Origin: Candidatus Shapirobacteria bacterium
GTDB taxonomy: Bacteria > Patescibacteriota > Microgenomatia > UBA12405
Assembly (NCBI GenBank): GCA_041659325.1
Contig: JBAZYN010000001.1
Location: forward strand, 430,819 to 494,818
Direction: 5' to 3'
DNA length: 64,000 bases
Part shown: positions 1-64,000 of the stretch, in pieces
Position numbering within the stretch: the first letter of the stretch is position 1
Layout: the number at the start of each line of letters is the position of its first letter
Position numbers and translations under genes: made by a program
Notes under the pieces: model-generated
The model's input: the letters and a program-made list of their open reading frames with translations, nothing else
Told to the model about the DNA's origin: nothing
The model's database searches: none

Positions 1-39
1 GCAGATTGTCCAAAAGTACCCTGTATTATACCAACAAAA

Positions 40-160
40 ACAAGCATAGCCACGTTTATTTGCAAAGCAAATTTAAGTGGCGTCGCCACGTTGTCCGATG
101 AAAAGTCGGACTTACGCGGCACAGCAACGTTTATTTGCGAAGCAAATATTACGTTGTGGC
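40..160. repeat. Palindromic tRNA-flanking repeat copies, CCACGTTTATTTGC(G/A)AAGCAAAT plus a GTCCGATGAAA(A/G)GTCGGAC hairpin
   Basis: Two units here match four near-identical units at 1852-1995. Both sets lie immediately 3' of minus-strand tRNAs. Each unit is a perfect inverted repeat. Confidence 0.8.
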
Positions 161-229
161 TGTTGAGGGACTCGGACCCCCGACATCTTCGATGTAAACG
201 AAGCGCTCTACCAACTGAGCTAAACAGCC
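157..229 (-). tRNA. tRNA-Val (anticodon TAC)
   Basis: The reverse complement folds as a cloverleaf: acceptor GGCTGTT/AACAGCC, anticodon loop TTTACAT, T-loop GGTCCGAGTCC. CCA is not encoded. Confidence 0.85.
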
Positions 230-278
230 ATCCTGGCCTATTTTACCAAAAAACCCAAAAATATCGCTTCGCAAAACG

Positions 279-1460
279 TTACAATTTGGCTACAGAGACC
301 GAAACATCCTTCTTAAAAAGTTTCCAGTATATAAATACTACCGGAAGTACTATTATTTCTCCAATTATTAATGCCTGGCCCGGGGATAGTTTGTCCGCAA
401 TAAAGCCTAATAAAAATGCAAATAATGCAAAGAACAAATTACCAGCAAGGCTGTTCAGGCTTACCATAGTTGCCCGTTGTTTATCAGTGAACTCCCTTTG
501 GAACATAGTATCTTTAGCTACAGAACCTACACCATACGAAAATGATGAACTAGCCATAAGAACAGGAGAAAATACACTTGGGTAAATGACTGCTATCAAA
601 CTAACAATATGACTGTAAATCTTCCCCGGCATGAATGACTTGAAATAACCAAATTTTTTAATAATTTTCCCACTAATGTTCATTCCGATTGCCGCCAAAA
701 TATTAGACAACATTCTGTATATCCCAATCGCCCATACCGGCCACAACAATGCAATAAAAGCCGAACTGAATTGATACATTGTCTCGCCGACTCCATATTC
801 AAGCACTGATGCGATGCTTAATAATCTTAGTTTTGAATTATCCTTAAATTTTAAAATAGCCTCTTTAAGGTGTGAATAGATATTTGTCCGGTCTGATTTA
901 TTTTGAATCTTTGGTTCAACCATCAAAAAACCTATATACAAACAGATCAATTGAGGTATTAGAGATAGCCACATCACAAAGGCAAATGAAAAATAAGCGA
1001 TTACTCCACCAAATAGTGCTGATCCGGCCAAAGCCCACTGAAACATAGAGCTAACTTTACCGGAATGCTCGGCATAATTCTCCTCTTGGCCATATTCTTT
1101 CAATGAATCATGCAGGAGTGCCTGATTATTACCACTGTAAAAAGACCTGGCTAATCCAGCAAAAATACTCCCCATCGCCAATATTAAAAAATTCGTCCCA
1201 ATTGCATAACATATCAATGTTAGAACTGCCATTAATGCCCCCAAAATAATCGTTTTTCTTCTGCCAATAAAGTCAGAGAAAATCCCGGTTGGTAATTCGA
1301 AAATGCTCGCAGACAACATCTCAATCGAAAGTACGGCTAATCCCAAAGTATAAGATCCGGAAACTTTCGCAAAGTAAATTATTGCCACAGGAGCATACGG
1401 TCTAAAGTCAGTGAAAAAGTTGAACCAAGTTAACAGCTTAATATTTCGATGAAATTCCAT
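279..1460 (-). CDS. Major facilitator superfamily transporter
   Basis: About 12 predicted transmembrane segments. The MFS-like motif GRRKTIILGALMAVL follows TM2. The ORF extends to 1544, but the conserved N-terminus begins at MEFHRN (ATG 1458-1460). Confidence 0.7.
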   Translation of the reverse strand: MEFHRNIKLLTWFNFFTDFRPYAPVAIIYFAKVSGSYTLGLAVLSIEMLSASIFELPTGIFSDFIGRRKTIILGALMAVLTLICYAIGTNFLILAMGSIFAGLARSFYSGNNQALLHDSLKEYGQEENYAEHSGKVSSMFQWALAGSALFGGVIAYFSFAFVMWLSLIPQLICLYIGFLMVEPKIQNKSDRTNIYSHLKEAILKFKDNSKLRLLSIASVLEYGVGETMYQFSSAFIALLWPVWAIGIYRMLSNILAAIGMNISGKIIKKFGYFKSFMPGKIYSHIVSLIAVIYPSVFSPVLMASSSFSYGVGSVAKDTMFQREFTDKQRATMVSLNSLAGNLFFALFAFLLGFIADKLSPGQALIIGEIIVLPVVFIYWKLFKKDVSVSVAKL

Positions 1461-1644
1461 GGTCTTATTATAGTAAAAACAGGGGTGATAAGGCGAATTT
1501 ATATTTTTATGAGAATAGGTCCAACTCTTATCGCCAGTATCCAAGATTTCCGGGCCAACAATAAAACATTATTATTTACTCGTACTCGGTAAAAACTTGA
1601 TTTTAGGAGAATTTTAAACTACGACACAACCATCATCATCTTTG

Positions 1645-1717
1645 AGCGAGAGACGGGACTCGAACCCGCGACCTTCTCCTTGGCAAGGAGACGCTCCACC
1701 AATTGAGCTACTCTCGC
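1645..1717 (-). tRNA. tRNA-Gly (anticodon GCC)
   Basis: Cloverleaf: GCGAGAG acceptor, anticodon stem TCTCC/GGAGA with loop TTGCCAA, T-loop TTCGAGT. Confidence 0.85.
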
Positions 1718-1744
1718 AAAATAATTCAAAAGAACAAAAATAAG

Positions 1745-1817
1745 TGCCGAAGGTTGGACTCGAACCAACATCCCAGGTTTTTCAGACCAGTGCCGTGACC
1801 ATCTTGGCTACTTCGGC
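1745..1817 (-). tRNA. tRNA-Phe (anticodon GAA)
   Basis: Cloverleaf: GCCGAAG acceptor, anticodon loop CTGAAAA with one T-T mismatch in the anticodon stem, T-arm GTTGG/CCAAC. Confidence 0.7.
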
Positions 1818-1851
1818 AAGAAGTATCTGTATTATATCAATTAATTTTTGC

Positions 1852-1995
1852 GCAGCCACGTTTATTTGCGAAGCAAATTTAGGTTGCATAGCAACGTTGT
1901 CCGATGAAAGGTCGGACTTATGTTGCATAGCAACATTTCCACCAAAGCAAATTTAGTTGCGCAGCCACGTTTATTTGCGAAGCAAATATTACGTG
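1852..1995. repeat. Palindromic tRNA-flanking repeat cluster (4 units)
   Basis: Same CCACGTTTATTTGCGAAGCAAAT and GTCCGATGAAAGGTCGGAC units as at 40-160. The cluster lies between tRNA-Phe and tRNA-Leu. Confidence 0.8.
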
Positions 1996-1996
1996 G

Positions 1997-2084
1997 TGCC
2001 ACGGGTGGGAGTCGAACCCACACATCCGGTTTTACGGATACGCCGTTCTGAGCGACGCTTGTCTACCAGTTTCAACACCATGGC
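1997..2084 (-). tRNA. tRNA-Leu (anticodon CAG), class II with long variable arm
   Basis: Acceptor GCCATGG/CCGTGGC, 11-nt D-loop, anticodon loop CTCAGAA, long variable arm. CCA is encoded at 1994-1996. Confidence 0.8.
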
Positions 2085-2274
2085 AAGTACCGATATTTTA
2101 TCATCCCAAAGGCCTAGCGCATAACACTCGCAAATTTGATAAAATATCCTGAAAAGCGCGGGATTAGTTAATCGGTATAACTTCACTTTTCCAAAGTGAA
2201 ATGATGGGTCCGACTCCCATATCCCGCTCAAAAAGAAACAAAAATAATAAATAAAAGTTAAATCAATTACATAT

Positions 2275-2628
2275 ATGAAGCTTTTGCCCATAAAACCAAC
2301 AATAAAATTTGATGATCTTGAGAAAATCGACATTCGTGTAGGAACAATCGAAAAAGTTGAAGACATCGAAAATTCAGATAAGTTGGTCCGGCTGACTGTT
2401 AATTTTGGAGATTTTAAGCGAATTATTTTGGTTGGAATGAAAAAAGAGCGAGAGAACCCAAAAGAAATTGAAGGGAGGCAGTCTTTGTTTGTCGTCAACC
2501 TCGAACCCAAAAAAATGATGGGCGAGTTTTCAGAGGGGATGATATTTGATATCGGATACACAAATGAAATTGTTCCGGTCCTATCTATGCCCGAAAAACA
2601 AGTTCCTGACGGGGTAAATGCAGGTTAG
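2275..2628 (+). CDS. tRNA-binding protein, EMAP/Myf (CsaA/Trbp111-like) domain
   Basis: A 117-aa single-domain protein with the OB-fold tRNA-binding domain signature (DIRVGTI...VNLEPKKMMG). Confidence 0.7.
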   Translation: MKLLPIKPTIKFDDLEKIDIRVGTIEKVEDIENSDKLVRLTVNFGDFKRIILVGMKKERENPKEIEGRQSLFVVNLEPKKMMGEFSEGMIFDIGYTNEIVPVLSMPEKQVPDGVNAG

Positions 2629-2655
2629 TACGGAAGATTAGAATAATTTTCATCG

Positions 2656-3003
2656 TCAAAAGCGAGGGTCCATCAAGGTTACGGATATAAAATAAATTAC
2701 AAGAAATAAAAGGGCAAGGACCGCATACCTCTCGAGTTTTGAGTTTTTCTTATTCATTATGACCTTCGGAATTGCCACTACAAGAAACACCTCAACCCCA
2801 AATGAAATAAATCCAAAACCCGCAATTACTTGCCGTATAAGAGGGGAGAACACTAATAAATCCTCGTTTACATTTCCAAAAAAATCCAAAAAAGTAGGAA
2901 TTTTGAAAATATCCTGGGTAATATCTTTCAAGAGATGAACTAAAACGACCAGGAAAAAAGCAGGAAGACAAAATCGCCAGATTTTATACAAATATTTCAT
3001 CAT
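2656..3003 (-). CDS. Hypothetical small membrane protein
   Basis: ORF with 3 hydrophobic helices. The start is uncertain; the ORF extends to 3051. Confidence 0.35.
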   Translation of the reverse strand: MMKYLYKIWRFCLPAFFLVVLVHLLKDITQDIFKIPTFLDFFGNVNEDLLVFSPLIRQVIAGFGFISFGVEVFLVVAIPKVIMNKKNSKLERYAVLALLFLVIYFISVTLMDPRF

Positions 3004-3153
3004 TAAATAAGCTAATTTTACTCCATTAATTAGCAGACCTCCGCTTCCCAATATTCTTCCAAAATATCGCCACTATTTTTTAACTGTAGTTTTTATCCTG
3101 GAAAATCCCATCCCGGAAACCGGAACCAAACCCAAAAGTAGTAAACTATAAAC

Positions 3154-3948
3154 ATGTTAGATAATTTTAGAATTTACGGGAAACCTCCATTTGCTGTCGT
3201 ATTGGTACACGGGGGTCCTGGCGCCCCGGGTGAGATGAAACCAGTGGCCAAAAATTTATCAAAAAACTTCAGTGTAATCGAGCCCCTCCAAACCAAAAAT
3301 TCCATTGATGGTCAAGTTGAAGAGCTCAAATTAGTAATTGAAAGAGAAACGACCCACCCTGTTTACTTGATTGGTTGGTCTTGGGGAGCTTGGCTTAGTT
3401 ATTTGCTTGCCGCCCATTACCCAAATTTGGTAAAAAAATTAATTTTGGTAAGTAGCGGACCGTTTGAAGCCAGTTACGCCGAGAGGATAATGAAAACAAG
3501 GTTAAAAAGATTGTCAACACCAGAGCAAAAAAGAGTTAATAAGATTATCCAATTACTCCAAACGGGAAAAGCCAATGACATCATTTTCAATGAATTTGGT
3601 AATTTAATGAATAAGGCAGATTCGTACAATCCACTTTCCCATCAGGGCAGGGGAGATATTGAAAAATCAAATTTTCAATCAGAAATTTATGAAAAAGTAT
3701 GGTCAGAAGCCGATGCTCTTCGAAATAGTGGCAAATTACTCAAAAGTGGAATAAAAATAACGTGTCCCGTAGTCGCAATTCATGGCGATTTTGATCCACA
3801 TCCCTCCGCGGGAGTTAAAAAGCCTCTATCGGCAATTTTAAAAAATTTCCGTTTTTATTTGCTAAAACAGTGTGGGCATCACCCCTGGTTTGAAAAAGAA
3901 GCTAAAGATAAATTTTATGAGATTTTATTTCAGGAGTTAAAATCCTAA
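3154..3948 (+). CDS. Alpha/beta-fold hydrolase
   Basis: An HGGPG oxyanion motif and a GWSWG nucleophile elbow (GxSxG). 264 aa. Confidence 0.65.
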   Translation: MLDNFRIYGKPPFAVVLVHGGPGAPGEMKPVAKNLSKNFSVIEPLQTKNSIDGQVEELKLVIERETTHPVYLIGWSWGAWLSYLLAAHYPNLVKKLILVSSGPFEASYAERIMKTRLKRLSTPEQKRVNKIIQLLQTGKANDIIFNEFGNLMNKADSYNPLSHQGRGDIEKSNFQSEIYEKVWSEADALRNSGKLLKSGIKITCPVVAIHGDFDPHPSAGVKKPLSAILKNFRFYLLKQCGHHPWFEKEAKDKFYEILFQELKS

Positions 3949-4119
3949 AATCTCTAACATCCAAGTACTCTTTGAAAATATTTAATTGCAAAATCAAGTC
4001 GGTCGTAAAAATAATGCCAAAGACCATTTATAATCCTGATCAATAAATCCGATTCAATCATAACATCAATCTTGTTAACACACGGGAATTATTATAAATA
4101 TACATAAATTGACAGTAGT

Positions 4120-4539
4120 GTGATAATAAATCAAATGCTAAAAGTTTATGTCGCGCATTCAGGAAATTTTGACTACAAAACAGAACTTTACACCCCCCTA
4201 AGGATCTCCTCCCTAAGCTCACAATATCATTTTGTCCTACCTCACGAAAGTAATGGATTCGTTAATTCCAAAGAAATAATAAAAAAGTCAGATTTAGTTA
4301 TGGCGGAGGTTTCCCATCCATCTACTGGCGTAGGTATTGAGTTGGGTTGGGCCGATAGTTACCACATACCAATCTTATGCTTCTACAAACAGGGAACAAA
4401 GCTCTCTGGTTCACTAAAAGCTATTTCTAGCGCTGTCGTTTCCTATTCTAATCCAACAGACATGCTTAAAAAAATCGAAGACTTTTTATCCGAGAAGTTT
4501 TCGATTAACCAGTTCAACTCTGACAACCCCACTCCATAA
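4120..4539 (+). CDS. Nucleoside 2-deoxyribosyltransferase-like protein
   Basis: A 139-aa protein with the motif STGVGIELGWA, which resembles the DSGTxFExG active-site region of the family. Confidence 0.4.
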   Translation: MIINQMLKVYVAHSGNFDYKTELYTPLRISSLSSQYHFVLPHESNGFVNSKEIIKKSDLVMAEVSHPSTGVGIELGWADSYHIPILCFYKQGTKLSGSLKAISSAVVSYSNPTDMLKKIEDFLSEKFSINQFNSDNPTP

Positions 4540-4559
4540 TATCCAAATACAGTCAAAAG

Positions 4560-5171
4560 ATGAAAGATTTATCTTCAAAAAAACAAACAAAAACCCGTGT
4601 TCACTTAAGCATTCCCGCCATACTGATATTCATCTACTCCCTAATAACAATATATTTCTTTTATTTCAAGTCAACAAGTGAAAGTTACAGCCTGACTCAA
4701 TCATGGAAGGAGTATTATGCTCTTGATGACTGGAACCTTTGCCTACATGCCCAAACAGATATTGACGGCGATGGTCAAAAAGACATTATCACTTGTACCA
4801 GCTGCGCGATTTTGTCCTCAGTTTCACCAAAAAACATCCCCACCAACAAGCAATGCCAGGAGCCGGGAATGTCGTCTATTGTCTTTCCCGACAACACCAC
4901 TACCATAGGCCAAAATTTAACTTCCTCAAAACCTTTTTTATATCAATGGCCCAAAAAATCATATTTTGTAAAAACGCAAAACAATGTTTGGAAGCATTAC
5001 GAAATGAACGGATTACAACTTAAAACCTACGAGTTGGGAGAAAATAATCTATTTATAGAAGTTAAGCCAACTATTTCTGATATAATTGACACGTTTACTT
5101 ATCAGATAAGCCATCTTGGACTACCTCTGGTTTTCTTCATTTTCAGCATCCCAACATGGTTCCATTCATAA
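4560..5171 (+). CDS. Hypothetical membrane-anchored protein
   Basis: ORF with an N-terminal TM helix, then a Cys-containing soluble region. Confidence 0.4.
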   Translation: MKDLSSKKQTKTRVHLSIPAILIFIYSLITIYFFYFKSTSESYSLTQSWKEYYALDDWNLCLHAQTDIDGDGQKDIITCTSCAILSSVSPKNIPTNKQCQEPGMSSIVFPDNTTTIGQNLTSSKPFLYQWPKKSYFVKTQNNVWKHYEMNGLQLKTYELGENNLFIEVKPTISDIIDTFTYQISHLGLPLVFFIFSIPTWFHS

Positions 5172-5231
5172 TAAATTAGTCGTTTTCTACCCATCGGAAC
5201 AGGGGATGAAACCAAAATACATTAACAATCC

Positions 5232-5316
5232 GCCGCTGTGGTGAAATTGGTATACACGCAAGACTTAAAATCTTGTGGTCTCAAAAACCGTGTGGGTTCG
5301 ATTCCCGCCAGCGGCA
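5232..5316 (+). tRNA. tRNA-Leu (anticodon TAA)
   Basis: Acceptor GCCGCTG/CAGCGGC, anticodon loop CTTAAAA, long variable arm, T-loop GGTTCGATTCC. Confidence 0.85.
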
Positions 5317-5553
5317 CTAAGTTATAAATTAAAGAATTATGGCATTAATTGACCGAATTTTAAGTCCATTTGGACTACAAATTACTCCCGTCAGAGAATT
5401 AGTCGTCCGAGACTCCAGGGGGAGAATTATTGATCGACATCCATTAACAATAAGACCTAATGGAACACCAGTGTTCGATGCTTCTGAAGTTGATACCGGA
5501 AATTCCCAATTTCCGGAAACAAGAAAAATTATTACAAGAATAATTTAAATTAT

Positions 5554-5627
5554 CGGGGATTGGCGCAATTGGCTAGCGCGCACGGTTTGGGACCGTGAGG
5601 CTGCAGGTTCGAATCCTGTATCCCCGA
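5554..5627 (+). tRNA. tRNA-Pro (anticodon TGG)
   Basis: Acceptor CGGGGAT/ATCCCCG, anticodon loop TTTGGGA, T-loop GGTTCGAATCC. Confidence 0.85.
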
Positions 5628-5674
5628 CTGAGATCGTCTTGTTTGTCGGATGATAATGGGTTAAATTAGTAAGG

Positions 5675-6499
5675 ATGATAGGATTAATGATCATTTTGGG
5701 GGTGATTTTGCAGTCATGGCTGTTAGTGGGAATACCCAAAAAAACAAATTTGTTGAAAACCTTAATAATATTTTCGATTTCGTTGCTGGTTCTGGGACTA
5801 TTTAAGCAGAAGCTTTTTGAAGATAAATCTGTGTCATTATTGATTTTCTTCTACATTTGCATTTTTAGTGAAGCTTTCCGTAATGAAGCCCTACCTGTAA
5901 TCAACGAAAAGGTGCTGGTGTCGTACCTGACATTATTGGGGTATGTGTTGGTAAAGGTATCAGTCTTGATGATTTTATTATGGGCAGATATTAGTCTAAT
6001 CATGCCGATAGCGGTGGTAATGGGGTTACTTTTTTGGCGAGTTTTTAGCAGTCGACCTTTTGGCGTGGCTGAAAAATTTTTGGCTTACACATTCTTTTTG
6101 GTGCTTTTGGTACTAGTCCAGACAGCTAGTTTTTTAACACAAGAGGCATTAATTGAACAAGATAGGATGCGGGGTGTTTCGAATTGGGAACTAATTTTGT
6201 GGGGGATGTCGATTCTCTATAGTAGTTTCTATATTTATCAGCTGTTAAGCCTTATCCCAATACCGAGTAAAACTCAGTCATTTTATCAAAAGTGGAAAGA
6301 TGTTAAAAGCCAGGTAAAATTATTTGTGAAAAAATATTCCGATAAACAGGCACAAAAGATAGAATTATTGTTTTTGGTTTTGCTGCAGGGGCTAATTTAT
6401 TGGGCCAATGAGAGGTGGCAACTGTATAGTTTTTTGGGTATAACAAGCTTATCAATAGTAGTGATTCCGCAGCTGTCGGCACACCTTGGTAAACATTAA
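5675..6499 (+). CDS. Hypothetical polytopic membrane protein
   Basis: A 274-aa ORF with about 8 hydrophobic helices. No recognisable catalytic motif. Confidence 0.45.
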   Translation: MIGLMIILGVILQSWLLVGIPKKTNLLKTLIIFSISLLVLGLFKQKLFEDKSVSLLIFFYICIFSEAFRNEALPVINEKVLVSYLTLLGYVLVKVSVLMILLWADISLIMPIAVVMGLLFWRVFSSRPFGVAEKFLAYTFFLVLLVLVQTASFLTQEALIEQDRMRGVSNWELILWGMSILYSSFYIYQLLSLIPIPSKTQSFYQKWKDVKSQVKLFVKKYSDKQAQKIELLFLVLLQGLIYWANERWQLYSFLGITSLSIVVIPQLSAHLGKH

Positions 6500-6603
6500 A
6501 AGATAGGTTTTAGTTTTCTACCCATATTTTGTCTGACATAATGTACATCAACATTTTTATATTAGCTAGTTTTAGGATTCAGTTATTAAATTTTTGCGTT
6601 TAG

Positions 6604-6730
6604 AGCCGACAGTTTTGTCCAATCGACCGTGTCTGCCATAGCTTTAGCGTCGGTGAGGCTCCGCCTCTTCGCCGCGCCCCACCCGCAGCATACCGCGCGA
6701 CCTGCCCGTGATAGGTGTCCCCAACTACGT
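6604..6730. ncRNA. GC-rich structured island, candidate small ncRNA (unresolved; weak resemblance to 5S rRNA or SRP RNA segments)
   Basis: About 125 nt at roughly 60% GC embedded in 35-40% GC intergenic DNA. It contains several local hairpins, for example CGGTGAGG...CTTCGCCG. There is no ORF. Confidence 0.25.
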
Positions 6731-6796
6731 TAGTCACAGTAAAAGTCTCCCTTGTCAAAGGGAGATTTAGAGGAATTAAAATATTATTTGTTATAA

Positions 6797-7900
<1,104 letters not shown>

Positions 7901-7902
7901 CT

Positions 7903-8964
7903 ATGGGAAAAACTTTTTTATGTATTAATTTCGGTTGCCGGGTCAACGCTGCCGAAACCAACCAATTCGCCCAAAAGTTAATTAGCGATGGTTATACTCC
8001 CCTCCTTTCTTCAAAGGAGGGGCCGGGGGTAGATTTAATCTTCATCAACACCTGTTCCGTCACCGCCAAAGCCAACATCGAATCTCTTGGCAAAATCCGC
8101 TCTCTTCGTCATCAGTACCCAAACGCAAAAATTGTCGTTTCTGGATGCGCCGATTTAAGAAATATTGAAGTATTACCGAATATTTCCATTATCAACAATG
8201 TTGAAAAAGAAAAAATTCTTGAAAAAATCAATGGCGCCTATCGCCCGCAAATAGGGGACAAGTTTAGTCATACCCACCGCTATATCTTAAAAGTTCAATC
8301 CGGCTGTACCCACAATTGCTCGTATTGTACCGTGCCCCAAAAAAGGCCATATCTGTGGTCTTTACCCATTACCACAGCCATCGATACGGTAAATCAGGCC
8401 ATAAAAAACGGCTATCAGGAAATCATCATCTCCGGCGTAAATCTCGACCAATACAAGTATGGTTTTTCCACCCTAATCGAATCTCTTTTAAAAAACACAT
8501 CCGTTCCCCTTATCTCCTTCGGCTCCATCCCCCTAAATTGCATCGATAGTCGCTTCCTTTCCCTAATGACAGATTACAGGTTACAGATTACCAATTTCCT
8601 CCATATTCCCCTCCAATCCGGCTCCGACAAAATCCTAAAACTCATGCACCGCCCTTACAATGTTAAAAAAATAAAAGAAATCTTTACTTCCTTAAAAAAT
8701 ATCACCCCCCGCCCTGTCAAGGGAGGGGCTGGGGGAGGGTTTAGTTTTGGTACCGACATCATTGTCGGCTTTCCCGGGGAAACCGATGCTGAATTTGAAG
8801 AAACATATAATTTGTGTAAACTTATCGGTTTTTCCAAAATCCACGTCTTTAGATTTTCCCACCGGCCCAATACTCTTATTACAGATTATTACAAATCGTG
8901 CCTTAAACCATCTAAAGTTGACATCAAATCCCGCGCCGAAAAACTCCGAAAACTTTCAACATAA
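7903..8964 (+). CDS. Radical-SAM methylthiotransferase, MiaB/MtaB/RimO family
   Basis: An N-terminal MTTase domain (INTCSVT), radical-SAM CxxxCxxC (CTHNCSYC), and 353 aa with no TRAM domain. Two in-frame Gly-rich insertions derive from the GGGAGGG repeat family. Confidence 0.8.
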   Translation: MGKTFLCINFGCRVNAAETNQFAQKLISDGYTPLLSSKEGPGVDLIFINTCSVTAKANIESLGKIRSLRHQYPNAKIVVSGCADLRNIEVLPNISIINNVEKEKILEKINGAYRPQIGDKFSHTHRYILKVQSGCTHNCSYCTVPQKRPYLWSLPITTAIDTVNQAIKNGYQEIIISGVNLDQYKYGFSTLIESLLKNTSVPLISFGSIPLNCIDSRFLSLMTDYRLQITNFLHIPLQSGSDKILKLMHRPYNVKKIKEIFTSLKNITPRPVKGGAGGGFSFGTDIIVGFPGETDAEFEETYNLCKLIGFSKIHVFRFSHRPNTLITDYYKSCLKPSKVDIKSRAEKLRKLST

Positions 8965-8966
8965 TG

Positions 8967-9004
8967 TTCTCCCTTGTCAAAGGGAGAATTAAAGAGGGAT
9001 TTAT
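8967..9004. repeat. Hairpin repeat element TTCTCCCTTGTCAAAGGGAGAA + TTAAAGAGGGATTTAT (family R1)
   Basis: Near-identical copies are at 6746-6777, 19588-19624, 22911-22957 and 54354-54390. Diverged copies are at 16690-16765, 42697-42749, 44228-44270, 47238-47276, 47419-47458 and 47481-47518. Intragenic copies are at 7998-8040, 8705-8748 and 54995-55034. Confidence 0.85.
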
Positions 9005-9069
9005 ATTGTTATTTCACCCTTTTTCTCCCCATTTACTAATTACTGATTACAAAGCTAATAATTTCTCCA

Positions 9070-10170
9070 TCACCTCCCAAACCACACTTCCATTTCATCA
9101 AAAACCGCATAGTTAAACGACACTTCCTGTCCCGGAAACCGCGCATTTTTACCCCAAATACAGGCTTTATTAACATCATCCCGCATTTGGCTAGAAATCC
9201 GTTTCAAGACATCATCAATAGTCTTTGTTTTTTTCATAATCAGCGGTTCTTTTTTATCACCCTCGGTATTTCTCTCATACCTCAGATATACCCGAACAAG
9301 TCCCAGCTCCCTCCAAATTTTTTCCTTTAATTCTTCCAGGCCAATCTCTTTATCCGCACTTAAAAATAATACTTCCCCGGTTTTTACTTTCGACTTTAGA
9401 CTTTCGACTTTAAAGTTATCAATTTTATTGATAATTCTCACTACCGGCATATATCTTCTGGATTTTGACAAGCCATCAATCAATACATCTACACTTTTGA
9501 TTTTTTCTCCAAACTGAATCAGAGCATTGTTATACCCCATTTCTTCGGCAATTTCCTCCACCAATTCTTTGTCAAAAGAATAATATGGATCAATAATTTG
9601 TATCGCTCCCTTATCAGTCCGGTTAATATGAATTTTGGGTGGTATCTGCCCCAATCTTATCCCCGATTTATAAAGTTCATTGGCCATAATATCCAGCCAC
9701 CCAATCCTTTTTACATCAGTCATTATCACCGCCAAGTCAGATGCTCTGATTACAGAAATCACTTTTTTCCCAAAACCTTTGTTTTCAGCCGCCCCCTCCA
9801 CAATACCGGGAAGATCCAAGATTTGAACTTTAACACCTTTATATTCCATCATTCCGGGGACCACGCCCAACGTAGTAAAATCATAATTTCCCACTTTCGA
9901 CTCAGCATTGGTCAGTTTATTGAGGAGTGTCGACTTTCCCACACTCGGTAGCCCCACCAAAACCACTGAAGCGTCACCGGAGTGTTTAATTGCATACCCT
10001 ACTCCTCCGCCTCCGCCTTTCCCCGACGAGCCCTGCAATTCATCCTGCAATTTAGCCATCTTGGCTTTCAAAAGTCCATGCAAGTGTTCCGTCCCTTTGT
10101 GGTATGGCGTGTCCCGAATCTCCTTCTCGATTCGAGACATCTTCATTTTTATTATTTCTTCTTTGGTCAT
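9070..10170 (-). CDS. DRG/Rbg-type Obg-family GTPase with C-terminal TGS domain
   Basis: An N-terminal helical region (TPYHKGTEHLHGLLKAKMAKL), G1 GLPSVGKST, G3 DLPG, then a TGS-like C-terminus. This architecture is typical of archaeal/eukaryotic DRG. Confidence 0.7.
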   Translation of the reverse strand: MTKEEIIKMKMSRIEKEIRDTPYHKGTEHLHGLLKAKMAKLQDELQGSSGKGGGGGVGYAIKHSGDASVVLVGLPSVGKSTLLNKLTNAESKVGNYDFTTLGVVPGMMEYKGVKVQILDLPGIVEGAAENKGFGKKVISVIRASDLAVIMTDVKRIGWLDIMANELYKSGIRLGQIPPKIHINRTDKGAIQIIDPYYSFDKELVEEIAEEMGYNNALIQFGEKIKSVDVLIDGLSKSRRYMPVVRIINKIDNFKVESLKSKVKTGEVLFLSADKEIGLEELKEKIWRELGLVRVYLRYERNTEGDKKEPLIMKKTKTIDDVLKRISSQMRDDVNKACIWGKNARFPGQEVSFNYAVFDEMEVWFGR

Positions 10171-10193
10171 TCTGATAAAATCACTAGATACAA

Positions 10194-11576
10194 ATGATAT
10201 TCATTCTTTCTCTTTTATTATTGCTTCTCAGCTACAATCAGTCTATTTTAGCATCCGAAAACATTTTTGGGGTGCATTTAACCCAACCACAGGACATTTA
10301 TACCGCAAAAGATATGATCAATAGTTCTGAGGGGGATTGGGGATGGGCCACAATTGTCATCAGAACCGATCAATTAAACCACCAAACTTGGCAGGACTTC
10401 TTTGACAATTGCCGTAAGTTCCACATTCAGCCCATTATCCGGCTAGCAACCGTGATGGAAAAAGAATGTTGGAAGCGGCCGGATTACACCGATATCGACA
10501 ATCTCGCCATATTTCTAAATTCTCTTAACTGGCCGGTCCGGGAACAGCCCGTAATCCTTTTTAACGAAATTAATCATGCCAAGGAGTGGGGTGGGGAAGT
10601 CGACATAAAAAATTACACCGACCTTGCCATTTACGCTTCCAAAAAATTCAAAGAACTTAACCCGAATTTCACTATTCTTACCAACGGTCTTGATCTGGCT
10701 GCCCCCGAAAACCCGCCTCTTAACAAATCGGCTAGCAATGTTTATCGGGAAATTTTTTTATACCGGCCGGAGTTTTTTGATTCAATCGACGCCATTGCCT
10801 CTCACTCCTACCCCAACCACGGCTATATTGGTACACCCAAAGACTCCGGGCAACACAGCATCAGAGGTTATCTGTGGGAGCAGGAATTTATCAAAAATCT
10901 CGGAATCAAAAAAATTTACCCAATATTTATCACCGAAACCGGCTGGCCCCACCGTCAGGGAGTCAAACCCGACAATGGTTTCTTTACCGCCGAAACCGCC
11001 ACCAGCTTTCTAAACCAGGCCTTCTCGATTTGGCAATCAGACCCCAACATCAAGGCCGTTACCCCCTTTATCTATAATTATCCGCATGAACCCTTCGATC
11101 ATTTTTCCTGGCTGAGCTTAGATGAAAAGCTGATGCCCGAATACCAAAAATTACTGGACACGCCAAAAAATCAAAATCAGCCGGAACAAATAACAAAATT
11201 CCATACCCAGGGCATAAAATTACCCTTTATCATTTTTACCGATACCGAATATACCGGAGAGATAGTATTAAAAAATATCGGCCAGTCAATTTGGGGAGAA
11301 AAAGGCAGTTTTTGCCTCAATCCCCAAACAACTCCAAATGTCCAACTAGACGCCATCTGCATCGGCAACGGCTTCATCTACCCAAATCAATCACTTCCCC
11401 TAAGTTTTAAATTCAAGATATTATCCGACAAAGAATTTAAAGGAAAAACTTATATTAGTTGGGAAAACACCGACACCTATCAGATTACCCCTTTTTATAG
11501 CAATGCCACTATCTACCGAAGTGAGCTCAGATTCAAAGACAAGATTATTAATTTTGTCGAAAAACTGATAAAATAG
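10194..11576 (+). CDS. Secreted glycoside hydrolase, clan GH-A (GH5-like TIM barrel)
   Basis: A signal peptide. A candidate acid/base NEINH and nucleophile ITETGW arranged as in clan GH-A. Confidence 0.5.
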   Translation: MIFILSLLLLLLSYNQSILASENIFGVHLTQPQDIYTAKDMINSSEGDWGWATIVIRTDQLNHQTWQDFFDNCRKFHIQPIIRLATVMEKECWKRPDYTDIDNLAIFLNSLNWPVREQPVILFNEINHAKEWGGEVDIKNYTDLAIYASKKFKELNPNFTILTNGLDLAAPENPPLNKSASNVYREIFLYRPEFFDSIDAIASHSYPNHGYIGTPKDSGQHSIRGYLWEQEFIKNLGIKKIYPIFITETGWPHRQGVKPDNGFFTAETATSFLNQAFSIWQSDPNIKAVTPFIYNYPHEPFDHFSWLSLDEKLMPEYQKLLDTPKNQNQPEQITKFHTQGIKLPFIIFTDTEYTGEIVLKNIGQSIWGEKGSFCLNPQTTPNVQLDAICIGNGFIYPNQSLPLSFKFKILSDKEFKGKTYISWENTDTYQITPFYSNATIYRSELRFKDKIINFVEKLIK

Positions 11577-11614
11577 ACCGTATTATTTGACAATTTATAA
11601 GTACTCCGGTGCAG

Positions 11615-11686
11615 GCGCCCATAGCTCAATGGATAGAGTACTAGTCTTCGGAACTAGTGATGTGGGTCCGATTCCCACTGGGCGTA
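11615..11686 (+). tRNA. tRNA-Arg (anticodon TCG)
   Basis: Cloverleaf with a G1-U72 wobble, anticodon loop CTTCGGA, T-loop GGTCCGATTCC. Confidence 0.75.
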
Positions 11687-11694
11687 CTTTACTT

Positions 11695-11768
11695 GTCCTC
11701 GTAGCTCAGTTGGATAGAGCGCTTCCCTTCTAAGGAAGAGGTCACAGGTTCGATCCCTGTCGGGGATA
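11695..11768 (+). tRNA. tRNA-Arg (anticodon TCT)
   Basis: Acceptor GTCCTCG/CGGGGAT, anticodon loop CTTCTAA, T-loop GGTTCGATCC. Confidence 0.8.
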
Positions 11769-11778
11769 CCCATATTTC

Positions 11779-11835
11779 GGGTTGCTAGCTCAGGCCGGTA
11801 GATCCGCCCTCCCGGCGGACTCTTGAGCGATCATA
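11779..11835 (+). pseudogene. Partial tRNA-Lys-like fragment (5' half duplicate, non-functional)
   Basis: Its first 15 nt are identical to tRNA-Lys (GGGTTGCTAGCTCAG). It then diverges, with no T-arm, and ends CTCTTGAGCGATC, resembling the tRNA-Lys anticodon arm. Confidence 0.5.
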
Positions 11836-11852
11836 AAATACTTTAAAAATAT

Positions 11853-11928
11853 GGGTTGCTAGCTCAGTTGGTAGAGCGATCGCCTCTTAAGCGATTGGTC
11901 GTGGGTTCGAGTCCCACGCAACCCACCA
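11853..11928 (+). tRNA. tRNA-Lys (anticodon CTT), CCA encoded
   Basis: Acceptor GGGTTGC/GCAACCC, anticodon loop CTCTTAA, T-loop GGTTCGAGTCC, 3' CCA. Confidence 0.85.
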
Positions 11929-11938
11929 CCAACAATCC

Positions 11939-12013
11939 GCCGCTGTGGTGAAATTGGTATACACGTACGCTTTAGGAGCGTATATCGCAAGATGTGGAGG
12001 TTCGAGTCCTCTC
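11939..12013 (+). tRNA. tRNA-Leu (anticodon TAG), CCA encoded
   Basis: Acceptor GCCGCTG/CAGCGGC, anticodon loop TTTAGGA, variable arm, 3' CCA. Confidence 0.8.
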
Positions 12014-12193
12014 AGCGGCACCAAGGACATTTAAATCCCTTCGGTTTTTTTAAGCTCGACTAAAATATAACTACATATCAAAAAACAAGTAAGACTTATC
12101 ACAAATAAGACTGAAAGATATGATAATTTATATAAAAATGTGATAGAATAGGGCTATTAATGATACTTTTTTTATAAAGCAAGGAAATATAAT

Positions 12194-12373
12194 ATGGAAA
12201 CTATTATTCTAAAGGATAATCCTATTACTACAGATAGTACACTAATCAGGGATAAAACTTATCACCCGCCTGGGTCTATTATTAGTGTTGATCCAACTAC
12301 TGGTCTAAGAAGAGAGGTCGCCTCACCCGCACAAGATACAGAAAATAGAAGAGCGTTTTTTAGAAAAAAATAG
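12194..12373 (+). CDS. Candidate small protein (59 aa), hypothetical
   Basis: An ORF in an AT-rich spacer preceded by AAGGAAA 7 nt upstream of the ATG. It is below the 60-aa cutoff of the ORF track. Confidence 0.25.
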   Translation: METIILKDNPITTDSTLIRDKTYHPPGSIISVDPTTGLRREVASPAQDTENRRAFFRKK

Positions 12374-12525
12374 TCCGATCTTTAAACAGGCTTTAACGAA
12401 ACCTCTCAAACTGCCCCGCCAATAAAGATGGTCTGATATAAACCTGATCTCTTTAGAAAACGTTGTTGAAACGTTTAAATCCTAATTTATTACGTTTCAC
12501 CGCCAAATATTTGCTAAACTGAATC

Positions 12526-13305
12526 ATGTTGTTGTATCTTTTGTTAATTTTCTTCTTTTTCTCTCCCCCAAAATCTTACTCCCAGGAAGCCACTCCCGCC
12601 GCCGGTCTTTTTGACACCTACAAAACCGACTACCTCTATCAGCGAAAAATCTATCAGGAAAACTATCTCGACTATTCCAAAAAAAAGGAAATCCACACCC
12701 AATACGGCACCCTGATTACTCAAGCCGACAAAAACGAAGCTACCACCAAAACTCTCATCGCCAGAAACACCATGCTCAAGGCCTATCTTATGGCCATTAG
12801 AGTAAATATGGACCAATATGAAGACCAAGATCCCATCGAAACCGAAATAATCCAAATAGAATTAGCAAAGCTCGAAGAGTGGCTAGACGAACAAAATTCG
12901 ATAGTATCCTCTATCAACAATGAAAGCGATATCTCCGATTGGGCCGAAACGTTTAGATTCAAGTACATCACGATTCAACAACAAATTTATTCCTCTCTGG
13001 TCCAAAATGAAGTCAACCAGAAAACATTGGTTCTGAGAAAAATCCAAAAACTAGCCTCCGACATCCAAAATTCCCCCCAAGTCAGTCCCGAAAGTCAACA
13101 GTGGTTTTCTAGCCTACCGATAAAATCAGATTTGGTTGTCGCCAGTCTAGACAATGCCGTTAATAAAATGAAAAAAAAGCAGTACTCGGGCAATACTTTC
13201 AACAATTTTTACCCCGAAGCAAAAGCCGACCTCAATAAAGCCAATTTCTATCTATTAGAAATTATCGGTGACCTAAAATCAATTGTTTTAAAATTTACCA
13301 ACTAA
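12526..13305 (+). CDS. Hypothetical secreted protein
   Basis: Signal peptide (LLYLLLIFFFFSPPKSYSQE). A helical, Q/E/K-rich protein. Confidence 0.5.
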   Translation: MLLYLLLIFFFFSPPKSYSQEATPAAGLFDTYKTDYLYQRKIYQENYLDYSKKKEIHTQYGTLITQADKNEATTKTLIARNTMLKAYLMAIRVNMDQYEDQDPIETEIIQIELAKLEEWLDEQNSIVSSINNESDISDWAETFRFKYITIQQQIYSSLVQNEVNQKTLVLRKIQKLASDIQNSPQVSPESQQWFSSLPIKSDLVVASLDNAVNKMKKKQYSGNTFNNFYPEAKADLNKANFYLLEIIGDLKSIVLKFTN

Positions 13306-13306
13306 T

Positions 13307-13681
13307 ATGGCAGACGATCTCACCCAAAATATCGACACCCCACAGGACAATCCGGCCACCCCGGAAACGACCACTTCAAAAACAATTTTACCCAAAGATC
13401 CAAAAATCAAGCTTCTGGTCATTTTGGTCTCAGTCATAGCCATTCTTCTATTCATCGCCCTTATCGTTTCGGCCACAAAAAACGATCGGCCGACCCCCAA
13501 AAAGACCAAAGCTACCCCCACCCCCACAGAGTCTAATTTACCCCCTATTTCTCCCACCACCACCCTCGGTCAGTTTCCGGTAGAATTTCAGGCCCAGTTT
13601 GACGATATAGAAAAAGAAATGAACAGTCTGGAAAACTTACCTCCGCCCCAAATTGATACAAAAGTCGGCATCGAAGAATAA
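13307..13681 (+). CDS. Hypothetical membrane-anchored Pro/Thr-rich protein
   Basis: A central TM helix flanked by PT-rich low-complexity sequence. Its start is 1 nt after the upstream stop. Confidence 0.45.
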   Translation: MADDLTQNIDTPQDNPATPETTTSKTILPKDPKIKLLVILVSVIAILLFIALIVSATKNDRPTPKKTKATPTPTESNLPPISPTTTLGQFPVEFQAQFDDIEKEMNSLENLPPPQIDTKVGIEE

Positions 13682-13727
13682 TTTATTCCAAGACAGCGAA
13701 AACTCCGATCGTAAGATCGTGGATTTT

Positions 13728-14291
13728 TTACTTCCTCGAAAGATACCCACCCGTTTCAGTGCTAATAGAAATCTCATCCCCAACTTTTACAAAAAGCGGG
13801 ACCTGAACTTTCGCCCCCGTATCTACCATCGCCGACTTCATCGCCGAAGTGGCCGTATCGCCCTTAACGGAATTTTCCGTTTCCACCACTTTACAAACAA
13901 TACTTTTGGGCAAAGTTACCCCCACCGGGTTTTCTTCATAAAATTTAATCCTGAAAAGCAAACCTTCCTTCAAATAAACCTTATCATCTCCCATAATCTC
14001 CACCGGCACCATATATTGCTCAAAACTCCGCGGCTCAATAAAAACATAATTTGCTCCGTCAAAATACGAATATTCAGCCTCATGAGTTTCCACCATCACT
14101 TCCTCAACCTTTTCCCCCGATTTATAAGTAAATTCAACCACCCTTCCCGTATACAAGGACTTTAATTTCGTTTTATAAAACGCCGATCCCTTTCCGGGAG
14201 AAACAAAGGAAATATCCACCACCATGTGTGGCTCATCATGAAACATTATGTAAATTCCTTTTTTGAATTGTGCTGTCGAGATTGTCCCCAT
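13728..14291 (-). CDS. efp: Elongation factor P
   Basis: Full-length alignment to EF-P, including the N-terminal STAQFKKG...VSPGKG region containing the conserved modified Lys. Confidence 0.9.
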   Translation of the reverse strand: MGTISTAQFKKGIYIMFHDEPHMVVDISFVSPGKGSAFYKTKLKSLYTGRVVEFTYKSGEKVEEVMVETHEAEYSYFDGANYVFIEPRSFEQYMVPVEIMGDDKVYLKEGLLFRIKFYEENPVGVTLPKSIVCKVVETENSVKGDTATSAMKSAMVDTGAKVQVPLFVKVGDEISISTETGGYLSRK

Positions 14292-14473
14292 GTCTGGTAT
14301 TTTACCTCCAAATTTTGGATTTTGCTAAAGCTGCTTCCCAAGTTTAAACCAAAAAAAATCCCAGAGCATGCTTTTTAGAGGAGCCACCCCGGGATCTGAT
14401 GTGTAATATATCATAATATTATAAATACGTCAATTATACTAATCAGATACACACCCTCGCCGACTATGTCACA

Positions 14474-15094
14474 TTAGTATTCACCCGTTTCCATTTGGCG
14501 GATAAATTGATTTACCCCCCGTGCCCAAGAACCATCAGAGTAAGGGCAATACTTTTTCATAATTAACTCCGCCGTATTCAAGCCCTTTTCAAAATACACC
14601 CTGTTTAGATATTCTGCGTAACTTCTTAGGGCCAAATCATAACTTTCAAACCGCAAAGTTCCTTTAGAATGTATCCCATAACCCCAACAGTTAAATGAAC
14701 CCTCCGGGATTTTTTTGCACAAATTTGACTCCTGTTGGGCAATCGCCGGTATCCAATAATACTCAAAACCATAGGTATCGGACAGCTCACATATCAGCTC
14801 AGCGTAGTCAGCCAGCGGAGATTTATATTTTTCCAGATACCGCCTCACAATCAAGGGCCTGGCATCCGCCACCTCAAACTCCCCATTTCTGACAACATTT
14901 GTGTCTTCTTCATTCGACGCCGAGACAGCCAACCCCTCGTTACTACCCATGTCGTAAACAACGCTATAAGTTGATTTATGGCCGGGTTGATACTTTACAA
15001 AAGTCACTGTTTCCCACAGCAAAAATAATACCGATATTACACCAAACACCGACAAAAAGACCAGTCTTCCCACCACCAATATTGTTCTCTGCAT
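14474..15094 (-). CDS. Lytic transglycosylase (SLT-domain) protein, membrane-anchored
   Basis: An N-terminal TM helix. The SLT catalytic motif AIAQQESN and a downstream aromatic-rich region. Confidence 0.55.
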   Translation of the reverse strand: MQRTILVVGRLVFLSVFGVISVLFLLWETVTFVKYQPGHKSTYSVVYDMGSNEGLAVSASNEEDTNVVRNGEFEVADARPLIVRRYLEKYKSPLADYAELICELSDTYGFEYYWIPAIAQQESNLCKKIPEGSFNCWGYGIHSKGTLRFESYDLALRSYAEYLNRVYFEKGLNTAELIMKKYCPYSDGSWARGVNQFIRQMETGEY

Positions 15095-15123
15095 TCGTAT
15101 TTCATGATATCATACCCCTACTT

Positions 15124-15966
15124 ATGAAAACAAACGTCAACGATATCGAGAAACAAAAAAACAAGACCTTTATCCTGAAAATCGTTCTCACCACAGAGGA
15201 GATAAATAGGGAATATACCTCCTCCCTAAAATCCGTCCAGTCAGGGTTTGAAACCAAAGGTTTTAGAAAAGGAAAAGCCCCTCTTGACCTGGTAGAGCAG
15301 CAAATTTCAAAACCAAAAATTCTCGAAGAAGTTGCCTCTCACCTTATCTCTCAGGCCTACGATCAAAAAATCAAAGAAAACAATCTCAAACCCATTATCC
15401 AACCTCAGATAAAAATTACAAATCCGCCCATCACCCTCGAAAAAGATTGGGAGATCGAAATCATTGGTTGCGAGTTGCCGGAAATTGAAATTGATCCAAA
15501 ATATCAGCCTCAAGTCATCAAAATTAATTCTGCACCAGAAAAAAAAGAGCCCAAGGCCGAAAATGATCATGACCACAAACACGACAAATTGGACGAAATT
15601 TTAAACACGCTAATAAAACACTGCCGCGTCGATCTGCCCCCGATATTAATCAACTCTGATATCGAAAACCGCATGTCTCAGTTAGTCGATCAAACCTCCC
15701 AGGCAGGCATTACCGTTACCCAATATCTCAAAACCAGAAATCAGACTCTTGAACAATATAGGGCCGTCTTAACCCAGCAAATAGTAAACGAGTGGACCGT
15801 AAATCTTGCCATCGACAAAATCTCAAAAGATCAAAAAATGGAAGTCACCAAAGAAGAGACTGAGGCCCTTCTCAAACAAAACCCCAAAATGGCCAATAAC
15901 CCAAATCTGGTTTACTACCTTATCACTCAGCAAAAGGTTTTTGACTACCTTCAACACCTCAGATAA
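15124..15966 (+). CDS. tig: Trigger factor (N-terminal ribosome-binding and C-terminal chaperone domains; no PPIase domain)
   Basis: The GFRKGKAPL signature loop of the ribosome-binding domain. Only 280 aa. The ORF track starts at 14899, but the conserved N-terminus begins at MKTNVN (ATG 15124). Confidence 0.75.
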   Translation: MKTNVNDIEKQKNKTFILKIVLTTEEINREYTSSLKSVQSGFETKGFRKGKAPLDLVEQQISKPKILEEVASHLISQAYDQKIKENNLKPIIQPQIKITNPPITLEKDWEIEIIGCELPEIEIDPKYQPQVIKINSAPEKKEPKAENDHDHKHDKLDEILNTLIKHCRVDLPPILINSDIENRMSQLVDQTSQAGITVTQYLKTRNQTLEQYRAVLTQQIVNEWTVNLAIDKISKDQKMEVTKEETEALLKQNPKMANNPNLVYYLITQQKVFDYLQHLR

Positions 15967-16019
15967 CTAGCTATACCAAAATATATCTTTTCAAGCTAAT
16001 TAGTGTTATAATACTTGCC

Positions 16020-16595
16020 ATGGCAGGTGGGTATTTACTTAAACCAAGTACCAACAAAACCGGTAACTACAAAGTTAACGGTTTTTCAAATGAAATAATT
16101 AAAGGGGACCGTGATGAAGCACCAAAGAAAAAAACTGGTCTAATGGGTATTTTAGGTCTCGGTCAAAGTGTAGAAATCAGCAAACCGAAGCTAAGCTGGG
16201 GAAACGAGTTTTTGGGCGGAGTAAGTCACCTTCAACAGGAAGAAAACCTTTTGCTCAAAAATCAACAAACCGAGCTCAAAAAAACCATCGAGTCCCTCCA
16301 ACAAGAAATCAAAAAGCTCATCAAGGCCACCGATAGCCTAAATACCGATGTCGAAAAAATCGCCCTCGAGCCGATTGTAGAGGTCAGTGAGTATCAGCTT
16401 CACTTCCTTGACCGGGTAAAAATATTTATCGCCAACCTTCGAAAAAATCTATCTCAGGCCTCAACCTGGCTCGAATCATTCCAATCCAAGAAACGCAAAA
16501 AAAATGCCTTCTGGAGTAAGGTAAAAAATAAAAAGGAAGGGGGAGAGCAATATCTTTTTAGCGGTGAGCACTCCGCCGCCCGCTCCACCTCTTAA
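16020..16595 (+). CDS. Hypothetical protein
   Basis: A 191-aa ORF with a coiled-coil-like middle and a basic C-terminus. Confidence 0.4.
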   Translation: MAGGYLLKPSTNKTGNYKVNGFSNEIIKGDRDEAPKKKTGLMGILGLGQSVEISKPKLSWGNEFLGGVSHLQQEENLLLKNQQTELKKTIESLQQEIKKLIKATDSLNTDVEKIALEPIVEVSEYQLHFLDRVKIFIANLRKNLSQASTWLESFQSKKRKKNAFWSKVKNKKEGGEQYLFSGEHSAARSTS

Positions 16596-16795
16596 TTTTT
16601 ACTATTTCACCAACAAATCCTTTTTTAAAACACCCGGTCATTGCTCCCACTCACGCATTACGCCTGTCCGCCTTTGGCGTAAGGGGATTATTCCCGTGGC
16701 AATCTTTCCCACCCCGTCATTGCACCTGCCCGCCTCTGGAGGGGAGGGATTAAGGGTAGATTTCGACAAAAATTATAGATATACTAGGCCATCTC

Positions 16796-16869
16796 GAGTC
16801 TATAGCTCAGTTGGTTAGAGCGCTTCGTTGACATCGAAGAGGTCAGAGGTCCGAGTCCTCTTAGACTCA
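16796..16869 (+). tRNA. tRNA-Val (anticodon GAC)
   Basis: Acceptor GAGTCTA/TAGACTC, anticodon loop TTGACAT, T-loop GGTCCGAGTCC. Confidence 0.85.
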
Positions 16870-16876
16870 CAAACCC

Positions 16877-16940
16877 CCTCAAGCCAAAGAGGTCAGAGGG
16901 GAGTTTATCCTGAGCGAAGTCGAAGGAAGTCCTCTTAGAC
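16877..16940 (+). pseudogene. Duplicated 3' fragment of tRNA-Val split by a 30-nt insertion
   Basis: AGAGGTCAGAGG ... TCCTCTTAGACTCACC repeats the tRNA T-arm and acceptor 3' strand, with GGAGTTTATCCTGAGCGAAGTCGAAGGAAG inserted. Confidence 0.45.
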
Positions 16941-17063
16941 TCACCATGCTATACATAAATCAATACTCAACTACATCGCCCGATCGGGCACAAGATTCTC
17001 GCCTCTGAATCGGGCCTCCTGTCTGTTTTGTTTTTTCCTATTATTTCTTATAAAATACATCAT

Positions 17064-18809
17064 ATGTCAGAACTTAAAGACCTCCGCCATTCCGCGGAAC
17101 ACATTTTAACCCAAACCATGCTCCGGCTTTATCCGGACAAATTTATTATGGCCATGGGTCCCGCCACCGACGACGGTTTTTACTTCGATTTCGAGACAGT
17201 AGGGGATTTCAAAATCAATGAATCCGATTTTCCGGTCATCGAGACCGAAATGAAAAAAATCGTCAAAGAAAACCTTCCCATTATCAAAAAAGAAATTACT
17301 CTCGCCGAGGCCAAAAAACTTTTTTCCGATAATCCCTACAAACTCGAATGGCTAGATAGCATTACTAATCGTGATGAAGCTATCACCATTTATTCCACCG
17401 GTGATGATTTTATTGATCTCTGCGCCGGTCCCCATGTCCGCTATACAAGCCAGGTCAAAGCCTTCAAATTGCTTTCGATAGCCGGCGCCTATTGGCACGG
17501 AGACGAAAAAAACAAAATGCTTACCCGTATTTATGGTACCGCCTTCGAGAACAAAGAAGCTTTAGAAAAGTATCTTCTTAACATCGAAGAAGCCAAAAAA
17601 CGGGACCATCGTAAATTAGGGCCACAACTGGGCTTGTTCTTCTTGGCTGAAACTGCTCCGGGTATGCCCTATTGGCTTCCAAAAGGTACCGTCATTATTA
17701 ATGAATTGCTAAAATTTTGGCGTGAAGAACACCAAAAACGTGGTTATTTTGAAACGATTACTCCTCAACTAAACAAAAAACAACTCTACGAAACTTCTGG
17801 CCATTGGGAGCATTATCGTGAAAACATGTTTATTTGCGACATGGGCGAAGAAGGTACTTACTGCCTCAAACCCATGAATTGCCCCAATGCCATGACCATT
17901 TTTCAACAGACAAAACATAGCTATCGGGAATTACCTCTCCGCCTGTCCGACTGCGATGCTCTTCATCGCCATGAAAAATCCGGGCAACTAAGCGGCCTTC
18001 TGCGCGTTCAAAAATTTGCCCAGGATGATGCTCATATCTTTGTCACCGAGGCACAAATCAAGGATGAATACAAAAGAATTCTGGAAATTGCCCATCTTTT
18101 TTATTCTGTCTTTGACATAAAATTCAAAATTCGACTGGGTACCCGCCCCGATGATTTTATGGGCGACATTGAAACCTGGGACAAGGCCGAAAAAGAGCTT
18201 GAACAAATTCTCATCGACAACAAATTTGACTATTTCATTGGCAAAGGTGAAGGTGCTTTTTATGGTCCCAAACTGGACATCCTCATGGACGACTGTTTAG
18301 ATCGGCAGTGGCAAACCGGGACCATCCAACTTGATTTTCAGTTGCCCCGAAAATTTGATCTCAAATATACCGATTCCGACGGCACCGAAAAAACTCCGGT
18401 TGTCATCCATCGGGTAATCTACGGTTCTTTAGAAAGATTTATGGGTATCTTAATCGAGCAGTTTGCCGGTGCCTTCCCAGTCTGGCTCTCACCAATTCAG
18501 GCCAAAATAATCCCCATCACCGATAATCAACTTGAGTATGCTCAAAAAATCCAAAATATTTTACTTGAAAGCAATCTTCGGGTAGAAATAGACGACCGGG
18601 CCGAAACCATGCAAAACAAAATCCGCTCAGCCGCCATGGAAAAAATCCCATATCTGATCATAGTAGGAGACAGGGAAGCCAAGTCTTCCGACAATCAAAT
18701 CTCGGTCCGCCAACGGGACGGTCAGGATCTGGGTTCCATGCCTCTGGAAAATTTCCTAAAGCAAATTATCGGGCAAATTAGCACAAAGAGCTTAAACCTG
18801 ATAAAATAG
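17064..18809 (+). CDS. thrS: Threonine--tRNA ligase (N-terminally truncated form lacking TGS/N1)
   Basis: The editing-domain HxxxH motif (RHSAEHIL), class II motifs 1-3 and the C-terminal anticodon-binding domain. I chose the start at MSELKDL; the ORF could begin at 17028. Confidence 0.85.
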   Translation: MSELKDLRHSAEHILTQTMLRLYPDKFIMAMGPATDDGFYFDFETVGDFKINESDFPVIETEMKKIVKENLPIIKKEITLAEAKKLFSDNPYKLEWLDSITNRDEAITIYSTGDDFIDLCAGPHVRYTSQVKAFKLLSIAGAYWHGDEKNKMLTRIYGTAFENKEALEKYLLNIEEAKKRDHRKLGPQLGLFFLAETAPGMPYWLPKGTVIINELLKFWREEHQKRGYFETITPQLNKKQLYETSGHWEHYRENMFICDMGEEGTYCLKPMNCPNAMTIFQQTKHSYRELPLRLSDCDALHRHEKSGQLSGLLRVQKFAQDDAHIFVTEAQIKDEYKRILEIAHLFYSVFDIKFKIRLGTRPDDFMGDIETWDKAEKELEQILIDNKFDYFIGKGEGAFYGPKLDILMDDCLDRQWQTGTIQLDFQLPRKFDLKYTDSDGTEKTPVVIHRVIYGSLERFMGILIEQFAGAFPVWLSPIQAKIIPITDNQLEYAQKIQNILLESNLRVEIDDRAETMQNKIRSAAMEKIPYLIIVGDREAKSSDNQISVRQRDGQDLGSMPLENFLKQIIGQISTKSLNLIK

Positions 18810-18814
18810 GCACA

Positions 18815-19387
18815 ATGGCATATCAAAGATCCGACCAAAATTTGCGCTATTACAACACCAACAATCGTATCAGCGCCGCAACTGTCCGGCTTTTGGACGA
18901 AGATGGTAAGCAAATAGGTATTGTTCCTCTTGCTGAAGCTCGTCAAAAGAGCTTCGAAACCGGGCTTGACCTGGTAGAAATTGCCGCCCGCGCCGTCCCG
19001 CCGGTGGTCAAGCTCATCAGTTTTACCAAATTCAGGTATCAGGAGGCCAAAAAGCTAAAATCCGAAAAGAAAGGCATAAAAGGCGGCGGGCTAAAAGAAA
19101 TCCAAATGACACCCTTCATCAGTCAAAACGATTATGAAACCAGAATTAAAAAATCACAAAAATTTTTAACTACTGGAAATAAAGTCAAATTAAGTATAAA
19201 ATTCCAAGGTCGCCAAATTGCCCGAAAAGAATTTGGCTATAACTTGGTTGAAAAATTCAAAAACGACCTCAAGGAATACTCTGTTCCCGAAGGTGAACCA
19301 AAATTAATCGGCAAAAGATTAATGTTTACTCTGTCGCCTTCCACCAAAAAGAAAGCGGCTACAAAAAATGAAGAAAGTCAAAAATAA
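18815..19387 (+). CDS. infC: Translation initiation factor IF-3
   Basis: IF-3 N- and C-domain conservation (INEQIRA-like NNRISAATVRLLDEDGKQIG, KEIQMTP...). Confidence 0.85.
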   Translation: MAYQRSDQNLRYYNTNNRISAATVRLLDEDGKQIGIVPLAEARQKSFETGLDLVEIAARAVPPVVKLISFTKFRYQEAKKLKSEKKGIKGGGLKEIQMTPFISQNDYETRIKKSQKFLTTGNKVKLSIKFQGRQIARKEFGYNLVEKFKNDLKEYSVPEGEPKLIGKRLMFTLSPSTKKKAATKNEESQK

Positions 19388-19577
19388 GCTAAAAACCAGA
19401 AAATCTGTCAGAAACAGGTTTGAAGTCACCAAAAATGGTGTTGTTCTACGTATGTCTTCATTTAACCGGCATCTTCGCCGCAAAAAAAGCAAAAAACAGC
19501 TCCGCCGGCTCAAAGGTAAGCAACCCGTCCTCGGCCGATTCGCCATAAAGGTTAAAAAGCTCCTGGGAAGAGCATAA
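19368..19577 (+). CDS. rpmI: 50S ribosomal protein L35
   Basis: A 69-aa highly basic protein, MKKVKNKLKTRKS..., in the conserved position after infC. Confidence 0.8.
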   Translation: MKKVKNKLKTRKSVRNRFEVTKNGVVLRMSSFNRHLRRKKSKKQLRRLKGKQPVLGRFAIKVKKLLGRA

Positions 19578-19623
19578 CATTATAGTTTTCTCCCTTGTCA
19601 AAGGGAGAATTAAAGAGGGATTT

Positions 19624-19965
19624 ATGAGAGTTAAAACAGGCACAGTCCGCCACGCCGGACATAAAAAAATACTTCAGCAGGCAAAAGGGTTTTGGATGAC
19701 CCGTCACAAAAGGTTCAAAGTCGCCAAAGAAGCTGTTATGCACGCCGGCCAATATGCCTACGAGGGCCGTCGCATTAGAAAAAGAGACATTCGCCAGATT
19801 TGGATTGTCCGTATCAACGCCGCCCTCAAACCATTCGAGATCAGTTACTCCAAATTTATAAAATCTCTAAAAGACAAAAAGGTCGATCTCAATCGCAAAG
19901 TCCTCTCTGATCTTGCCACCAACAATTCGGACGCCTTCAAAGCCATCGTTACCTTTATCAAATAA
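19624..19965 (+). CDS. rplT: 50S ribosomal protein L20
   Basis: The L20 signature region (RAKRGYRNARSR-like HKKILQQAKGFWMTRHK). The ATG lies immediately after an R1 repeat copy whose AGAGGGA provides an SD-like sequence. Confidence 0.9.
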   Translation: MRVKTGTVRHAGHKKILQQAKGFWMTRHKRFKVAKEAVMHAGQYAYEGRRIRKRDIRQIWIVRINAALKPFEISYSKFIKSLKDKKVDLNRKVLSDLATNNSDAFKAIVTFIK

Positions 19966-19976
19966 GCACGGGGGCT

Positions 19977-20010
19977 ACTTTAATATTAAAGCTCCCTCCA
20001 CCGGGAGCTT
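19977..20010 (+). terminator. Rho-independent terminator of the infC-rpmI-rplT unit
   Basis: A GC hairpin AGCTCCC-TCCACC-GGGAGCT followed by TTTTTTAAT. Confidence 0.6.
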
Positions 20011-20041
20011 TTTTAATATAAAATAGACTATAAACTATCAA

Positions 20042-21049
20042 ATGAACCAAGATCTGATCAAAGTGTTGGCCGATTCCAGCACCAAAATTCTTGCCGCAAA
20101 TACCTCCGATGACCTCGAAAAAATTCGCATCGACCTCCTTGGCCGCCACGGCCTGATAAACCAGTTATTTTCTCAAATAAAAGTTGCCTCTGATCCCAAA
20201 CAATACGGTTTTGACCTTAACCATCTCAAAAAACAAATTGAGCAATTACTCTCACAAAAATCAGCCGATATACAGCCAATAATAAGCCCAACAAAGTTAG
20301 AAACCAAAGATTCAATTTTTGCCTTACCAAATGTCGGCCATCTTCATCCCATCACTCAAACCGAACGTCAGATAAACAACCTGTTTCGCAAGTTAGGTTT
20401 TTCTGTTTACGATGGTCCCGAAATAGAAACCGACGAATTTTGTTTTCAACGGCTTAACGTTCCGGCCGATCACCCCGCTCGGGAAATGCAAGACAGCATT
20501 TATATAAAAGAGCCGGATTATTTATTACGCACCCAAACCTCATCTATCGAAGCCCGGCTTTTATCATCCGAAAAACCACCCTTCAAAGCAGCTTTTCCGG
20601 GCAAAACCTATCGCAACGAAAAAGTTACCAAAAGTAACCACTTTATCTTTCACCAATACCAGGGAGTTGCCGTGGACAGGCATATAACCCTAAAAGATCT
20701 TATCGGTACTTTTGACCTCCTGTTCAAAGAGCTATATGGACCCGATGTCAAAGTTCGCTATCGGTGCAAATACTATCCCGAGGTAGAACCTGGTATGGGG
20801 CTAGATCTCCAGTGTTTCAACTGCCACGGTACCGGCTGTCCTATCTGCAAAGGCGCCGGTTGGATGGAAATGGGCGGATCCGGCATCATCCACCCCAAAG
20901 TTCTCCAAATGGCCGGCATTGACCCCAAAGAGTGGCGCGGGTTTGCCTTCGGTCTTGGTCTCGACCGTTGGGTTATGGCCAAATTCAATATCAAGGACAT
21001 CCGCACCCTGCTAGGCGGCAATCTTGCCTACAAACCAAACGAACTATGA
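20042..21049 (+). CDS. pheS: Phenylalanine--tRNA ligase alpha subunit
   Basis: Class II motifs (FPGKTYRNE, GFAFGLGLDR). It also carries an unusual 4-Cys insert, CFNCHGTGCPICKG. Confidence 0.9.
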   Translation: MNQDLIKVLADSSTKILAANTSDDLEKIRIDLLGRHGLINQLFSQIKVASDPKQYGFDLNHLKKQIEQLLSQKSADIQPIISPTKLETKDSIFALPNVGHLHPITQTERQINNLFRKLGFSVYDGPEIETDEFCFQRLNVPADHPAREMQDSIYIKEPDYLLRTQTSSIEARLLSSEKPPFKAAFPGKTYRNEKVTKSNHFIFHQYQGVAVDRHITLKDLIGTFDLLFKELYGPDVKVRYRCKYYPEVEPGMGLDLQCFNCHGTGCPICKGAGWMEMGGSGIIHPKVLQMAGIDPKEWRGFAFGLGLDRWVMAKFNIKDIRTLLGGNLAYKPNEL

Positions 21050-22878
21050 AACTAATTATTTCTGAGTTAAAAAAACTATTACCAAATTTATCCGTAGATC
21101 CGGAAACCCTACGCGACGATTTAACCATGTTGGGCCATTTTGCCTCCGGATTGAAAAAAATTGATGGCGAAATCGTCTTTGATCTGGAAATCCGCCAAAA
21201 CCGAGCCGATTGTCTCGGCTACTACGGCCTCGCTCTCGACCTATCCGTTTTTTATAATATTAATCTAATTTTACCAACACATCCAGTTTTACAGATTACA
21301 GACCTGCCCGCCAGTCAGGCGGGTTACCGATTACCAATTACCATAAACTCCCCCGATGTTAAGAGAATTCAGGCCATCAAAATCTCCGATCTAAAAATTG
21401 CCCCTTCACCAAATTGGTTAATTAAGTTTCTCACTCTTCACGACATCAATCCCATCAACAACCTCGTTGACCTCACCAACTACGCCATGTTGGTTTATGG
21501 CATCCCTTGTCATGCTTTCGATACGGCCAAGACCACCGATAATTTGATTTGGGAAAACAATTCAAAATACAAAAGTCTTGTTTCCCTCGACGGCACTACT
21601 CTGGCATTAAAAGATAACCTCATTATTAGCAATCCCCATGAATGTCTGTCTTTGGGGTTTATTGGAGGTAAGAATTCGGGCATCGAAAATTCAACGGGCG
21701 ATACTATTTTAGAAATGGCCATTTACAACCCCACCCGTATCCGCGCCGATTCCCGTAACTTAAAAACAATTACCGAGGCATCCATTCGTCTTGATAAGTT
21801 TTTAGACACCGAAACCATACCTCAAGCTTTCGCTTTTTTAGTGGACAATGTTTTAAAAATTTGCGGTGGCACTGTTTCTAGCCAATTATTTGAACAATAC
21901 CCCCAAAAACCCAGTCCCATTTTTATCCCTTTTGATCCGTCCAAACCATCCCAATACGCCGGTATAAATATCCCTGTTAATTTTTCGGTTGATATATTAA
22001 CCCGTCTTGGCTGCAAAATTAATGCAAATTTAGTCACTCCGCCGTCTCTCCGAAAAGATATCACCATCGAAGAAGATCTGATCGAAGAAGTCATCCGATT
22101 TTACGGCTACAACAAAATCCCCCTTGATACCCCAATCTCTGCCAATCCTCTAGCGGATATCACCCCAAAAATTCTGCATTTAATCGAATCACTCAAAGAC
22201 AGTTTGGTTTCCCTTGGCTACGACGAAGTCCGTTCCTGGCCTCTCGTTCAAAAACCATTATCCCGAAACGCAATTTATACCCAAAATTCCATAAATTCTG
22301 AATACCCGGTTTTAAGGGAATCAATTGTTCAATCCCTCAAAAACCAACTGGACCAGTTCAATCGATACAAATTACCCCAACCCCGCTTTTTCGAAATCGG
22401 CAAAATATATTATCAACAAGACAAAGAGTACCGCGAAAAATACGCTCTTGGTATTTCCAGTCACGATTCCGACAAGCTGATTTCCGACATCGAAAGCATA
22501 TTTCAAAAAAAGTTTTCCACTTTTAACTCCCAAAAAATGCAAAACCAACTTTTTGTTGAAATTATTCTCGACGATCTAGAAAAACCAATAGCTTATCTCC
22601 CAAAAAACACCACCAATACCGCCATCGAGCTCACTTCTCAGATTATTACTCTCGACGCCAACGTTACATTTGATTCTCGACAGGATCCCATTTCTCTAAT
22701 CCGGCAATACACCAAAACTATTGGTCCTCAATATCTTTGGCAAATTATCGTCACCGACGAATACCAGGACCAACCGACGGGCAAATATCGTTACACTTTT
22801 CGTGTCTCCTATTACAACTGCGACGACAAAACCGCCAAACAGCTCCATCTCAAATCTTTCGACCTGATCAAAATTTAA
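21046..22878 (+). CDS. pheT: Phenylalanine--tRNA ligase beta subunit (short form)
   Basis: The B3/B4 and B5 domains and a C-terminal FDX-ACB-like domain. Its ATG overlaps the pheS TGA (ATGA). Confidence 0.85.
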   Translation: MKLIISELKKLLPNLSVDPETLRDDLTMLGHFASGLKKIDGEIVFDLEIRQNRADCLGYYGLALDLSVFYNINLILPTHPVLQITDLPASQAGYRLPITINSPDVKRIQAIKISDLKIAPSPNWLIKFLTLHDINPINNLVDLTNYAMLVYGIPCHAFDTAKTTDNLIWENNSKYKSLVSLDGTTLALKDNLIISNPHECLSLGFIGGKNSGIENSTGDTILEMAIYNPTRIRADSRNLKTITEASIRLDKFLDTETIPQAFAFLVDNVLKICGGTVSSQLFEQYPQKPSPIFIPFDPSKPSQYAGINIPVNFSVDILTRLGCKINANLVTPPSLRKDITIEEDLIEEVIRFYGYNKIPLDTPISANPLADITPKILHLIESLKDSLVSLGYDEVRSWPLVQKPLSRNAIYTQNSINSEYPVLRESIVQSLKNQLDQFNRYKLPQPRFFEIGKIYYQQDKEYREKYALGISSHDSDKLISDIESIFQKKFSTFNSQKMQNQLFVEIILDDLEKPIAYLPKNTTNTAIELTSQIITLDANVTFDSRQDPISLIRQYTKTIGPQYLWQIIVTDEYQDQPTGKYRYTFRVSYYNCDDKTAKQLHLKSFDLIKI

Positions 22879-22953
22879 AGTCAAAACTCCCCGTCAAATG
22901 ACAAGCTATATTCTCCCTTGTCAAAGGGAGAAACCCCGAAAAGGGGAGAGGGA

Positions 22954-25626
22954 TTATAAACCGGTCGTTCCCACAGTTGGTACCACCGTTGGCACAATAG
23001 TCACCGTCGCCATCATTGTTGGTGTCGGAATAGTTACCGTTGGTGTTGCTGTTGGTGGCACGGGGGTAATTGTAGCAGTAGGGGAGGGGCTCCAATTCCA
23101 GGGCAAATTTACACCGATACTTACGTCAGCCACCCCGAAGCTTCCGTCTTTATCAACCGCCTTAACCTTAATTTTATAAAGCCCATCTTTTAAACTAACC
23201 TTGGTTTCATATGGCTTCTCAGTCCACACTTTCTTTTCCTCATCGTTAATCCACATTTTGACCTCAACAATCTTTTTCAGAGATGAGGTGTGAACCTTCA
23301 CCTCAAAATCATTCCCCACTGTCGTTTCATGGTACGGATTATCAAATCCGATACTCACCATCCCGTCAGTCCGACAATAGTCTTCCGGGGGGTTATATTT
23401 ATTTTTATCAGCTTGTTGACCAATCCACTCGTCTATTCCTTCCTGCCACCTATTTCTCCCATCTTTCGAAACAGGATCTTCTTCGGCCAATTTTATATAT
23501 TCCTTTTCTTCGTAATTATTCGAGGCGATATCCTGAGGCGTCGCCAACCCCGCCTTGTCACCCTTACACACTCTCAGCTTCATATGAATCGGATCCGAAA
23601 TTTTCGGCTGCGTTCCGTCAATAAAATATTCTGTCCTGGAGGGAAAACCGTCATGTGCCGGATATCCGGACAATCTGTCAACTTCCGCCGACACAATCCT
23701 GTCCGGGATGGGAAAATCCTGTTTTGGTCGTGTTGGAACTATCAAAAGCATAATCCTTTTCCAGATGGGGCTAGCTCCGGAAACACCCGAAGCCACTTTC
23801 AGCATTTGGCTGTTATCGTTGTTTCCCACCCAAGTGGCCACCAACAAGTTCGGTGTCCAGCCGATCGCCCAGTTATCACGTTTATCATTAGTCGTTCCGG
23901 TCTTTACCGCCACCTGATAATTTGGAATTATCAGCCCATTTACCGCCCCAAAAGTTATTTCTCTTGCAGAATTATCAGACAAAATATTGGATATAATAAA
24001 TGCCTCTTGCGGCGTCATTACCCTTTTGGAATCAATCTGTCGAAACTCCTCCATCACCCGACCGTTGCTATCCTCCACCCTAAGCACCCCCGTCAGCTCT
24101 TTTTTCCATCCCGTATTGGCAAACGAGCTATAAGCCGCCGCCAATTCAATCATCCGTACTTCCGCCCCACCCAAAGTCACCGCCAGTCCATATCTTGACA
24201 GATTTTCTTTTGTCGGTTCCAAAGTTGTCAAACCCATCTCAAACGCCTGCTGCAGCATCTTCTCCAGTCCCACATTGGCAAGCATTTTGACCGCTGTCGT
24301 GTTTATAGAATTGCCCAGGGCATTTCGCAAAGAGATCGGCCCCAAAAATTTACCGGTATAGTTCTGTGGTTTATAATCTTTCTGTCCCTGCGTACCGGCA
24401 AAAGTTACTGGCGTATCCATAATCAAACTCCCGGCCGTCCACCCCTTTTTAATTGCCGTCAGATAGGTAACCGGTTTAATAGCCGATCCGGGCTGCCTTA
24501 GTCCCTGTGTCACTACATTAAAATTACCGTCTGTTTTATCCGAATTGTACCCCCTCGACCCCACCATCGCCAAAACCTGTCCGGTCACCGGATCAACCAC
24601 CAGAGCCGCCCCGTTACTTATACCCATTTTTTCCGCTTTATCAATTTCCTCCGCCACTATCTTTTGCACTTCGTCCTGCAGCTTCAAATCAAGTGTGGTA
24701 GTAATTTTCAAGCCTCCGCCTTCAACCACATCCTCGCCGTACTTTTTTGCCAATTCCTCTTTAACCCAAAAGATAAAATGGGGCGAGACAATCTGGCTCG
24801 AGTTATCAAAAAACTTATAATCCACAGATTGCTTTATCGCCTCATTGTACTGATCCGTGTTTATGTATTCGTCCTGCAGCATTCGATCCAAAACATGTTT
24901 AGTTCTGGCCACATAGGCCTTGGGCGTCGTCGAAAAAGGACTGTACACACTCGGTCTTTGGGGTAATCCTGCCAAAATCGCGCTTTCCACCAGATTCAAT
25001 TCAGACACCGGCTTGCCAAAATACTGTTCGGATGCCGTTCCCACCCCCCAGGCTGTACCACCATATGGAGCCTCGTTCAGATACATCAAAAGTATCTCGT
25101 CCTTCTTGTATTTGGCCTCAATCTGCATCGCCAAAATCAATTCTTTAATCTTCCGCGTTACGCTCCGCTCCGAAGTCAACAAAACATTTTTAACCAGTTG
25201 CTGAGTTAAAGTCGATCCTCCGGTTAAATGGCCCAGCACAAAATAGTTTTTTACGATTCGAAAAGGGGTTAGCGGGTCAAAACCCTTATGGCTATAAAAT
25301 TCCTTATCCTCCACTGCTACGGTCGCTTTTTTCAAATAATCTGGTATCTCTTCCCACACGATAGGTGTTCTTTTAATATCCTTGTAGACATCATACAAAA
25401 GCTCCCCGTTTCGGTCAAAGATTTTACTGGAAAATCCCTCCCTTCTGACTACTTTGGACGGTGTCGGCAAATCCTTGGCATACCAGGCAAACAGCACAAA
25501 AATTCCTACAAACCCCGCCAAAATCATCACCAACGCAAAAACAAAAAATCCCATCAACAATCGACGCCTATCGATTTTCGGTCTCTTTTTTAACATATCG
25601 CAAATCTTTCTTCTTATTTTATCCAC
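22954..25626 (-). CDS. Class A penicillin-binding protein (PBP1A-type glycosyltransferase/transpeptidase) with long C-terminal extension
   Basis: GT51 motifs (EDKEFYSHKGFD, GGSTLTQQ), transpeptidase motifs SAIKP, SxN and KTGT, and a C-terminal Pro/Thr-rich tail. Confidence 0.9.
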   Translation of the reverse strand: MDKIRRKICDMLKKRPKIDRRRLLMGFFVFALVMILAGFVGIFVLFAWYAKDLPTPSKVVRREGFSSKIFDRNGELLYDVYKDIKRTPIVWEEIPDYLKKATVAVEDKEFYSHKGFDPLTPFRIVKNYFVLGHLTGGSTLTQQLVKNVLLTSERSVTRKIKELILAMQIEAKYKKDEILLMYLNEAPYGGTAWGVGTASEQYFGKPVSELNLVESAILAGLPQRPSVYSPFSTTPKAYVARTKHVLDRMLQDEYINTDQYNEAIKQSVDYKFFDNSSQIVSPHFIFWVKEELAKKYGEDVVEGGGLKITTTLDLKLQDEVQKIVAEEIDKAEKMGISNGAALVVDPVTGQVLAMVGSRGYNSDKTDGNFNVVTQGLRQPGSAIKPVTYLTAIKKGWTAGSLIMDTPVTFAGTQGQKDYKPQNYTGKFLGPISLRNALGNSINTTAVKMLANVGLEKMLQQAFEMGLTTLEPTKENLSRYGLAVTLGGAEVRMIELAAAYSSFANTGWKKELTGVLRVEDSNGRVMEEFRQIDSKRVMTPQEAFIISNILSDNSAREITFGAVNGLIIPNYQVAVKTGTTNDKRDNWAIGWTPNLLVATWVGNNDNSQMLKVASGVSGASPIWKRIMLLIVPTRPKQDFPIPDRIVSAEVDRLSGYPAHDGFPSRTEYFIDGTQPKISDPIHMKLRVCKGDKAGLATPQDIASNNYEEKEYIKLAEEDPVSKDGRNRWQEGIDEWIGQQADKNKYNPPEDYCRTDGMVSIGFDNPYHETTVGNDFEVKVHTSSLKKIVEVKMWINDEEKKVWTEKPYETKVSLKDGLYKIKVKAVDKDGSFGVADVSIGVNLPWNWSPSPTATITPVPPTATPTVTIPTPTMMATVTIVPTVVPTVGTTGL

Positions 25627-25738
25627 ACACTTAAAAAGGGAACCATCCCGGATAATAATAATATCACCATTGCAAAAACCAATACAGCTTTCTTAATGGT
25701 TTTAGCCTTTACTTTCATAAGCAATGATAACATAGCAT

Positions 25739-27745
25739 ATGAATTCTCTGTCCGAAATCCCGCTTCTGGGCCCAAAGACCATCGAGAAACTAAAAAAACT
25801 AAATATCCACACCCCCGCAGATCTGATCAATCACTTTCCAGTTAGATATATAGACTTTTCAAAAATTACCAAAATTTCGGATTTAGAGCTAGACTCTAGC
25901 TCAACTGTTACCGGAAAAATAATTAGTTTTCAAAATATTTATACCCGCTATGGGAAAAATATCCAAAAGGCAGTCGTAGCCGATCAAAGCGGCCAAATCA
26001 ATCTAATCTGGTTTAACCAACCCTACCTTTCAAAAAACCTGCCCATCGGCCAAACTTTTAGTTTCGCCGGCACGGTTTCTCTTTTCCAAAACAAAAAAAC
26101 CATAATAAGTCCGGAATACGGAGCTTACAATACCGGCAAAATTATCGCTGTTTATCCCGAAACCAAAGGTCTGTCGTCAAAATGGTTTCGCAAAATTATT
26201 CAAACCAATATTCTCTCGCTATCCGCCAATATAACCGAAAATTTACCCGCCTTGATCTTAAAAAAATTCCACCTTGTAGATAAAAAACAAGCTTACCTCC
26301 AAATCCACATTCCCTCAGGCGTTGCCCATCTCAACCTGGCCCGAAACCGTCTGGCCGTCGACGAGATTCTCTCTCTGCAAGCGCTCTCTTACTTGAAAAA
26401 ACAAAAATGGTTAACCTATCGGCCCAAAAAGATATTTAAATTATCCAAGATTTTTGACTCCCAAATCACTGACTTTATAAAAACTCTGCCCTTCAAACTC
26501 ACCAAAACTCAGGAAATTGCCTGGGAGGAAATAAGAGGGGACTTAACTTCAAAAACCGCCCCCACTAATCGTTTACTTCAGGGCGACGTCGGCTCCGGAA
26601 AAACTATTGTTGCCATGCTTTCCTGTATTTTAGCCTCTCAAAACAAAAGCGTTTCTCTTTTAATTGCCCCCACCGAGATTCTAGCCAAACAGCATTTTGA
26701 CAATTTTTGCCAATTATTAAATCACCAAAAAATCCCCGTCTATCTTCTTACCGCCCATTCAAAAATCGACCTCAAAAAAATTGAAAATAATTCCGTTCTC
26801 GTTGCCACTCACGCCGCCATCTTCAAAAAATCCGAGTTAAAAAGAAAGATAGGGTTACTCATAATCGACGAACAACACAAATTTGGTGTCGAACAAAGAT
26901 CCTTCCTCTCTTCTTCTTCCAATCCTCCTCATTGTCTCACCATGACTGCCACCCCAATCCCTCGGACCATCAGTCTGACTCTTTTAGGAAATCTTGATCT
27001 CTCGCTTCTCGACAGTCTCCCCCAAAACAGGCTAAAAATAAAAACCTTCCTCGTCCCCAAAGCCAAATCAGTCGACTGTTATCACTGGATTAAAAAAACG
27101 GTTCAAACTACCCATCAACAGGTTTTTTATGTCTGTCCTTTTATCGAACCCTCAGAAACTCTCTCCACCGTCAAATCAGCCATCCACGAGTTTGATCACC
27201 TCAAAAATACTGTCTTTCCCGACCTGAAACTCGATCTGATTCATGGCAAAATGAAAACTCCCGACCGGGAAAAAATCATCAATAAATTTCGGGAAAACAA
27301 AACCAACATTCTCGTCACTACTCCGATCATCGAGGTAGGAATAGATATTCCAAACGCCTCTGTCATCGTCATCCAATCGGCCGACAGATTCGGCCTGGCC
27401 CAACTTCATCAGCTTCGTGGCCGTGTCGGCCGAAGTTCAAATCAAAGTTACTGCTATCTGTTTACCGAGTCAGACAACGAAAAAGCAATTAAGCGCCTAA
27501 ACTATCTTGCCGAAAACCACCACGGCCAAAAAATTGCCGAATATGACCTTAGTCTCCGGGGTCCGGGTGAAGTCTTTTCCACTCTCCAACACGGCTTCCC
27601 CTCACTAAAAATCGCCTCATTTTCCAATGCTTCCCTCATCAACCAATGTCAACAGATTCTCAAATACATTCTCGATACAACTCCTGCCTTTGACTTACAT
27701 CAGTTAGTCAATCACACCTTTTTCAACGATTCTCTCTCCTCATAG
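25739..27745 (+). CDS. recG: ATP-dependent DNA helicase RecG
   Basis: An N-terminal wedge domain, helicase motifs I (GDVGSGKT) and II (DEQH), and the TRG motif region. Confidence 0.85.
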   Translation: MNSLSEIPLLGPKTIEKLKKLNIHTPADLINHFPVRYIDFSKITKISDLELDSSSTVTGKIISFQNIYTRYGKNIQKAVVADQSGQINLIWFNQPYLSKNLPIGQTFSFAGTVSLFQNKKTIISPEYGAYNTGKIIAVYPETKGLSSKWFRKIIQTNILSLSANITENLPALILKKFHLVDKKQAYLQIHIPSGVAHLNLARNRLAVDEILSLQALSYLKKQKWLTYRPKKIFKLSKIFDSQITDFIKTLPFKLTKTQEIAWEEIRGDLTSKTAPTNRLLQGDVGSGKTIVAMLSCILASQNKSVSLLIAPTEILAKQHFDNFCQLLNHQKIPVYLLTAHSKIDLKKIENNSVLVATHAAIFKKSELKRKIGLLIIDEQHKFGVEQRSFLSSSSNPPHCLTMTATPIPRTISLTLLGNLDLSLLDSLPQNRLKIKTFLVPKAKSVDCYHWIKKTVQTTHQQVFYVCPFIEPSETLSTVKSAIHEFDHLKNTVFPDLKLDLIHGKMKTPDREKIINKFRENKTNILVTTPIIEVGIDIPNASVIVIQSADRFGLAQLHQLRGRVGRSSNQSYCYLFTESDNEKAIKRLNYLAENHHGQKIAEYDLSLRGPGEVFSTLQHGFPSLKIASFSNASLINQCQQILKYILDTTPAFDLHQLVNHTFFNDSLSS

Positions 27746-27840
27746 AACTCTATTAAACTTGATTACTTTTTATTGTATTATGATATGGATAATATAAATA
27801 AATACTCTGTACAAATAGTGCTAAACATCTCATATATGTA

Positions 27841-27870
27841 TTGACCAAAAGGTATTTTACAGTGTATACT
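27841..27870 (+). promoter_or_regulatory. Sigma70-like promoter (TTGACC-18-TATACT)
   Basis: Near-consensus -35/-10 hexamers in an AT-rich spacer upstream of the NYN gene. Confidence 0.4.
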
Positions 27871-27892
27871 ATAGTCAATCAACGCTCCGGTC

Positions 27893-28561
27893 ATGCGAAA
27901 GCCCACCGGAGTTTTTTGTGTCATAATACACTCAATGAACAGTAATAAAGTAGCATTATTTATCGATGGAGAGAACCTAAGACACTATGTGGAGCAAGTT
28001 TTGCTAGATGGCGGCTTTAAAAAACACGAATTTTCTATCCTAAACATTGATTTTGAGAAAATGTTTAAAGGTGCTTTGAGTGGTTTAAACATAGTAACCA
28101 AAATATATTATTCTGCAAAACTTCAGGTCACACCCGAAACAGAAAAAACTTCCCGGTTGTTAGTCAACAAACAAAGATTTTTAAAAACAAGGTTAGAAAA
28201 ACAAAAGTATCAGTTTTTAATTGCCGGAAAAGTAAGGCCACAACTTATAGACGACGGCAACAAAAAGAAAATTGTATTCAAAGAAAAAGGTGTTGATGTT
28301 CGCATTGCAGTTGACCTAGTAAAAAGTGCGTTTGATCGTAATTTTAATACCGTTGTTTTGTGTAGTTCAGATTCTGATCTTCAACCGGCAATAAAAGAAG
28401 CCAGAAGTCGGGGGCTAGAAATTATTTACTTAGGATTCGAGTCAATGCCAAACAAGGGGTTAACCTTTACCACCAATAAAACAATTTTACTCAGGAGTTC
28501 TGAGATAATAAACGCCATCGACAAAACCACTCAGCTTGAAGCCTTTGATCTTCAAAAATAA
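27893..28561 (+). CDS. NYN-domain (LabA-like PIN-fold) protein
   Basis: Motifs VALFIDGENL, GVDVRIAVD and SSDSDL. The start could be at 27935 (MNSNKVALF). Confidence 0.7.
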   Translation: MRKPTGVFCVIIHSMNSNKVALFIDGENLRHYVEQVLLDGGFKKHEFSILNIDFEKMFKGALSGLNIVTKIYYSAKLQVTPETEKTSRLLVNKQRFLKTRLEKQKYQFLIAGKVRPQLIDDGNKKKIVFKEKGVDVRIAVDLVKSAFDRNFNTVVLCSSDSDLQPAIKEARSRGLEIIYLGFESMPNKGLTFTTNKTILLRSSEIINAIDKTTQLEAFDLQK

Positions 28562-28612
28562 TCTGTCAACTCTAATCTTGACATCCACTAGATGGGCTTA
28601 TAAAATACAGTT

Positions 28613-28822
28613 ATGTCACCAATAATAGAGATAAAACCGGACCCAGACCAAGGAGAGACATTCAAACCAATATCTGTCCCCGTTTCTCGGAAAACAGTAC
28701 CATCCATAGTAACCGCTTTATGCCTGGCACCGGCAATAGCAAATGATGATGCTTCTAAAGAACAAGTTAGGGAAGCTTTAGTGGATCTAGCTCGAGCGTT
28801 TCGAAGAACTTTTTCGCGATAA
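28613..28822 (+). CDS. Hypothetical small protein
   Basis: A 69-aa ORF between the NYN gene and rpmF. No recognisable motif. Confidence 0.25.
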   Translation: MSPIIEIKPDPDQGETFKPISVPVSRKTVPSIVTALCLAPAIANDDASKEQVREALVDLARAFRRTFSR

Positions 28823-28892
28823 CCATAGTTAGTTAATTGCCAGTCAACTTTCTACTTTCAACTTTCTACTTTCTACTCTATAATACCCCTAT

Positions 28893-29045
28893 ATGACAGC
28901 CTTACCTAAACATTGGCCATCCAGTCGCCGCCAGGGAAAAAGACGTGCCAGTCAAACCGGCCCAAAACTTCAAAAAACCGTTAGCTGCAAACACTGCGGC
29001 CAGCCAAAAATGGCCGGCTATCAATGCTCAAACTGTAAACAGTGA
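28893..29045 (+). CDS. rpmF: 50S ribosomal protein L32
   Basis: A 50-aa protein, MTALPKHWPSSRRQGKRRASQ...CKHCGQ...CSNCKQ, with a basic N-terminus and a Cys4 zinc ribbon. The ORF track missed it because it is under 60 aa. Confidence 0.75.
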   Translation: MTALPKHWPSSRRQGKRRASQTGPKLQKTVSCKHCGQPKMAGYQCSNCKQ

Positions 29046-29440
29046 AAAGTAAATTCGACCCCCGTCATATAAAAAGGATCAAAAACATGCAGGCGCTTTT
29101 TGCTCACGCCTGTAGAAACTCTGAACCGATCACCCAAGATACCGCCGACATTATTGCCCACCTCCCGGAAATCGATACCATAATCCAGGAAAATGCCCCC
29201 AAATGGTCAATCGACAAAATAAATCGAATCGATTTAAGTATCCTAAGATATGCTCTTTGGGAATTAATTTTTCAAAAAAAAGCCCCCCCAAAAGTCGCCA
29301 TCGATGAAGCCATCGAAATGGCAAAAGAATTTGGCACCGAAACCTCCTCCTCTTTCGTCAACGGAGTAATCGGTTCAGCTGCCAACAAATTGGGGCTACT
29401 GGAACAAAATGCCCCACAACCAGAACCAAAATCAGCTTGA
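29042..29440 (+). CDS. nusB: Transcription antitermination factor NusB
   Basis: The NusB fold signature (DLSILRYALWEL...FVNGV). It appears to start at GTG overlapping the rpmF stop. Confidence 0.75.
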   Translation: MKSKFDPRHIKRIKNMQALFAHACRNSEPITQDTADIIAHLPEIDTIIQENAPKWSIDKINRIDLSILRYALWELIFQKKAPPKVAIDEAIEMAKEFGTETSSSFVNGVIGSAANKLGLLEQNAPQPEPKSA

Positions 29441-30107
29441 AAAATTAATCGGCGTAAAATTCAAAGATCCCCAAATCCTCAATCAGGCGTTAATCCATCG
29501 GTCATATCTCAACGAAAACAAAAATCTCATGTTACTTTCAAACGAAAGATACGAATTTTTGGGTGACGCCGTTTTGGAAATGTGGATTTCCGAAACCCTT
29601 TTTAAAATGTTCCCGCACTATAGCGAAGGGGACCTCACCAACCTCCGTGCCCTAATTGTCTGTACCCAAAATTTAGCCCTGGTCTCCGCCTCCTACAACC
29701 TTGGCGACTATATCTATTTGTCAAAAGGAGAGGAAACCCACGGCGGCCGGACCAACACCTCCATCCTGGCCGATACTTTCGAAGCCGTTCTCGGCGCCGT
29801 CTTCCTCGATCGTGGTTACAAAGTCTCCTTTGAGTTTCTAAAAACTGCCCTCTCAAAAAACGTAACCGAAATCGCAAAACAAAAAATTTACAAAGATCCC
29901 AAAAGCATTTTCCAGGAAATTGCCCAGGAGGTTAGGGGAGTCACCCCTCACTACCAAACAATCAGTGAATCCGGTCCCGACCACCAAAAAACTTTCGAAG
30001 TCGGAGTATTTTTAAATGATGAGATGATCGCCTCCGGCACCGGTAATTCCAAACAAAAAGCCGAAGAAAACGCCTCCCAAAAAGCCTCCGAAATCATCTC
30101 CGGCTAA
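29409..30107 (+). CDS. rnc: Ribonuclease III
   Basis: The RNase III signature ERYEFLGDAVLE and a C-terminal dsRBD. Confidence 0.9.
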   Translation: MPHNQNQNQLEKLIGVKFKDPQILNQALIHRSYLNENKNLMLLSNERYEFLGDAVLEMWISETLFKMFPHYSEGDLTNLRALIVCTQNLALVSASYNLGDYIYLSKGEETHGGRTNTSILADTFEAVLGAVFLDRGYKVSFEFLKTALSKNVTEIAKQKIYKDPKSIFQEIAQEVRGVTPHYQTISESGPDHQKTFEVGVFLNDEMIASGTGNSKQKAEENASQKASEIISG

Positions 30108-30154
30108 AACTCCATTACTTTAAACTTTCGACAAATTAGGTTATAATCCCCCAT

Positions 30155-30457
30155 ATGCTAAAAATTAAACTTACTCCAAGAGGGACAAAACATCACCTCA
30201 GTTACCGGATAGTTGTCTCCGAAGCCAGAAGCAAATATAACGGAAATTTTGCCGACGATCTCGGCTTCTATACTCCCCAAACCAAAACCCTGCAAGTCAA
30301 CAAAGAAAAAATCGTTGATTGGCAAAAAAAGGGGGCCATCCTTACTGTCGGCGTAGATAAACTTTTGAACCCCAAAAAAATTCCTAAAAAAACTAAAAAA
30401 ACCACCAAAGATACTAAAGCCGAAACTCCGAAAGTAGAGGAAAAAGTTAAAGAATAA
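30155..30457 (+). CDS. rpsP: 30S ribosomal protein S16
   Basis: An S16 N-terminus (MLKIKLTPRGTKHH.YRIVV) and a basic tail. Confidence 0.85.
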   Translation: MLKIKLTPRGTKHHLSYRIVVSEARSKYNGNFADDLGFYTPQTKTLQVNKEKIVDWQKKGAILTVGVDKLLNPKKIPKKTKKTTKDTKAETPKVEEKVKE

Positions 30458-30459
30458 TT

Positions 30460-30693
30460 ATGGCCAAAATCACCGAAACTCTCGAATATATCGTAAAAGC
30501 CATTACCCCCGCCGATTCAGCTATCACCATCGAAGAAAGGGACGAAAACGGTCTTTTAATTCTCGAAATTGTTGCCCCCACCGAGCTTATCGGGCAAATC
30601 ATCGGGAAAGAAGGCAAAATAATCAAATCAATCCGCACCATCCTTAACCTGACTTATCCAAATACTAAGTTTACTCTCGATATCAGGGGTTAA
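30460..30693 (+). CDS. KH-domain RNA-binding protein (YlqC/UPF0109 family)
   Basis: A 77-aa protein with the GxxG KH loop (IGKEGKII). It sits in the conserved position after rpsP. Confidence 0.75.
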   Translation: MAKITETLEYIVKAITPADSAITIEERDENGLLILEIVAPTELIGQIIGKEGKIIKSIRTILNLTYPNTKFTLDIRG

Positions 30694-31438
30694 ACGGATC
30701 TTTCCTGTCGTATTTTACAAATGTCTTTTTCTCGTCACTTTCCCCCAGTTCGATTTTCGCCCGTGGAGTATCTTCAATCGGGGTAAAGGCGGAAAGTTTT
30801 TTTAGCACATCAGTTTCTTCCTGTTTCATAACCAAATCCGCCAACGAGATGTTGGCTGATTTTTCCACCGTCTTTTCGCTCAAATAGTACGAGGACATAT
30901 CAAGAGTCAGCTCCATTACCTGTCCCACCGACCGGACGTTAAAACTATCTATCGACAAAATCGGCAAATTTCTCTCAATCCCCAAAAGTAGCCCCAGATA
31001 CCCCTCCTTGGGGCCAACAATAACCACTTTAATAGGTAGTTTCGGCTCTACTTCATTCCGACTCACGGTTCCCGGGCTGATCATAAAACTTTCCACCACA
31101 AAACCATGCTTTTCCGATATTCTCCGGATTATATTAACCAGATAGTACGAATCCTTCCCGTTCATCAGCGCGCTTTCCAAACTTTCCGCCTGGCTTTTCA
31201 TTTCCGCCTGATCAACCTGTGTTAAATAGGCAATCTTTTCCCTAAGATCTTTTGTCTTTTGCGCAAATTTACTCGATTCTCCCTTCATCGAATTCATTTG
31301 CTCAATTCTGGGCGTCACCACTACATTTATGCTTATTAGCACAATTATTACCAATATGACCGGCCAAATATAAATAACCAACAAATTACCTTCAATCCCA
31401 AAAACCTTATCAGGGAGATTCATTTTAAAATATTTCAT
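30683..31438 (-). CDS. pilO: Type IV pilus assembly protein PilO-like
   Basis: An N-terminal TM helix plus coiled coil, in the conserved pilMNO order. Confidence 0.55.
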   Translation of the reverse strand: MKYFKMNLPDKVFGIEGNLLVIYIWPVILVIIVLISINVVVTPRIEQMNSMKGESSKFAQKTKDLREKIAYLTQVDQAEMKSQAESLESALMNGKDSYYLVNIIRRISEKHGFVVESFMISPGTVSRNEVEPKLPIKVVIVGPKEGYLGLLLGIERNLPILSIDSFNVRSVGQVMELTLDMSSYYLSEKTVEKSANISLADLVMKQEETDVLKKLSAFTPIEDTPRAKIELGESDEKKTFVKYDRKDPFNP

Positions 31439-31980
31439 TTTATCTTCACCTCCATATCAAAAGTCCATCCTTTTTCAGTTGAATACACCAACGAATTTAG
31501 CTTTGCCGACATAAAACCCTCAGACAAACCGTCGTTAACATCCCGAACAATTTCCTCCAGTGTATCTACCTCTTTCCAATCAGGCACCACCCCCGAAACA
31601 CTAAAAATTTTTTGGCTTTTAAGTTCATATTTGTCCAGGTTAATCACCGATGGAAACAAAGTAGTTACCGTTTGAAAAGCTTTCCCATACTCAAACCTTT
31701 TGTTCAATATTTCTCCCACAATTTTTGCCCGATATTTCAGTTGTTCACTGTTTAATACTGCATCAGAGATTCCCTGAAAATCTGTTACCGCTTTCTTATA
31801 TTTCTTTTCATCTGCCACTAGAGCCATTTTTGCCAAAAACCAAAACAAAAAAACAACCACCAACCCCAAAACCCAGAGCACCGAGATCAAAATCATTACC
31901 CTACTTACCTGGGACTTAACTTTGATTCTCGCCGCCTGAAATTTTGCCTGAGATGGCAACAGGTTTAAATCCGCGCTCAT
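31435..31980 (-). CDS. pilN: Type IV pilus assembly protein PilN
   Basis: The N-terminal DLNLLP signature, then a TM helix. Confidence 0.65.
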   Translation of the reverse strand: MSADLNLLPSQAKFQAARIKVKSQVSRVMILISVLWVLGLVVVFLFWFLAKMALVADEKKYKKAVTDFQGISDAVLNSEQLKYRAKIVGEILNKRFEYGKAFQTVTTLFPSVINLDKYELKSQKIFSVSGVVPDWKEVDTLEEIVRDVNDGLSEGFMSAKLNSLVYSTEKGWTFDMEVKIK

Positions 31981-33005
31981 ACCAACCCCCTTAATCCTAG
32001 CCCCACCGCCAGACTAAATCGACATCCCTCAGACGCCAAATTTATCGGTATCACTAGCTTAGTCGTGTCAATATGCAAAAACGGTTGGATAACCTGCACC
32101 TCCACTCCCAATAATCTGGTTATCTCTTCAGCCAATCCCGGCAAATTAGCCCCACCACCGCTTAAAACTAGCAAATCCACCGGCCGACCCTGCTCTTCCA
32201 GAAAAAGTGACATTGCTTTTCTGATCTCATCCGCCATGTTACTAAACACCGGCGCAATCGCATTTTTAATCTTGCCCTCCAGTTCCATTTCCTTCATCCC
32301 ATATGCTTTTTTGTATTCTTCCGCCGAGGCCATATCCAACCCCAAGTTAACCGAAATTGCCCTGGTTATAGACTCACCCCCCACCGACATTGATCGAGTA
32401 AAGGCAATATTCTTTTTGTTCAAGCTAACAATGTCAGAATACTTTTCTCCCATATCAATTAGCATTATCCCTTGCACGTTCGATACCGAGCTATTCAAAA
32501 CCCTCTTCATCGCCACCGCCGGAGACTCCAGTGCCAAAAGTTCCAATCCCGCAAATTTAAACAATTTAACATACGCCTGAATTAGTTCATTTCGAGCCGC
32601 AATTGCAAATACTGCCAATCTTCCGGCACTATCTTTTTCGACAATTTCATAATCTATCGACACCTGGTCAAGTGGGTAGGGGACAAAGGTCTCCGCCTCA
32701 AACTTCAACGCATCTCTAATTTCACTGTCTTTCAGTGGCGGTAGTCTAATCAATCGGCTGATTACTTCATCTTCCGGCAGACAAGCCACTACATTTCTGG
32801 CTTTTATTTTTAGATCAGACAACAGCAGTCTAATTGCGGCCACCACCTCCTCAACTGGCTTATTTTTAGTTGTACTCTTTATCCAGTCATAGTTGGGGGT
32901 TTTTGTCTCCCCGATAGATTCCAAAGACAACCCTGATTTATCTCCGCTTATCTGGACGACTTTTATCGAACCCATCCCGATATCCAAGCCAAAAAAATCA
33001 CTCAT
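31977..33005 (-). CDS. pilM: Type IV pilus assembly ATPase-fold protein PilM
   Basis: An actin-like fold (FGLDIGMGSIKVV), 342 aa. Confidence 0.8.
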   Translation of the reverse strand: MSDFFGLDIGMGSIKVVQISGDKSGLSLESIGETKTPNYDWIKSTTKNKPVEEVVAAIRLLLSDLKIKARNVVACLPEDEVISRLIRLPPLKDSEIRDALKFEAETFVPYPLDQVSIDYEIVEKDSAGRLAVFAIAARNELIQAYVKLFKFAGLELLALESPAVAMKRVLNSSVSNVQGIMLIDMGEKYSDIVSLNKKNIAFTRSMSVGGESITRAISVNLGLDMASAEEYKKAYGMKEMELEGKIKNAIAPVFSNMADEIRKAMSLFLEEQGRPVDLLVLSGGGANLPGLAEEITRLLGVEVQVIQPFLHIDTTKLVIPINLASEGCRFSLAVGLGLRGLV

Positions 33006-33028
33006 ACTCTAAGTATAGCCATACTTTC

Positions 33029-33859
33029 TCACTTACTCAACACACGGCTGCCAGATGTTATCGCGTCCATCATAAAAAATGGTACTTTATAGCCTCTTAC
33101 GACCGTTACCTTTTTGTTCACACCAACATTGCTTAAATCTCCTGCCCGTCCCACCGATGTAATCTCCTCGCCCTGAGACGGAAAATCATACGCTGCGTTG
33201 CTCATCGATACCCTGGTGTTATTAAACAAAGGTGTCACGGAAACTAAAAGAGTCTTATTCCCCATTCCCAGGGGGAAATTAAAACAGCCCAAAGTCAAAG
33301 CCTGGTCAACAAATCCACTCACGCTATCGCTGCCGCCACCGATATTAAACCCATACCTTCCGACCTTATATTCATCCGTTGCTCCGTCTTTATAAAAATA
33401 ATCAACCTTCAGCGCCCCGACAAAGGCACTGTCAACACATATGTCTACGTCCGTACCGATAAAATGATTCGAGCTGATTGATCCGTCAGTATTATGTTCC
33501 ACCAACCAAAATAACGCCTTCTGATTCTTCAAGGTATAATTCTCAAAGTTCAACTCGTGAACCCCCACTCCACCCAACTGCCTCACCGTTACATCTGCCC
33601 TTTCCTGATTACCAGGATTTGAATAACTGGTTTTAGTCCCTTCAGAGCCAAGATAATAATCAATTCCGGATTCTGCAGCACTAAAAGCTTTCTTTAGCAG
33701 CTCCTCGTCGGTATCAATTCTGGTTTCCACCGTCGTCTTTTTGGAAATTGATAGCCCGAATGTCAATACCACCGCCGACACTATAAGCACGATCAGTGCC
33801 ACCTGGCCACTTTTTCCCTTAATTATAAATTTTAAATTAAGAATTATAAATTTTTTCAC
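33029..33859 (-). CDS. Hypothetical pilus-locus protein with N-terminal hydrophobic anchor
   Basis: An N-terminus KGKSGQVALIVLIVSAVVL that is pilin-like but lacks Glu5. A beta-rich C-terminal part. Confidence 0.4.
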   Translation of the reverse strand: MKKFIILNLKFIIKGKSGQVALIVLIVSAVVLTFGLSISKKTTVETRIDTDEELLKKAFSAAESGIDYYLGSEGTKTSYSNPGNQERADVTVRQLGGVGVHELNFENYTLKNQKALFWLVEHNTDGSISSNHFIGTDVDICVDSAFVGALKVDYFYKDGATDEYKVGRYGFNIGGGSDSVSGFVDQALTLGCFNFPLGMGNKTLLVSVTPLFNNTRVSMSNAAYDFPSQGEEITSVGRAGDLSNVGVNKKVTVVRGYKVPFFMMDAITSGSRVLSK

Positions 33860-36526
33860 TTATCTTCCCTCCTTCCAGCCCGACAATACTTTTGTCAATT
33901 CTGCTGGCAAATTAAACATTAAATCCGATCGGTAGTTAACCAAAACTGCCGGTTTTGTGTTGTTTATTATCTTATCAGTATATCCTCTTGTTAAACTAAT
34001 ATCTCCGCCGGGAGTATAAATCACCCCGTTTATCACCAATTGCTCTGCCGAGACTCCTGGTGTCTCAAAGCCACCGTTTGCCAGAAATATCCCGTCCACC
34101 TGATTCACCGTCTCTTGGACTGTAATTTTACCCGAAACTACCACCATCAAAAACCCCACAGGATTTCTCACGATGTCCTCGTCAATCGAAAGATTCCCAT
34201 TCACAAACACCACCCCTGTTACTCCGGCTCCCAAATTACTCCAGACAGTGTTCCCCTCAGATACCACTGCCGGCCTCATTATCTTTCTAAAATAATCATA
34301 ATCGTATTTTTCTCCTATAACATTGGATTCCAGCCCCCAGTCGTGCACCTCACCATACTTACACAAACTGCCGCAACCCGAGCTGTTAGAAATAATCGGC
34401 GCCGCCACCAATCCATTACTACCGCCCAAGCCACCAATAGCGATTGCCGGAATACAAGTGGTGTCAATTGCGCAAGTCACCGGGATATTATCAAGAATGG
34501 ACACCATTGCCCCGATACCACCCGATGTCACCTGAAACCACGGCCCCTGGTCTGCTGCCGTCACATAGTCTACCTTTATCTTTGGCTCTGTTTGGTAAGG
34601 GTTAACCACCTGATTAGTTATGTTTAGCCTGGTTGCTGCCGGGCAATTTTCCAAAACCCTTTCCCCGTCATTCACATCCGTAATCTTTAGCAGTCCGCTC
34701 AATACCGGATCCGTCCCAAGTAGCTCAGGGTCAAAATCAGGTGCATATTGTTGCCCAAAAATTAAATGATTTGCATTATCACTGTGATAATCAGAATCAT
34801 TGTCCGCAGTCATTGTTCTGTTAGAAAATTTGTACAGGGAAGAAACATCTTCATACATCAGTCCGCCAAATCCTACACTGTCCGCAATCGGAATCGAATA
34901 TCCGGTATGAGGACAGACCGCCAATAGATCGGCGCTACTGTCATAAACAGTTCCGACTACCTCCACCACACAATCCCACACCTTAAATTGTCTATTCATT
35001 TCCATCCAACCGCCAACACCTGTACTCAACAGACCTCCCCAGGTATCCTCAGCATAAACAAAAAGATCATAGCCGTCAGTCGCGGCCGGCCAACCACTCA
35101 AATCATTAAAGGTTACTGCAAATGTCACTGTCTTATCACTTCCGTTGGTTGTAGCCGTCGATCCAACCGTTACGTTACCACTACGCAAACCGGTCACGCT
35201 TATCCCCGCCGTCATATCATAGTGCAAACTCAAATCAGTACCATCACCAAATCTTAGCTCTACTATCTGAATCTCATCATGAACCGGAGAGGTAGAGTTA
35301 TCAGGGTCGGTCACTGTCACATTAAATTTCACGATTCTCTCACCGGTTGCGGTAAAAAAAACGGGATCACATACATGGTTTCTAATTCCGGTAACAGGAA
35401 TCTCCGTCGGCGTCGGCGCCAGGGTAACCACTGCCGTCGGCTCTGCTGTTGGCACAACCACCGGATCCATACAGATAGCATATGTTTTCAAATCGGTTGG
35501 CCATTCCCTCATCCAATACAACTGCCTGTCAGCCAAATTTTGTTTACACCTCAATTGATAATTTGTCCCCCCCGTCAAGCTAAATTCCGCCGACTGAAAA
35601 GACATTGCCTTCCAACCCTCACCGGCGTCAATGTTAAAATCTACCGAACTACCTTCCGTCGAGATATCTACTGTTCCCATAGAATCGGTTACCTTACAGT
35701 CCAAATGGTTCGTAAACGATCCGCCCCTCTGGCTACCCGCCTTGACTAAAACTCCGTTAACAGTTCCGCTAAAAGAAGGAGTAAACGACATTGTCATCCA
35801 ATCATTCGATATAAAATTTACAGGACTCAAAGAAGCACTATCAAAAGAAACTCCCTGTGGATAAAATCCGGCATCCCCACAGGACGCGACAGTCGGTATC
35901 ACTGCCCCTGTCGGAGTTGGGGGTGGAGCACAGGCAGCGCAGCTATAACTTCCGCCACCATGTACATATTGACAACTAGCCGGCGACCCGGCACAACCCA
36001 TATGACAGCAATTTAATTCATATATCTCATTTCCCCAATCCTGAACACAGGTCGACGGGTCCGTTCTTACACCGCAGACACCACATGTACTGTCACACCC
36101 CGGATAAGTAGTCACCGGAAGGATACTGGTAGGTGTCGGAACGACTGTCGGCGGCGGTGCCGACGCCGAATACAGACAAGCGATAGAGCCATCTTGGTGA
36201 TTGTGGTAGACATAATGGTATCCGCCTCCGTCAAGTGTCACCACGTATCCATCGGTAAACATCAGTCCACATACCCCCGCACTTGGACACCCGCAGCATG
36301 TATCGTCAAACGTCTTTGCTACAGCCGCCCCAGTAATTGAAGCAATACTTACTCCCGTCCTACTGGCCATATTTGCCTTATCAGTCGCCAAAGCTGTCGC
36401 CGCACTAGCCAATACGGATCTAGGTGTGTACCAAAAAACCACAGAAAAAAACAAAACTGCCAATAAAGCTATAAAACCTCTCGAAAAATTCATTCCAACA
36501 TCAGAATACCATACGGAAATTTTCAC
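33860..36526 (-). CDS. Large secreted cysteine-rich modular protein (paralog family member A; putative pilus-associated adhesin)
   Basis: Signal peptide, CCGC module, CGVCGV...NCCHMGC...CAACAPP module, Ig-like middle, and a roughly 250-aa C-terminal domain ending WKEGR that is shared with the 37300-38562 gene. Confidence 0.6.
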   Translation of the reverse strand: MKISVWYSDVGMNFSRGFIALLAVLFFSVVFWYTPRSVLASAATALATDKANMASRTGVSIASITGAAVAKTFDDTCCGCPSAGVCGLMFTDGYVVTLDGGGYHYVYHNHQDGSIACLYSASAPPPTVVPTPTSILPVTTYPGCDSTCGVCGVRTDPSTCVQDWGNEIYELNCCHMGCAGSPASCQYVHGGGSYSCAACAPPPTPTGAVIPTVASCGDAGFYPQGVSFDSASLSPVNFISNDWMTMSFTPSFSGTVNGVLVKAGSQRGGSFTNHLDCKVTDSMGTVDISTEGSSVDFNIDAGEGWKAMSFQSAEFSLTGGTNYQLRCKQNLADRQLYWMREWPTDLKTYAICMDPVVVPTAEPTAVVTLAPTPTEIPVTGIRNHVCDPVFFTATGERIVKFNVTVTDPDNSTSPVHDEIQIVELRFGDGTDLSLHYDMTAGISVTGLRSGNVTVGSTATTNGSDKTVTFAVTFNDLSGWPAATDGYDLFVYAEDTWGGLLSTGVGGWMEMNRQFKVWDCVVEVVGTVYDSSADLLAVCPHTGYSIPIADSVGFGGLMYEDVSSLYKFSNRTMTADNDSDYHSDNANHLIFGQQYAPDFDPELLGTDPVLSGLLKITDVNDGERVLENCPAATRLNITNQVVNPYQTEPKIKVDYVTAADQGPWFQVTSGGIGAMVSILDNIPVTCAIDTTCIPAIAIGGLGGSNGLVAAPIISNSSGCGSLCKYGEVHDWGLESNVIGEKYDYDYFRKIMRPAVVSEGNTVWSNLGAGVTGVVFVNGNLSIDEDIVRNPVGFLMVVVSGKITVQETVNQVDGIFLANGGFETPGVSAEQLVINGVIYTPGGDISLTRGYTDKIINNTKPAVLVNYRSDLMFNLPAELTKVLSGWKEGR

Positions 36527-36557
36527 TTCAAACGGCCAATGAGATTTTTACCCGTCC

Positions 36558-37232
36558 CTACTTTGAGTCAAAAAAGGTCAGTCCGGCAAACACCGACTTG
36601 CCCAATATACTTTTGTAGCAAACAGTATTTTTGTCCCAAACCGAGCCGCCGGTTACTTGCGGGTTAAAATCAAGTGGATATCCCACCGGATTTGTCTCCT
36701 TCACATATATACTTCTCATCGGATAGCCGGAACAAACAGCCGTCCATTTTCCTGTTGAGTCTGTAGTGACCGTACCGCAAGTCCAATGCCTCCCCGAACA
36801 TGAACCCATGTCAACCCGATGGACCAAAACCTTTGCCGAGGCCAACATTTTACCGGTCTTGTAGTTCTTGACATACCCGGAAACTGTTTTTCTCACCAAC
36901 TCTTGTCGGGCAAGACATCTTACTAGTCCTGAATTATCAGTATTATAGGTATATTTCATCCCTGCCCCTTCCAAAGCAATTATATAACCGCCCGTTTGCA
37001 CCTGTGCACAAACCTTACTTGTATTACAACCACAACAACTATCAGAAAAAGTGACACTCTTTGTACTTAATACATAAATTTCACTCGCAGAAAGCCCCAA
37101 CTTAGAAGACATATTGGCAATACTATTTTTAATTGCCACTCCCTCATCCGCTCTCACATTCTCAGCCGGCTTCAGGCAAAAAACAAATAATGCCAAACAT
37201 AAAACAGTTGCTACTTTTTTTATTGTCTTCAT
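36558..37232 (-). CDS. Secreted cysteine-rich protein (paralog family member B)
   Basis: Signal peptide plus the module SCCGCN..KVC..GGY..L.G.G.KY.Y, shared with the 33860 gene. Confidence 0.55.
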   Translation of the reverse strand: MKTIKKVATVLCLALFVFCLKPAENVRADEGVAIKNSIANMSSKLGLSASEIYVLSTKSVTFSDSCCGCNTSKVCAQVQTGGYIIALEGAGMKYTYNTDNSGLVRCLARQELVRKTVSGYVKNYKTGKMLASAKVLVHRVDMGSCSGRHWTCGTVTTDSTGKWTAVCSGYPMRSIYVKETNPVGYPLDFNPQVTGGSVWDKNTVCYKSILGKSVFAGLTFFDSK

Positions 37233-37299
37233 AATTTTGTACCAGATTATAACTCAACCACCAGACATTGTAAAGTATTATAAGATTAGCAAAATCCGT

Positions 37300-38562
37300 C
37301 TATCTCCCTTCCTTCCACTTCGACACGGAACTGGCCGATACTGAAGGCATTTTAAACATCATATCCGGCCGGTATCGGACCACTACTGCCGGACTGGTAT
37401 TATTTTTTGCTCCATTACTATATCCTCTTGATAATCTTATATCCCCACCGGGGGAATAGAGTACGCCGTTAATCACCAGTTGATTAGGCGACTTTCCATC
37501 TGCCTCAAAACCCAAATCGGCCACATACACCCCATTTATTTCTTTCACCTCTGTATCAACACTAATTTTTCCCGAAACTACCATCATAAAAAAACCTGAT
37601 TTCGGCATCATTTCTTCGGTAATATCCTCATCAATCACCAAATTCCCCTGAACGTATACAATTTCCTCTCCTTCGCTATATGGTCCAATATCATCTTCAT
37701 AACTAAGGCTACTTCCCCTAAAAACCTTCCCCACAGAATACTTTTGATAATAATTATCCAGAAAATACTGGTATCCATATCTCTCACCGATTATATATAG
37801 CTCCTCCCCCCAGTCTTTGGGAAACCCGTATTTACACTCACTTCCACAGTCAGTGTCATTGTCGATGTTTGGCGCTGCCACCAGTCCATTATCTCCACTT
37901 ACATCCCTTATTGTCATCGCAGCGACACATCCCATGCTCTTATCGTCAGCACACGTCTCGGGGATACTGTTTACAATTTCTATTCCGGCCGCTATGCCGC
38001 CGGCTGTCACTTGAAACCATGCCTCTTGATCTTCCGGTGTCGGAGTTGTTGGCACTCCGGGTACGAAGGTAGTCGCAGGGGAGGGGATTAAAGTTGGAAA
38101 GCCTCCCATCGGCGCCACCAACAAACAATATTCTCGACACTCCTCCGAATACAAGGCAACATTTTTACTGAAAGGCGGATTAGGGGCAGTTGCCTCCGGG
38201 AGTTCACTCTTACATCCGCCGTTTGAAATCCACAATCCGGCCGATGCGTTCATCAAACTTGTTGGTACCACCACCCTTCCTCTGCTCAAACAATCATATA
38301 TCGCCACTCTCCAGTCACATCTGCATCTAAAGACTTCGCTATTATAATAATCACTCGCTATCTCCCCCCCGGGATCACACTCCGTCCGTGGTGGTCTTAC
38401 ATCCGTCCAAAAGTCTTCGCATCCGATAGTGCTGGTCTCCCGGTAAACACAATCTGCAGTAAAAGGCCCCACCCCGGCCGGATAAGGGTAGCAAGAGCCG
38501 GCATAGGCATCTTTCAAAAAGCCACTAAACATCGACATCAAAATCAAGATAAAACCAATCAC
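37300..38562 (-). CDS. Secreted cysteine-rich protein (paralog family member C)
   Basis: Signal peptide. The C-terminal 250 aa align with the C-terminus of the 33860-36526 product (...LVINGVLYSPGGDIRLSRGY...WKEGR). Confidence 0.6.
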   Translation of the reverse strand: MIGFILILMSMFSGFLKDAYAGSCYPYPAGVGPFTADCVYRETSTIGCEDFWTDVRPPRTECDPGGEIASDYYNSEVFRCRCDWRVAIYDCLSRGRVVVPTSLMNASAGLWISNGGCKSELPEATAPNPPFSKNVALYSEECREYCLLVAPMGGFPTLIPSPATTFVPGVPTTPTPEDQEAWFQVTAGGIAAGIEIVNSIPETCADDKSMGCVAAMTIRDVSGDNGLVAAPNIDNDTDCGSECKYGFPKDWGEELYIIGERYGYQYFLDNYYQKYSVGKVFRGSSLSYEDDIGPYSEGEEIVYVQGNLVIDEDITEEMMPKSGFFMMVVSGKISVDTEVKEINGVYVADLGFEADGKSPNQLVINGVLYSPGGDIRLSRGYSNGAKNNTSPAVVVRYRPDMMFKMPSVSASSVSKWKEGR

Positions 38563-38580
38563 ATATCCATTCTACAACAC

Positions 38581-39936
38581 TTACTCAGTTCCTATTGTCA
38601 TCCCCACACTATTTGCCACTGTCAACCGTGCCATCGAGGGCGGACCATTTGGACCGACACATGTAATTCTATTTATTGCCCCAACACCCCAACTGCCGTC
38701 ACATGCGCTAATCGCGTGTACCCAAATATCATACGTCCCTCCCGGTTCAAAAGTATAATATTTGTAAGTCGTACTCACATCCTCACAAACATCTCCCGGG
38801 TTGGTTGGGGTACATGCACTGTTAAAAGAACTTGGCGAATCATCAACCCTCAAAGGATAATAGTCAGCCCCGGCCACCGGATTCCAGGATATTCTATTTC
38901 CGGCCACATCACAGACTAGTCCGGCCGGATTGGCAACCGGCTCACAGGCTGAATCAGGGATTGGTGTCGCCGACGGGGCACAAGCCGCGCAATTCCACGA
39001 CCCCCCTCCGTCTACATACATACAGACCAAGGGTGAATTCAGGCATTCCATGTGGCAACAATTTAATCCATAAACAGAATTCCCCCAATCTACATAACAA
39101 GACGATGCCGACACTTTTACCCCACAAACGCCACATGAAGCATCACATAGGGGATAGCCTGGTCCGGGAGTATTGGTGGGAGTAGGGGCTATTGTCCTCG
39201 TTGCTGTTGGCGCTCCCGGTACCGGAGTCCGGGTTGCCGTTGGCGTCGGAGTCCGGGTTGCTGTTGGCACTCCCGGTACCGGTGTCCGCGTTGCCGTTGG
39301 CGTCGGTGTCCGGGTTGCTGTTGGCACTCCCGGTACCGGTGTCCGCGTTGCCGTTGGCGTCGGTGTCCGGGTTGCTGCTAGCGTCGGTGTCCGGGTCGGA
39401 GTCGGAGTCACACAGGAAGCAGACGATATACAGCTCACCGTCCCGCTAAAGCTTTTCTTTCCGTCCCATCGGCTGCAATAAGTCCCATCATTCCTCAAAA
39501 TTTGATTTGAAGGACAGCTCAAACTCACGCTAGGGCCCGATACCCAACCCGTATTGCAAGCCCCCAATCCACACCAATTTAATCCTGACCACCCGCACGA
39601 TTCATTCCAAACACTGGTTTGGCAGGCAGGTGCGGGAGTCGACGTCGGCACCGCAACCGGGGTAGAAGTAGGCGGAGTTCCACAGCTTGTATTCTCTCCA
39701 TTACACTGATCACTTCCTTCACCGGAAACTGTTTTACAAACATAACTGCTGTTACAAGTCCGCCGGCAACAAGAATCGCTATTTGTATAATTACACCCCC
39801 CCGCAGGGGTACAACACGACATATTACAAACTCCATGACTACTGTCGCAATTACAAGCCCCCTGGGCAAAAGTAGGACGTGGCGAAAACAAAACGGTACT
39901 CAACAAAAACAATAAATACAAAAAAACTATTTTCAT
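38581..39936 (-). CDS. Secreted cysteine-rich protein with Thr/Pro tandem repeats (paralog family member D)
   Basis: Signal peptide. The module CDASCGVCGV...NCCHMEC...CAACAPS is shared with the 33860 gene. There are 3.5 copies of a 19-aa TRTPTPTATRTPVPGVPTA repeat. Confidence 0.6.
   Translation of the reverse strand: MKIVFLYLLFLLSTVLFSPRPTFAQGACNCDSSHGVCNMSCCTPAGGCNYTNSDSCCRRTCNSSYVCKTVSGEGSDQCNGENTSCGTPPTSTPVAVPTSTPAPACQTSVWNESCGWSGLNWCGLGACNTGWVSGPSVSLSCPSNQILRNDGTYCSRWDGKKSFSGTVSCISSASCVTPTPTRTPTLAATRTPTPTATRTPVPGVPTATRTPTPTATRTPVPGVPTATRTPTPTATRTPVPGAPTATRTIAPTPTNTPGPGYPLCDASCGVCGVKVSASSCYVDWGNSVYGLNCCHMECLNSPLVCMYVDGGGSWNCAACAPSATPIPDSACEPVANPAGLVCDVAGNRISWNPVAGADYYPLRVDDSPSSFNSACTPTNPGDVCEDVSTTYKYYTFEPGGTYDIWVHAISACDGSWGVGAINRITCVGPNGPPSMARLTVANSVGMTIGTE
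39186..39410. repeat. 57-bp tandem repeat (about 3.5 units) inside the CDS
   Basis: A direct repetition of GTTGCTGTTGGCACTCCCGGTACCGGTGTCCGCGTTGCCGTTGGCGTCGGTGTCCGG with a few substitutions. Confidence 0.85.
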
Positions 39937-39955
39937 ATGTTAGGGGCTATCCGAT

Positions 39956-40432
39956 TTATTTCTTAATTACTTTAACTTTATAATTATATTCTTTTGCTAG
40001 ACCTTTGACTGAATAAGGAAACTCCCCTAGCTGCTCAAAACTCCTGGTCCACTCCTCCCCGGGCAATATCGTCCTCGGCCCCATAAGTTCAAACTCTACC
40101 GCCACCATGCTATCGGTTCCGTTTCTAAAGGTAACAAAATCATGAAATCCCAAAATTCTGGACTGATCTTCGGCCGAAAGGCCGTTTTCGCCGATAACAA
40201 ACTCAAAAGTTTCCGCTTTTTTCGCCATCTCTTCTTGTTCTGGGGTATAAGTAGGTACTATCGCCTCCTTTTCTTTTGGGATAACTTGATTTCGGCTTTT
40301 ATTACCGATTCCACCCTCTGCAACATATCTCATCCCCACCGATCCGACCAACACCAACACGCCCAAGATAAAAAATACCAATCCCAACGAAACCTTCGCC
40401 GTAGCTCCTCTTTTAAACAAATTATCAATCAC
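39956..40432 (-). CDS. Hypothetical membrane-anchored protein
   Basis: An N-terminal TM helix. 158 aa. Confidence 0.4.
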   Translation of the reverse strand: MIDNLFKRGATAKVSLGLVFFILGVLVLVGSVGMRYVAEGGIGNKSRNQVIPKEKEAIVPTYTPEQEEMAKKAETFEFVIGENGLSAEDQSRILGFHDFVTFRNGTDSMVAVEFELMGPRTILPGEEWTRSFEQLGEFPYSVKGLAKEYNYKVKVIKK

Positions 40433-40466
40433 AACTAAAGATTAAAGTATCCCCGCACCTATGTCA

Positions 40467-40498
40467 ATCGAGGCGGGATCTTTCGATTCCCGCCTCGA
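40467..40498 (-). terminator. Perfect 11-bp-stem hairpin TCGAGGCGGGA-N10-TCCCGCCTCGA downstream of the 40524 gene
   Basis: It lies 26 nt after the stop. A near-identical copy (one mismatch) follows the 41528 gene at 41453-41482. Confidence 0.45.
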
Positions 40499-40523
40499 TT
40501 ATCTACTTTAAATTCAACTTATC

Positions 40524-41123
40524 TTACGGACGCCTTCGTCTTGGCGCTCTGACAACCGGTTTGGCTGGAGGATTTTCTACCATAGAATCCCCTACAAACG
40601 ATTCAGCTGCTCCACAGGATGGTTTTCCTCGCCACAGAGGAGTATCAAGCGGATATTCGGTCACTATCAGAAAAGTGCCGTCATCTAGCCTACCTAAAAT
40701 TGTCTCTGTCGGGAAGACTCCAGGTCCGTCACCAATCTTAACTGTCTCTGTCGCCGAGGATCTAGGATCACCGCCAACCCAACTGAGTCCGGGTCTTGGT
40801 TGCCACGGAGCAGATGGATATGTATCGTCGATTCTACTCACTCTCACGGCTACCCCGCACCTATTAATAGTCCAATCACCAGAACCATTGACACTATAAT
40901 TTTCCTGTATCGCTAGCTGTCTCTCTATGGGCAGTACCGGCAATACCACTCTGTTTTCCGTATCTCTGGACACACCCCCCTCTTCTGCCTTAGCAACACC
41001 ACTAACTGCAGCCCCACCAGCACCAAGTAATAATGTCGCCAACCCCACCCTGGCAACATATTCTACAAACCCAACATGTCTTTTAGCAGATCCTTCATTA
41101 TTTCTTCTAATATTTCTTTCCAT
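40524..41123 (-). CDS. Secreted protein, tandem paralog 1 (conserved 45-aa N-terminus, unique C-terminal domain)
   Basis: The N-terminus MERNIRRNNEGSAKRHVGFVEYVARVGLATLLLGAGGAAVSGVAKA is about 80% identical to the N-terminus of the 41528 gene product. The upstream region is duplicated. Confidence 0.55.
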   Translation of the reverse strand: MERNIRRNNEGSAKRHVGFVEYVARVGLATLLLGAGGAAVSGVAKAEEGGVSRDTENRVVLPVLPIERQLAIQENYSVNGSGDWTINRCGVAVRVSRIDDTYPSAPWQPRPGLSWVGGDPRSSATETVKIGDGPGVFPTETILGRLDDGTFLIVTEYPLDTPLWRGKPSCGAAESFVGDSMVENPPAKPVVRAPRRRRP

Positions 41124-41300
41124 TTATTTTTATTTAAAAAATAATTAATTAGCGAACAGACGTAATATAACAAATATTCTAGGACATGTCAATATCATAT
41201 TTACTCTATCCTTGCATACAATCAATTATATCAAAAAATTTAAAATATTCATTATAAAATATTATACACACCAATTACACACGCCAAAAATCACTCCTCC
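41124..41300. repeat. About 180-bp direct repeat (promoter/5'UTR), copy 1
   Basis: More than 90% identical to 42029-42205. Confidence 0.85.
41164..41192 (-). promoter_or_regulatory. Consensus sigma70-type promoter TTGACA-17-TATATT
   Basis: Read on the minus strand, about 45 nt upstream of the ATG. It lies inside the 180-bp direct repeat. Confidence 0.5.
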
Positions 41301-41527
41301 CATTCTAAAAAAATCAACCCTAAAGAAATTTTCGCCTCCCCCCTATCTCTTTTTTTATCAACACCGCCGCCCCCGTCCGAAAAACATAAAGATTAACTCC
41401 TAGTCACAAATAAAGACTAATGAATTACTTCTCGTATGTCAATCGAGGCGGGATCTTTCGATTCCCGCCTCAATTAATTACTTAAATTCAAACCTACTCT
41501 GCAAACCCCACTTGCATTGCAAACGAT

Positions 41528-42028
41528 TTACCTTGGTCCGCAAGTTGGTTCTCCCTGCGATAAATCAGTCCCACCCCTATATTCGATCACATATAATACG
41601 CCATCCTTTGTCATTGTCCCTACAGGTCTCCACTCATTGCCAAGGCGGCTCTTTCCTCCTGTAGCTTGCCACGGAGCATCCGGATAGTCGGGTGTTCTTG
41701 GGCCTTCACCTGGGACGGGAATCGGAGTCATTTGGGTACCTGTTCCACACTCGTCAACAAAAAAACGACCGGCATTACCATCTCTGGCTCTGACCATATA
41801 GTCTATTATTATTCCTAATCGTTCACCGAGAGATACTCTCGGCAATACCACTCCACTTTCCTTACCGGTTCTATACGCTTCACTAACCTCTGCCTGAGTA
41901 ACGCGACCAATAGCAGCCCCACCAGCACCAAGTAATAATGTCGCCAACCCCACCCTGGCAACATTTTCTACAAGCCCAACATGTCTTTTAACGGGTTCTT
42001 CATTATTTCTTACAATATTTCTTTCCAT
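41528..42028 (-). CDS. Secreted protein, tandem paralog 2
   Basis: The N-terminus MERNIVRNNEEPVKRHVGLVENVARVGLATLLLGAGGAAIGRVTQA, followed by a divergent C-terminal domain. Confidence 0.55.
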   Translation of the reverse strand: MERNIVRNNEEPVKRHVGLVENVARVGLATLLLGAGGAAIGRVTQAEVSEAYRTGKESGVVLPRVSLGERLGIIIDYMVRARDGNAGRFFVDECGTGTQMTPIPVPGEGPRTPDYPDAPWQATGGKSRLGNEWRPVGTMTKDGVLYVIEYRGGTDLSQGEPTCGPR

Positions 42029-42205
42029 TTATTTACTATTTAAAAAATAATTAATTAGCGAGCAACCGTAATATAACATATATTCTAGGACATATCAATA
42101 TCATATTTACTCTATCCTTGCATACAATCAATTATATCAAAAATATTAAAATATTCATTATAAAATATTATACACACCAATTACACACGCCAAAAATCAA
42201 TTTCT
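42029..42205. repeat. About 180-bp direct repeat, copy 2
   Basis: See 41124-41300. Confidence 0.85.
42070..42098 (-). promoter_or_regulatory. Sigma70-type promoter TTGATA-17-TATATT (duplicate)
   Basis: The same architecture as 41164-41192, in the second copy of the 180-bp repeat. Confidence 0.45.
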
Positions 42206-42772
42206 TATCTTTATTTCCGAGGAAAAGTATTTCGAAACAAAGTCACTCGGGCCACCGCCCGATAGGCCGGAGCTCAAATAAAATCCCACGCTCAAATCGA
42301 CCACTTTTCCTGTCGATGGGGAAGTCGTCCCGCTGATAAAATTCCCGCAACCGCTCACCTCCACTTCTTCGCCGCTCAGCCGAACGGTATTCGCCGACAC
42401 CGATGCAATTTGGCTATCTGCCGACTCCACACATTGAATTGTCGTCCCTATGCTCGACAAGGAAACCCAAGATTTATCCGCCGGGTCCAATTCGATTGTC
42501 TCTCCCGGAGCATTTATCACGTTTTTTCTGATTTCCGACAATACCCAAGCCCCATTCTGCTCCACCTTATCCGCCCAATTGATCCTGTTTTTCGCCTTAA
42601 AAGAATTAACCAAAACGGTAGTTATAGAAGTCAGGATAAACCCCATCACTGATACCACCACCACTATTTCAATCAAACTAAAACCCATCCTTTTAATCTC
42701 CCTTTCGTCAAAGGGAGATACCCCCACAATAGTGGGGGAGAGGGATTTTGCTTTTGACTCTTTTCTTCTCAT
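42197..42772 (-). CDS. Prepilin-like protein (class III signal, G|FSLIE)
   Basis: KRMGFSLIEIVVVVSVMGF. An R1 repeat copy lies in the putative leader-coding region, so the start could instead be the M directly before G. Confidence 0.65.
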   Translation of the reverse strand: MRRKESKAKSLSPTIVGVSPFDEREIKRMGFSLIEIVVVVSVMGFILTSITTVLVNSFKAKNRINWADKVEQNGAWVLSEIRKNVINAPGETIELDPADKSWVSLSSIGTTIQCVESADSQIASVSANTVRLSGEEVEVSGCGNFISGTTSPSTGKVVDLSVGFYLSSGLSGGGPSDFVSKYFSSEIKIRN

Positions 42773-43176
42773 ATCCTCGAAAATACCCTATTTAACTTAA
42801 GTATCTGCATTTCCTTTGCCGTCCATTGAACTGTTACCGTTACAAGAACACAAGACGGACACTCCACAATAGAGCTATCAGAATTGTTGAAAACAATTGT
42901 ATATGTATATCCCGGAAACTCTGTCAGTGTTTGCCATGTTGTCGTCGCATACACAAAGGGCGATTCAAAAAATCCCTCCGGGTCAGCTTCTCTGGCTTTC
43001 ATCATTTTCTCCATTACCACCTCCGCCATCCGGCCTGCCGTCTTTCGGTCAAAACTTCTTGTCTTTGTAGAAACCGAAGACACCAACAGCACCACCACCC
43101 CCGAAAGCACCAGTACCACTATTGCTACCGAAAATATTAAATCAACCAGACTTTGACCAAAATTTTTATTATTCAT
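42769..43176 (-). CDS. Minor pilin/pseudopilin-like protein (G|QSLVDL)
   Basis: MNNKNFGQSLVDLIFSVAIVVLVL, a class III-like signal with Asp in place of Glu5. Confidence 0.55.
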   Translation of the reverse strand: MNNKNFGQSLVDLIFSVAIVVLVLSGVVVLLVSSVSTKTRSFDRKTAGRMAEVVMEKMMKAREADPEGFFESPFVYATTTWQTLTEFPGYTYTIVFNNSDSSIVECPSCVLVTVTVQWTAKEMQILKLNRVFSRI

Positions 43177-43669
43177 TTATCAATCCCGAAGCAGAAACTC
43201 TAACCATCAACCCGCCTCCGCCGGGATCTTCCATCCGGCTCACATCACCGGCAAAAACAGTAAAACCCACTCCCGAATTTACCGGGCTACCGGAAGAATC
43301 CACCAGTTTTCCTTCATAAGAAGCAAACCTCAAACTTGTCCCGACCCCAATCATCACCCCCTCGGGAGAAATATCTTTACTAAAATATTGAGCCGCGCCA
43401 GCATCGTTTGGAAAAACCGAAACGTTTCCCTCGCTGTCAACAGAAAATGTTACATATTTCAAGTCCGCCACTCCGCTCATACTCTGCCCTGTCATGGCAT
43501 AATTTCTTGCCATCCTCAGGCTGGTTATCAGCCCCTCCCGGGCTTCTTCAATTTTTTGAGTTGATCCGAATTTGTTCAAAGATACCACCCCCACCGTTAT
43601 CACCAACCCCATTATTGTTATCGCCACCACTAACTCCACCAAAGTAAATCCCCGTGACCTCACGTTCAT
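43169..43669 (-). CDS. Prepilin-like protein (G|FTLVEL)
   Basis: MNVRSRGFTLVELVVAITIMGL. Confidence 0.7.
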   Translation of the reverse strand: MNVRSRGFTLVELVVAITIMGLVITVGVVSLNKFGSTQKIEEAREGLITSLRMARNYAMTGQSMSGVADLKYVTFSVDSEGNVSVFPNDAGAAQYFSKDISPEGVMIGVGTSLRFASYEGKLVDSSGSPVNSGVGFTVFAGDVSRMEDPGGGGLMVRVSASGLINE

Positions 43670-43834
43670 ATATATAAATCTACCATATTACGTCATTACG
43701 ATCCTGAGCCCGTCGAAGGAGTGACAATCTTTAAACCTGCGACTTTGTAGGAAAATCACCACAACCTTCGGTCTCGAAATAACGAGCAGTGTTCTCCTTA
43801 CAGATTACAGATTACCAATTACTGATTACCAAAT

Positions 43835-44275
43835 TTACGGCTGTGTCACCCGATAGTTACAATTTCCGGTCGTACACGATACCGCAGTCGCAATCGTTGT
43901 TCCTGTCTCCATCCTGGCATATAGAAAATAGGTGTAATTAGTCTGCCGGTCATAAACATAGGTATCGCTACTCGGCCCAACCGGGTAAGCCGACAAAAAC
44001 CCTCCCGAAGTCAATACTGATATGCTTGAGTCATCAGGATATGTCGTCCCCACCTGTCTCACCACTTCCAGTGCCATTCTGATTCTCTCCAAATCGGCCT
44101 GCCTTCTCCCGTCCCTTGCCTTTCTATTCGTCGTTCCGAAACTCACCGTCGCAATCGCCGTAATTATTGCAATTATAGTTATCACCACAATCAATTCAAT
44201 CAAACTGAAACCTAGTTTTTTTGTAGTGCCCCTCCTTTCGTCAAAGGAGGGGGTAGGGGTAGATTTAATTCTCAT
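43835..44275 (-). CDS. Prepilin-like protein (G|FSLIEL) with 22-aa leader
   Basis: KKLGFSLIELIVVITIIAI. Part of the leader is encoded by an R1 repeat copy (PSFDERRG). Confidence 0.65.
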   Translation of the reverse strand: MRIKSTPTPSFDERRGTTKKLGFSLIELIVVITIIAIITAIATVSFGTTNRKARDGRRQADLERIRMALEVVRQVGTTYPDDSSISVLTSGGFLSAYPVGPSSDTYVYDRQTNYTYFLYARMETGTTIATAVSCTTGNCNYRVTQP

Positions 44276-44733
44276 TGTTGATTCTTAACACAATAATGAG
44301 TCTTATTGCCAACCCCCGTAAAATTACAGCTAGCATTAATAGAATTTCCTGCAGTCGTATTTTCAAGCTGTGCGCATACGCAATAATCCGGTACACCAAC
44401 AACAAAACCTCCGGTAACCGTATATGGTGTCACATTCTTGGGATCAACAGGCCAAGCCTGCAAAAAACCTCCGCTGATTAAACCACTACTAAAAGCAGCA
44501 ACTGTTCCCACTGGTGGATACACTGAATTATTCATCAAATAATACTGCTCCGCCGCCGTCTGAATATTTTTCATATCCTGCATCCTTCTCGCATCCCGCC
44601 CTTTCTTTTGCGCGTTCGAATAAGACACCGTCGCAATCGCCGTAATTATTGCGATTATGGAAATTGTTATCAAAAGTTCAAACAAAGTAAAGCCTGTCTG
44701 CCGAAAGGCATGGCCATTTTTTATTTTTTTCAT
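44272..44733 (-). CDS. Prepilin (G|FTLFELL)
   Basis: MKKIKNGHAFRQTGFTLFELLITISIIAI. The ORF extends to 44754. Confidence 0.7.
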   Translation of the reverse strand: MKKIKNGHAFRQTGFTLFELLITISIIAIITAIATVSYSNAQKKGRDARRMQDMKNIQTAAEQYYLMNNSVYPPVGTVAAFSSGLISGGFLQAWPVDPKNVTPYTVTGGFVVGVPDYCVCAQLENTTAGNSINASCNFTGVGNKTHYCVKNQQ

Positions 44734-44734
44734 T

Positions 44735-45172
44735 TTATTTTGCGCACACAACAAATAATTTGTCTGTAGTTCCGGCAGCCAATCCGCATACTCCCGTATT
44801 CGCTCCGCAATCTATCTGGGATTTTATATCCTCATCGCCGCTTCCCGCGTCCAAACCCACACACAAATCAAAAGTCTCACCGGCCGCATCAACTGTATAA
44901 GTGCACCCAATCCCGCTCATCCCCGGAAGATAGCTAGCCAACGTGGCCGACAAACCTGCACAGGTAGAAAACCCAACCGGATACGATTGATGCTCGTTGT
45001 AGTACATTCTCAGGGCATTTTTAACTGCATTGAGATCAGAAATCCGCTGGGTATCTTTGGCCCTCTCTCTGGCTCCCATAAAATTCGGCAACAATATCGC
45101 CGTCAGGGTAGCAATAATCGAAATCGCCACCAAAAGCTCAATCAGGGTAAATCCAAGTTTTCCGTTTTTCAT
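44735..45172 (-). CDS. Prepilin (G|FTLIELL)
   Basis: MKNGKLGFTLIELLVAISIIA. Confidence 0.75.
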   Translation of the reverse strand: MKNGKLGFTLIELLVAISIIATLTAILLPNFMGARERAKDTQRISDLNAVKNALRMYYNEHQSYPVGFSTCAGLSATLASYLPGMSGIGCTYTVDAAGETFDLCVGLDAGSGDEDIKSQIDCGANTGVCGLAAGTTDKLFVVCAK

Positions 45173-45181
45173 AATTAAATG

Positions 45182-45700
45182 TTAATAGATAGTTAAATCC
45201 GGATCCAACGGATCATTATTAACACTGGATATCGCAAAACAAAAAGCATTATTTCTCCCGCACGCAGTGTAAAGCAAGTCTCCGCTTCCGTCTTTAAGAC
45301 ACTCCGGATCATTGGTGTTTTCCAGGATTGTATACAAAGAAAACTTTTTTTGGTCAGGAGACACTACATAGCAATACTGAGTTGGGGATGGCAGTATATT
45401 TTCTTTTGGTACCACCTTCATATATGTATACCCGGTAAGATCTTTCAATTCCAATCCCCACAATACATTTAAGCCCCTCCCTCCCTCCAAATCAGTCGCT
45501 ATCGGATATTTCCCATAATCGGCATAATACATCTGCAGGGCCTTGGCCACCGAGCTGATATCGGTCTTCCTTTGTGAATCGGCCGCCCTTTTCCTGGCCA
45601 AAGTAAACTGTGATGCCGTGATTATCGTCAATATCCCCATAATGGTTATTACCACCAAAAGCTCAATCAGGGTAAATCCATTTTTACTTATTTTTATCAT
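45182..45700 (-). CDS. Prepilin (G|FTLIELL)
   Basis: MIKISKNGFTLIELLVVITIMG. Confidence 0.75.
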   Translation of the reverse strand: MIKISKNGFTLIELLVVITIMGILTIITASQFTLARKRAADSQRKTDISSVAKALQMYYADYGKYPIATDLEGGRGLNVLWGLELKDLTGYTYMKVVPKENILPSPTQYCYVVSPDQKKFSLYTILENTNDPECLKDGSGDLLYTACGRNNAFCFAISSVNNDPLDPDLTIY

Positions 45701-45729
45701 TGCTACTTAATCATAACAGATTTGTTAAC

Positions 45730-46419
45730 TCACTCTCGACAACCCAACGCCCCCCACCATTCCAGTCCTCCTCCGGGGCAAAGATCAATCTGGCAGTCAG
45801 TACTTGGCGCCCAATAACAATTTGCCCCCGAGCAATTGGCCTGTTTCCAATTGCCTTCGTCCAGAACCCTACAGGCGTAGTTACAGATATCACCACAGGA
45901 TTCGGGATATACAGTTGTATCATACCAATTGGCATTTGGACTGGAAACTCCATAATTTACCGGCGAAGAGGTATATGCCCCTGCTCCCGATATACCCCCC
46001 CAGCCAACAGGAATATCCCGATCGGCCAAAAACTCTAAGTAAGCATACGCTCTATATTCATCCGGGCAGCTGCTACTGGAATCCACAATTATTTCATACG
46101 GGTCACCATCCGGATCGCACGGCCACGGAGTCAACCAGGGAGAAAATATAATTCCGCTATCACAATTTACCGGATTCTGTAATTCATCAACTTTCGCCTG
46201 GTTGGGATAGCATCCCTTGTCGTTGTAATATTCCTCAAACGCAGTCTTAATCCTCGACAAATCTTTTTTTCTCCTGGCATCCTTACCCTTATTAACCAGA
46301 GCAATTGGGTTAATAATCCCGATTATAATCACCGACATCAGGGCAATTATTGACATCACTATCAACAATTCCGTCAATGTAAAACCCGCAGACCAAATAG
46401 CATTCCCCTTCCTTCCCAT
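45730..46419 (-). CDS. Prepilin (G|FTLTELL)
   Basis: MGRKGNAIWSAGFTLTELLIVMSIIA. Confidence 0.75.
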   Translation of the reverse strand: MGRKGNAIWSAGFTLTELLIVMSIIALMSVIIIGIINPIALVNKGKDARRKKDLSRIKTAFEEYYNDKGCYPNQAKVDELQNPVNCDSGIIFSPWLTPWPCDPDGDPYEIIVDSSSSCPDEYRAYAYLEFLADRDIPVGWGGISGAGAYTSSPVNYGVSSPNANWYDTTVYPESCGDICNYACRVLDEGNWKQANCSGANCYWAPSTDCQIDLCPGGGLEWWGALGCRE

Positions 46420-46422
46420 AAA

Positions 46423-47220
46423 TTACTCTAACATTTTTTGGACATAGAAACCAACGCTCCCGCTCCACCACCAGGCCACCAATGTCCCCAATATCAGAAA
46501 CGGACCAAATGGTATGACTGATTTTCTTTTTACCTTTTTTACCGCCATCAATACCAATCCCACTATCGCTCCCGACACAAACGCCACATAAAAAGCCAGT
46601 ACTGTCTTTTCGGGGCCTAGCAACAATCCCATAAACACCGCATACTTTACATCTCCCATCCCCATCCCTTTCCCCTTAGTTATCACGTGTAAAAACAGTA
46701 AAAATCCTGCCGCTCCAACCGCCGCTAATAAATAAGGGACTACATTTTTCTCATCAAAAAACACCCCGGCAAAGGCGATAACAATCAGTATTATCGTAGA
46801 AAAATCCGGCAATATCATGTATCTAAAATCAAACACCGCACTAAACACCAACATCGTGATTATTACCAACTCCAAAACAAAAAAAACGTTAAATTCGTAA
46901 TTTGAAATTCGTAATTCGTAGTTAATTAAAAATAATATCCCCATTGTAATTTCTACAATAGGGTAGGAGACCGGTAAACTTTTGGCACAACATCTGGTTT
47001 TTCCGCCCTGCGTCAGCCACGAAATTATTGGCACATTCTCAAACCACCTCAACTGTCTTCCGCAATAATCACAATAACTCCTTTCTTGAGACTTTAGGAC
47101 TTTTGGACTTTTAGACTTTAAGACTTTATATCGAACAGCAGTTCGATAAACTACCATATTCACAAAACTCCCAAAGCACGCCCCCAAGACAAAAATCGTT
47201 ATCAAAAGCAACATTTCCAT
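46423..47220 (-). CDS. pilD: Prepilin peptidase (A24 family)
   Basis: An N-terminal Cys tetrad (CFGSF...CDYC) and the conserved Asp-containing TM core. It contains in-frame octamer and heptamer repeat insertions. Confidence 0.8.
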   Translation of the reverse strand: MEMLLLITIFVLGACFGSFVNMVVYRTAVRYKVLKSKSPKVLKSQERSYCDYCGRQLRWFENVPIISWLTQGGKTRCCAKSLPVSYPIVEITMGILFLINYELRISNYEFNVFFVLELVIITMLVFSAVFDFRYMILPDFSTIILIVIAFAGVFFDEKNVVPYLLAAVGAAGFLLFLHVITKGKGMGMGDVKYAVFMGLLLGPEKTVLAFYVAFVSGAIVGLVLMAVKKVKRKSVIPFGPFLILGTLVAWWWSGSVGFYVQKMLE

Positions 47221-47224
47221 AATC

Positions 47225-47580
47225 TATTGTACTAATACCCCTCCTTTCCTCAAGGGAGGGATTAAGGGTGGATTTTTGCCCCTCCGTCATTACGAGGAGC
47301 AGTTATATAAGCGACGTGGTAATCGTTACAGAATTAAAATAGTCGAGTTGTTTCAGGATTACGAAGCCTGTCCCGAGAAACGAGGTATCGTTTCTCCTCG
47401 CAATGACAAACATTCTAACCCTCCCTTCGTCGAGGGAGGGAATAAAAGGGTGGGTTTGGCTTGAGGGTAGATTTAGATTTATCCCTCCCTTTTCAAGGGA
47501 GGGAAGGGTGGGTTTAACCTAAAACCCCGCCTTTCGGCGGGGTTAAATTCGTAATTCGTAATTACTAATTCCTGCCTGCC
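47225..47580. repeat. Repeat-dense intergenic region: four R1-family hairpins, AATTCGT heptamer repeats and a roughly 130-nt closed stem-loop element
   Basis: Hairpins CCCTCC(C)-loop-GGGAGGG at 47238, 47419 and 47481, and CCCCGCC-TTTCG-GCGGGG at 47523. GTCATTACGAGGAG at 47289 pairs with CTCCTCGCAATGAC at 47393. Confidence 0.7.
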
Positions 47581-47605
47581 GGCAGGCATGGCGTAATTAA
47601 CCTCA

Positions 47606-48328
47606 CTACGGCACACACTTAAATAAGGATGTTGCCGGTGCAAGAAACGTCCACACCGCCGGATCAGGGTACCCAGCTACAAAGTCGGCAGGTACCACCG
47701 GAACCAAGCTAAAACCTACCATGTTATTTGCCGAATCAACAGCAGCTTCCGGTTTATAAAGGACCGTCGCACTGGTTCTATTCGATTTCGCTTTCGGTAT
47801 ATAACAAACATAAATAGAATTATGCCCTGATGCTGCATCTTTTTTGTCAACATAAAGCAAGTTCATTCCCGCCAGGTTAAAATTAGGATTTCCGGGAGCC
47901 AGTGACGTATAGCCCTTGCTTAAAAATGAGTCTTTCAGTTCGTCAGTACTTATCAACAGCCCGGCATTATTGTACAAAGTACAATCATCATTTGGAGTCG
48001 ACGCGGCACCGCCGGTACAAAGGGCTGCCCCGGCCATAGTACTCCTTCCGAACCAGGCCGCATCTGAGGTGGTAATTGTCGCCGCACTATCAATATCAAC
48101 CCACGGATAAGTCTGCTTAACAGTGTAGTACCTCTCATAAGCGTTCATTACTTCTGCCGCATCATTTTGCACTGTCGAATCTTTGGCTTTGTTTGATTGC
48201 TCAATCGGGTTAATGGTCGCTAATACTGCCACCGACAAAATGGCAATCAAGGCAATCACTATCAAAAGTTCCACCAGAGTAAAACCTCCCTGCCCGGGGC
48301 TTTTTCTTATCATATTTTTCGCTATCAT
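47606..48328 (-). CDS. pilA: Type IV major pilin-like protein (G|FTLVELL)
   Basis: MIRKSPGQGGFTLVELLIVIALIAIL. It sits directly downstream of pilC. Confidence 0.75.
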   Translation of the reverse strand: MIAKNMIRKSPGQGGFTLVELLIVIALIAILSVAVLATINPIEQSNKAKDSTVQNDAAEVMNAYERYYTVKQTYPWVDIDSAATITTSDAAWFGRSTMAGAALCTGGAASTPNDDCTLYNNAGLLISTDELKDSFLSKGYTSLAPGNPNFNLAGMNLLYVDKKDAASGHNSIYVCYIPKAKSNRTSATVLYKPEAAVDSANNMVGFSLVPVVPADFVAGYPDPAVWTFLAPATSLFKCVP

Positions 48329-48417
48329 TTTTTTATTAACTTTTTAACTTTATTCAGCCACAGGCTGATCCGCCTTTGGCGGAAACTTTATTAACTTTCT
48401 ACATTCATTATTTACCA

Positions 48418-49629
48418 CTAGAAAGATGATGTCAAGTTATAGATAGGCATAATCACGGCAATTACCAAAAATCCCACCCCGACTCCTAGCACTATCATAA
48501 TCAACGGCTCAATTGCCGCCGTCAGGGACTTCACTGATTGCTCCGCCTCGGTGGAAAAATATTCTGCCACCCGAATCAACACTTCATCTAGCTTTCCGGT
48601 TGCTTCGCCTGTTGCCACCATTTGATTAACAATCATCGGAAATACCCCCGCGTCCTCAAAAGAATTGGAGATACTAAATCCTTTCTGCACTCTTTCCGAA
48701 ATGTCAATATACGCCCGGTTGTACACCTCGTTTCCTGCCACCTTGGCCACAATCTTTAGCGCATCGACCAGTGATATACCTGCCGACAACAGCATCGACA
48801 AAGTCCTTATCGTATCCGCCAAAATTGTCTTTTCAATCAACGGTCCCATAATCGGTGCTTTCAATTTCAAGGTATCCAGTTTGAAACGGAATTCTGCGTT
48901 TTTCATTCCGACTCTGTATGCCGACACCGCCCCCACGGCAATTATGGGAAAAAGATACCAATTTTTTGCCATCCCATTCGACACTGCCATCAAAATCTGT
49001 GTAACCATCGGCAGCTTTGATCCCATATCCGCATATAACCCCAAAAGTTTGGGGATAACAAAAATCATCATAATAAAAGCCACAATAATCATGCCTATTA
49101 CCACGATAATCGGATAAATCATTGCCCCTTTCACTTTTCCCTGAAACTCGTTTTGGTCCTCCAGTCCGTCCGCCAACTTGGTCAATATTTCCTGCAACAC
49201 TCCTCCCGACTCACCGGCATCAATCGAGGCCACATAAGCCTCACCAAAAACATCCTGATATTTCTTTAACGAATCACCCAAAGACTGCCCGCCCCGCACC
49301 ATCCCCAAGGTATATTCCAAAATATCAAACATCATCCCGTTTCCCGCCGTCTGATTTTTTAGAAGCGACAGGGCATCGGTCAGTGGTAAACCTGCCGTCA
49401 TCATCGTCGACAGTTGCCGGGTAAAAGTAGACACTTGTTTTAGCCCCACTTTCCCCAAAAATTTTTTTGAATATTCATTTAAAATGTTTGGTCTGTCCAT
49501 CTCCACCGACAGGGGAATTAGACCCGATCCTTTTACCGATTCGATCACTTGCACCCGATCATTTAATTCCAAAAACCCCTTGATTGTCTTGCCGCTCCAG
49601 TCTTTTGCCCTGTATAAAAACTTTGGCAT
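48418..49629 (-). CDS. pilC: Type IV pilus platform protein PilC (GspF family)
   Basis: Two GspF repeats and three TM segments. Confidence 0.85.
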   Translation of the reverse strand: MPKFLYRAKDWSGKTIKGFLELNDRVQVIESVKGSGLIPLSVEMDRPNILNEYSKKFLGKVGLKQVSTFTRQLSTMMTAGLPLTDALSLLKNQTAGNGMMFDILEYTLGMVRGGQSLGDSLKKYQDVFGEAYVASIDAGESGGVLQEILTKLADGLEDQNEFQGKVKGAMIYPIIVVIGMIIVAFIMMIFVIPKLLGLYADMGSKLPMVTQILMAVSNGMAKNWYLFPIIAVGAVSAYRVGMKNAEFRFKLDTLKLKAPIMGPLIEKTILADTIRTLSMLLSAGISLVDALKIVAKVAGNEVYNRAYIDISERVQKGFSISNSFEDAGVFPMIVNQMVATGEATGKLDEVLIRVAEYFSTEAEQSVKSLTAAIEPLIMIVLGVGVGFLVIAVIMPIYNLTSSF

Positions 49630-49631
49630 AT

Positions 49632-50693
49632 TTATGATTTCCTCAATCTGGTCTGCAATTCATCCGGTCGTAAACTATAACTCATCGCCACTTCCTCGGT
49701 CACCTTGCCCGTTTTTACCAATATAGCAAGTGATTGTTCCAGCGTTACCATCCCCAAATCCGATCCGGTCTGAATAATATTGTCGATCATAAAATTTTTC
49801 GACTCGCGGACAATATTTCTCACCGCCGGAGTAGCCACCAATATTTCAAACGCCGGAATCCGCCCGCCGTCAATTCCCGGAATCAGCCTCTCCGAAACCA
49901 CGGCTGAAATAACCGATGCCAACTGAACCCTAATTTGATCTTTTGATCCCTCCGGGAACACATCAATAATTCTGTCCATGCTTTGGGCTGCCGAATTAGT
50001 GTGCAGAGTAGAAAACACCAAATGGCCGGTTTCCGCAATTGTCAGGGCCGATGAAATAGACTCCAGGTCCCTCATTTCGCCGGCAAATACCACGTTTGGA
50101 TCCTGCCGAAGACAAGACTTTAGCGCCGCCTCAAAGCTCGAGGTGTCCGATCCCACTTCCCGCTGCGATATGGTTGCCTTGTCAGGCTTTATCAAATATT
50201 CTATCGGATCCTCGATGGTCACAATATGGCAATTTTTCTGGTGGTTAATTTCGTTCAAAATCGCTGCCACCGACGTTGACTTACCATGTCCTGTCGGTCC
50301 GGTCATCAAAACAAATCCCTGTTTCATATCGATAAAATTCCGGAAAAACATCGGTAGATTAAGTTTTTCAAAACTCGGAATTTCCGAAGACACCACCCGC
50401 AGGGAACAGGCAAGCGACCCCCTCTGATAATAAGCATTTACTCTAAACCTGGCCTCAACCGCGGCTAGCGAAAAATCAAGCTCTTTTTCCCGTACCAAAC
50501 GCTCGAATTGGCTTTCGGTCATTATCGACCGGATTAGCTCGTTCATTAACTTATCGTCGGAAATATCAAAGTTCCCGATATTGGTCAGCTCTCCGTCAAT
50601 CCTCAGCTTCGGGTGAGTCCCCACCAACAAATGGATATCCGATGCCTTATTAGCCACCGCCAAACTCAACAATTCTTTTAATTTTATATTCAT
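49632..50693 (-). CDS. pilT: Twitching-motility retraction ATPase PilT
   Basis: Walker A GPTGHGKST, the Asp box and the His box. 353 aa. Confidence 0.85.
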   Translation of the reverse strand: MNIKLKELLSLAVANKASDIHLLVGTHPKLRIDGELTNIGNFDISDDKLMNELIRSIMTESQFERLVREKELDFSLAAVEARFRVNAYYQRGSLACSLRVVSSEIPSFEKLNLPMFFRNFIDMKQGFVLMTGPTGHGKSTSVAAILNEINHQKNCHIVTIEDPIEYLIKPDKATISQREVGSDTSSFEAALKSCLRQDPNVVFAGEMRDLESISSALTIAETGHLVFSTLHTNSAAQSMDRIIDVFPEGSKDQIRVQLASVISAVVSERLIPGIDGGRIPAFEILVATPAVRNIVRESKNFMIDNIIQTGSDLGMVTLEQSLAILVKTGKVTEEVAMSYSLRPDELQTRLRKS

Positions 50694-50699
50694 ATTTTT

Positions 50700-52445
50700 T
50701 TAGTATTGAGCCACTCTCAATACCTCCTCTATTGTAGTCACTTTTTCCAACACTTTCACATACCCATCCTGTTTCATCCTAAGCATTCCCTCCGCCATTG
50801 CCTGCTTTTGAATTTCTGCTGCCGATGCCCTCTCCACTACCAGTTTGGCTATTTTTTCCGAAATCGGCATCACTTCATACAAAGCAATCCTTCCAAAATA
50901 TCCGGTATTATTGCACTTCTCACATCCCACAATTTTTGGTATTTTCATCTGCTTTCCGTCCTTTTTCCACTTCTCTCCAATCATGTCATAAATCGGGCCC
51001 AAAGTTTCTTTCAACTCCGGATCCACGTCTGCCGGAATATCCACCTCCGAGGCACAATATTTACAAACCCTTCTTACTACCCGCTGGCCCACCACACAAT
51101 TCAAAGACGATACCAACAAAAACGGCTCCACTCCCATATCCAACATCCGCGGCGGTACTCCCGCGGCATCATTGGTATGCAGGGTGGAAAATACCAAATG
51201 TCCTGTCAGCGAAGCGTTAATCGCCAAATCCGCTGTCTCGGCATCACGGATTTCTCCCACCATCATAATATTAGGATCCTGGCGCAAAAAAGATCGTAGC
51301 GCCGAGGCAAAAGTCAGCCCTGCCTGTGAATTTACCTGCACCTGATTTACCCCTTTCATCTGATATTCCACCGGGTCCTCGATGGTCACCACATTCACCT
51401 TTGACGTAGCCACAATATCCAAAACCGAATATAGGGTGGTGGTTTTACCCGAGCCTGTTGGTCCGCACACAATAATTATTCCGTGAGGCCGCTCAATTGC
51501 GTTCATCAGGTTTTTCAAGGCCAAGCCCCGCAGCCCCAAGTCCGGCAAAGTCGGTACTTTCTGCGATTTTTTCAAAAGCCGCATCACAATTTTTTCTCCA
51601 TAAGTAGTCGGCAAGGTAGAAACGCGCAAATCAACATCGTTTCCGTCGGCCGAAAAGAAAAACCTACCGTCCTGGGGCACTCTTTTTTCATCAATTTTCA
51701 GATTCGACAATATCTTGATTCTCGAGGCCACTGCGTCCTGAACATTCCGCGGTAAGACATATTTTTCCTGCAAAATACCATCAATTCTATATCGAATTCT
51801 CACGTTGTCCTCTTGTGGTTCAATATGGATATCCGACGCCCTGGCTTTAACGGCATATTCCAAAATAGTTGATACAATTTTGGCCACCGGCGCTTCCGCC
51901 GATACCTTTCCCGCCCCCTTATCCAGACTTGCTTCCTTTTCTTCTTTCTTACGCTCGTCCAGGGCTTTCCCCACCTCCGAGGTTATCCCTTTTTCCCTCT
52001 CGTATTTCTCATTAACATAGCTAATGATTTGCTTTTCCAAAGCCATGGAGGCCGACACTTTTACCCCTGATTTCTTCTCGATAAATTCAATAGTCTCCAA
52101 ATCGAGTGGATTTGCCATCGCCACATATAAAAGTTTATTTTTGGCGTCCAGTTTGTAGGGGACAATTTTATATTTCCTTGAAACGCTTTCCGGCACCAGT
52201 GCCAACGCCTCGGGTGAAAAACCGATTGTGTCCAAGTCGACGTACAAAACCTTCAAAAAATCTGCCTTCGCTTTGGCAAAATCTTCATCAGAGACCAACC
52301 TTTGCGATCTTATAATCGCTTCTTCCGGCTCACCACTTTTTAGCTGCAACAGCCCAATCTCGTCCGACTTCACCTGATCGATCAGGTTTCGGGCCACCAA
52401 AACCTCCCGGATATTCTTGTATATTTTCTGGGCAGCATCATTCAT
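50700..52445 (-). CDS. pilB: Type IV pilus assembly ATPase PilB (GspE family)
   Basis: An N-terminal GSPII domain, Walker A GPTGSGKTT, and the tetracysteine motif CxxC...CxxC. Confidence 0.85.
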   Translation of the reverse strand: MNDAAQKIYKNIREVLVARNLIDQVKSDEIGLLQLKSGEPEEAIIRSQRLVSDEDFAKAKADFLKVLYVDLDTIGFSPEALALVPESVSRKYKIVPYKLDAKNKLLYVAMANPLDLETIEFIEKKSGVKVSASMALEKQIISYVNEKYEREKGITSEVGKALDERKKEEKEASLDKGAGKVSAEAPVAKIVSTILEYAVKARASDIHIEPQEDNVRIRYRIDGILQEKYVLPRNVQDAVASRIKILSNLKIDEKRVPQDGRFFFSADGNDVDLRVSTLPTTYGEKIVMRLLKKSQKVPTLPDLGLRGLALKNLMNAIERPHGIIIVCGPTGSGKTTTLYSVLDIVATSKVNVVTIEDPVEYQMKGVNQVQVNSQAGLTFASALRSFLRQDPNIMMVGEIRDAETADLAINASLTGHLVFSTLHTNDAAGVPPRMLDMGVEPFLLVSSLNCVVGQRVVRRVCKYCASEVDIPADVDPELKETLGPIYDMIGEKWKKDGKQMKIPKIVGCEKCNNTGYFGRIALYEVMPISEKIAKLVVERASAAEIQKQAMAEGMLRMKQDGYVKVLEKVTTIEEVLRVAQY

Positions 52446-52490
52446 AATACATCTACATAATAAACATTTTCCCCAACCTTTACAATTACA

Positions 52491-53126
52491 ATGATCTTTC
52501 CCTCAACCATAATTGTCTCCTCCGACCCTACCCTTTTATCTAAAAAATTAAACGAGCTTTGCAAAAAGCTAAATAATAAAATCTCAGCCAACAACCCCGA
52601 CATTTTTACTATCGGGCCACTTTCGGGGTGGGGGATAGACACCGTTCGGGCCATCAATTCCTTTTTATCCAAAAAACCGTTTCAACACCTCAACAAAATA
52701 GTTTTAATCCGGGACGCCCAAAATCTCCAAACCGAAGCTCAAAACGCTCTTCTCAAAAATCTTGAGGAGCCGGGGGCAGATAACTTCATTATTCTGACTA
52801 CCAACAATAGTGCCTCTCTGCTTCCCACCATAATTTCCCGATGCGAGGTAATAAAAATCCGATCCTTCTCATTGTCGGCCCCCCCGCAAGCTCTGGTTAT
52901 CACCGGCTTTCCCGCTACAGATTTTTTAACCTCAGACCAAATCGCCCAACACAAAGAAGACGTTCTGTCCTATTTAGAAGGCCAAATTTCTCTCTTCCAA
53001 AAAAAATTAATCAAAAACCCGTCCAAAGAAACTGGGCTCCAAATTAAAAAAATAATCAAAGCTATTCAAATGATCAAATCCAACGTTGATCCAAAATCGG
53101 CTCTTGACTATATTATGCTTGCCTGA
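52491..53126 (+). CDS. holB: DNA polymerase III delta-prime subunit-like (short)
   Basis: The AAA+ clamp-loader sensor motifs NALLKNLEEP and SRC. Confidence 0.6.
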   Translation: MIFPSTIIVSSDPTLLSKKLNELCKKLNNKISANNPDIFTIGPLSGWGIDTVRAINSFLSKKPFQHLNKIVLIRDAQNLQTEAQNALLKNLEEPGADNFIILTTNNSASLLPTIISRCEVIKIRSFSLSAPPQALVITGFPATDFLTSDQIAQHKEDVLSYLEGQISLFQKKLIKNPSKETGLQIKKIIKAIQMIKSNVDPKSALDYIMLA

Positions 53127-53183
53127 CTTTAACCGCATTTTTACCTCAGTCACTTTTTAAAACAATGATATAATCTACTCAAG

Positions 53184-54317
53184 ATGTTTTCTCCCATCTT
53201 TTCAATCAATAACAAAATTCTAAAAACCATCGGGGTTATAGAAGGGGCAAAAGCTGTTATCGATGATGCTCCGTTAATTCCTGCCTACGAAAAACAGTTT
53301 CAGCAAGAGGCTGTTGTCCGCACTGTCCACTATGGCACCAGAATCGAAGGTAATGACCTAACCTTCCAAGAGGTTTCCCGCCTTGTCGAAGGTCAGCAAA
53401 TTACCGCCGGCGAAAGAGATATCCAGGAGGTCATCAACTACCGAAACGTTGTTTCCTACCTCGAAGAGCTCTGGTCTCTATACGATGCCAACCTGCCGCT
53501 TCCCGAAGAAAGAAATATAGCTTCAGCCGGCACCGAAGAAAAACGGCCGTTTTTTTACAGCGAAACCATTGTCAAAAGAATCCATCAGCTCACCACCACC
53601 AAAGTCATTCCCGAGACAGAGCTTGGGAAATACCGCCACCAACAGGTAGTTCTAAAAAACACCCGTACTGGCGAAATCGCCCACCGTCCGCCACCCGCCA
53701 TCGAAGTCCCGTATCTGATGACCGATTTAATAGACTGGCTCAACGATCCCTCCGGCCGGGAGATCCACTCCGCCATTCGGTCGGCTATCTGTCAATACCT
53801 TCTGGTTGCTATCCATCCATTCATCGAAGGCAACGGCCGTGTCAGTCGGGCTTTTGGCATGCTTCCTCTTTATGTCGAAGGTTACGACATCCGCCGTCTT
53901 TTCTCCCTCGAAGAATATTTTGACCGCAATGCCGAAGAATACTACGGTACTATTCAGGAAACTCACAATCTCTCCTCCGACATTTTCAAAAGAGACCTCA
54001 CCCTGTGGATTGAATACTTTGTTCTGGCTCTGAGTATCGAATTAAGCCGGGTAAGAGAAAAAGTTCAGACTCTCTCTCGCGATATCAAGTTAAAACAAAA
54101 ACTCGGCGGCAAACAGCTCCACCTTACCGAACGTCAGATTAAATTGGTTGAATACATGCAACAATTCGGCGGTCTTCGTATGCCCGACGCCCAAAGCCTC
54201 CTTCCCATGGTCTCCGACGACACCATCTGGCGAGATCTCAAAAAACTAGTCGACTCCGGCGCCATCGAGAAGCGCGGTTCCACCAAAGGCGCCTACTATT
54301 GCCTGGTTGATGTCTAA
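53184..54317 (+). CDS. Fic family protein
   Basis: The canonical Fic motif HPFIEGNGRVSR, plus a C-terminal winged-helix region. Confidence 0.85.
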   Translation: MFSPIFSINNKILKTIGVIEGAKAVIDDAPLIPAYEKQFQQEAVVRTVHYGTRIEGNDLTFQEVSRLVEGQQITAGERDIQEVINYRNVVSYLEELWSLYDANLPLPEERNIASAGTEEKRPFFYSETIVKRIHQLTTTKVIPETELGKYRHQQVVLKNTRTGEIAHRPPPAIEVPYLMTDLIDWLNDPSGREIHSAIRSAICQYLLVAIHPFIEGNGRVSRAFGMLPLYVEGYDIRRLFSLEEYFDRNAEEYYGTIQETHNLSSDIFKRDLTLWIEYFVLALSIELSRVREKVQTLSRDIKLKQKLGGKQLHLTERQIKLVEYMQQFGGLRMPDAQSLLPMVSDDTIWRDLKKLVDSGAIEKRGSTKGAYYCLVDV

Positions 54318-54419
54318 CATCATTGCCACTCGGTTTAGCAGGAGCAACAAGTGTTCTCCCTTGTCAAAGGGAGAATTAAAGAGGGATTTTGGCTGTAAGG
54401 TTTAAGCTATAATCACTCA

Positions 54420-56411
54420 ATGATCACCCTCGACACCCTCGATCTCCAACACTTGTCCCCGCAGGACTTAGGCGAGCTTCTTATCTCCGCCAAAAACGCC
54501 TATTACACCACCGGCAAGCCCATCATGGATGACCACACCTACGATACCCTTGAGGAAATTCTTCGTCAAAAAAATCCGCATCATCGGATTTTTCAAAAAG
54601 TCGGCAACAAAAATTTTGATACCGGCTTTCTCAAAAAATCCCATTCCATGCCCATGGGCTCCCAAAACAAAGTCACCACCGCCGCCGAGTTAGTCCACTA
54701 CTTCGAGCTAAAAAAAATCGCCGGAGGCAACGTTGATATGCAAAGCATATCTTACGTTGTTCAACCAAAAATCGATGGAATTTCCCTCGAAATCGAATAT
54801 AAAGACGGCAACCTAATCGATGCCATTACTAGGGGAGACGGTTTTATCGGTGACGTTATCACTCAAAATGTCGTCCGTATGCAAAATTTCCGTGAAAGAT
54901 TAAATGAGGATTTTACTGGTACCATCCGCTGCGAAATCGTCGTTACCTACAAAGATTTTAAAAAACTAAACAAAATTGTTGAAAAAAATAATACTCCCTC
55001 CCATTTTCAAGGGGAGGGTGGGGGAGGGGTTTCATACTCCAATCCCCGCAATGCCGTCTCCGGCATTTCTCAACGGTTAGACGGAAAATTTTCCGAATTA
55101 TGCAGTCTGATAGCCGTCGACATTTCCCCGGAACCGGCTTTGGAATCAGAAAAAATCACTAAACTTAAATCGCTGGGTTTCATTCCCGTCGAAACTCATC
55201 TCTGTCAAAATTTTAACCAAATCGAACAAATCTACCAACAATTTCTCACCAAAACCCGCAAAACTTATCCCTTTGAAATTGACGGCTTAATAGTCAAAAT
55301 AAATAATCTGAAAATTGCCCATCATCTTGGTTCCAAAAATAATCGGCCAAAATTTCAAATCGCATACAAATTCCCGGCCGAAAGCAATCAAACTCAAATC
55401 AAGAAAATTGAATGGCAGGTCGGTCCTTTGGGTACTATTACCCCGGTTGGTCAAGTTGAGCCAATTGAGTTGACCGGCGCTGTCATTACCTTCGCCTCCC
55501 TGGGTAATTACGATTTGGTTATTCAAAAAAACATCAATATTGGCGATATTGTAGAAATATCCCGTCGCGGCGATGTTATTCCCCATGTCGAAAAAATCAT
55601 CACCAAGGTCAACCCGGGCCATGTTGATATCCCCATCCTCTGTCCCAGCTGTCAAACTAAATTGATCAAAGAAGACAAATTCCTCCGCTGCCCCAATCCA
55701 AAAAATTGTTTAGCCCAAATATTAGGGTCTCTGCGCCTTTTTTGTGATACCCTTGGCATCCTTGGTCTTTCCGACAAAACCATCGCCAAACTCTATCAAG
55801 CCGACAAAATTCGTCTCCCGGGAGATTTCTACAAACTAACCATCGGCGACATTAGTAATCTTGTTAATCTTGGAGAAAAATCAGGCAAAAATATTATTTA
55901 CCAAATCCAAACCAAAAAAAACCTGACCCTCAAGCAAGTTTTTGATGCCGCTATCATTCCCAATTTCAGCGCCGCCCGTATTCAACAATTAATTACAGCC
56001 GGTTTCAATACCCCGGAGAAACTTTTAAATATTTCCAAAGTCGAAATTGAATCTCTCCCCGGTTTTCAAAAAACCCTGGCCGAAAAAATTCAGGCGGGAA
56101 TAGAGTTACGAAAAGAATGGTTAAAATCCATCCTCTCCCAAGTTCAGATTACCAACCACCAATTACCAGTTACCAATTACAGATTACAAGGCCTAGCCTT
56201 CGCTATCACCGGCGATCTTTCCCAACCCCGAAAAAAAATTGAAGATCTGATCGAACAAAACGGGGGATCAGTCAGTTCTTCGGTTTCCAAAAATACTTCT
56301 TACCTCATAACAAACGAAACTAAGTCAAATTCTTCAAAATTTCTCGCCGCCAAAAAATTCGGTACCAAAATCATCACCGAAACTAAGTTTCTAGAACTCA
56401 TTAACTCGTAA
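54420..56411 (+). CDS. ligA: NAD-dependent DNA ligase
   Basis: The adenylation motif KIDGIS, OB-fold, Zn finger (CPSCQ...C..C), HhH and C-terminal BRCT. It contains in-frame R1 and ATTACNN repeat insertions. Confidence 0.9.
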   Translation: MITLDTLDLQHLSPQDLGELLISAKNAYYTTGKPIMDDHTYDTLEEILRQKNPHHRIFQKVGNKNFDTGFLKKSHSMPMGSQNKVTTAAELVHYFELKKIAGGNVDMQSISYVVQPKIDGISLEIEYKDGNLIDAITRGDGFIGDVITQNVVRMQNFRERLNEDFTGTIRCEIVVTYKDFKKLNKIVEKNNTPSHFQGEGGGGVSYSNPRNAVSGISQRLDGKFSELCSLIAVDISPEPALESEKITKLKSLGFIPVETHLCQNFNQIEQIYQQFLTKTRKTYPFEIDGLIVKINNLKIAHHLGSKNNRPKFQIAYKFPAESNQTQIKKIEWQVGPLGTITPVGQVEPIELTGAVITFASLGNYDLVIQKNINIGDIVEISRRGDVIPHVEKIITKVNPGHVDIPILCPSCQTKLIKEDKFLRCPNPKNCLAQILGSLRLFCDTLGILGLSDKTIAKLYQADKIRLPGDFYKLTIGDISNLVNLGEKSGKNIIYQIQTKKNLTLKQVFDAAIIPNFSAARIQQLITAGFNTPEKLLNISKVEIESLPGFQKTLAEKIQAGIELRKEWLKSILSQVQITNHQLPVTNYRLQGLAFAITGDLSQPRKKIEDLIEQNGGSVSSSVSKNTSYLITNETKSNSSKFLAAKKFGTKIITETKFLELINS

Positions 56412-56492
56412 ACTTTGTAACTTTCAGACTTTGAGACTTTTAGACCTTCGGCTTTTTGACTTTCAGACTTTGAGACTTTAGACTCTTTCATC

Positions 56493-56912
56493 ATGATCTT
56501 CAAAAACCCTTCCCAATCCGCCTCGCTCTTAGCCCAAAAAATAATTGAAGAGGGGATAGCCCAATCTTCTCTTATCACCTATATCGATTCTGATGATAAA
56601 AATTATTGCCAACAAATTGCCGATAACTTGTCCCTCAAATTAGAATATCTCCCCAACCTAATAAGGGACAAATTCACCTTTGCCCTCCCGAATTTAATTA
56701 TTGCCGACTCCGGTCAAACCCGGGGACAAGAGTACAACGAGTTCACCGACCTCATCCGAAAAATTTATCCAACAATTAGGATTTATCTGGCAATTCCTGT
56801 TATCCCCTTATCCGAAGAAGAAGTTCTAAAACAAGCCTGTGATTCCCTCATCACTCTTCATGTCGAACCCCTCTTCTTTTCCCTCGATCAGTTCTACGAA
56901 ATCTCCCCGTAG
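56493..56912 (+). CDS. Hypothetical protein
   Basis: A 139-aa ORF with no recognisable motif. Confidence 0.35.
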   Translation: MIFKNPSQSASLLAQKIIEEGIAQSSLITYIDSDDKNYCQQIADNLSLKLEYLPNLIRDKFTFALPNLIIADSGQTRGQEYNEFTDLIRKIYPTIRIYLAIPVIPLSEEEVLKQACDSLITLHVEPLFFSLDQFYEISP

Positions 56913-57023
56913 TATACACAACCAATACACACTAGCAATCACACGCCCCGAGTGCTAATCAGCACATAAATTTACCTTTATCCTATCCTTAGGGAATAAG
57001 TAAACTTGTTCTATACTACACAC

Positions 57024-57548
57024 ATGAAGTTATTCGTCGGTCTCGGTAATCCGGGAGAAAAATATCGGCTCACCCGCCACAACCTGGGACAAATGGTTGT
57101 CAATCAATTTGTAGCAACGCATCACAATGCGTTCCTCTCCAATAAAAAATTATCTGCCAAAATCGCCGAGTATCAAAATTCAAAATTTGCCACCCTTAAC
57201 TCCTTTATGAACGAGTCTGGTTTTCCGGTCAGCAAAATCGTCAATTACTTCAAAATTAGCCCACAGGATCTCTACATAATTCACGATGATCTTGATTTGC
57301 CGATAGGGGAGTACCGTTTCCAGTGCGACCGCGGCCCGGCCGGGCACAAAGGGGTTTCCTCCATCATCGAACAGCTCGGCACCCAAGCCTTCCACCGCAT
57401 CCGTATTGGTATCGGTAAACCCACCACTCCCATTGCGGTCGAAGACTATGTCCTCCAGCCATTTTCAAAAGAAGAACAGGTGCTAATAAACCAAACTATT
57501 GATAAAATAATTACCGAGACAAAAACAATAACGGATTTTAATTCGTAA
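57024..57548 (+). CDS. pth: Peptidyl-tRNA hydrolase
   Basis: The N-terminus MKLFVGLGNPGEKY..TRHN. 175 aa. Confidence 0.85.
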   Translation: MKLFVGLGNPGEKYRLTRHNLGQMVVNQFVATHHNAFLSNKKLSAKIAEYQNSKFATLNSFMNESGFPVSKIVNYFKISPQDLYIIHDDLDLPIGEYRFQCDRGPAGHKGVSSIIEQLGTQAFHRIRIGIGKPTTPIAVEDYVLQPFSKEEQVLINQTIDKIITETKTITDFNS

Positions 57549-57577
57549 TTAATAATTCGTAATTCGTAATTGATTTC

Positions 57578-57648
57578 GGGCCCATAGTCTAATGGTAAAA
57601 CGTCTCAGTCGCACTGAGTTGTTGGCGGTTCGAGTCCGCCTGGGTCCA
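57578..57648 (+). tRNA. tRNA-Ala (anticodon CGC), compact, non-canonical
   Basis: Acceptor GGGCCCA/TGGGTCC with the G3-U70 Ala identity pair. Short D-arm. An anticodon stem CTCA/TGAG with loop GTCGCAC. Confidence 0.55.
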
Positions 57649-57656
57649 CCGCAACT

Positions 57657-58661
57657 TTATTTCCTAGGTCGACCAAGAAAATCTCTTCCCCGGGGAGCAA
57701 GTTGAGCTTCTGTTTCTCTTATTTCTTTCCTATCTTTATTTTTATGACCCACCCCAATGATTTTAGGAAAATCTCTATGTGAATATCGGGAATAAATATC
57801 TTGCCTTTCATGTAATCTAATTTTAGATATTTGTTCGGCATCACCGGTCATCAATACTTCAGCCACCGATTTTTCAGTTCCGTCAACATCAACCATAGTC
57901 GTCTCACACCAAGAACAACCACCCCCATATGTCTCTTTTGCCGATCGAATGATTTTTGACAATAAATGGTCTACCGTACCGAAGTGTATCTCCCCGGTAA
58001 TATCAGCCGAATCGACTAAGTTACTACACTCAACAAACACTCCGGATGCAATCGAAACTGCTACTCTAGCCTCAGCTAATGTCGCTACTTGACCGGTCTC
58101 AACCAAATCTCTTGCCAAGGCAGCCTTATATTTTGGATAATTACTTAGTTTTTCTTTTACCCCGGAATCAACCGCCTCTCCCTGCTGTTTTAATCTTAGC
58201 TGAAATCCCTCTTTTCTCTGTGGATCAACCTCACATAAATCCCTAACAATAACCGCGGCAATAGCTGGAACTGGATAATTTTCACATACCGCACTGAGAT
58301 CAGCACCGTCAACACTACTAGCCCCATCATAATAATTTAGACCTTTTTCTATCATGTAAAATGGTTCTTGCTTTAAACCAGCCAACACATTTACCAACAC
58401 AGCCAAACGTGTCATTCTTATCCAATCATCGTATGGGACACCCTCGGGAGAATCAATAAGATAACTACGAGAACCATACTCACCTTCTGGTGGAGTCGGT
58501 ATTCTTCTTTCGAGTTTATAACCAAATTCATCTCTCATAGCGTCCGCCACCTGTCTTCGCGTTGCTTCATAACCTGAGTTTCGTTGGGCCAAATCATCTA
58601 TTGTCATAACCAACATATTATCACAACTTTTAATCCCGATAAAGATTTCCTCCCTCCCCAA
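57657..58661 (-). CDS. Hypothetical protein (no recognised family), adjacent to tRNA-Ala
   Basis: A continuous 334-aa ORF. The Cys motif GGGCSWCE appears near the C-terminal third. Its composition is slightly GC-richer than neighbouring genes. Confidence 0.4.
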   Translation of the reverse strand: MGREEIFIGIKSCDNMLVMTIDDLAQRNSGYEATRRQVADAMRDEFGYKLERRIPTPPEGEYGSRSYLIDSPEGVPYDDWIRMTRLAVLVNVLAGLKQEPFYMIEKGLNYYDGASSVDGADLSAVCENYPVPAIAAVIVRDLCEVDPQRKEGFQLRLKQQGEAVDSGVKEKLSNYPKYKAALARDLVETGQVATLAEARVAVSIASGVFVECSNLVDSADITGEIHFGTVDHLLSKIIRSAKETYGGGCSWCETTMVDVDGTEKSVAEVLMTGDAEQISKIRLHERQDIYSRYSHRDFPKIIGVGHKNKDRKEIRETEAQLAPRGRDFLGRPRK

Positions 58662-58784
58662 TCCACCTTCCCCTCCTCTTGTTATCTAATTCTAGTGTGA
58701 TGCTTCACCTAATCCCAACTGACGAACATCCATAAAAAATTCTCTAACTGCATATGCTCACTTTATCATTAGAGGAAAGACCAC

Positions 58785-60377
58785 TTAGTTCACCTCATAA
58801 ATCAAAAACTGCACTTCTCCGCCCGGTTTTTTGATTTCTTCCAATAGGCTCAGTTTACCTCCCGCCTCCCCCGCTATTGGGTTAATTACCGACACCACAT
58901 ACAAGCTTTTCGGTTTTAGTTCTTCTCTGTTCCAGTCAACCTCTTTAAACCAATATTTCCCAATCCTTGTTCCGTCTCCATCAGTTCTTTTCTGCATAGC
59001 CTCAACCGGAAATGCTCCAAAATACCCAAAATACAAATGTGCCACCCCCACAAATTGCCCATATCTGCCAAACTTTGGCTCCACCACCACCAGGTCATAA
59101 TTTTCAGCCCTGGGTTTAATAAACTCCCACGCTTGTTTATACCCGTACTGAAACCCATCGGCGCTAAATTTTGGAAACTGAATATAGTAAGCCACTACAA
59201 ATACTCCAAAATTAAAGACCAGAAAGGGTATTAATCCCAAAAACCATTTTCTCTTATTTTCAAACAGCCATTTAGCCCCTCCCGCCATAATAATTATCGC
59301 CGGCACCAGCATCGAAATATTTCTAACCGAGGTAATTCCACCTACAGTCAAGGCAGGCACTATGGGGCACAATAACAACCAAACTAACAACCACTTAAAA
59401 TCATTTCCAAAAATTATTTTCCCCTTCCACAATCCGAGTACCACTAATGGTAAGCAACCCAACAAAAACCATCCCTGTTCCAATGGGTAACTGCCCTCAA
59501 ACAAATCAATCCCATTTCCAAACATTCCCGCCAAATCAATTTGCCCCAAATAATTATTAATCGGACCCGTCCCTGCCGTCCAAGTTTTCCTCAACCAACT
59601 ATCATGGTTGTTTTTTAAATAATCCTGCAACTGACCGTCAGACAACCACAATTGCGAGCTAGCCCGATTGTTTACATCCCTTCTTTGCACCATCAAAAAA
59701 TTCAAAAACATTGGCAAAGCAATTATCACCACCAAAACCCACATCGTCCACCATTTTTTAAAAGAAATTTCCTTTTTCCAGATAAAAGGAAGTATCACCG
59801 CCAAAAGGGGAGTCAATCCCCATTGAGTGTGATAACCCCAAATTGAAAATCCCAACAACACCCCGGCTAAAACCAAATAAATATTAGTTTTCAAATTTTT
59901 ATATCGATACATCATCCACACCCCCATCGTCATTACCAGTACCGCTAAGTTCGATTCAAAAGCCATCCGCGACACCGTAATTGCCTTAGGGTTAAGGGCC
60001 ATCAGCAGTGCCGAGATTATTCCCACCCATGGGTTTACCGACTCTCTGGCCATAAGCCCCACAACCAATACCAAAATCGAGCCTGACAACGCCGATAAAA
60101 ATCTTACCCCAAGCTCATTATTGCCAAACAAAAAGTTGAAAGGCATATTCAAATACCCATAAAGCGGGGCCTTATAAGTCTGGTGTGACTTAAACGATAG
60201 GGGATAAGCCACTCCATGTTCGTCCCTGCCGATCGTCCGCACCGAATAAGAATCAAAAGCAATCGAAATCTCATCATTCCCCAAATGTGGCGGATTAGAG
60301 CTCAAATTAACCGTTCTCAATAATAACCCCGCCAAAAATATTAACAATAGTCCGACCCCAAAATACTTATTTTTCAT
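58785..60377 (-). CDS. GT-C fold glycosyltransferase (ArnT/PMT, GT39/GT83-like), polytopic membrane protein
   Basis: An N-terminal signature around LGNDEISIAFDSYSV. More than 10 TM helices. 530 aa. Confidence 0.6.
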   Translation of the reverse strand: MKNKYFGVGLLLIFLAGLLLRTVNLSSNPPHLGNDEISIAFDSYSVRTIGRDEHGVAYPLSFKSHQTYKAPLYGYLNMPFNFLFGNNELGVRFLSALSGSILVLVVGLMARESVNPWVGIISALLMALNPKAITVSRMAFESNLAVLVMTMGVWMMYRYKNLKTNIYLVLAGVLLGFSIWGYHTQWGLTPLLAVILPFIWKKEISFKKWWTMWVLVVIIALPMFLNFLMVQRRDVNNRASSQLWLSDGQLQDYLKNNHDSWLRKTWTAGTGPINNYLGQIDLAGMFGNGIDLFEGSYPLEQGWFLLGCLPLVVLGLWKGKIIFGNDFKWLLVWLLLCPIVPALTVGGITSVRNISMLVPAIIIMAGGAKWLFENKRKWFLGLIPFLVFNFGVFVVAYYIQFPKFSADGFQYGYKQAWEFIKPRAENYDLVVVEPKFGRYGQFVGVAHLYFGYFGAFPVEAMQKRTDGDGTRIGKYWFKEVDWNREELKPKSLYVVSVINPIAGEAGGKLSLLEEIKKPGGEVQFLIYEVN

Positions 60378-61017
60378 GTCTTATCCCTCTTTGCCACCAA
60401 AATATAAGTGCCGGCAATGCCCCTACCAGCGACATATTGCTATCCACCAGTATCCCCAAAGCCGAAGACACCACCACTGTCGCGATCCAAAAAAACTCTT
60501 CTTTTTTTGGTTTAGTCAAAAACAACATTCCAAAACCCAAAAATCCGATTGTTCTAACCAAATACACCGGCGACATAATTTTCAAAATATTCATTACCCA
60601 TAACCTCAAAACCAGCCAATCTCCATAAAATATATTTCGAACCCGATAGGGGACAACCACATCATTTTTCCAATAGGTTTCCACCACTTCCAAATTCCCC
60701 GGATTTGTAATCACCATTTTTTCCAAATTAAAACTATATTCAAATGGTCTTAAATTTATGGTAAAAAAATGGTTAATATTTAGATTAATTAAAAACACAA
60801 TCGGCATTACCAATACCAAAAAATATTTATTTCTTTGAGCCACCAACCACAAAACAATCACCGCCAACCCCACTTTCCAATCCATTTCAAAAAATTTCCA
60901 AAAAATTGGCGCCCCACCCAATACCACCATCATCAACCCCGTCCAAAACACGTTTTTTGCATCAATCCTTCTTTTATTCCCCACCACATATATTACCTCG
61001 TAAACGGCCTCACCCAA
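60367..61017 (-). CDS. Hypothetical membrane protein
   Basis: A 216-aa ORF with 4-5 TM helices. It overlaps the downstream glycosyltransferase gene start by 11 nt, which suggests an operon. Confidence 0.4.
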   Translation of the reverse strand: MGEAVYEVIYVVGNKRRIDAKNVFWTGLMMVVLGGAPIFWKFFEMDWKVGLAVIVLWLVAQRNKYFLVLVMPIVFLINLNINHFFTINLRPFEYSFNLEKMVITNPGNLEVVETYWKNDVVVPYRVRNIFYGDWLVLRLWVMNILKIMSPVYLVRTIGFLGFGMLFLTKPKKEEFFWIATVVVSSALGILVDSNMSLVGALPALIFWWQRGIRHEK

Positions 61018-61091
61018 AGGATTTCTTGAGATATACCAGATAGTATCACACTACCCTATAAAATTTTTCAAAACGAGTTATAATCTGTCTC

Positions 61092-62579
61092 ATGAAAAGA
61101 AATCTCTCACTACCTCTGTTAGTTGCAATTTTTACCTTCGTTTTTTTGCAAGCCCCTCTCAAAGTCTCCGCCCAGAGCCGCCCCGCATTTTCCGGCCTCA
61201 ATTTTTATTACGGTGATCTCCACGCCCACAGCGGCTATTCTTCCGACGGCGTCGGCCGGCCAGAAACTGCCTACGACAACGCCATAAACAACAGAAACGA
61301 CTTTTTTGCCCTCACCGAACACGACGAAGCCTTTGTTACCAATCCCGACCTCTGTCTCAAGGCCGTCGACAGCTCCAAAATCGGTACCCCTCAGTTTCAG
61401 TGCGCTCAAAGAGAAACCGTTGGCACTACCCAATAATGGCAAAATCTAAAAAGCATTGCCCAAGATAAAAATATTTCCGACCAATTTGTTGCCCTCTACG
61501 GTTTTGAGTGGACCCACACCGGCGGCCATATCAACGTCCTTGAAGCCCCAAACTTTACCACCCCTCCCTATACTCTGGATAACTTTTACACCTACCTCAG
61601 CCAACATCCGGACAAAAACACCCTCTTTGCCATGTTCAACCACCCCTTCAATGGTTCCGATTTCAGACTTCCGGTCAACAGCACCGATCTGTCAACTATA
61701 TTCACTTACCGTTCTACCATTGCCCCCTATACCTATATGGTCGAAACCAACGCTTTTGCCTCTCATTTTCCCAAAGCTCTAAAGAAAGGTTACAAGCTTG
61801 GTGCCACCGGTTATGGCGATAACCACAATGTCGCCAACGCCGGTTCCCGTCGCTACGGAGTTCTTACTTCATCTCTGACCAAGGACTCGGTTGTCGCTGC
61901 TTTCAAAAACCGCCAAACCTTCGGGGTTCTCGACGGACGCGCCGGCTCCTCCTATTTTCCCCTTGCCATCGCCCTAATAGTCAACAATCAACTCATGGGC
62001 GGTACTGTTAATTTCAATGGCTCAATTTCTTACGAACTTTACGCCCGGGATGATCAAAAATTACTCGACTCCCTCGAGATTAGATATGGTGGTTTCGATT
62101 ACAGCTCCGATTATTATCTTGCCGCTACTTTTACAAACAATGGTAACGAGGTAACCAGAACCGGAACCTTTTCAAACTTTGCCTATGCCATGCCCAAACG
62201 GGCAAAATTTGTCTACGCTGTTGCCAAACAAAAAGACTCCAAAAACAATTTGGTCGAAGTCGCCTGGTCTTCTCCGGTCTTTCTAAACTACAATCCCTCA
62301 TATGTCACCACTCCAACCGCCACCCCCCCGCAACCCACCAGCCCTCCTGTTTCAACCATCACTTCCACCCCCACCCCAATTCTTACTCCCACCGCCACTC
62401 CGACCAAAATTATCACTCCCACTCCGACCACCTCAGCCATTACCTGTTCCGGCGGGTGTTACGGCAGTAGTCCCAATTGTACTAGAAACTGCGGCACTAC
62501 TTGCACCAAACTTTCAGTCTCCCAAACTCTCTCCCAGTGTGGTTGGGCAAACGCCCGGGCTTATCGGTGCTGTAAATAA
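61092..62579 (+). pseudogene. Secreted PHP-domain metal-dependent phosphoesterase with a Cys-rich C-terminal tail, interrupted by one in-frame TAA (61437-61439)
   Basis: The ORFs 61092-61436 and 61632-62579 are in the same frame. The 195-nt gap translates without further stops (WQNLKSIAQDK...YGFEWTHTGGHINVL). PHP motifs GDLHAHSGYSSDG, EHD, HTGGH and GYGDNHN are present. Confidence 0.55.
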
Positions 62580-62612
62580 AAAATATTTCTCACAAATCCG
62601 CTAAAATAACTT

Positions 62613-62903
62613 GTGGGTAATCCGCCGACATCAATCAAAGACCAGCTCAAAAAATTTCAACAAACTCTTTTTGGGCGCCAAAAATATGTCAAAAATGAAT
62701 ATCAGTCCTACGGTCTGGAATTAGCCAAAGAATTGGGTGATTGGAAAAACCGTGCCCTCTATATCCGGATGGCCAAAAATATGGACCGAAAAATCCTCGA
62801 ACAAGCCCGCTACTTTATAAAGGACCAAACTCGCGGTACAATTCAATCGCCATATAAACTTTTTATGTGGAAAGTTAAGGAATTACGGAGTAGTCAAAAA
62901 TGA
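62613..62903 (+). CDS. Hypothetical protein
   Basis: A 96-aa ORF that overlaps the start of the downstream gene by 4 nt. Confidence 0.3.
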   Translation: MGNPPTSIKDQLKKFQQTLFGRQKYVKNEYQSYGLELAKELGDWKNRALYIRMAKNMDRKILEQARYFIKDQTRGTIQSPYKLFMWKVKELRSSQK

Positions 62904-63955
62904 ATTTTTTCGAAAAAAATATTCTAAAAATTTTTATTGGCATTATTCTGGCAACCGCCGTTTTTGTCGGCTTTAATCAGGTCCAAGCTCAAAATTCCAA
63001 AGATCAAACCCAAAAATTCAACCCAAAAAAAGACATCGTTTACACTCCCAAATTTGAAAATATAAAAGAAGAACTGATTATCACCGGCTCGATTAGCGCC
63101 GACAAAATTGCTTCACTCCGCTTCCAAAATTCCGGCAGATTAGTTTGGGTTGGCGTCAAAGTAGGGGACAGGGTCAAAAAATGGCAGGCTCTGGCTAGTC
63201 TCGACCGAAAAGAATTAGAGAAAAATCTTTCTACCCAATTTAACAACTATCTTACCACCTTTTCCGAATTCCACGACACCGAATTCGATTACAAAACCAC
63301 CCGGGAAAACGCCCTGGTCACCGACACTGTTCAACGGATTCTTGATCGCACCCAATATTCTCTCAACAACGCCGTTATCAAATACGAAATCGCCGATATG
63401 GCTCTCAAAGAGTCAGTCCTGTCTACCCCCATCGAAGGAGTGGTCGTCGGTATCGATCAACCAATCCCCGGTACCAACATTACCCCCGCCACCGCCACCT
63501 TTACCGTTATCGACCCCGGCAGTATTTTTTTCAAATCAGAAATTGATCAGCAGGATGTTACCAAAATCACTACTGGGCAACTTGCCACCATCAAAATCGA
63601 CGCCTTCCCCGGACAGGAGATAGCTTCGGAAATTTCTTATCTGTCTTTTATCCCTGTTTCTGGTCAAACCTCCACCGTCTATGAGGTCCGGTTTAATCTG
63701 CCCCTGGAAAACAACGATTTGCTATATCGTCTGGGCATGGATGGTGATGCGACTTTAGTTCTTTCGGAATCCGCCAATGCTCTCACCATTCCCACCGACG
63801 CCGTTTATGACGACAATGGCCAAAGTTATGTTTACAAAAAAAATGACAACCTTCTGGTCCGTCAGGATATAAAAATCGGCATCGAAACTGATACCACTAC
63901 CGAGGTTAAAGAAGGCCTTACCCAAAATGACCAAGTCGTTCTCACCTCAAAATAA
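62900..63955 (+). CDS. Efflux transporter periplasmic adaptor (HlyD/MacA membrane-fusion family)
   Basis: An N-terminal TM anchor, coiled-coil/lipoyl hairpin and beta-barrel (IKIDAFPGQEIASEISYLS). Confidence 0.65.
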   Translation: MNFFEKNILKIFIGIILATAVFVGFNQVQAQNSKDQTQKFNPKKDIVYTPKFENIKEELIITGSISADKIASLRFQNSGRLVWVGVKVGDRVKKWQALASLDRKELEKNLSTQFNNYLTTFSEFHDTEFDYKTTRENALVTDTVQRILDRTQYSLNNAVIKYEIADMALKESVLSTPIEGVVVGIDQPIPGTNITPATATFTVIDPGSIFFKSEIDQQDVTKITTGQLATIKIDAFPGQEIASEISYLSFIPVSGQTSTVYEVRFNLPLENNDLLYRLGMDGDATLVLSESANALTIPTDAVYDDNGQSYVYKKNDNLLVRQDIKIGIETDTTTEVKEGLTQNDQVVLTSK

Positions 63956-64000
63956 ATCAAAAATCGTCCTCGAGTTAAAAGACGTAGTCAAAACCTATAC

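Follow-up and report, generated by a model that had tools for sequence, protein, structure and literature searches.

Cyanobacteria have been known since about 1990 to carry heptanucleotide tandem repeats. These STRRs, as represented in Calothrix, Nostoc and Anabaena, comprise a 7-nt unit arranged head-to-tail in approximately three to ten copies, with few, species-specific unit families occupying many loci of one genome, and arrays lying mostly in intergenic regions close to start or stop codons. Reportedly, a permissive helix of the RNase P RNA gene carries them as well, an observation attributed to Vioque in 1997, with units differing by strain. The Rickettsia palindromic elements (RPEs) and Nostoc small dispersed repeats (SDRs) are selfish sequences that sit within genes and leave the reading frame intact. 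Many bacteria contain an excess of heptameric SSRs, for which PMC4692102, summarising Mrazek 2007, gives slippage linked to the polymerase footprint as a proposed cause. As for the arrays considered here, the function and origin of the STRRs are unestablished (PMC4692102). In Nostoc, reporter expression changed when contiguous heptamer repeats lay close to start codons or promoters, and the repeats are postulated to have a binding partner (bioRxiv 10.1101/2022.06.06.494920).

The window analysed here is a 64 kb stretch of a MAG of Candidatus Shapirobacteria (CPR/Microgenomates), in which arrays were called with TRF and by direct reading, as well as by a separate scan of our own covering periods 5–9. 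TRF and direct reading recovered all seven arrays listed in a preliminary description of this DNA, with 76–92 % matches and mostly four to five units by TRF, and the gene contexts that it gave proved correct, the genes located being a DRG-type GTPase, pilD, ligA, pth and rpmF. Our scan yielded eight arrays, compared to a mean of 0.1 in thirty third-order Markov shuffles, and none in 50 kb of E. coli K-12 scanned likewise. Six of the eight have period 7, against approximately zero in the shuffles, while the two that depart from it have period 8 and a common ACTTT core. Altogether, twelve arrays of 20–80 nt (Table 1) fall into just two unit families, ACTTTNN and ATTACNN, each recurring at unlinked loci, and about half of them sit in the ~10 % of the sequence that is non-coding. 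Two contigs of a separate Logan assembly (run SRR18595301) are 100 % identical to the window over 42170–47595 and 54646–57568. These reach five of the seven arrays, that at 57537–57572 in most part, while those at 9383 and 28845 lie outside. The identity argues against an assembly artefact for the covered arrays, which the preliminary description had named as a possible refutation. Both Logan contigs break off at these repeats or no more than a few dozen bases from them.

The unit GACTTTNA had been described as an octamer family. Its units are built from an ACTTT core and a spacer of two or three bases, and the octamer holds for the array at 47090, while the period is 7 at 9386 and 28847 and mixed at 56420. 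Similarly, AATTCGT had been presented as a further family, but its reverse complement, ACGAATT, is a rotation of ATTACGA; it thus represents the ATTAC family in opposite orientation. As dispersed single copies, the two units show no excess (GACTTT 26 vs AAAGTC 33); the signal is purely tandem.

Table 1. Tandem arrays of the window and the genes associated with them (positions counted from the first nucleotide of the window)
Feature	Position	Strand	Units	TRF call	Context
ACAGATT (= ATTACAG) heptamer array	8569–8591	+			in frame, radical-SAM/UPF0004 gene; ATTAC superfamily
DRG-type GTPase gene	9070–10170	-			
ACTTTCG/ACTTTAG heptamer array	9383–9415	+	~4	9386–9412, 3.9 copies	in DRG-type GTPase gene
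ATTACAG and TTACCNA heptamers	21290–21345	+	2 and 3		all within pheT, GC hairpin CCTGCCCGCCAGTCAGGCGGG between them
ACTTTCT heptamer array	28845–28878	+	4.4	28847–28877	spacer 5' of rpmF
rpmF	28893–29045				
AATTATA/AATTAAG heptamer array	33821–33852	+	4.6		junction of two minus-strand ORFs
TTACAGA/TTACCAA heptamer array	43798–43832	+	4.6		spacer, pilin-like genes on either side
Prepilin peptidase pilD	46423–47220	-			
ATTACGA heptamer array (AATTCGT on + strand)	46890–46927	-	~4	46892–46920, x4.1	pilD site 2
GACTTTNA octamer array	47089–47130	+	5	47089–47128, AGACTTTA x5	pilD site 1
AATTCGT heptamer array	47544–47572	+	3.7	47546–47571	pilin–pilD intergenic
NAD-ligase ligA	54420–56411				
ATTACCA heptamer array	56148–56188	+			ligA linker, HhH to BRCT domains; encodes QITNHQLPVTNYRLQ
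ACTTT-core array	56409–56489	+	~9–10, period 8 with some 7	56412–56484, ACTTTCAG	ligA to 139-aa ORF
pth	57024–57548				
AATTCGT heptamer array	57537–57572	+	4.7	57539–57571, TAATTCG x4.7	pth to tRNA-Ala

Several of the spacer arrays occupy most or all of the sequence between two genes. The array downstream of ligA comprises ~8.4 copies of ACTTTCAG plus leading units, in agreement with the approximately ten units claimed for it, and takes up the entire 81-nt spacer from the ligA stop codon to the ATG of a 139-aa ORF. It is identical in the Logan contig L209, while the syntenic relative L003 contains neither this ORF nor the array and has no array at ligA–pth. The array that covers the pth stop codon fills the spacer to tRNA-Ala and presents TAA in all three frames; L209 terminates within it. 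Upstream of rpmF, the array end is followed after 2 nt by TATAAT and, 6 nt further, by the ATG. The pilin–pilD intergenic array is flanked by two GC-rich hairpins, and that between the pilin-like genes is identical in the Logan contig L001.

Within genes, the arrays occupy loops and linkers. In the DRG-type GTPase, a 14-mer is doubled exactly (100 % periodic) and encodes NFKVESLKSKVKT, not LKSKVESLKSKV as initially given, in a hypervariable loop past the NKxD motif which is indel-rich among homologues. The closest relative (L206; 85 % nucleotide identity) lacks this array, with the window being 18 nt longer and ~30 nt unalignable. The array in the radical-SAM gene has an L206 orthologue (~10 % diverged) of equal length with two substitutions. 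In pilD, site 1 directly precedes the first CxxC motif and its array encodes YKVLKSKSPKVLKSQ, while site 2 is a short loop joining two hydrophobic stretches, with an array encoding NYELRISNYEFN. Arrays of other units occupy the ligA HhH–BRCT linker in five relatives (L131, L152, L154, L193 and L196), and a GC hairpin is found there in L157.

The preliminary description had inferred a microsatellite-like system, and this is borne out both in the window and across the lineage. In 664 kb around pilD, drawn from 82 loci of other Microgenomates and counted for periods 4–12, period 7 accounts for 82/103 arrays, against approximately three arrays in shuffles. The arrays are present in ~35 species clusters, with units including AATTTTC, AATTTCT, AATTACG, AATTACC, TCAGATC and AAAGTAG, and units are modestly more alike within a genome (mean distance 1.83) than between genomes (2.26; permutation p<0.0005). 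They return to the same sites of conserved genes, namely two in pilD, the ligA linker and the DRG loop, with units differing by species and always in frame, while many relatives lack an array at the orthologous site. The 45 arrays in the pilD genes lie at nt ~80–100 and ~280–330. AAAGTNN, AATTACG or TCAGATT arrays, or a GC hairpin, occur at site 1, and heptamer arrays of other units than that of the window at site 2 in ~30 loci. Elsewhere in this sample, which was chosen around pilD, 47/58 arrays lie outside long ORFs. Intergenic arrays are located at gene ends and in operon spacers. The reading frame steps through all three phases from one heptamer to the next, and perfect (AATTTTC)4–8 arrays, such as the 7.7 units in pilD of L182, show no synonymous variation; the periodicity thus belongs to the DNA and not to the protein. 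A perfect consensus would put an in-frame stop codon in 17 of 40 pilD arrays, and each time the copy in that frame alone deviates, with the stops in other frames kept. Two species share one 30-nt array, AATTTCTAATGTCTAATTTCTAATGTCTAA, at 30/30 positions and a third matches it at 29/30, their pilD genes being only 69–71 % identical, and this AATTTCT/AATGTCT element is found at orthologous as well as non-orthologous loci. Perfect AATTTTC arrays at site 2 are likewise scattered over the pilD tree.

In some species a GC hairpin takes the place of the array at the pilD and ligA sites. One 21-nt hairpin, GGGCGACCACAAGAGTCGCCC, is found in identical form in seven loci at these sites; it takes three different positions in pilD and two reading frames, which indicates that a DNA-level insertion process operates there. 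The hairpins are palindromic, while the heptamer arrays are direct repeats, and the two show no overall association (five hairpins within 15 nt of an array vs 4.6 expected).

These arrays share with the cyanobacterial STRRs the 7-nt unit, the contiguous head-to-tail copies (about three or more), the recurrence of few unit families at many loci of a genome and the units differing by species, and the AATTACN unit itself is arrayed in many Nostocales and Oscillatoriales genomes. (AATTACN)x4 was found in more than 120 genome loci, mainly of these two orders but also of Bacteroidales, Chloroflexia, Acidobacteriota and Planctomycetes. Heptamers also make up most (169/227) of the remaining arrays of these loci. 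The pilD, ligA and DRG sites parallel the reported RNase P RNA helix. Conversely, these are found in a CPR bacterium of very small genome size and not in a large multicellular cyanobacterium, the arrays are shorter, and a large share lies in frame inside essential protein genes at lineage-conserved sites. There is also an 8-nt ACTTT variant, and the units are AT-rich (AATTNNN, ACTTTNN, CAGATNN), as opposed to the classical CCCCAGT, TTGGTCA and CAACAGT. Like the general bacterial heptanucleotide SSRs (e.g. GGGAATC of Xanthomonas; PMC4692102), the arrays display an excess of period 7 over neighbouring periods and, in the window, intergenic enrichment, and their length and sequence differ from one related species to another at a given intergenic position. 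The repeats studied in Xanthomonas and Nostoc, however, are G-rich and quadruplex-capable, and recurrent in-frame occupancy of the same protein loops is not described for them.

The arrays are best explained, at a probability of roughly 0.55, as heptanucleotide (occasionally octanucleotide) SSRs of the STRR type which arise at the DNA level, are filtered by selection and occur throughout the Microgenomates. A process that strongly favours a 7-nt register would make short head-to-tail arrays and sometimes replace them, the likeliest candidates being replication slippage or misalignment, and short-patch recombination between arrays. The slippage bias suggested in the preliminary description, if specific to ~7 nt, corresponds to the published hypothesis for such repeats, as cited from Mrazek 2007 in PMC4692102. 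Selection would purge arrays wherever they are harmful, leaving those of short gene-end spacers and of protein loops or linkers that tolerate length changes, the latter held in frame with few point changes to escape in-frame stop codons. Once fixed, an array would alter mainly via substitution or wholesale replacement; frequent single-unit gain or loss is not how arrays change in the cases checked. The arrays of the window would thus be structural by-products, with at most weak effects in cis, rather than phase-variation switches. Simple stepwise slippage cannot build the arrays in ligA, pheT and the DRG GTPase, since a one-unit change shifts the frame, and their birth must therefore represent a block event of at least 18–21 nt, or a replacement. 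The frame constraint, the recurrence of units within a genome, the shared 30-nt array and the scattered AATTTTC arrays point to homogenisation, targeted renewal or selection acting at the DNA or RNA level, and neutral slippage accounts for none of these. As the conservation of some arrays exceeds that of their flanks, and as these also turn up at unrelated loci, active homogenisation or function may be involved.

A further reading, which we consider possible but hold only tentatively, is that the arrays and the GC hairpins alternating with them are actively propagated or homogenised elements of the Microgenomates, copied between loci or renewed under selection for a putative lineage-specific binding factor, and repeatedly colonising the same loops of essential proteins in frame while continually rewriting short stretches of proteins that are conserved elsewhere. 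The narrower reading as templated elements, spread by short-patch gene conversion, templated repair or a putative mobilising enzyme, would make them very small selfish insertions in permissive loops, comparable to the RPEs and Nostoc SDRs, which are likewise short, dispersed and in frame; the GC hairpins and the 30-nt element are the closest in resemblance. Near-identical arrays at non-orthologous loci and in different species, the block replacement in the DRG gene, the identical hairpins at the pilD and ligA sites and the position of the pheT hairpin within an ATTAC array are all consistent with such copying. We nevertheless regard it as rather unlikely, considering that target-site duplications or conserved array flanks were not seen, that the arrays, unlike RPEs, are not palindromic and are ~5-fold shorter, that the hairpin–array association is at chance level, and that short perfect arrays could equally be renewed locally or recur by convergence. 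If the arrays were instead functional cis-elements, they would serve as sites for a putative lineage-specific DNA- or RNA-binding factor, or as unstructured AU-rich intercistronic spacers tuning transcription, mRNA processing or translation initiation, with the in-gene copies as tolerated spill-over. Their frequent extension over a whole spacer, from stop codon to the next start codon or tRNA, the recurrence of unit families within a genome, the better conservation of the 30-nt four-heptad element than of the adjoining coding sequence and the reporter effects in Nostoc would fit this account. It is rendered unlikely by the unrelated units at orthologous sites of different species, the many relatives without an array (including the syntenic L003 at ligA–pth) and the location of about half of the arrays inside genes. 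Rfam also returned no match, and promoter- or terminator-like sites are not in excess.

The preliminary description had further proposed contingency-locus variation, whereby slippage would reversibly frameshift genes such as pilD, or shift promoter spacing as at rpmF, and so give phase-variable phenotypes, for example a loss of type IV pili that escapes pilus-dependent phages. Contingency SSRs such as the Haemophilus HMW1A heptamers are also short tandem units in genes or promoter regions, where a one-unit change alters frame or spacing, and neither 7 nor 8 is divisible by three. PilD controls all type IV pilin processing and two sites in its gene carry arrays lineage-wide, some species have long and perfect arrays (as in L182), and the rpmF array stands where a -35 element and spacer would be. 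However, none of 82 pilD genes is disrupted, all ligA genes aligning in full are open, and every orthologue examined is intact. The comparison of array lengths between strains, which the preliminary description had suggested, points the same way: arrays do not differ between same-species contigs from separate samples, one pair of which is 99.8 % identical, nor between the Logan contigs and the window, and one orthologous array, that at 8569, has retained its length in L206. The window arrays are imperfect, mostly with only four to five units, and like arrays lie in or beside housekeeping genes (ligA, pheT, DRG GTPase, the radical-SAM enzyme, pth and rpmF). Switching off would be lethal where the hosts (ligA, pheT, DRG GTPase) or neighbours (pth, rpmF) are essential, and the arrays show no particular association with promoters of surface-protein genes. 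The assembled sequences compared contain no sign of on/off switching, though rare switching may occur, and contingency is thus considered very improbable. Virtually no credence attaches to the arrays being chance low complexity, codon-usage periodicity in Lys/Ser/Asn-rich peptides or an assembly artefact. An AT-rich genome (43 % GC) and low-complexity encoded peptides would speak for it, but this reading is refuted by the shuffles (8 vs 0.1 arrays), by the 7-nt period, which codon selection cannot yield, by identical arrays in intergenic DNA, by the exact match of two Logan contigs and by the same pattern in dozens of unrelated metagenome assemblies.

The occurrence of the same phenomenon, including the AATTACN unit, throughout a small-genome CPR lineage widens the range of heptamer repeats, and provides a simpler background for seeking the replication, repair or binding factor responsible. 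The arrays and co-located GC hairpins account for much of the length variation in Microgenomates PilD, LigA and DRG GTPase, and annotation of such arrays as phase-variation switches is unwarranted without read-level evidence. Should the arrays prove to be actively propagated or homogenised, they would represent a miniature CPR counterpart of the Rickettsia RPE and Nostoc SDR/STRR systems and, as CPR genomes are minimal, a tractable system for determining why bacteria generate heptamer repeats.

All seven short tandem arrays claimed in the preliminary description could be confirmed in the window using Tandem Repeats Finder and direct reading, and the gene assignments (DRG-type GTPase, prepilin peptidase PilD, NAD-dependent ligase, peptidyl-tRNA hydrolase and L32) stand; the peptide given for the DRG array was wrong and should read NFKVESLKSKVKT. 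A simple periodicity scan distinguished eight arrays with periods of 5 to 9 in the window; third-order Markov shuffles averaged 0.1, and 50 kb of E. coli K-12 contained none. The family described as an octamer retains its core, ACTTT with a spacer of two or three nucleotides, and has a period of 7 or 8 rather than a fixed period of 8. AATTCGT, presented as a separate family, is the reverse complement of ATTACGA and thus a member of the ATTAC(C/A/G)N family, which also occurs at 8569, 21290-21345, 43798 and 56148. Single dispersed copies of the units are not over-represented in the window, and a dispersed motif (uptake-sequence or KOPS-like) was rejected, as no unit-derived 6-8-mer shows an excess or a strand bias when counted as a single copy. 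Two contigs of a separate Logan assembly (SRR18595301) show 100 % identity to the window over 42170-47595 and 54646-57568. These cover five of the seven named arrays, with most of the seventh, inside which the contig ends, while those at 9383 and 28845 lie outside; for the covered arrays this identity is evidence against an assembly artefact. Exact-protein look-ups yielded no match for pilD, the TTG-start pth or rpmF.

Short tandem arrays in the window, as located by Tandem Repeats Finder and direct reading
Unit and copies	Position	Context
ACTTTCG/ACTTTAG x3.9	9386-9412	in DRG-type GTPase gene
ACTTTCT x4.4	28847-28877	upstream of rpmF (L32)
AATTCGT x4.1	46892-46920	in pilD
AGACTTTA x5	47089-47128	in pilD
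AATTCGT x3.7	47546-47571	
ACTTT-core array, ~9-10 units	56409-56489	
TAATTCG x4.7	57539-57571	at pth

The relatives compared comprise 80 metagenomic loci with PilD relatives and two from exact-protein look-ups (664 kb; L numbers denote individual loci), with PilD homologues from Shapirobacteria, Woesebacteria and other Microgenomates. The DRG protein of the window matches, at 100 % identity, a protein of a Candidatus Shapirobacteria MAG. Among 103 arrays with periods of 4 to 12 in these 82 loci, 82 have a period of 7; the shuffled controls yielded 3 arrays. The heptamer repeats are specific in period and spread lineage-wide in the Microgenomates, so that the proposed microsatellite-like system is borne out on a wider scale than was previously visible. 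The units in the relatives are AT-rich (AATTTTC, AATTTCT, AATTACG, AATTACC, AATTATC, TCAGATC, TAGATCG and AAAGTNN), with a minority of octamers (TCAGCTTT, CAGNTTTT) similar to AGACTTTN of the window. A scan for (AATTACN)x3+AATTAC, using one genome per species, identified at least 120 loci. Among the matches listed, cyanobacteria dominate, including Nostoc, Calothrix, Fischerella, Microcoleus and Rivularia, with further matches in Bacteroidales, Saprospiraceae, Chloroflexia, Pyrinomonadaceae and Planctomycetes, and 169/227 of the other arrays in these listed loci are heptamers. The Microgenomates arrays match the description of the short tandemly repeated repetitive (STRR) heptanucleotides of cyanobacteria. 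A literature search on heptamer or microsatellite repeats in the CPR/Patescibacteria found nothing relevant.

A notable trait of these arrays is that they repeatedly occupy, in frame, the same fixed loops of essential proteins; the papers searched contain no description of this in CPR bacteria. Within pilD, forty-five arrays occupy one of two sites: site 1 (nt ~80-100) precedes the first CxxC, and site 2 (nt ~280-330) is a short loop between hydrophobic segments. These arrays are found in ~35 species clusters, with differing units, 3 to 9 copies and in frame every time. The ACTTT family is found at site 1 in the window and likewise in L126, L135, L143 and L190, while site 2 contains ATTACGA in the window, AATTACG in L003 and ATTACCA in L137 and L184. 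The two pilD arrays of the window are local versions of these recurrent occupants. A third recurrent site is the HhH-BRCT linker of LigA. The window carries ATTACCA there, L131 GATTACC, L152 CTACGAT and L196 ATCTACA, whereas L157 has a GC hairpin in place of an array. The DRG array, located in an indel-rich loop past the NKxD motif, is absent from the closest relative (85 % nucleotide identity); a stretch of ~30 nt cannot be aligned and makes the window longer by 18 nt, which indicates a recent block event. Pure insertion was rejected for this array, given a gapless alignment with yeast Rbg1 and a replaced block in the comparison with close relatives, and because of the former its length alone is not diagnostic. 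When the loci L129 and L135 are compared, the pilD end and adjoining downstream DNA are nearly identical, but the 5' half with its two array sites has strongly diverged, with a heptamer array at site 2 in one and a GC hairpin in the other. This suggests that the pair may represent a recombination mosaic with a breakpoint inside pilD.

Successive in-gene heptamers are read in three different frames, and the 7-nt period therefore cannot be created by protein selection. Perfect arrays show no synonymous variation. In 17/40 pilD arrays a consensus-perfect copy would give an in-frame stop codon, and in all seventeen the in-frame copy is substituted while the out-of-frame stops are retained. The periodicity is a property of the DNA, filtered by coding constraint. 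TAA in all three frames is common in intergenic arrays, and overlap with stop codons is frequent, as for pth in the window and the pilD C-terminus in several relatives.

GC-rich hairpins and palindromes also occur in these loci. The family CCCCTCCTTTC-loop-GAAAGGAGGGG and its variants (7999-8022, 44229-44252, 47239-47260, 47419-47440, 47482-47504 and 54996-55018) is present in the pilin-pilD intergenic DNA as well as in a radical-SAM gene, a pilin-like gene and ligA, where it encodes an extra loop, PSHFQGEGGGGVS, absent from many relatives. In total, 40 CCCTCC..GGAGGG hairpins are distributed over 30 of the 83 sequences searched (the window and the 82 relatives' loci). An identical 21-nt hairpin, GGGCGACCACAAGAGTCGCCC, lies inside pilD of several species (L135:3591, L152:10481, L153:7567, L155:3467, L168:974, L169:10105 and L186:10105) at three positions (nt ~104, ~300 and ~480-490) and in two frames, encoding KGDHKSRP or GRPQESP; it behaves as a very small DNA element with in-frame insertion would. 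In six loci, pilD site 1 carries another hairpin, CCTTCGCCAAGGCTACGGAAGG. The palindrome CCTGCCTGCCGGCAGGCAGG (47573-47592; L151:383; L127:10839 and 12627; L137:280; L162:2748; L180:5480) is intergenic in the window, lies inside pilD site 1 in L151 and adjoins pilD in other species. In pheT (21290-21345), ATTACAG heptamers on one side and TTACCNA heptamers on the other enclose the GC hairpin CCTGCCCGCCAGTCAGGCGGG, an arrangement that recalls the small dispersed repeats inserted in heptamer arrays of Nostoc. Single cases of nesting exist (21290-21345 and 47523-47592), but a general association of hairpins and arrays was rejected: across all loci, five hairpins lie no more than 15 nt from an array, where random placement predicts 4.6.

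Other repeats in the window include a 57-nt GC-rich tandem repeat (39193-39409; 3.2 copies, 94 % matches, 24-nt sub-period) inside a 451-aa ORF on the minus strand (38581-39936), in the most GC-rich part of the window. Duplicated modules in the pilin-like gene spacers (40466-40500, 41445-41471, 41261-41287 and 42167-42193) comprise the hairpin GAGGCGGGATCTTTCGATTCCCGCCTC, present twice, and the 13-mer ATTACACACACCA x2.1, also twice; the Logan contig L001 ends at exactly 42170. A 139-aa ORF without a Pfam match (56493-56912) immediately follows the long ACTTT array between ligA and pth, and these genes are adjacent without this ORF in the syntenic relative L003.

Orientation tied to the replication strand was rejected, as intergenic arrays of the relatives are evenly divided (15 C-rich, 15 G-rich) despite a uniform GC skew of ~+0.29 on the pilD coding strand in 55/55 loci >3 kb. 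The window skew is likewise strong, ~-0.23 on the + strand throughout, independent of gene orientation. An Rfam search revealed tRNAs and no other RNA family. A promoter or terminator role was rejected, with consensus scans not clearly above shuffles, and the TTGAC matches of the 56409 array, which resemble a -35 element weakly, do not count as evidence. A perfect TATAAT (within 28879-28895) lies 6 nt 5' of the rpmF ATG, a distance too short to accommodate a Shine-Dalgarno sequence and suggestive of a transcript that is leaderless or has a very short leader; the ACTTTCT array sits where the -35 element and spacer would be.

The preliminary description proposed contingency-locus variation. However, pilD is intact in 82/82 genes, with every ORF open and no frameshifted allele, and arrays are identical between same-species contigs of different samples, including a pair 99.8 % identical elsewhere. 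In L206, the closest DRG-GTPase relative, the ATTACAG array (8569-8591) is unchanged in length, with two substitutions and flanks ~90 % identical, and the host genes are mostly housekeeping. Phase-variable switching is consequently rejected as a general explanation, and pilD may switch rarely in those species whose arrays are long and perfect. Heptameric SSRs are in excess across bacteria generally, a pattern that the Microgenomates arrays also fit and for which polymerase-footprint-related slippage has been proposed (PMC4692102). Simple slippage does not explain four patterns. Since a change of one unit shifts the frame, arrays in essential genes must arise or change as blocks. Unlinked loci of one genome share unit families, with an effect of modest size (mean distance 1.83 within genomes versus 2.26 between; permutation p<0.0005). 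Two species share the 30-nt four-heptad element AATTTCTAATGTCTAATTTCTAATGTCTAA exactly and a third matches it at 29/30 positions, although pilD is only 69-71 % identical among them and the element flanks differ; the element is also present at non-orthologous loci. Finally, the PilD sequences that have a perfect AATTTTC array at site 2 are dispersed over the PilD tree. Together these patterns point to homogenisation of some kind, by conversion or renewal, or else to selection at the sequence level.

In Nostoc, contiguous heptamers near start codons or promoters are reported to affect expression, and a binding partner has been postulated (bioRxiv 10.1101/2022.06.06.494920). A functional cis-element is retained as a rival but considered improbable here, and a propagated or templated element, though doubtful, slightly less so. 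The most fitting classification of the arrays is as heptanucleotide repeats of the STRR type, with the CPR/Microgenomates as a new host lineage. While this kind of repeat is already known, the CPR setting and the co-occurring in-frame GC hairpins provide a fresh angle on an old question.

Follow-up and report, generated by a model that had tools for sequence, protein, structure and literature searches.

The window, a stretch of 64,000 nt from Candidatus Shapirobacteria bacterium, carries two tandem genes, here termed A and B. The initial annotation had placed two ORFs here, and both are present, in the same orientation on the minus strand. Its broader description also holds: a tandem duplication adjoining pilin genes, in which the copies have a putative promoter, a signal peptide and a 3′ hairpin in common, and the products are probably exported. 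The pair comprises the following features (window positions):

40429–40521, minus strand: 3′ block of A, ending at the GTG start of the next gene (39956–40432)
40466–40500, minus strand: hairpin A, 13 bp + bulged A + 2 bp with a GAAA loop, U-tract absent downstream
40524–41123, minus strand: gene A, 199 aa (NCBI MFA5828213.1, WC841_02545)
40608–40955, minus strand: conserved domain of ~105–115 aa (A residues 57–172), common to B and the relatives P0003–P0006
40986–41123, minus strand: signal-peptide coding part of A, codons 1–46, cleavage after AKA predicted by inspection
41005–41293, minus strand: 5′ module, copy A (promoter-like site, leader and codons 1–39), probably homogenised recently
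41124–41293, minus strand: non-coding 5′ block of A, 95% identical to that of B
41192–41164, minus strand: promoter-like site A, TTGACA-17-TATATT with a TG-extended −10, 11/12 matches plus TG
41294–41403, no strand: unique spacer between unit B and unit A, 110 nt, single copy in the window
41404–41496, minus strand: 3′ block of B, 81–84% identical to 40429–40521
41441–41475, minus strand: hairpin B, 13 bp + bulged A + 2 bp with a GAAA loop and one U·G pair on the sense strand
41528–42028, minus strand: gene B, 166 aa (NCBI MFA5828214.1, WC841_02550)
41891–42028, minus strand: signal-peptide coding part of B, codons 1–46, cleavage after TQA predicted by inspection and alignment
41910–42199, minus strand: 5′ module, copy B (promoter-like site, leader and codons 1–39), probably homogenised recently
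42029–42199, minus strand: non-coding 5′ block of B, beginning at the stop codon of the last minor-pilin gene (42197–42772)
42098–42070, minus strand: promoter-like site B, TTGATA-17-TATATT with a TG-extended −10, 10/12 matches plus TG

The repeats in this pair are real. All are direct, inverted flanking repeats are absent, and blastn found no third copy of the unit in the 64-kb window, leaving the copy number at two. Two small plus-strand ORFs in the AT-rich blocks (41212–41403 and 42118–42336) start with TTG, are of low complexity and lack support, and were discarded. A candidate G-quadruplex in the spacer was rejected by eye, the distance between its G-runs being too great.

Such an arrangement might arise if a metagenome assembler had joined two strain alleles of one gene in tandem. 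The genome is a MAG, each protein occurs on one contig only, and a divergent centre inside conserved flanks resembles a strain bubble. However, B's 3′ block runs through the unique spacer into A's 5′ block, a link that a simple allelic bubble would not hold. The flank copies also differ by 5–19%, the contig is 574 kb long, and the independent assembly of a related genome (L010) has the same kind of tandem arrangement. We consider an artefact extremely unlikely.

Encoded proteins and their export signals

The initial annotation had described C-terminal parts that were swapped and completely diverged. Instead, the mature parts are collinear homologues with 29% identity (E = 2e-9 when aligned alone), with the motifs VVLP, YPxAPWQ and EY..T.L..G.P.CG and two conserved cysteines in common. 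AF2 modelled the conserved domain with a pLDDT of 80–90 over most of its span, dipping at residues 134–140. The homologous mature parts, the presence of the domain in four relatives and these pLDDT values make A and B look like real proteins. Searches of A, B and the next gene against Pfam, NCBIfam, PHROGs and PADLOC gave no match, and no relatives of the fold were found in the PDB or among viral structures. As modelled, this is a previously undescribed alpha+beta domain. Without relatives in Pfam, the PDB or viral structures, it constitutes a new, small family.

Further cassettes with the same N-terminus, as a cassette reading had envisaged, were found neither among 5.8 billion protein clusters nor in an exhaustive HMMER scan, the searches covering 5.8 to 15 billion proteins. 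A word-indexed protein search with A returned only A and B. Exhaustive HMMER yielded one distant relative, whose own search added three more, making four in total; a profile search with the shared domain gave no additional proteins. The A/B profile had no match in genome contigs, and a six-sequence profile none in metagenome contigs, the source contig itself being evidently outside these DNA collections. Viral contigs likewise gave no matches. Among 80 PilD-anchored loci, tblastn of A and B detected a homologue in no Shapirobacteria relative, and blastn of the 5′ and 3′ blocks returned noise only. A second genome with A/B turned up in none of these searches.

The N-terminal 45 aa had been reported as shared. 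They are 76% identical over 45–47 residues, and residues 23–39 match throughout. Viewed as a possible Sec-type (signal peptidase I) signal, the N-terminus has K/R in its n-region and VGLATLLLGAGGAA(V/I) as its h-region; the putative cleavage sites, located by inspection only, are AKA/EE and TQA/EV. Whereas the four distant relatives have canonical Tat signals, A and B fit no Tat model (no match to PF10518 or TIGR01409); P0003, for example, matches TIGR01409 above the cut-off (E = 4.9e-4) with the motif SRRDFLK. A lipobox is absent, with no cysteine in residues 1–88 of A or the matching part of B. Neither protein matches the prepilin motif PF07963, which is matched by eight neighbouring genes, two of them below the curated cut-off. 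From their N-terminal sequences, both products would be exported.

Conserved flanks and a divergent centre

The 5′ modules, ~290 nt each, are identical at 271 of 289 positions (94%). Within them, the claimed identity of more than 90% between the upstream blocks was borne out, with 8 mismatches and one gap in 171 columns between 41124–41293 and 42029–42199 (blastn E = 2e-73). The promoters, annotated as identical and of consensus type, proved near-identical only: copy A reads TTGACA-17-TATATT, but copy B has TTGATA in the −35 position. A promoter scan ranked these two sites as the top promoter-like sites of the region. Four sites in the whole window reach at least 11/12 matches, the A site among them, and three of the four, again including A, also carry the TG. 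These properties make both sites candidate promoters. The conserved block continues ~110 nt upstream of the −35 hexamer. The leader is AT-rich and ~33–40 nt long, with T6 as its longest homopolymer; the promoter spacers are free of runs, and folding of the 5′ UTR gave no significant structure. No Rfam family matched positions 39800–42900, even at a permissive E.

Divergence between the copies rises steeply beyond this module. Over codons 1–39, dS is ~0.07 and dN ~0.08, values that come from only 2 synonymous and 7 non-synonymous differences, and six of the seven differing codons alter the residue. The AT-rich upstream non-coding DNA (171 nt) has diverged by ~5%. Identity then falls off gradually over codons 40–62 (dS 0.53), and in the mature part synonymous sites are saturated (dS 1.05–1.16, dN 0.62–0.65). 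In the centre, 55% of the aligned columns are identical and a further 147 columns are gaps, a difference from the 5′ module with Fisher p = 2e-29. Homology thus spans the whole unit, with sharply unequal divergence between its segments that includes synonymous and non-coding sites, the pattern by which partial gene conversion is recognised.

The 3′ side of each unit contains a hairpin. The initial annotation had noted the same palindrome with an 11-bp stem after each gene; it is present after both, but the stem has 13 bp and copy B carries one substitution. This lone change gives U·G on the sense strand and C·A on the opposite strand. The hairpins are identical at 34 of 35 positions, compared with 41 of 61 in their flanks (p = 5.6e-4). 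Five matches to the palindrome core were observed at up to one mismatch, against 0.85 expected; four of these build the two hairpins and the fifth, at 7094, is a lone one-mismatch arm. Both hairpins rank among the strongest stem-loops of the window, and folding is far more stable than in shuffled controls (z about −5; −4.9 for the 84-nt fold at hairpin A). The stem is GC-rich as in intrinsic terminators (13 + 2 bp, 7–8 GC pairs). A canonical terminator U-tract is not present 3′ of the stem, the tails being GACAUAGG and GACAUACG, and a terminator scan reported neither site. The exact hairpin had no match in metagenome contigs, which evidently do not include the source contig. Elsewhere in the cluster, downstream of the major pilin gene, further hairpins lack a full U-tract, and one of these has a GNRA cap.

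Low divergence of the 5′ module beside high divergence of the mature part suggests that the duplication is old and that gene conversion has only recently affected the expression and export module. We therefore favour, with a probability of roughly 0.6, the reading that A and B are separately transcribed functional paralogues from an old tandem duplication whose 5′ module was homogenised by recent intragenomic gene conversion. An ancestral gene for a small exported protein would have been duplicated in tandem long ago to give A and B, and the mature domains would then have drifted apart to their present identity. More lately, gene conversion within the genome would have made uniform the module containing the near-consensus sigma-70 promoter with its extended −10, the AT-rich leader and the n- and h-regions of the signal peptide. 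With a homogenised module, both proteins would be made and exported via the same signals. The anatomy, the mature-part homology, the two strata of divergence and the genomic setting are demonstrated here; promoter activity, export, the role of the hairpin and the direction of conversion we infer. On the sense-strand RNA, the 15-bp hairpin with its GNRA loop may act as a terminator without a U-tract, as a 3′ stabiliser, or as both, and would close each transcription unit.

Purifying selection alone would require every position of the 5′ module and the hairpin to be constrained, as regulator sites, leader RNA or signal peptide, with no recent recombination. Conservation of the hairpin beyond its flanks and the identical signal-peptide residues 23–39 fit this explanation, as does an excess of promoters at the same slot in related genomes (see below). 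However, codons 1–39 have dN and dS of about the same size, and most codons that differ there change the residue, so recent shared ancestry explains this segment better. Selection would also have to hold AT-rich non-coding DNA, spacer positions included, at 95% identity against saturated synonymous sites in the mature part, and neither an Rfam match nor a significant 5′ UTR structure points to such constraint. We regard selection alone as very improbable.

The pilus-cluster slot

A and B occupy a slot in a type IV pilus cluster, with minor pilins on one side and large Cys-rich surface proteins and pilMNO on the other. Pfam assigned pilB/T/C, pilD and pilins upstream and pilM and pilO-like genes downstream, and no recombinase or integrase was found among the cluster genes scanned. 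The contents of the slot differ among 18 related loci, and strong promoters occur at the slot in related genomes more often than expected (5 observed, 0.43 expected). In L010, the same slot holds an independent gene pair that is unrelated to A and B and has the same mosaic pattern: identity is 90% in the 5′ block, 48% in the CDS and 80% in the 3′ block, with a promoter of the same type.

These observations bear on whether the divergent centre of one copy came from a different strain or lineage, entering through homologous recombination at the 5′ and 3′ modules, with the flanks being resident. DNA might, for example, be taken up via the adjacent pilus, the modules serving as handles for cassette replacement at the population level. 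A saturated centre with a conserved module on both its 5′ and 3′ sides would be expected, and the variable slot content and the repetition of the layout with unrelated genes in L010 are in line with this. Against it, none of the collections searched contained a further allele or cassette sharing the flanks or the N-terminus, and the centres of A and B are homologous to each other, as expected of resident paralogues. The gradual decay over codons 40–62 also suits nested conversion tracts over a single clean replacement. We judge import from outside unlikely.

A wider reading, which we put forward as distinctly speculative and rather less probable still, is that the position after the minor pilins is a dedicated expression site in Shapirobacteria, where a strong promoter is combined with an export leader and an RNA module at the 3′ end, and payload genes are duplicated, diversified and exchanged by recombination at the flanking modules. 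If so, the pairs in the window and in L010 would be two instances of a simple cassette system that works without a recombinase in episymbiotic CPR bacteria, and its payloads would be exported, possibly host-contact proteins.

The initial annotation had likened the arrangement to a cassette system for alternative proteins. We found no support for this proposal: each copy carries a putative promoter and a start codon of its own, and silent copies were found neither in the window nor among the predicted proteins searched. In its programmed form, expression or composition of alternative surface or secreted proteins would be switched by recombination; a conserved promoter and signal peptide with variable mature parts, as in Mycoplasma vsp/vlp and Borrelia UHB/erp, and the location within a pilus and adhesin locus agree with it. 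But there are only two copies, both complete, and because the repeats are direct, recombination between them would delete rather than invert. The scanned cluster genes include no recombinase or integrase, the promoter spacer has no homopolymer tract and the proteins have no lipobox. Programmed switching is quite improbable here.

Shapirobacteria, like other CPR bacteria, have very small genomes and are believed to rely on pili and surface proteins for contact with other cells. Within a pilus cluster, a duplicated exported-protein gene with strong promoter-like sites could reasonably be proposed as a factor in host interaction or as a pilus accessory. As a hypothesis, we suggest that the pair combines a shared expression and export module with a variable payload.

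Comparison with known systems

The clustered vsp, vlp and vsa genes of Mycoplasma diverge in their mature regions but keep the 5′ untranslated region and the signal peptide highly conserved. Their products are many-copy lipoproteins containing internal repeats, and switching proceeds through site-specific inversion or homopolymer slippage in the promoter. A and B lack the inversion, the slippage tract, the lipoprotein character, the internal repeats and the high copy number. We rejected phase variation of this type, given the absence of a lipobox, of promoter runs and, among the genes scanned, of a recombinase, and the exclusively direct repeats.

In Neisseria pilE/pilS antigenic variation, pilus genes are adjacent, a conserved 3′ repeat follows each copy and gene conversion occurs between copies; the silent pilS copies, which are pilins, lack a promoter and the 5′ end. 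This model was also set aside: A and B both have putative promoters and no prepilin motif, and their conserved part is the very 5′ end that pilS lacks. With integron cassettes, A and B have in common that the ORFs are short and that an imperfect palindrome follows each. An integron array was nevertheless rejected, since the scanned cluster genes are pilus genes or have no Pfam match, with no integrase among them, and each unit has a near-consensus promoter-like site. Nor is the hairpin an attC site: its 13-bp stem is near-perfect and has no conserved GTTRRRY core, and a GTTRRRY-like heptamer upstream of hairpin A has no conserved counterpart in B.

Two further likenesses are to families of exported-protein paralogues. 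In the Borrelia UHB (upstream homology box)/Erp genes, the shared 5′ module is thought to have been spread by recombination. As with A and B, the promoter region upstream and the leader peptide are nearly identical among these OspE/F-related paralogues of Borrelia burgdorferi while the mature proteins differ, as described in PMC7002432 (citing Marconi 1996 and Akins 1999). Erp proteins, however, are lipoproteins, and their many gene copies are spread over numerous cp32 prophage plasmids, whereas A and B lie in tandem on the chromosome, number only two, lack a lipobox and have mature parts that are still homologous. The Staphylococcus aureus lpl genes are likewise tandem paralogues for exported proteins, with mosaic conservation produced by homologous recombination at conserved segments, and their evolving unit is an intergenic region with the adjacent gene ends (Tsuru and Kobayashi 2008, PMC2568036). 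The lpl clusters encode lipoproteins in up to ~ten copies, compared with two copies here, and their conserved segment lies in the middle of the ORF with variable ends, whereas A and B have conserved ends and a variable centre. Set beside these systems, the pair represents a familiar type of gene-pair evolution and not a domain-swapping cassette system. It exposes no new mechanism; its mosaic clearly illustrates how concerted evolution can be limited to a segment in a reduced genome, and it recurs at the same slot in one other lineage.

Two tandem genes in a type IV pilus cluster

Genes A and B come from a Candidatus Shapirobacteria MAG, in which a contig of 573,898 bp encodes them. Both lie on the minus strand, so that upstream corresponds to higher coordinates. 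By Pfam scans, the pair is embedded in a type IV pilus cluster on the minus strand, with the gene order below.

Genes of the pilus cluster (all minus strand)
50700-52445, PilB
49632-50693, PilT
48418-49629, PilC
47606-48328, pilin
46423-47220, PilD
45730-46419 down to 42197-42772, eight further pilin-like genes
41528-42028, gene B, ORF of 166 aa (hypothetical protein WC841_02550, NCBI MFA5828214.1)
40524-41123, gene A, ORF of 199 aa (hypothetical protein WC841_02545, NCBI MFA5828213.1)
39956-40432, small membrane-anchored protein
38581-39936, 37300-38562 and 33860-36526, large Cys- and Pro/Thr-rich proteins
31977-33005, PilM, with PilN/O-like genes

Two of the eight pilin-like genes fall under the Pfam cut-off, and 42769-43176 is without any N_methyl match. 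The 5' block of B starts where the last minor pilin gene ends, at the stop codon. Using a direct-repeat search and MAFFT alignment, we found three stretches conserved between the two units, each unit being a gene with its 5' and 3' conserved blocks.

Conserved stretches of units A and B (minus strand; blastn E values within the window)
41124-41293 (A) and 42029-42199 (B), upstream non-coding block, 8 mismatches and 1 gap in 171 columns, E 2e-73
5' coding part of both genes, 87-89% identity across 140-158 nt, E 1e-49
40429-40521 (A) and 41404-41496 (B), 3' block, 81-84% identity, E 1e-22
41294-41403, unique spacer of 110 nt between unit B and unit A

The repeated blocks described around both genes in the initial annotation are real. 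No third copy of any part of the units was found within the 64 kb at the DNA or protein level.

The 888-aa (33860-36526) and 420-aa (37300-38562) proteins share a C-terminal domain of ~240 aa, which has no family match in Pfam or NCBIfam and is conserved beside pilin clusters in other Shapirobacteria. Just downstream of A and B, the 451-aa Cys-rich protein contains tandem Pro/Thr-rich coding repeats (TRTPTPTATRTPVPG..., 39193-39377). Near the tRNA genes at the window start, 21-132 and 1827-1938 form a 112-nt direct repeat (80% identity). Plus-strand GC skew is negative in every 2-kb bin of 1-64000 (approximately -0.2 to -0.39 across most of the 64 kb, nearly zero in 2001-4000), independent of gene strand (plus genes ~3-30 kb, minus genes 30-52 kb).

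A family of small, probably exported proteins and its putative signals

Full-length A and B align end to end with 40% identity (E 1e-30). The mature parts, aligned alone after removal of the signal peptide, are collinear at 29% identity (E 2e-9) and share the motifs VVLP, YPxAPWQ and EY..T.L..G.P.CG and two conserved Cys; the earlier description of completely diverging proteins with swapped C-terminal domains is therefore wrong. By inspection, the N-terminal stretch looks like a signal peptide: the n-region is long and charged, the h-region is rich in Gly and Ala (VGLATLLLGAGGAA), and cleavage would fall at AKA/EE in A and at TQA/EV in B.

The protein family is new. A and B have no family match in Pfam, NCBIfam, PHROGs or PADLOC, and the only homologues among 5.8 billion protein clusters were A and B themselves. 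When 1.84 billion representatives were scanned exhaustively with HMMER, one distant relative emerged, P0003 (E 1.8e-4), and P0003 as a query retrieved three more proteins (P0004-P0006). Neither the protein-cluster search nor the HMMER scan yielded the extra cassettes with the same N-terminus that the initial annotation had suggested looking for. A domain of ~105 aa is common to A, B and all four relatives. A canonical SRRxFLK twin-arginine motif is present in at least P0003, P0005 and P0006, while P0004 carries PRRGFLK. TIGR01409 matched P0003, the only relative scanned, and matched neither A nor B.

Of the sigma-70-like sites in 39800-42900, the two promoters proposed initially score best.

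Promoter-like sites (minus strand)
41192-41164, gene A, TTGACA-17-TATATT with TG-extended -10
42098-42070, gene B, TTGATA-17-TATATT with TG-extended -10

Only four sites window-wide reach 11/12, and only three of this quality carry the TG. The -10 hexamer ends 40 nt from the ATG, and the AT-rich leader between them showed no significant structure in folding analysis and no Shine-Dalgarno sequence by eye.

The conserved hairpin noted initially is present in both units, with a stem that measures 13 bp rather than 11 bp, followed on the sense strand by a bulged A, two further pairs and a GAAA tetraloop. In a stem-loop scan of the window, no GC-rich stem-loop was longer than these two, and both strands fold far better than shuffled sequences (z about -5). 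The copies are identical at 34/35 positions, compared with 41/61 in the flanks (p = 5.6e-4); the one position that differs pairs as U.G on the sense strand and leaves C.A mismatched on the opposite one. Fold strength, conservation and the sense-strand U.G substitution argue for an RNA-level role in gene orientation. No U-tract follows (tails GACAUAGG and GACAUACG), which rules out a canonical intrinsic terminator, and Rfam gave no match. Behind the major pilin gene (47482-47544) there are likewise hairpins that lack a full U-tract, and one of these has a GNRA cap.

A separate palindromic repeat family, CCCTCCYTY-N4-RARGGAGGG, has four pattern matches in the window against 0.01 expected (8000-8021, 44230-44251, 47239-47260 and 47419-47440), and the stem-loop scan added a variant (47482-47504). 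One copy lies within a radical-SAM (UPF0004) gene, one within the stretch of a pilin gene that encodes the leader, and three in the intergenic region between the major pilin and PilD, where CCACCCTT precedes at least two. In this repeat, an SD-like AAGGAGG pairs with CCTCC.

Divergence along the two units

We compared the 5' module (promoter, leader and codons 1-39; A 41005-41293, B 41910-42199) with the diverged centre and the 3' block.

Divergence between units A and B
5' module, 271/289 identical
upstream non-coding block, divergence ~5%
codons 1-39, dS 0.07, dN 0.08 (2 synonymous and 7 non-synonymous differences)
codons 40-62, dS 0.53, gradual decay
mature part, dS 1.05-1.16, dN 0.62-0.65
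centre (DNA), 55% identity at aligned columns plus 147 gap columns
3' block, ~81-84% identity

The 5' module and the centre differ sharply (Fisher p = 2e-29). Within the 5' module, replacement sites are no more conserved than synonymous and non-coding sites, and purifying selection on the signal peptide and promoter is therefore not the main cause of its similarity; constraint alone, without recombination, is highly improbable for the same reason. The two copies of the 5' module share a much more recent ancestor than do those of the centre. The simplest account is that the tandem duplication is old and that gene conversion recently homogenised the 5' module, the 3' block being either older or functionally constrained. 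Import of one centre by recombination at the flanks is unlikely, and mis-assembly is barely credible.

The initial annotation likened the arrangement to a cassette system for alternative proteins, for which we found no evidence. A true switching system is very unlikely: each of the two copies is complete, the repeats run in direct orientation, the cluster genes scanned include no recombinase, and the sequence and collections searched contain no switch-type tract, silent copy or further cassette. We favour, with a probability of roughly 0.6, two active paralogues of a new small exported-protein family, each with its own strong promoter and 3' stem-loop, whose 5' module was recently converted. 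For this pair, we infer promoter activity, export, hairpin function and the direction of conversion. Conversion would provide A and B with identical transcription, translation-initiation and export signals, while their mature domains would stay old and distinct.

The equivalent slot in related genomes and known systems

A PilD query returned 80 loci, ~28 of them from Shapirobacteria or Microgenomates relatives (PilD identity at most 63%), and none of these ~28 encodes an A/B homologue. In the 18 that extend at least 1.5 kb past the orthologue of the last minor pilin, the slot content is variable (Tat-signal proteins, lipoproteins, small exported proteins), usually followed by a large Cys-rich protein homologue or directly by pilM. 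Across these 18 and L017 (19 loci), promoters of at least 11/12 within 700 nt after the last pilin numbered 5, against 0.43 expected (Poisson 9e-5). Such near-consensus sigma-70 promoters (11-12 of 12; for example, L003 7591, L019 15386 and L028 15195) precede exported-protein genes that vary between loci, and RRxFLK Tat motifs are encoded by several of these genes.

One locus, L010 (CAZOQV010000025.1), offers an independent parallel, with tandem small exported-protein genes in the equivalent slot (5786-6202, with a lipobox, and 6830-7504). They are unrelated to A/B, and identity between the two is only 30%, over 56 aa. Their region (5308-7671) is a mosaic like that of the window pair, with 5' blocks of ~445 nt at 90% identity, coding parts at 48% with 258 gap columns, and 3' blocks at 80% with an 85-nt core at 96.5%. 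The promoters, TTGAC(T/A)-17-TATATT with TG, are of the same type as those of A/B, and the 5' UTR contains a long conserved hairpin.

In locus L001, a 1033-aa protein is encoded two genes downstream of P0004, and its C-terminal domain (4091-4891) matches that of the window's 888- and 420-aa proteins (E 8e-8), which hints weakly at a functional link. The genes flanking P0004 (6-233 and 1264-1791) have in common a 3' part, 78% identical, that encodes ...MIAIYY...QNSNFKEEDW.IEG.DSY, which points to an alternating tandem array along this short contig. In L022, two pilin paralogues have a 171-nt block in common at 90% identity, covering the upstream region and first codons (7512-7682 and 9403-9573), and for this reason their 5' ends may have undergone segmental homogenisation.

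Genes that share promoter and leader and differ in the mature part are well known from several systems, among them the Mycoplasma vsp/vlp families. The pair does not have the defining features of integron cassettes or of pilE/pilS. Borrelia UHB/Erp genes likewise have promoter and leader in common and differ in their mature parts (PMC7002432), and recombination at conserved segments shapes the tandem paralogues of the mosaic S. aureus lpl cluster (PMC2568036). A and B lack the features that define the Borrelia, Mycoplasma and S. aureus systems (lipoprotein, many copies, switch element) and resemble them only in segmental concerted evolution. It is not the evolutionary mechanism that is new, but the protein family and its location in a CPR pilus cluster.
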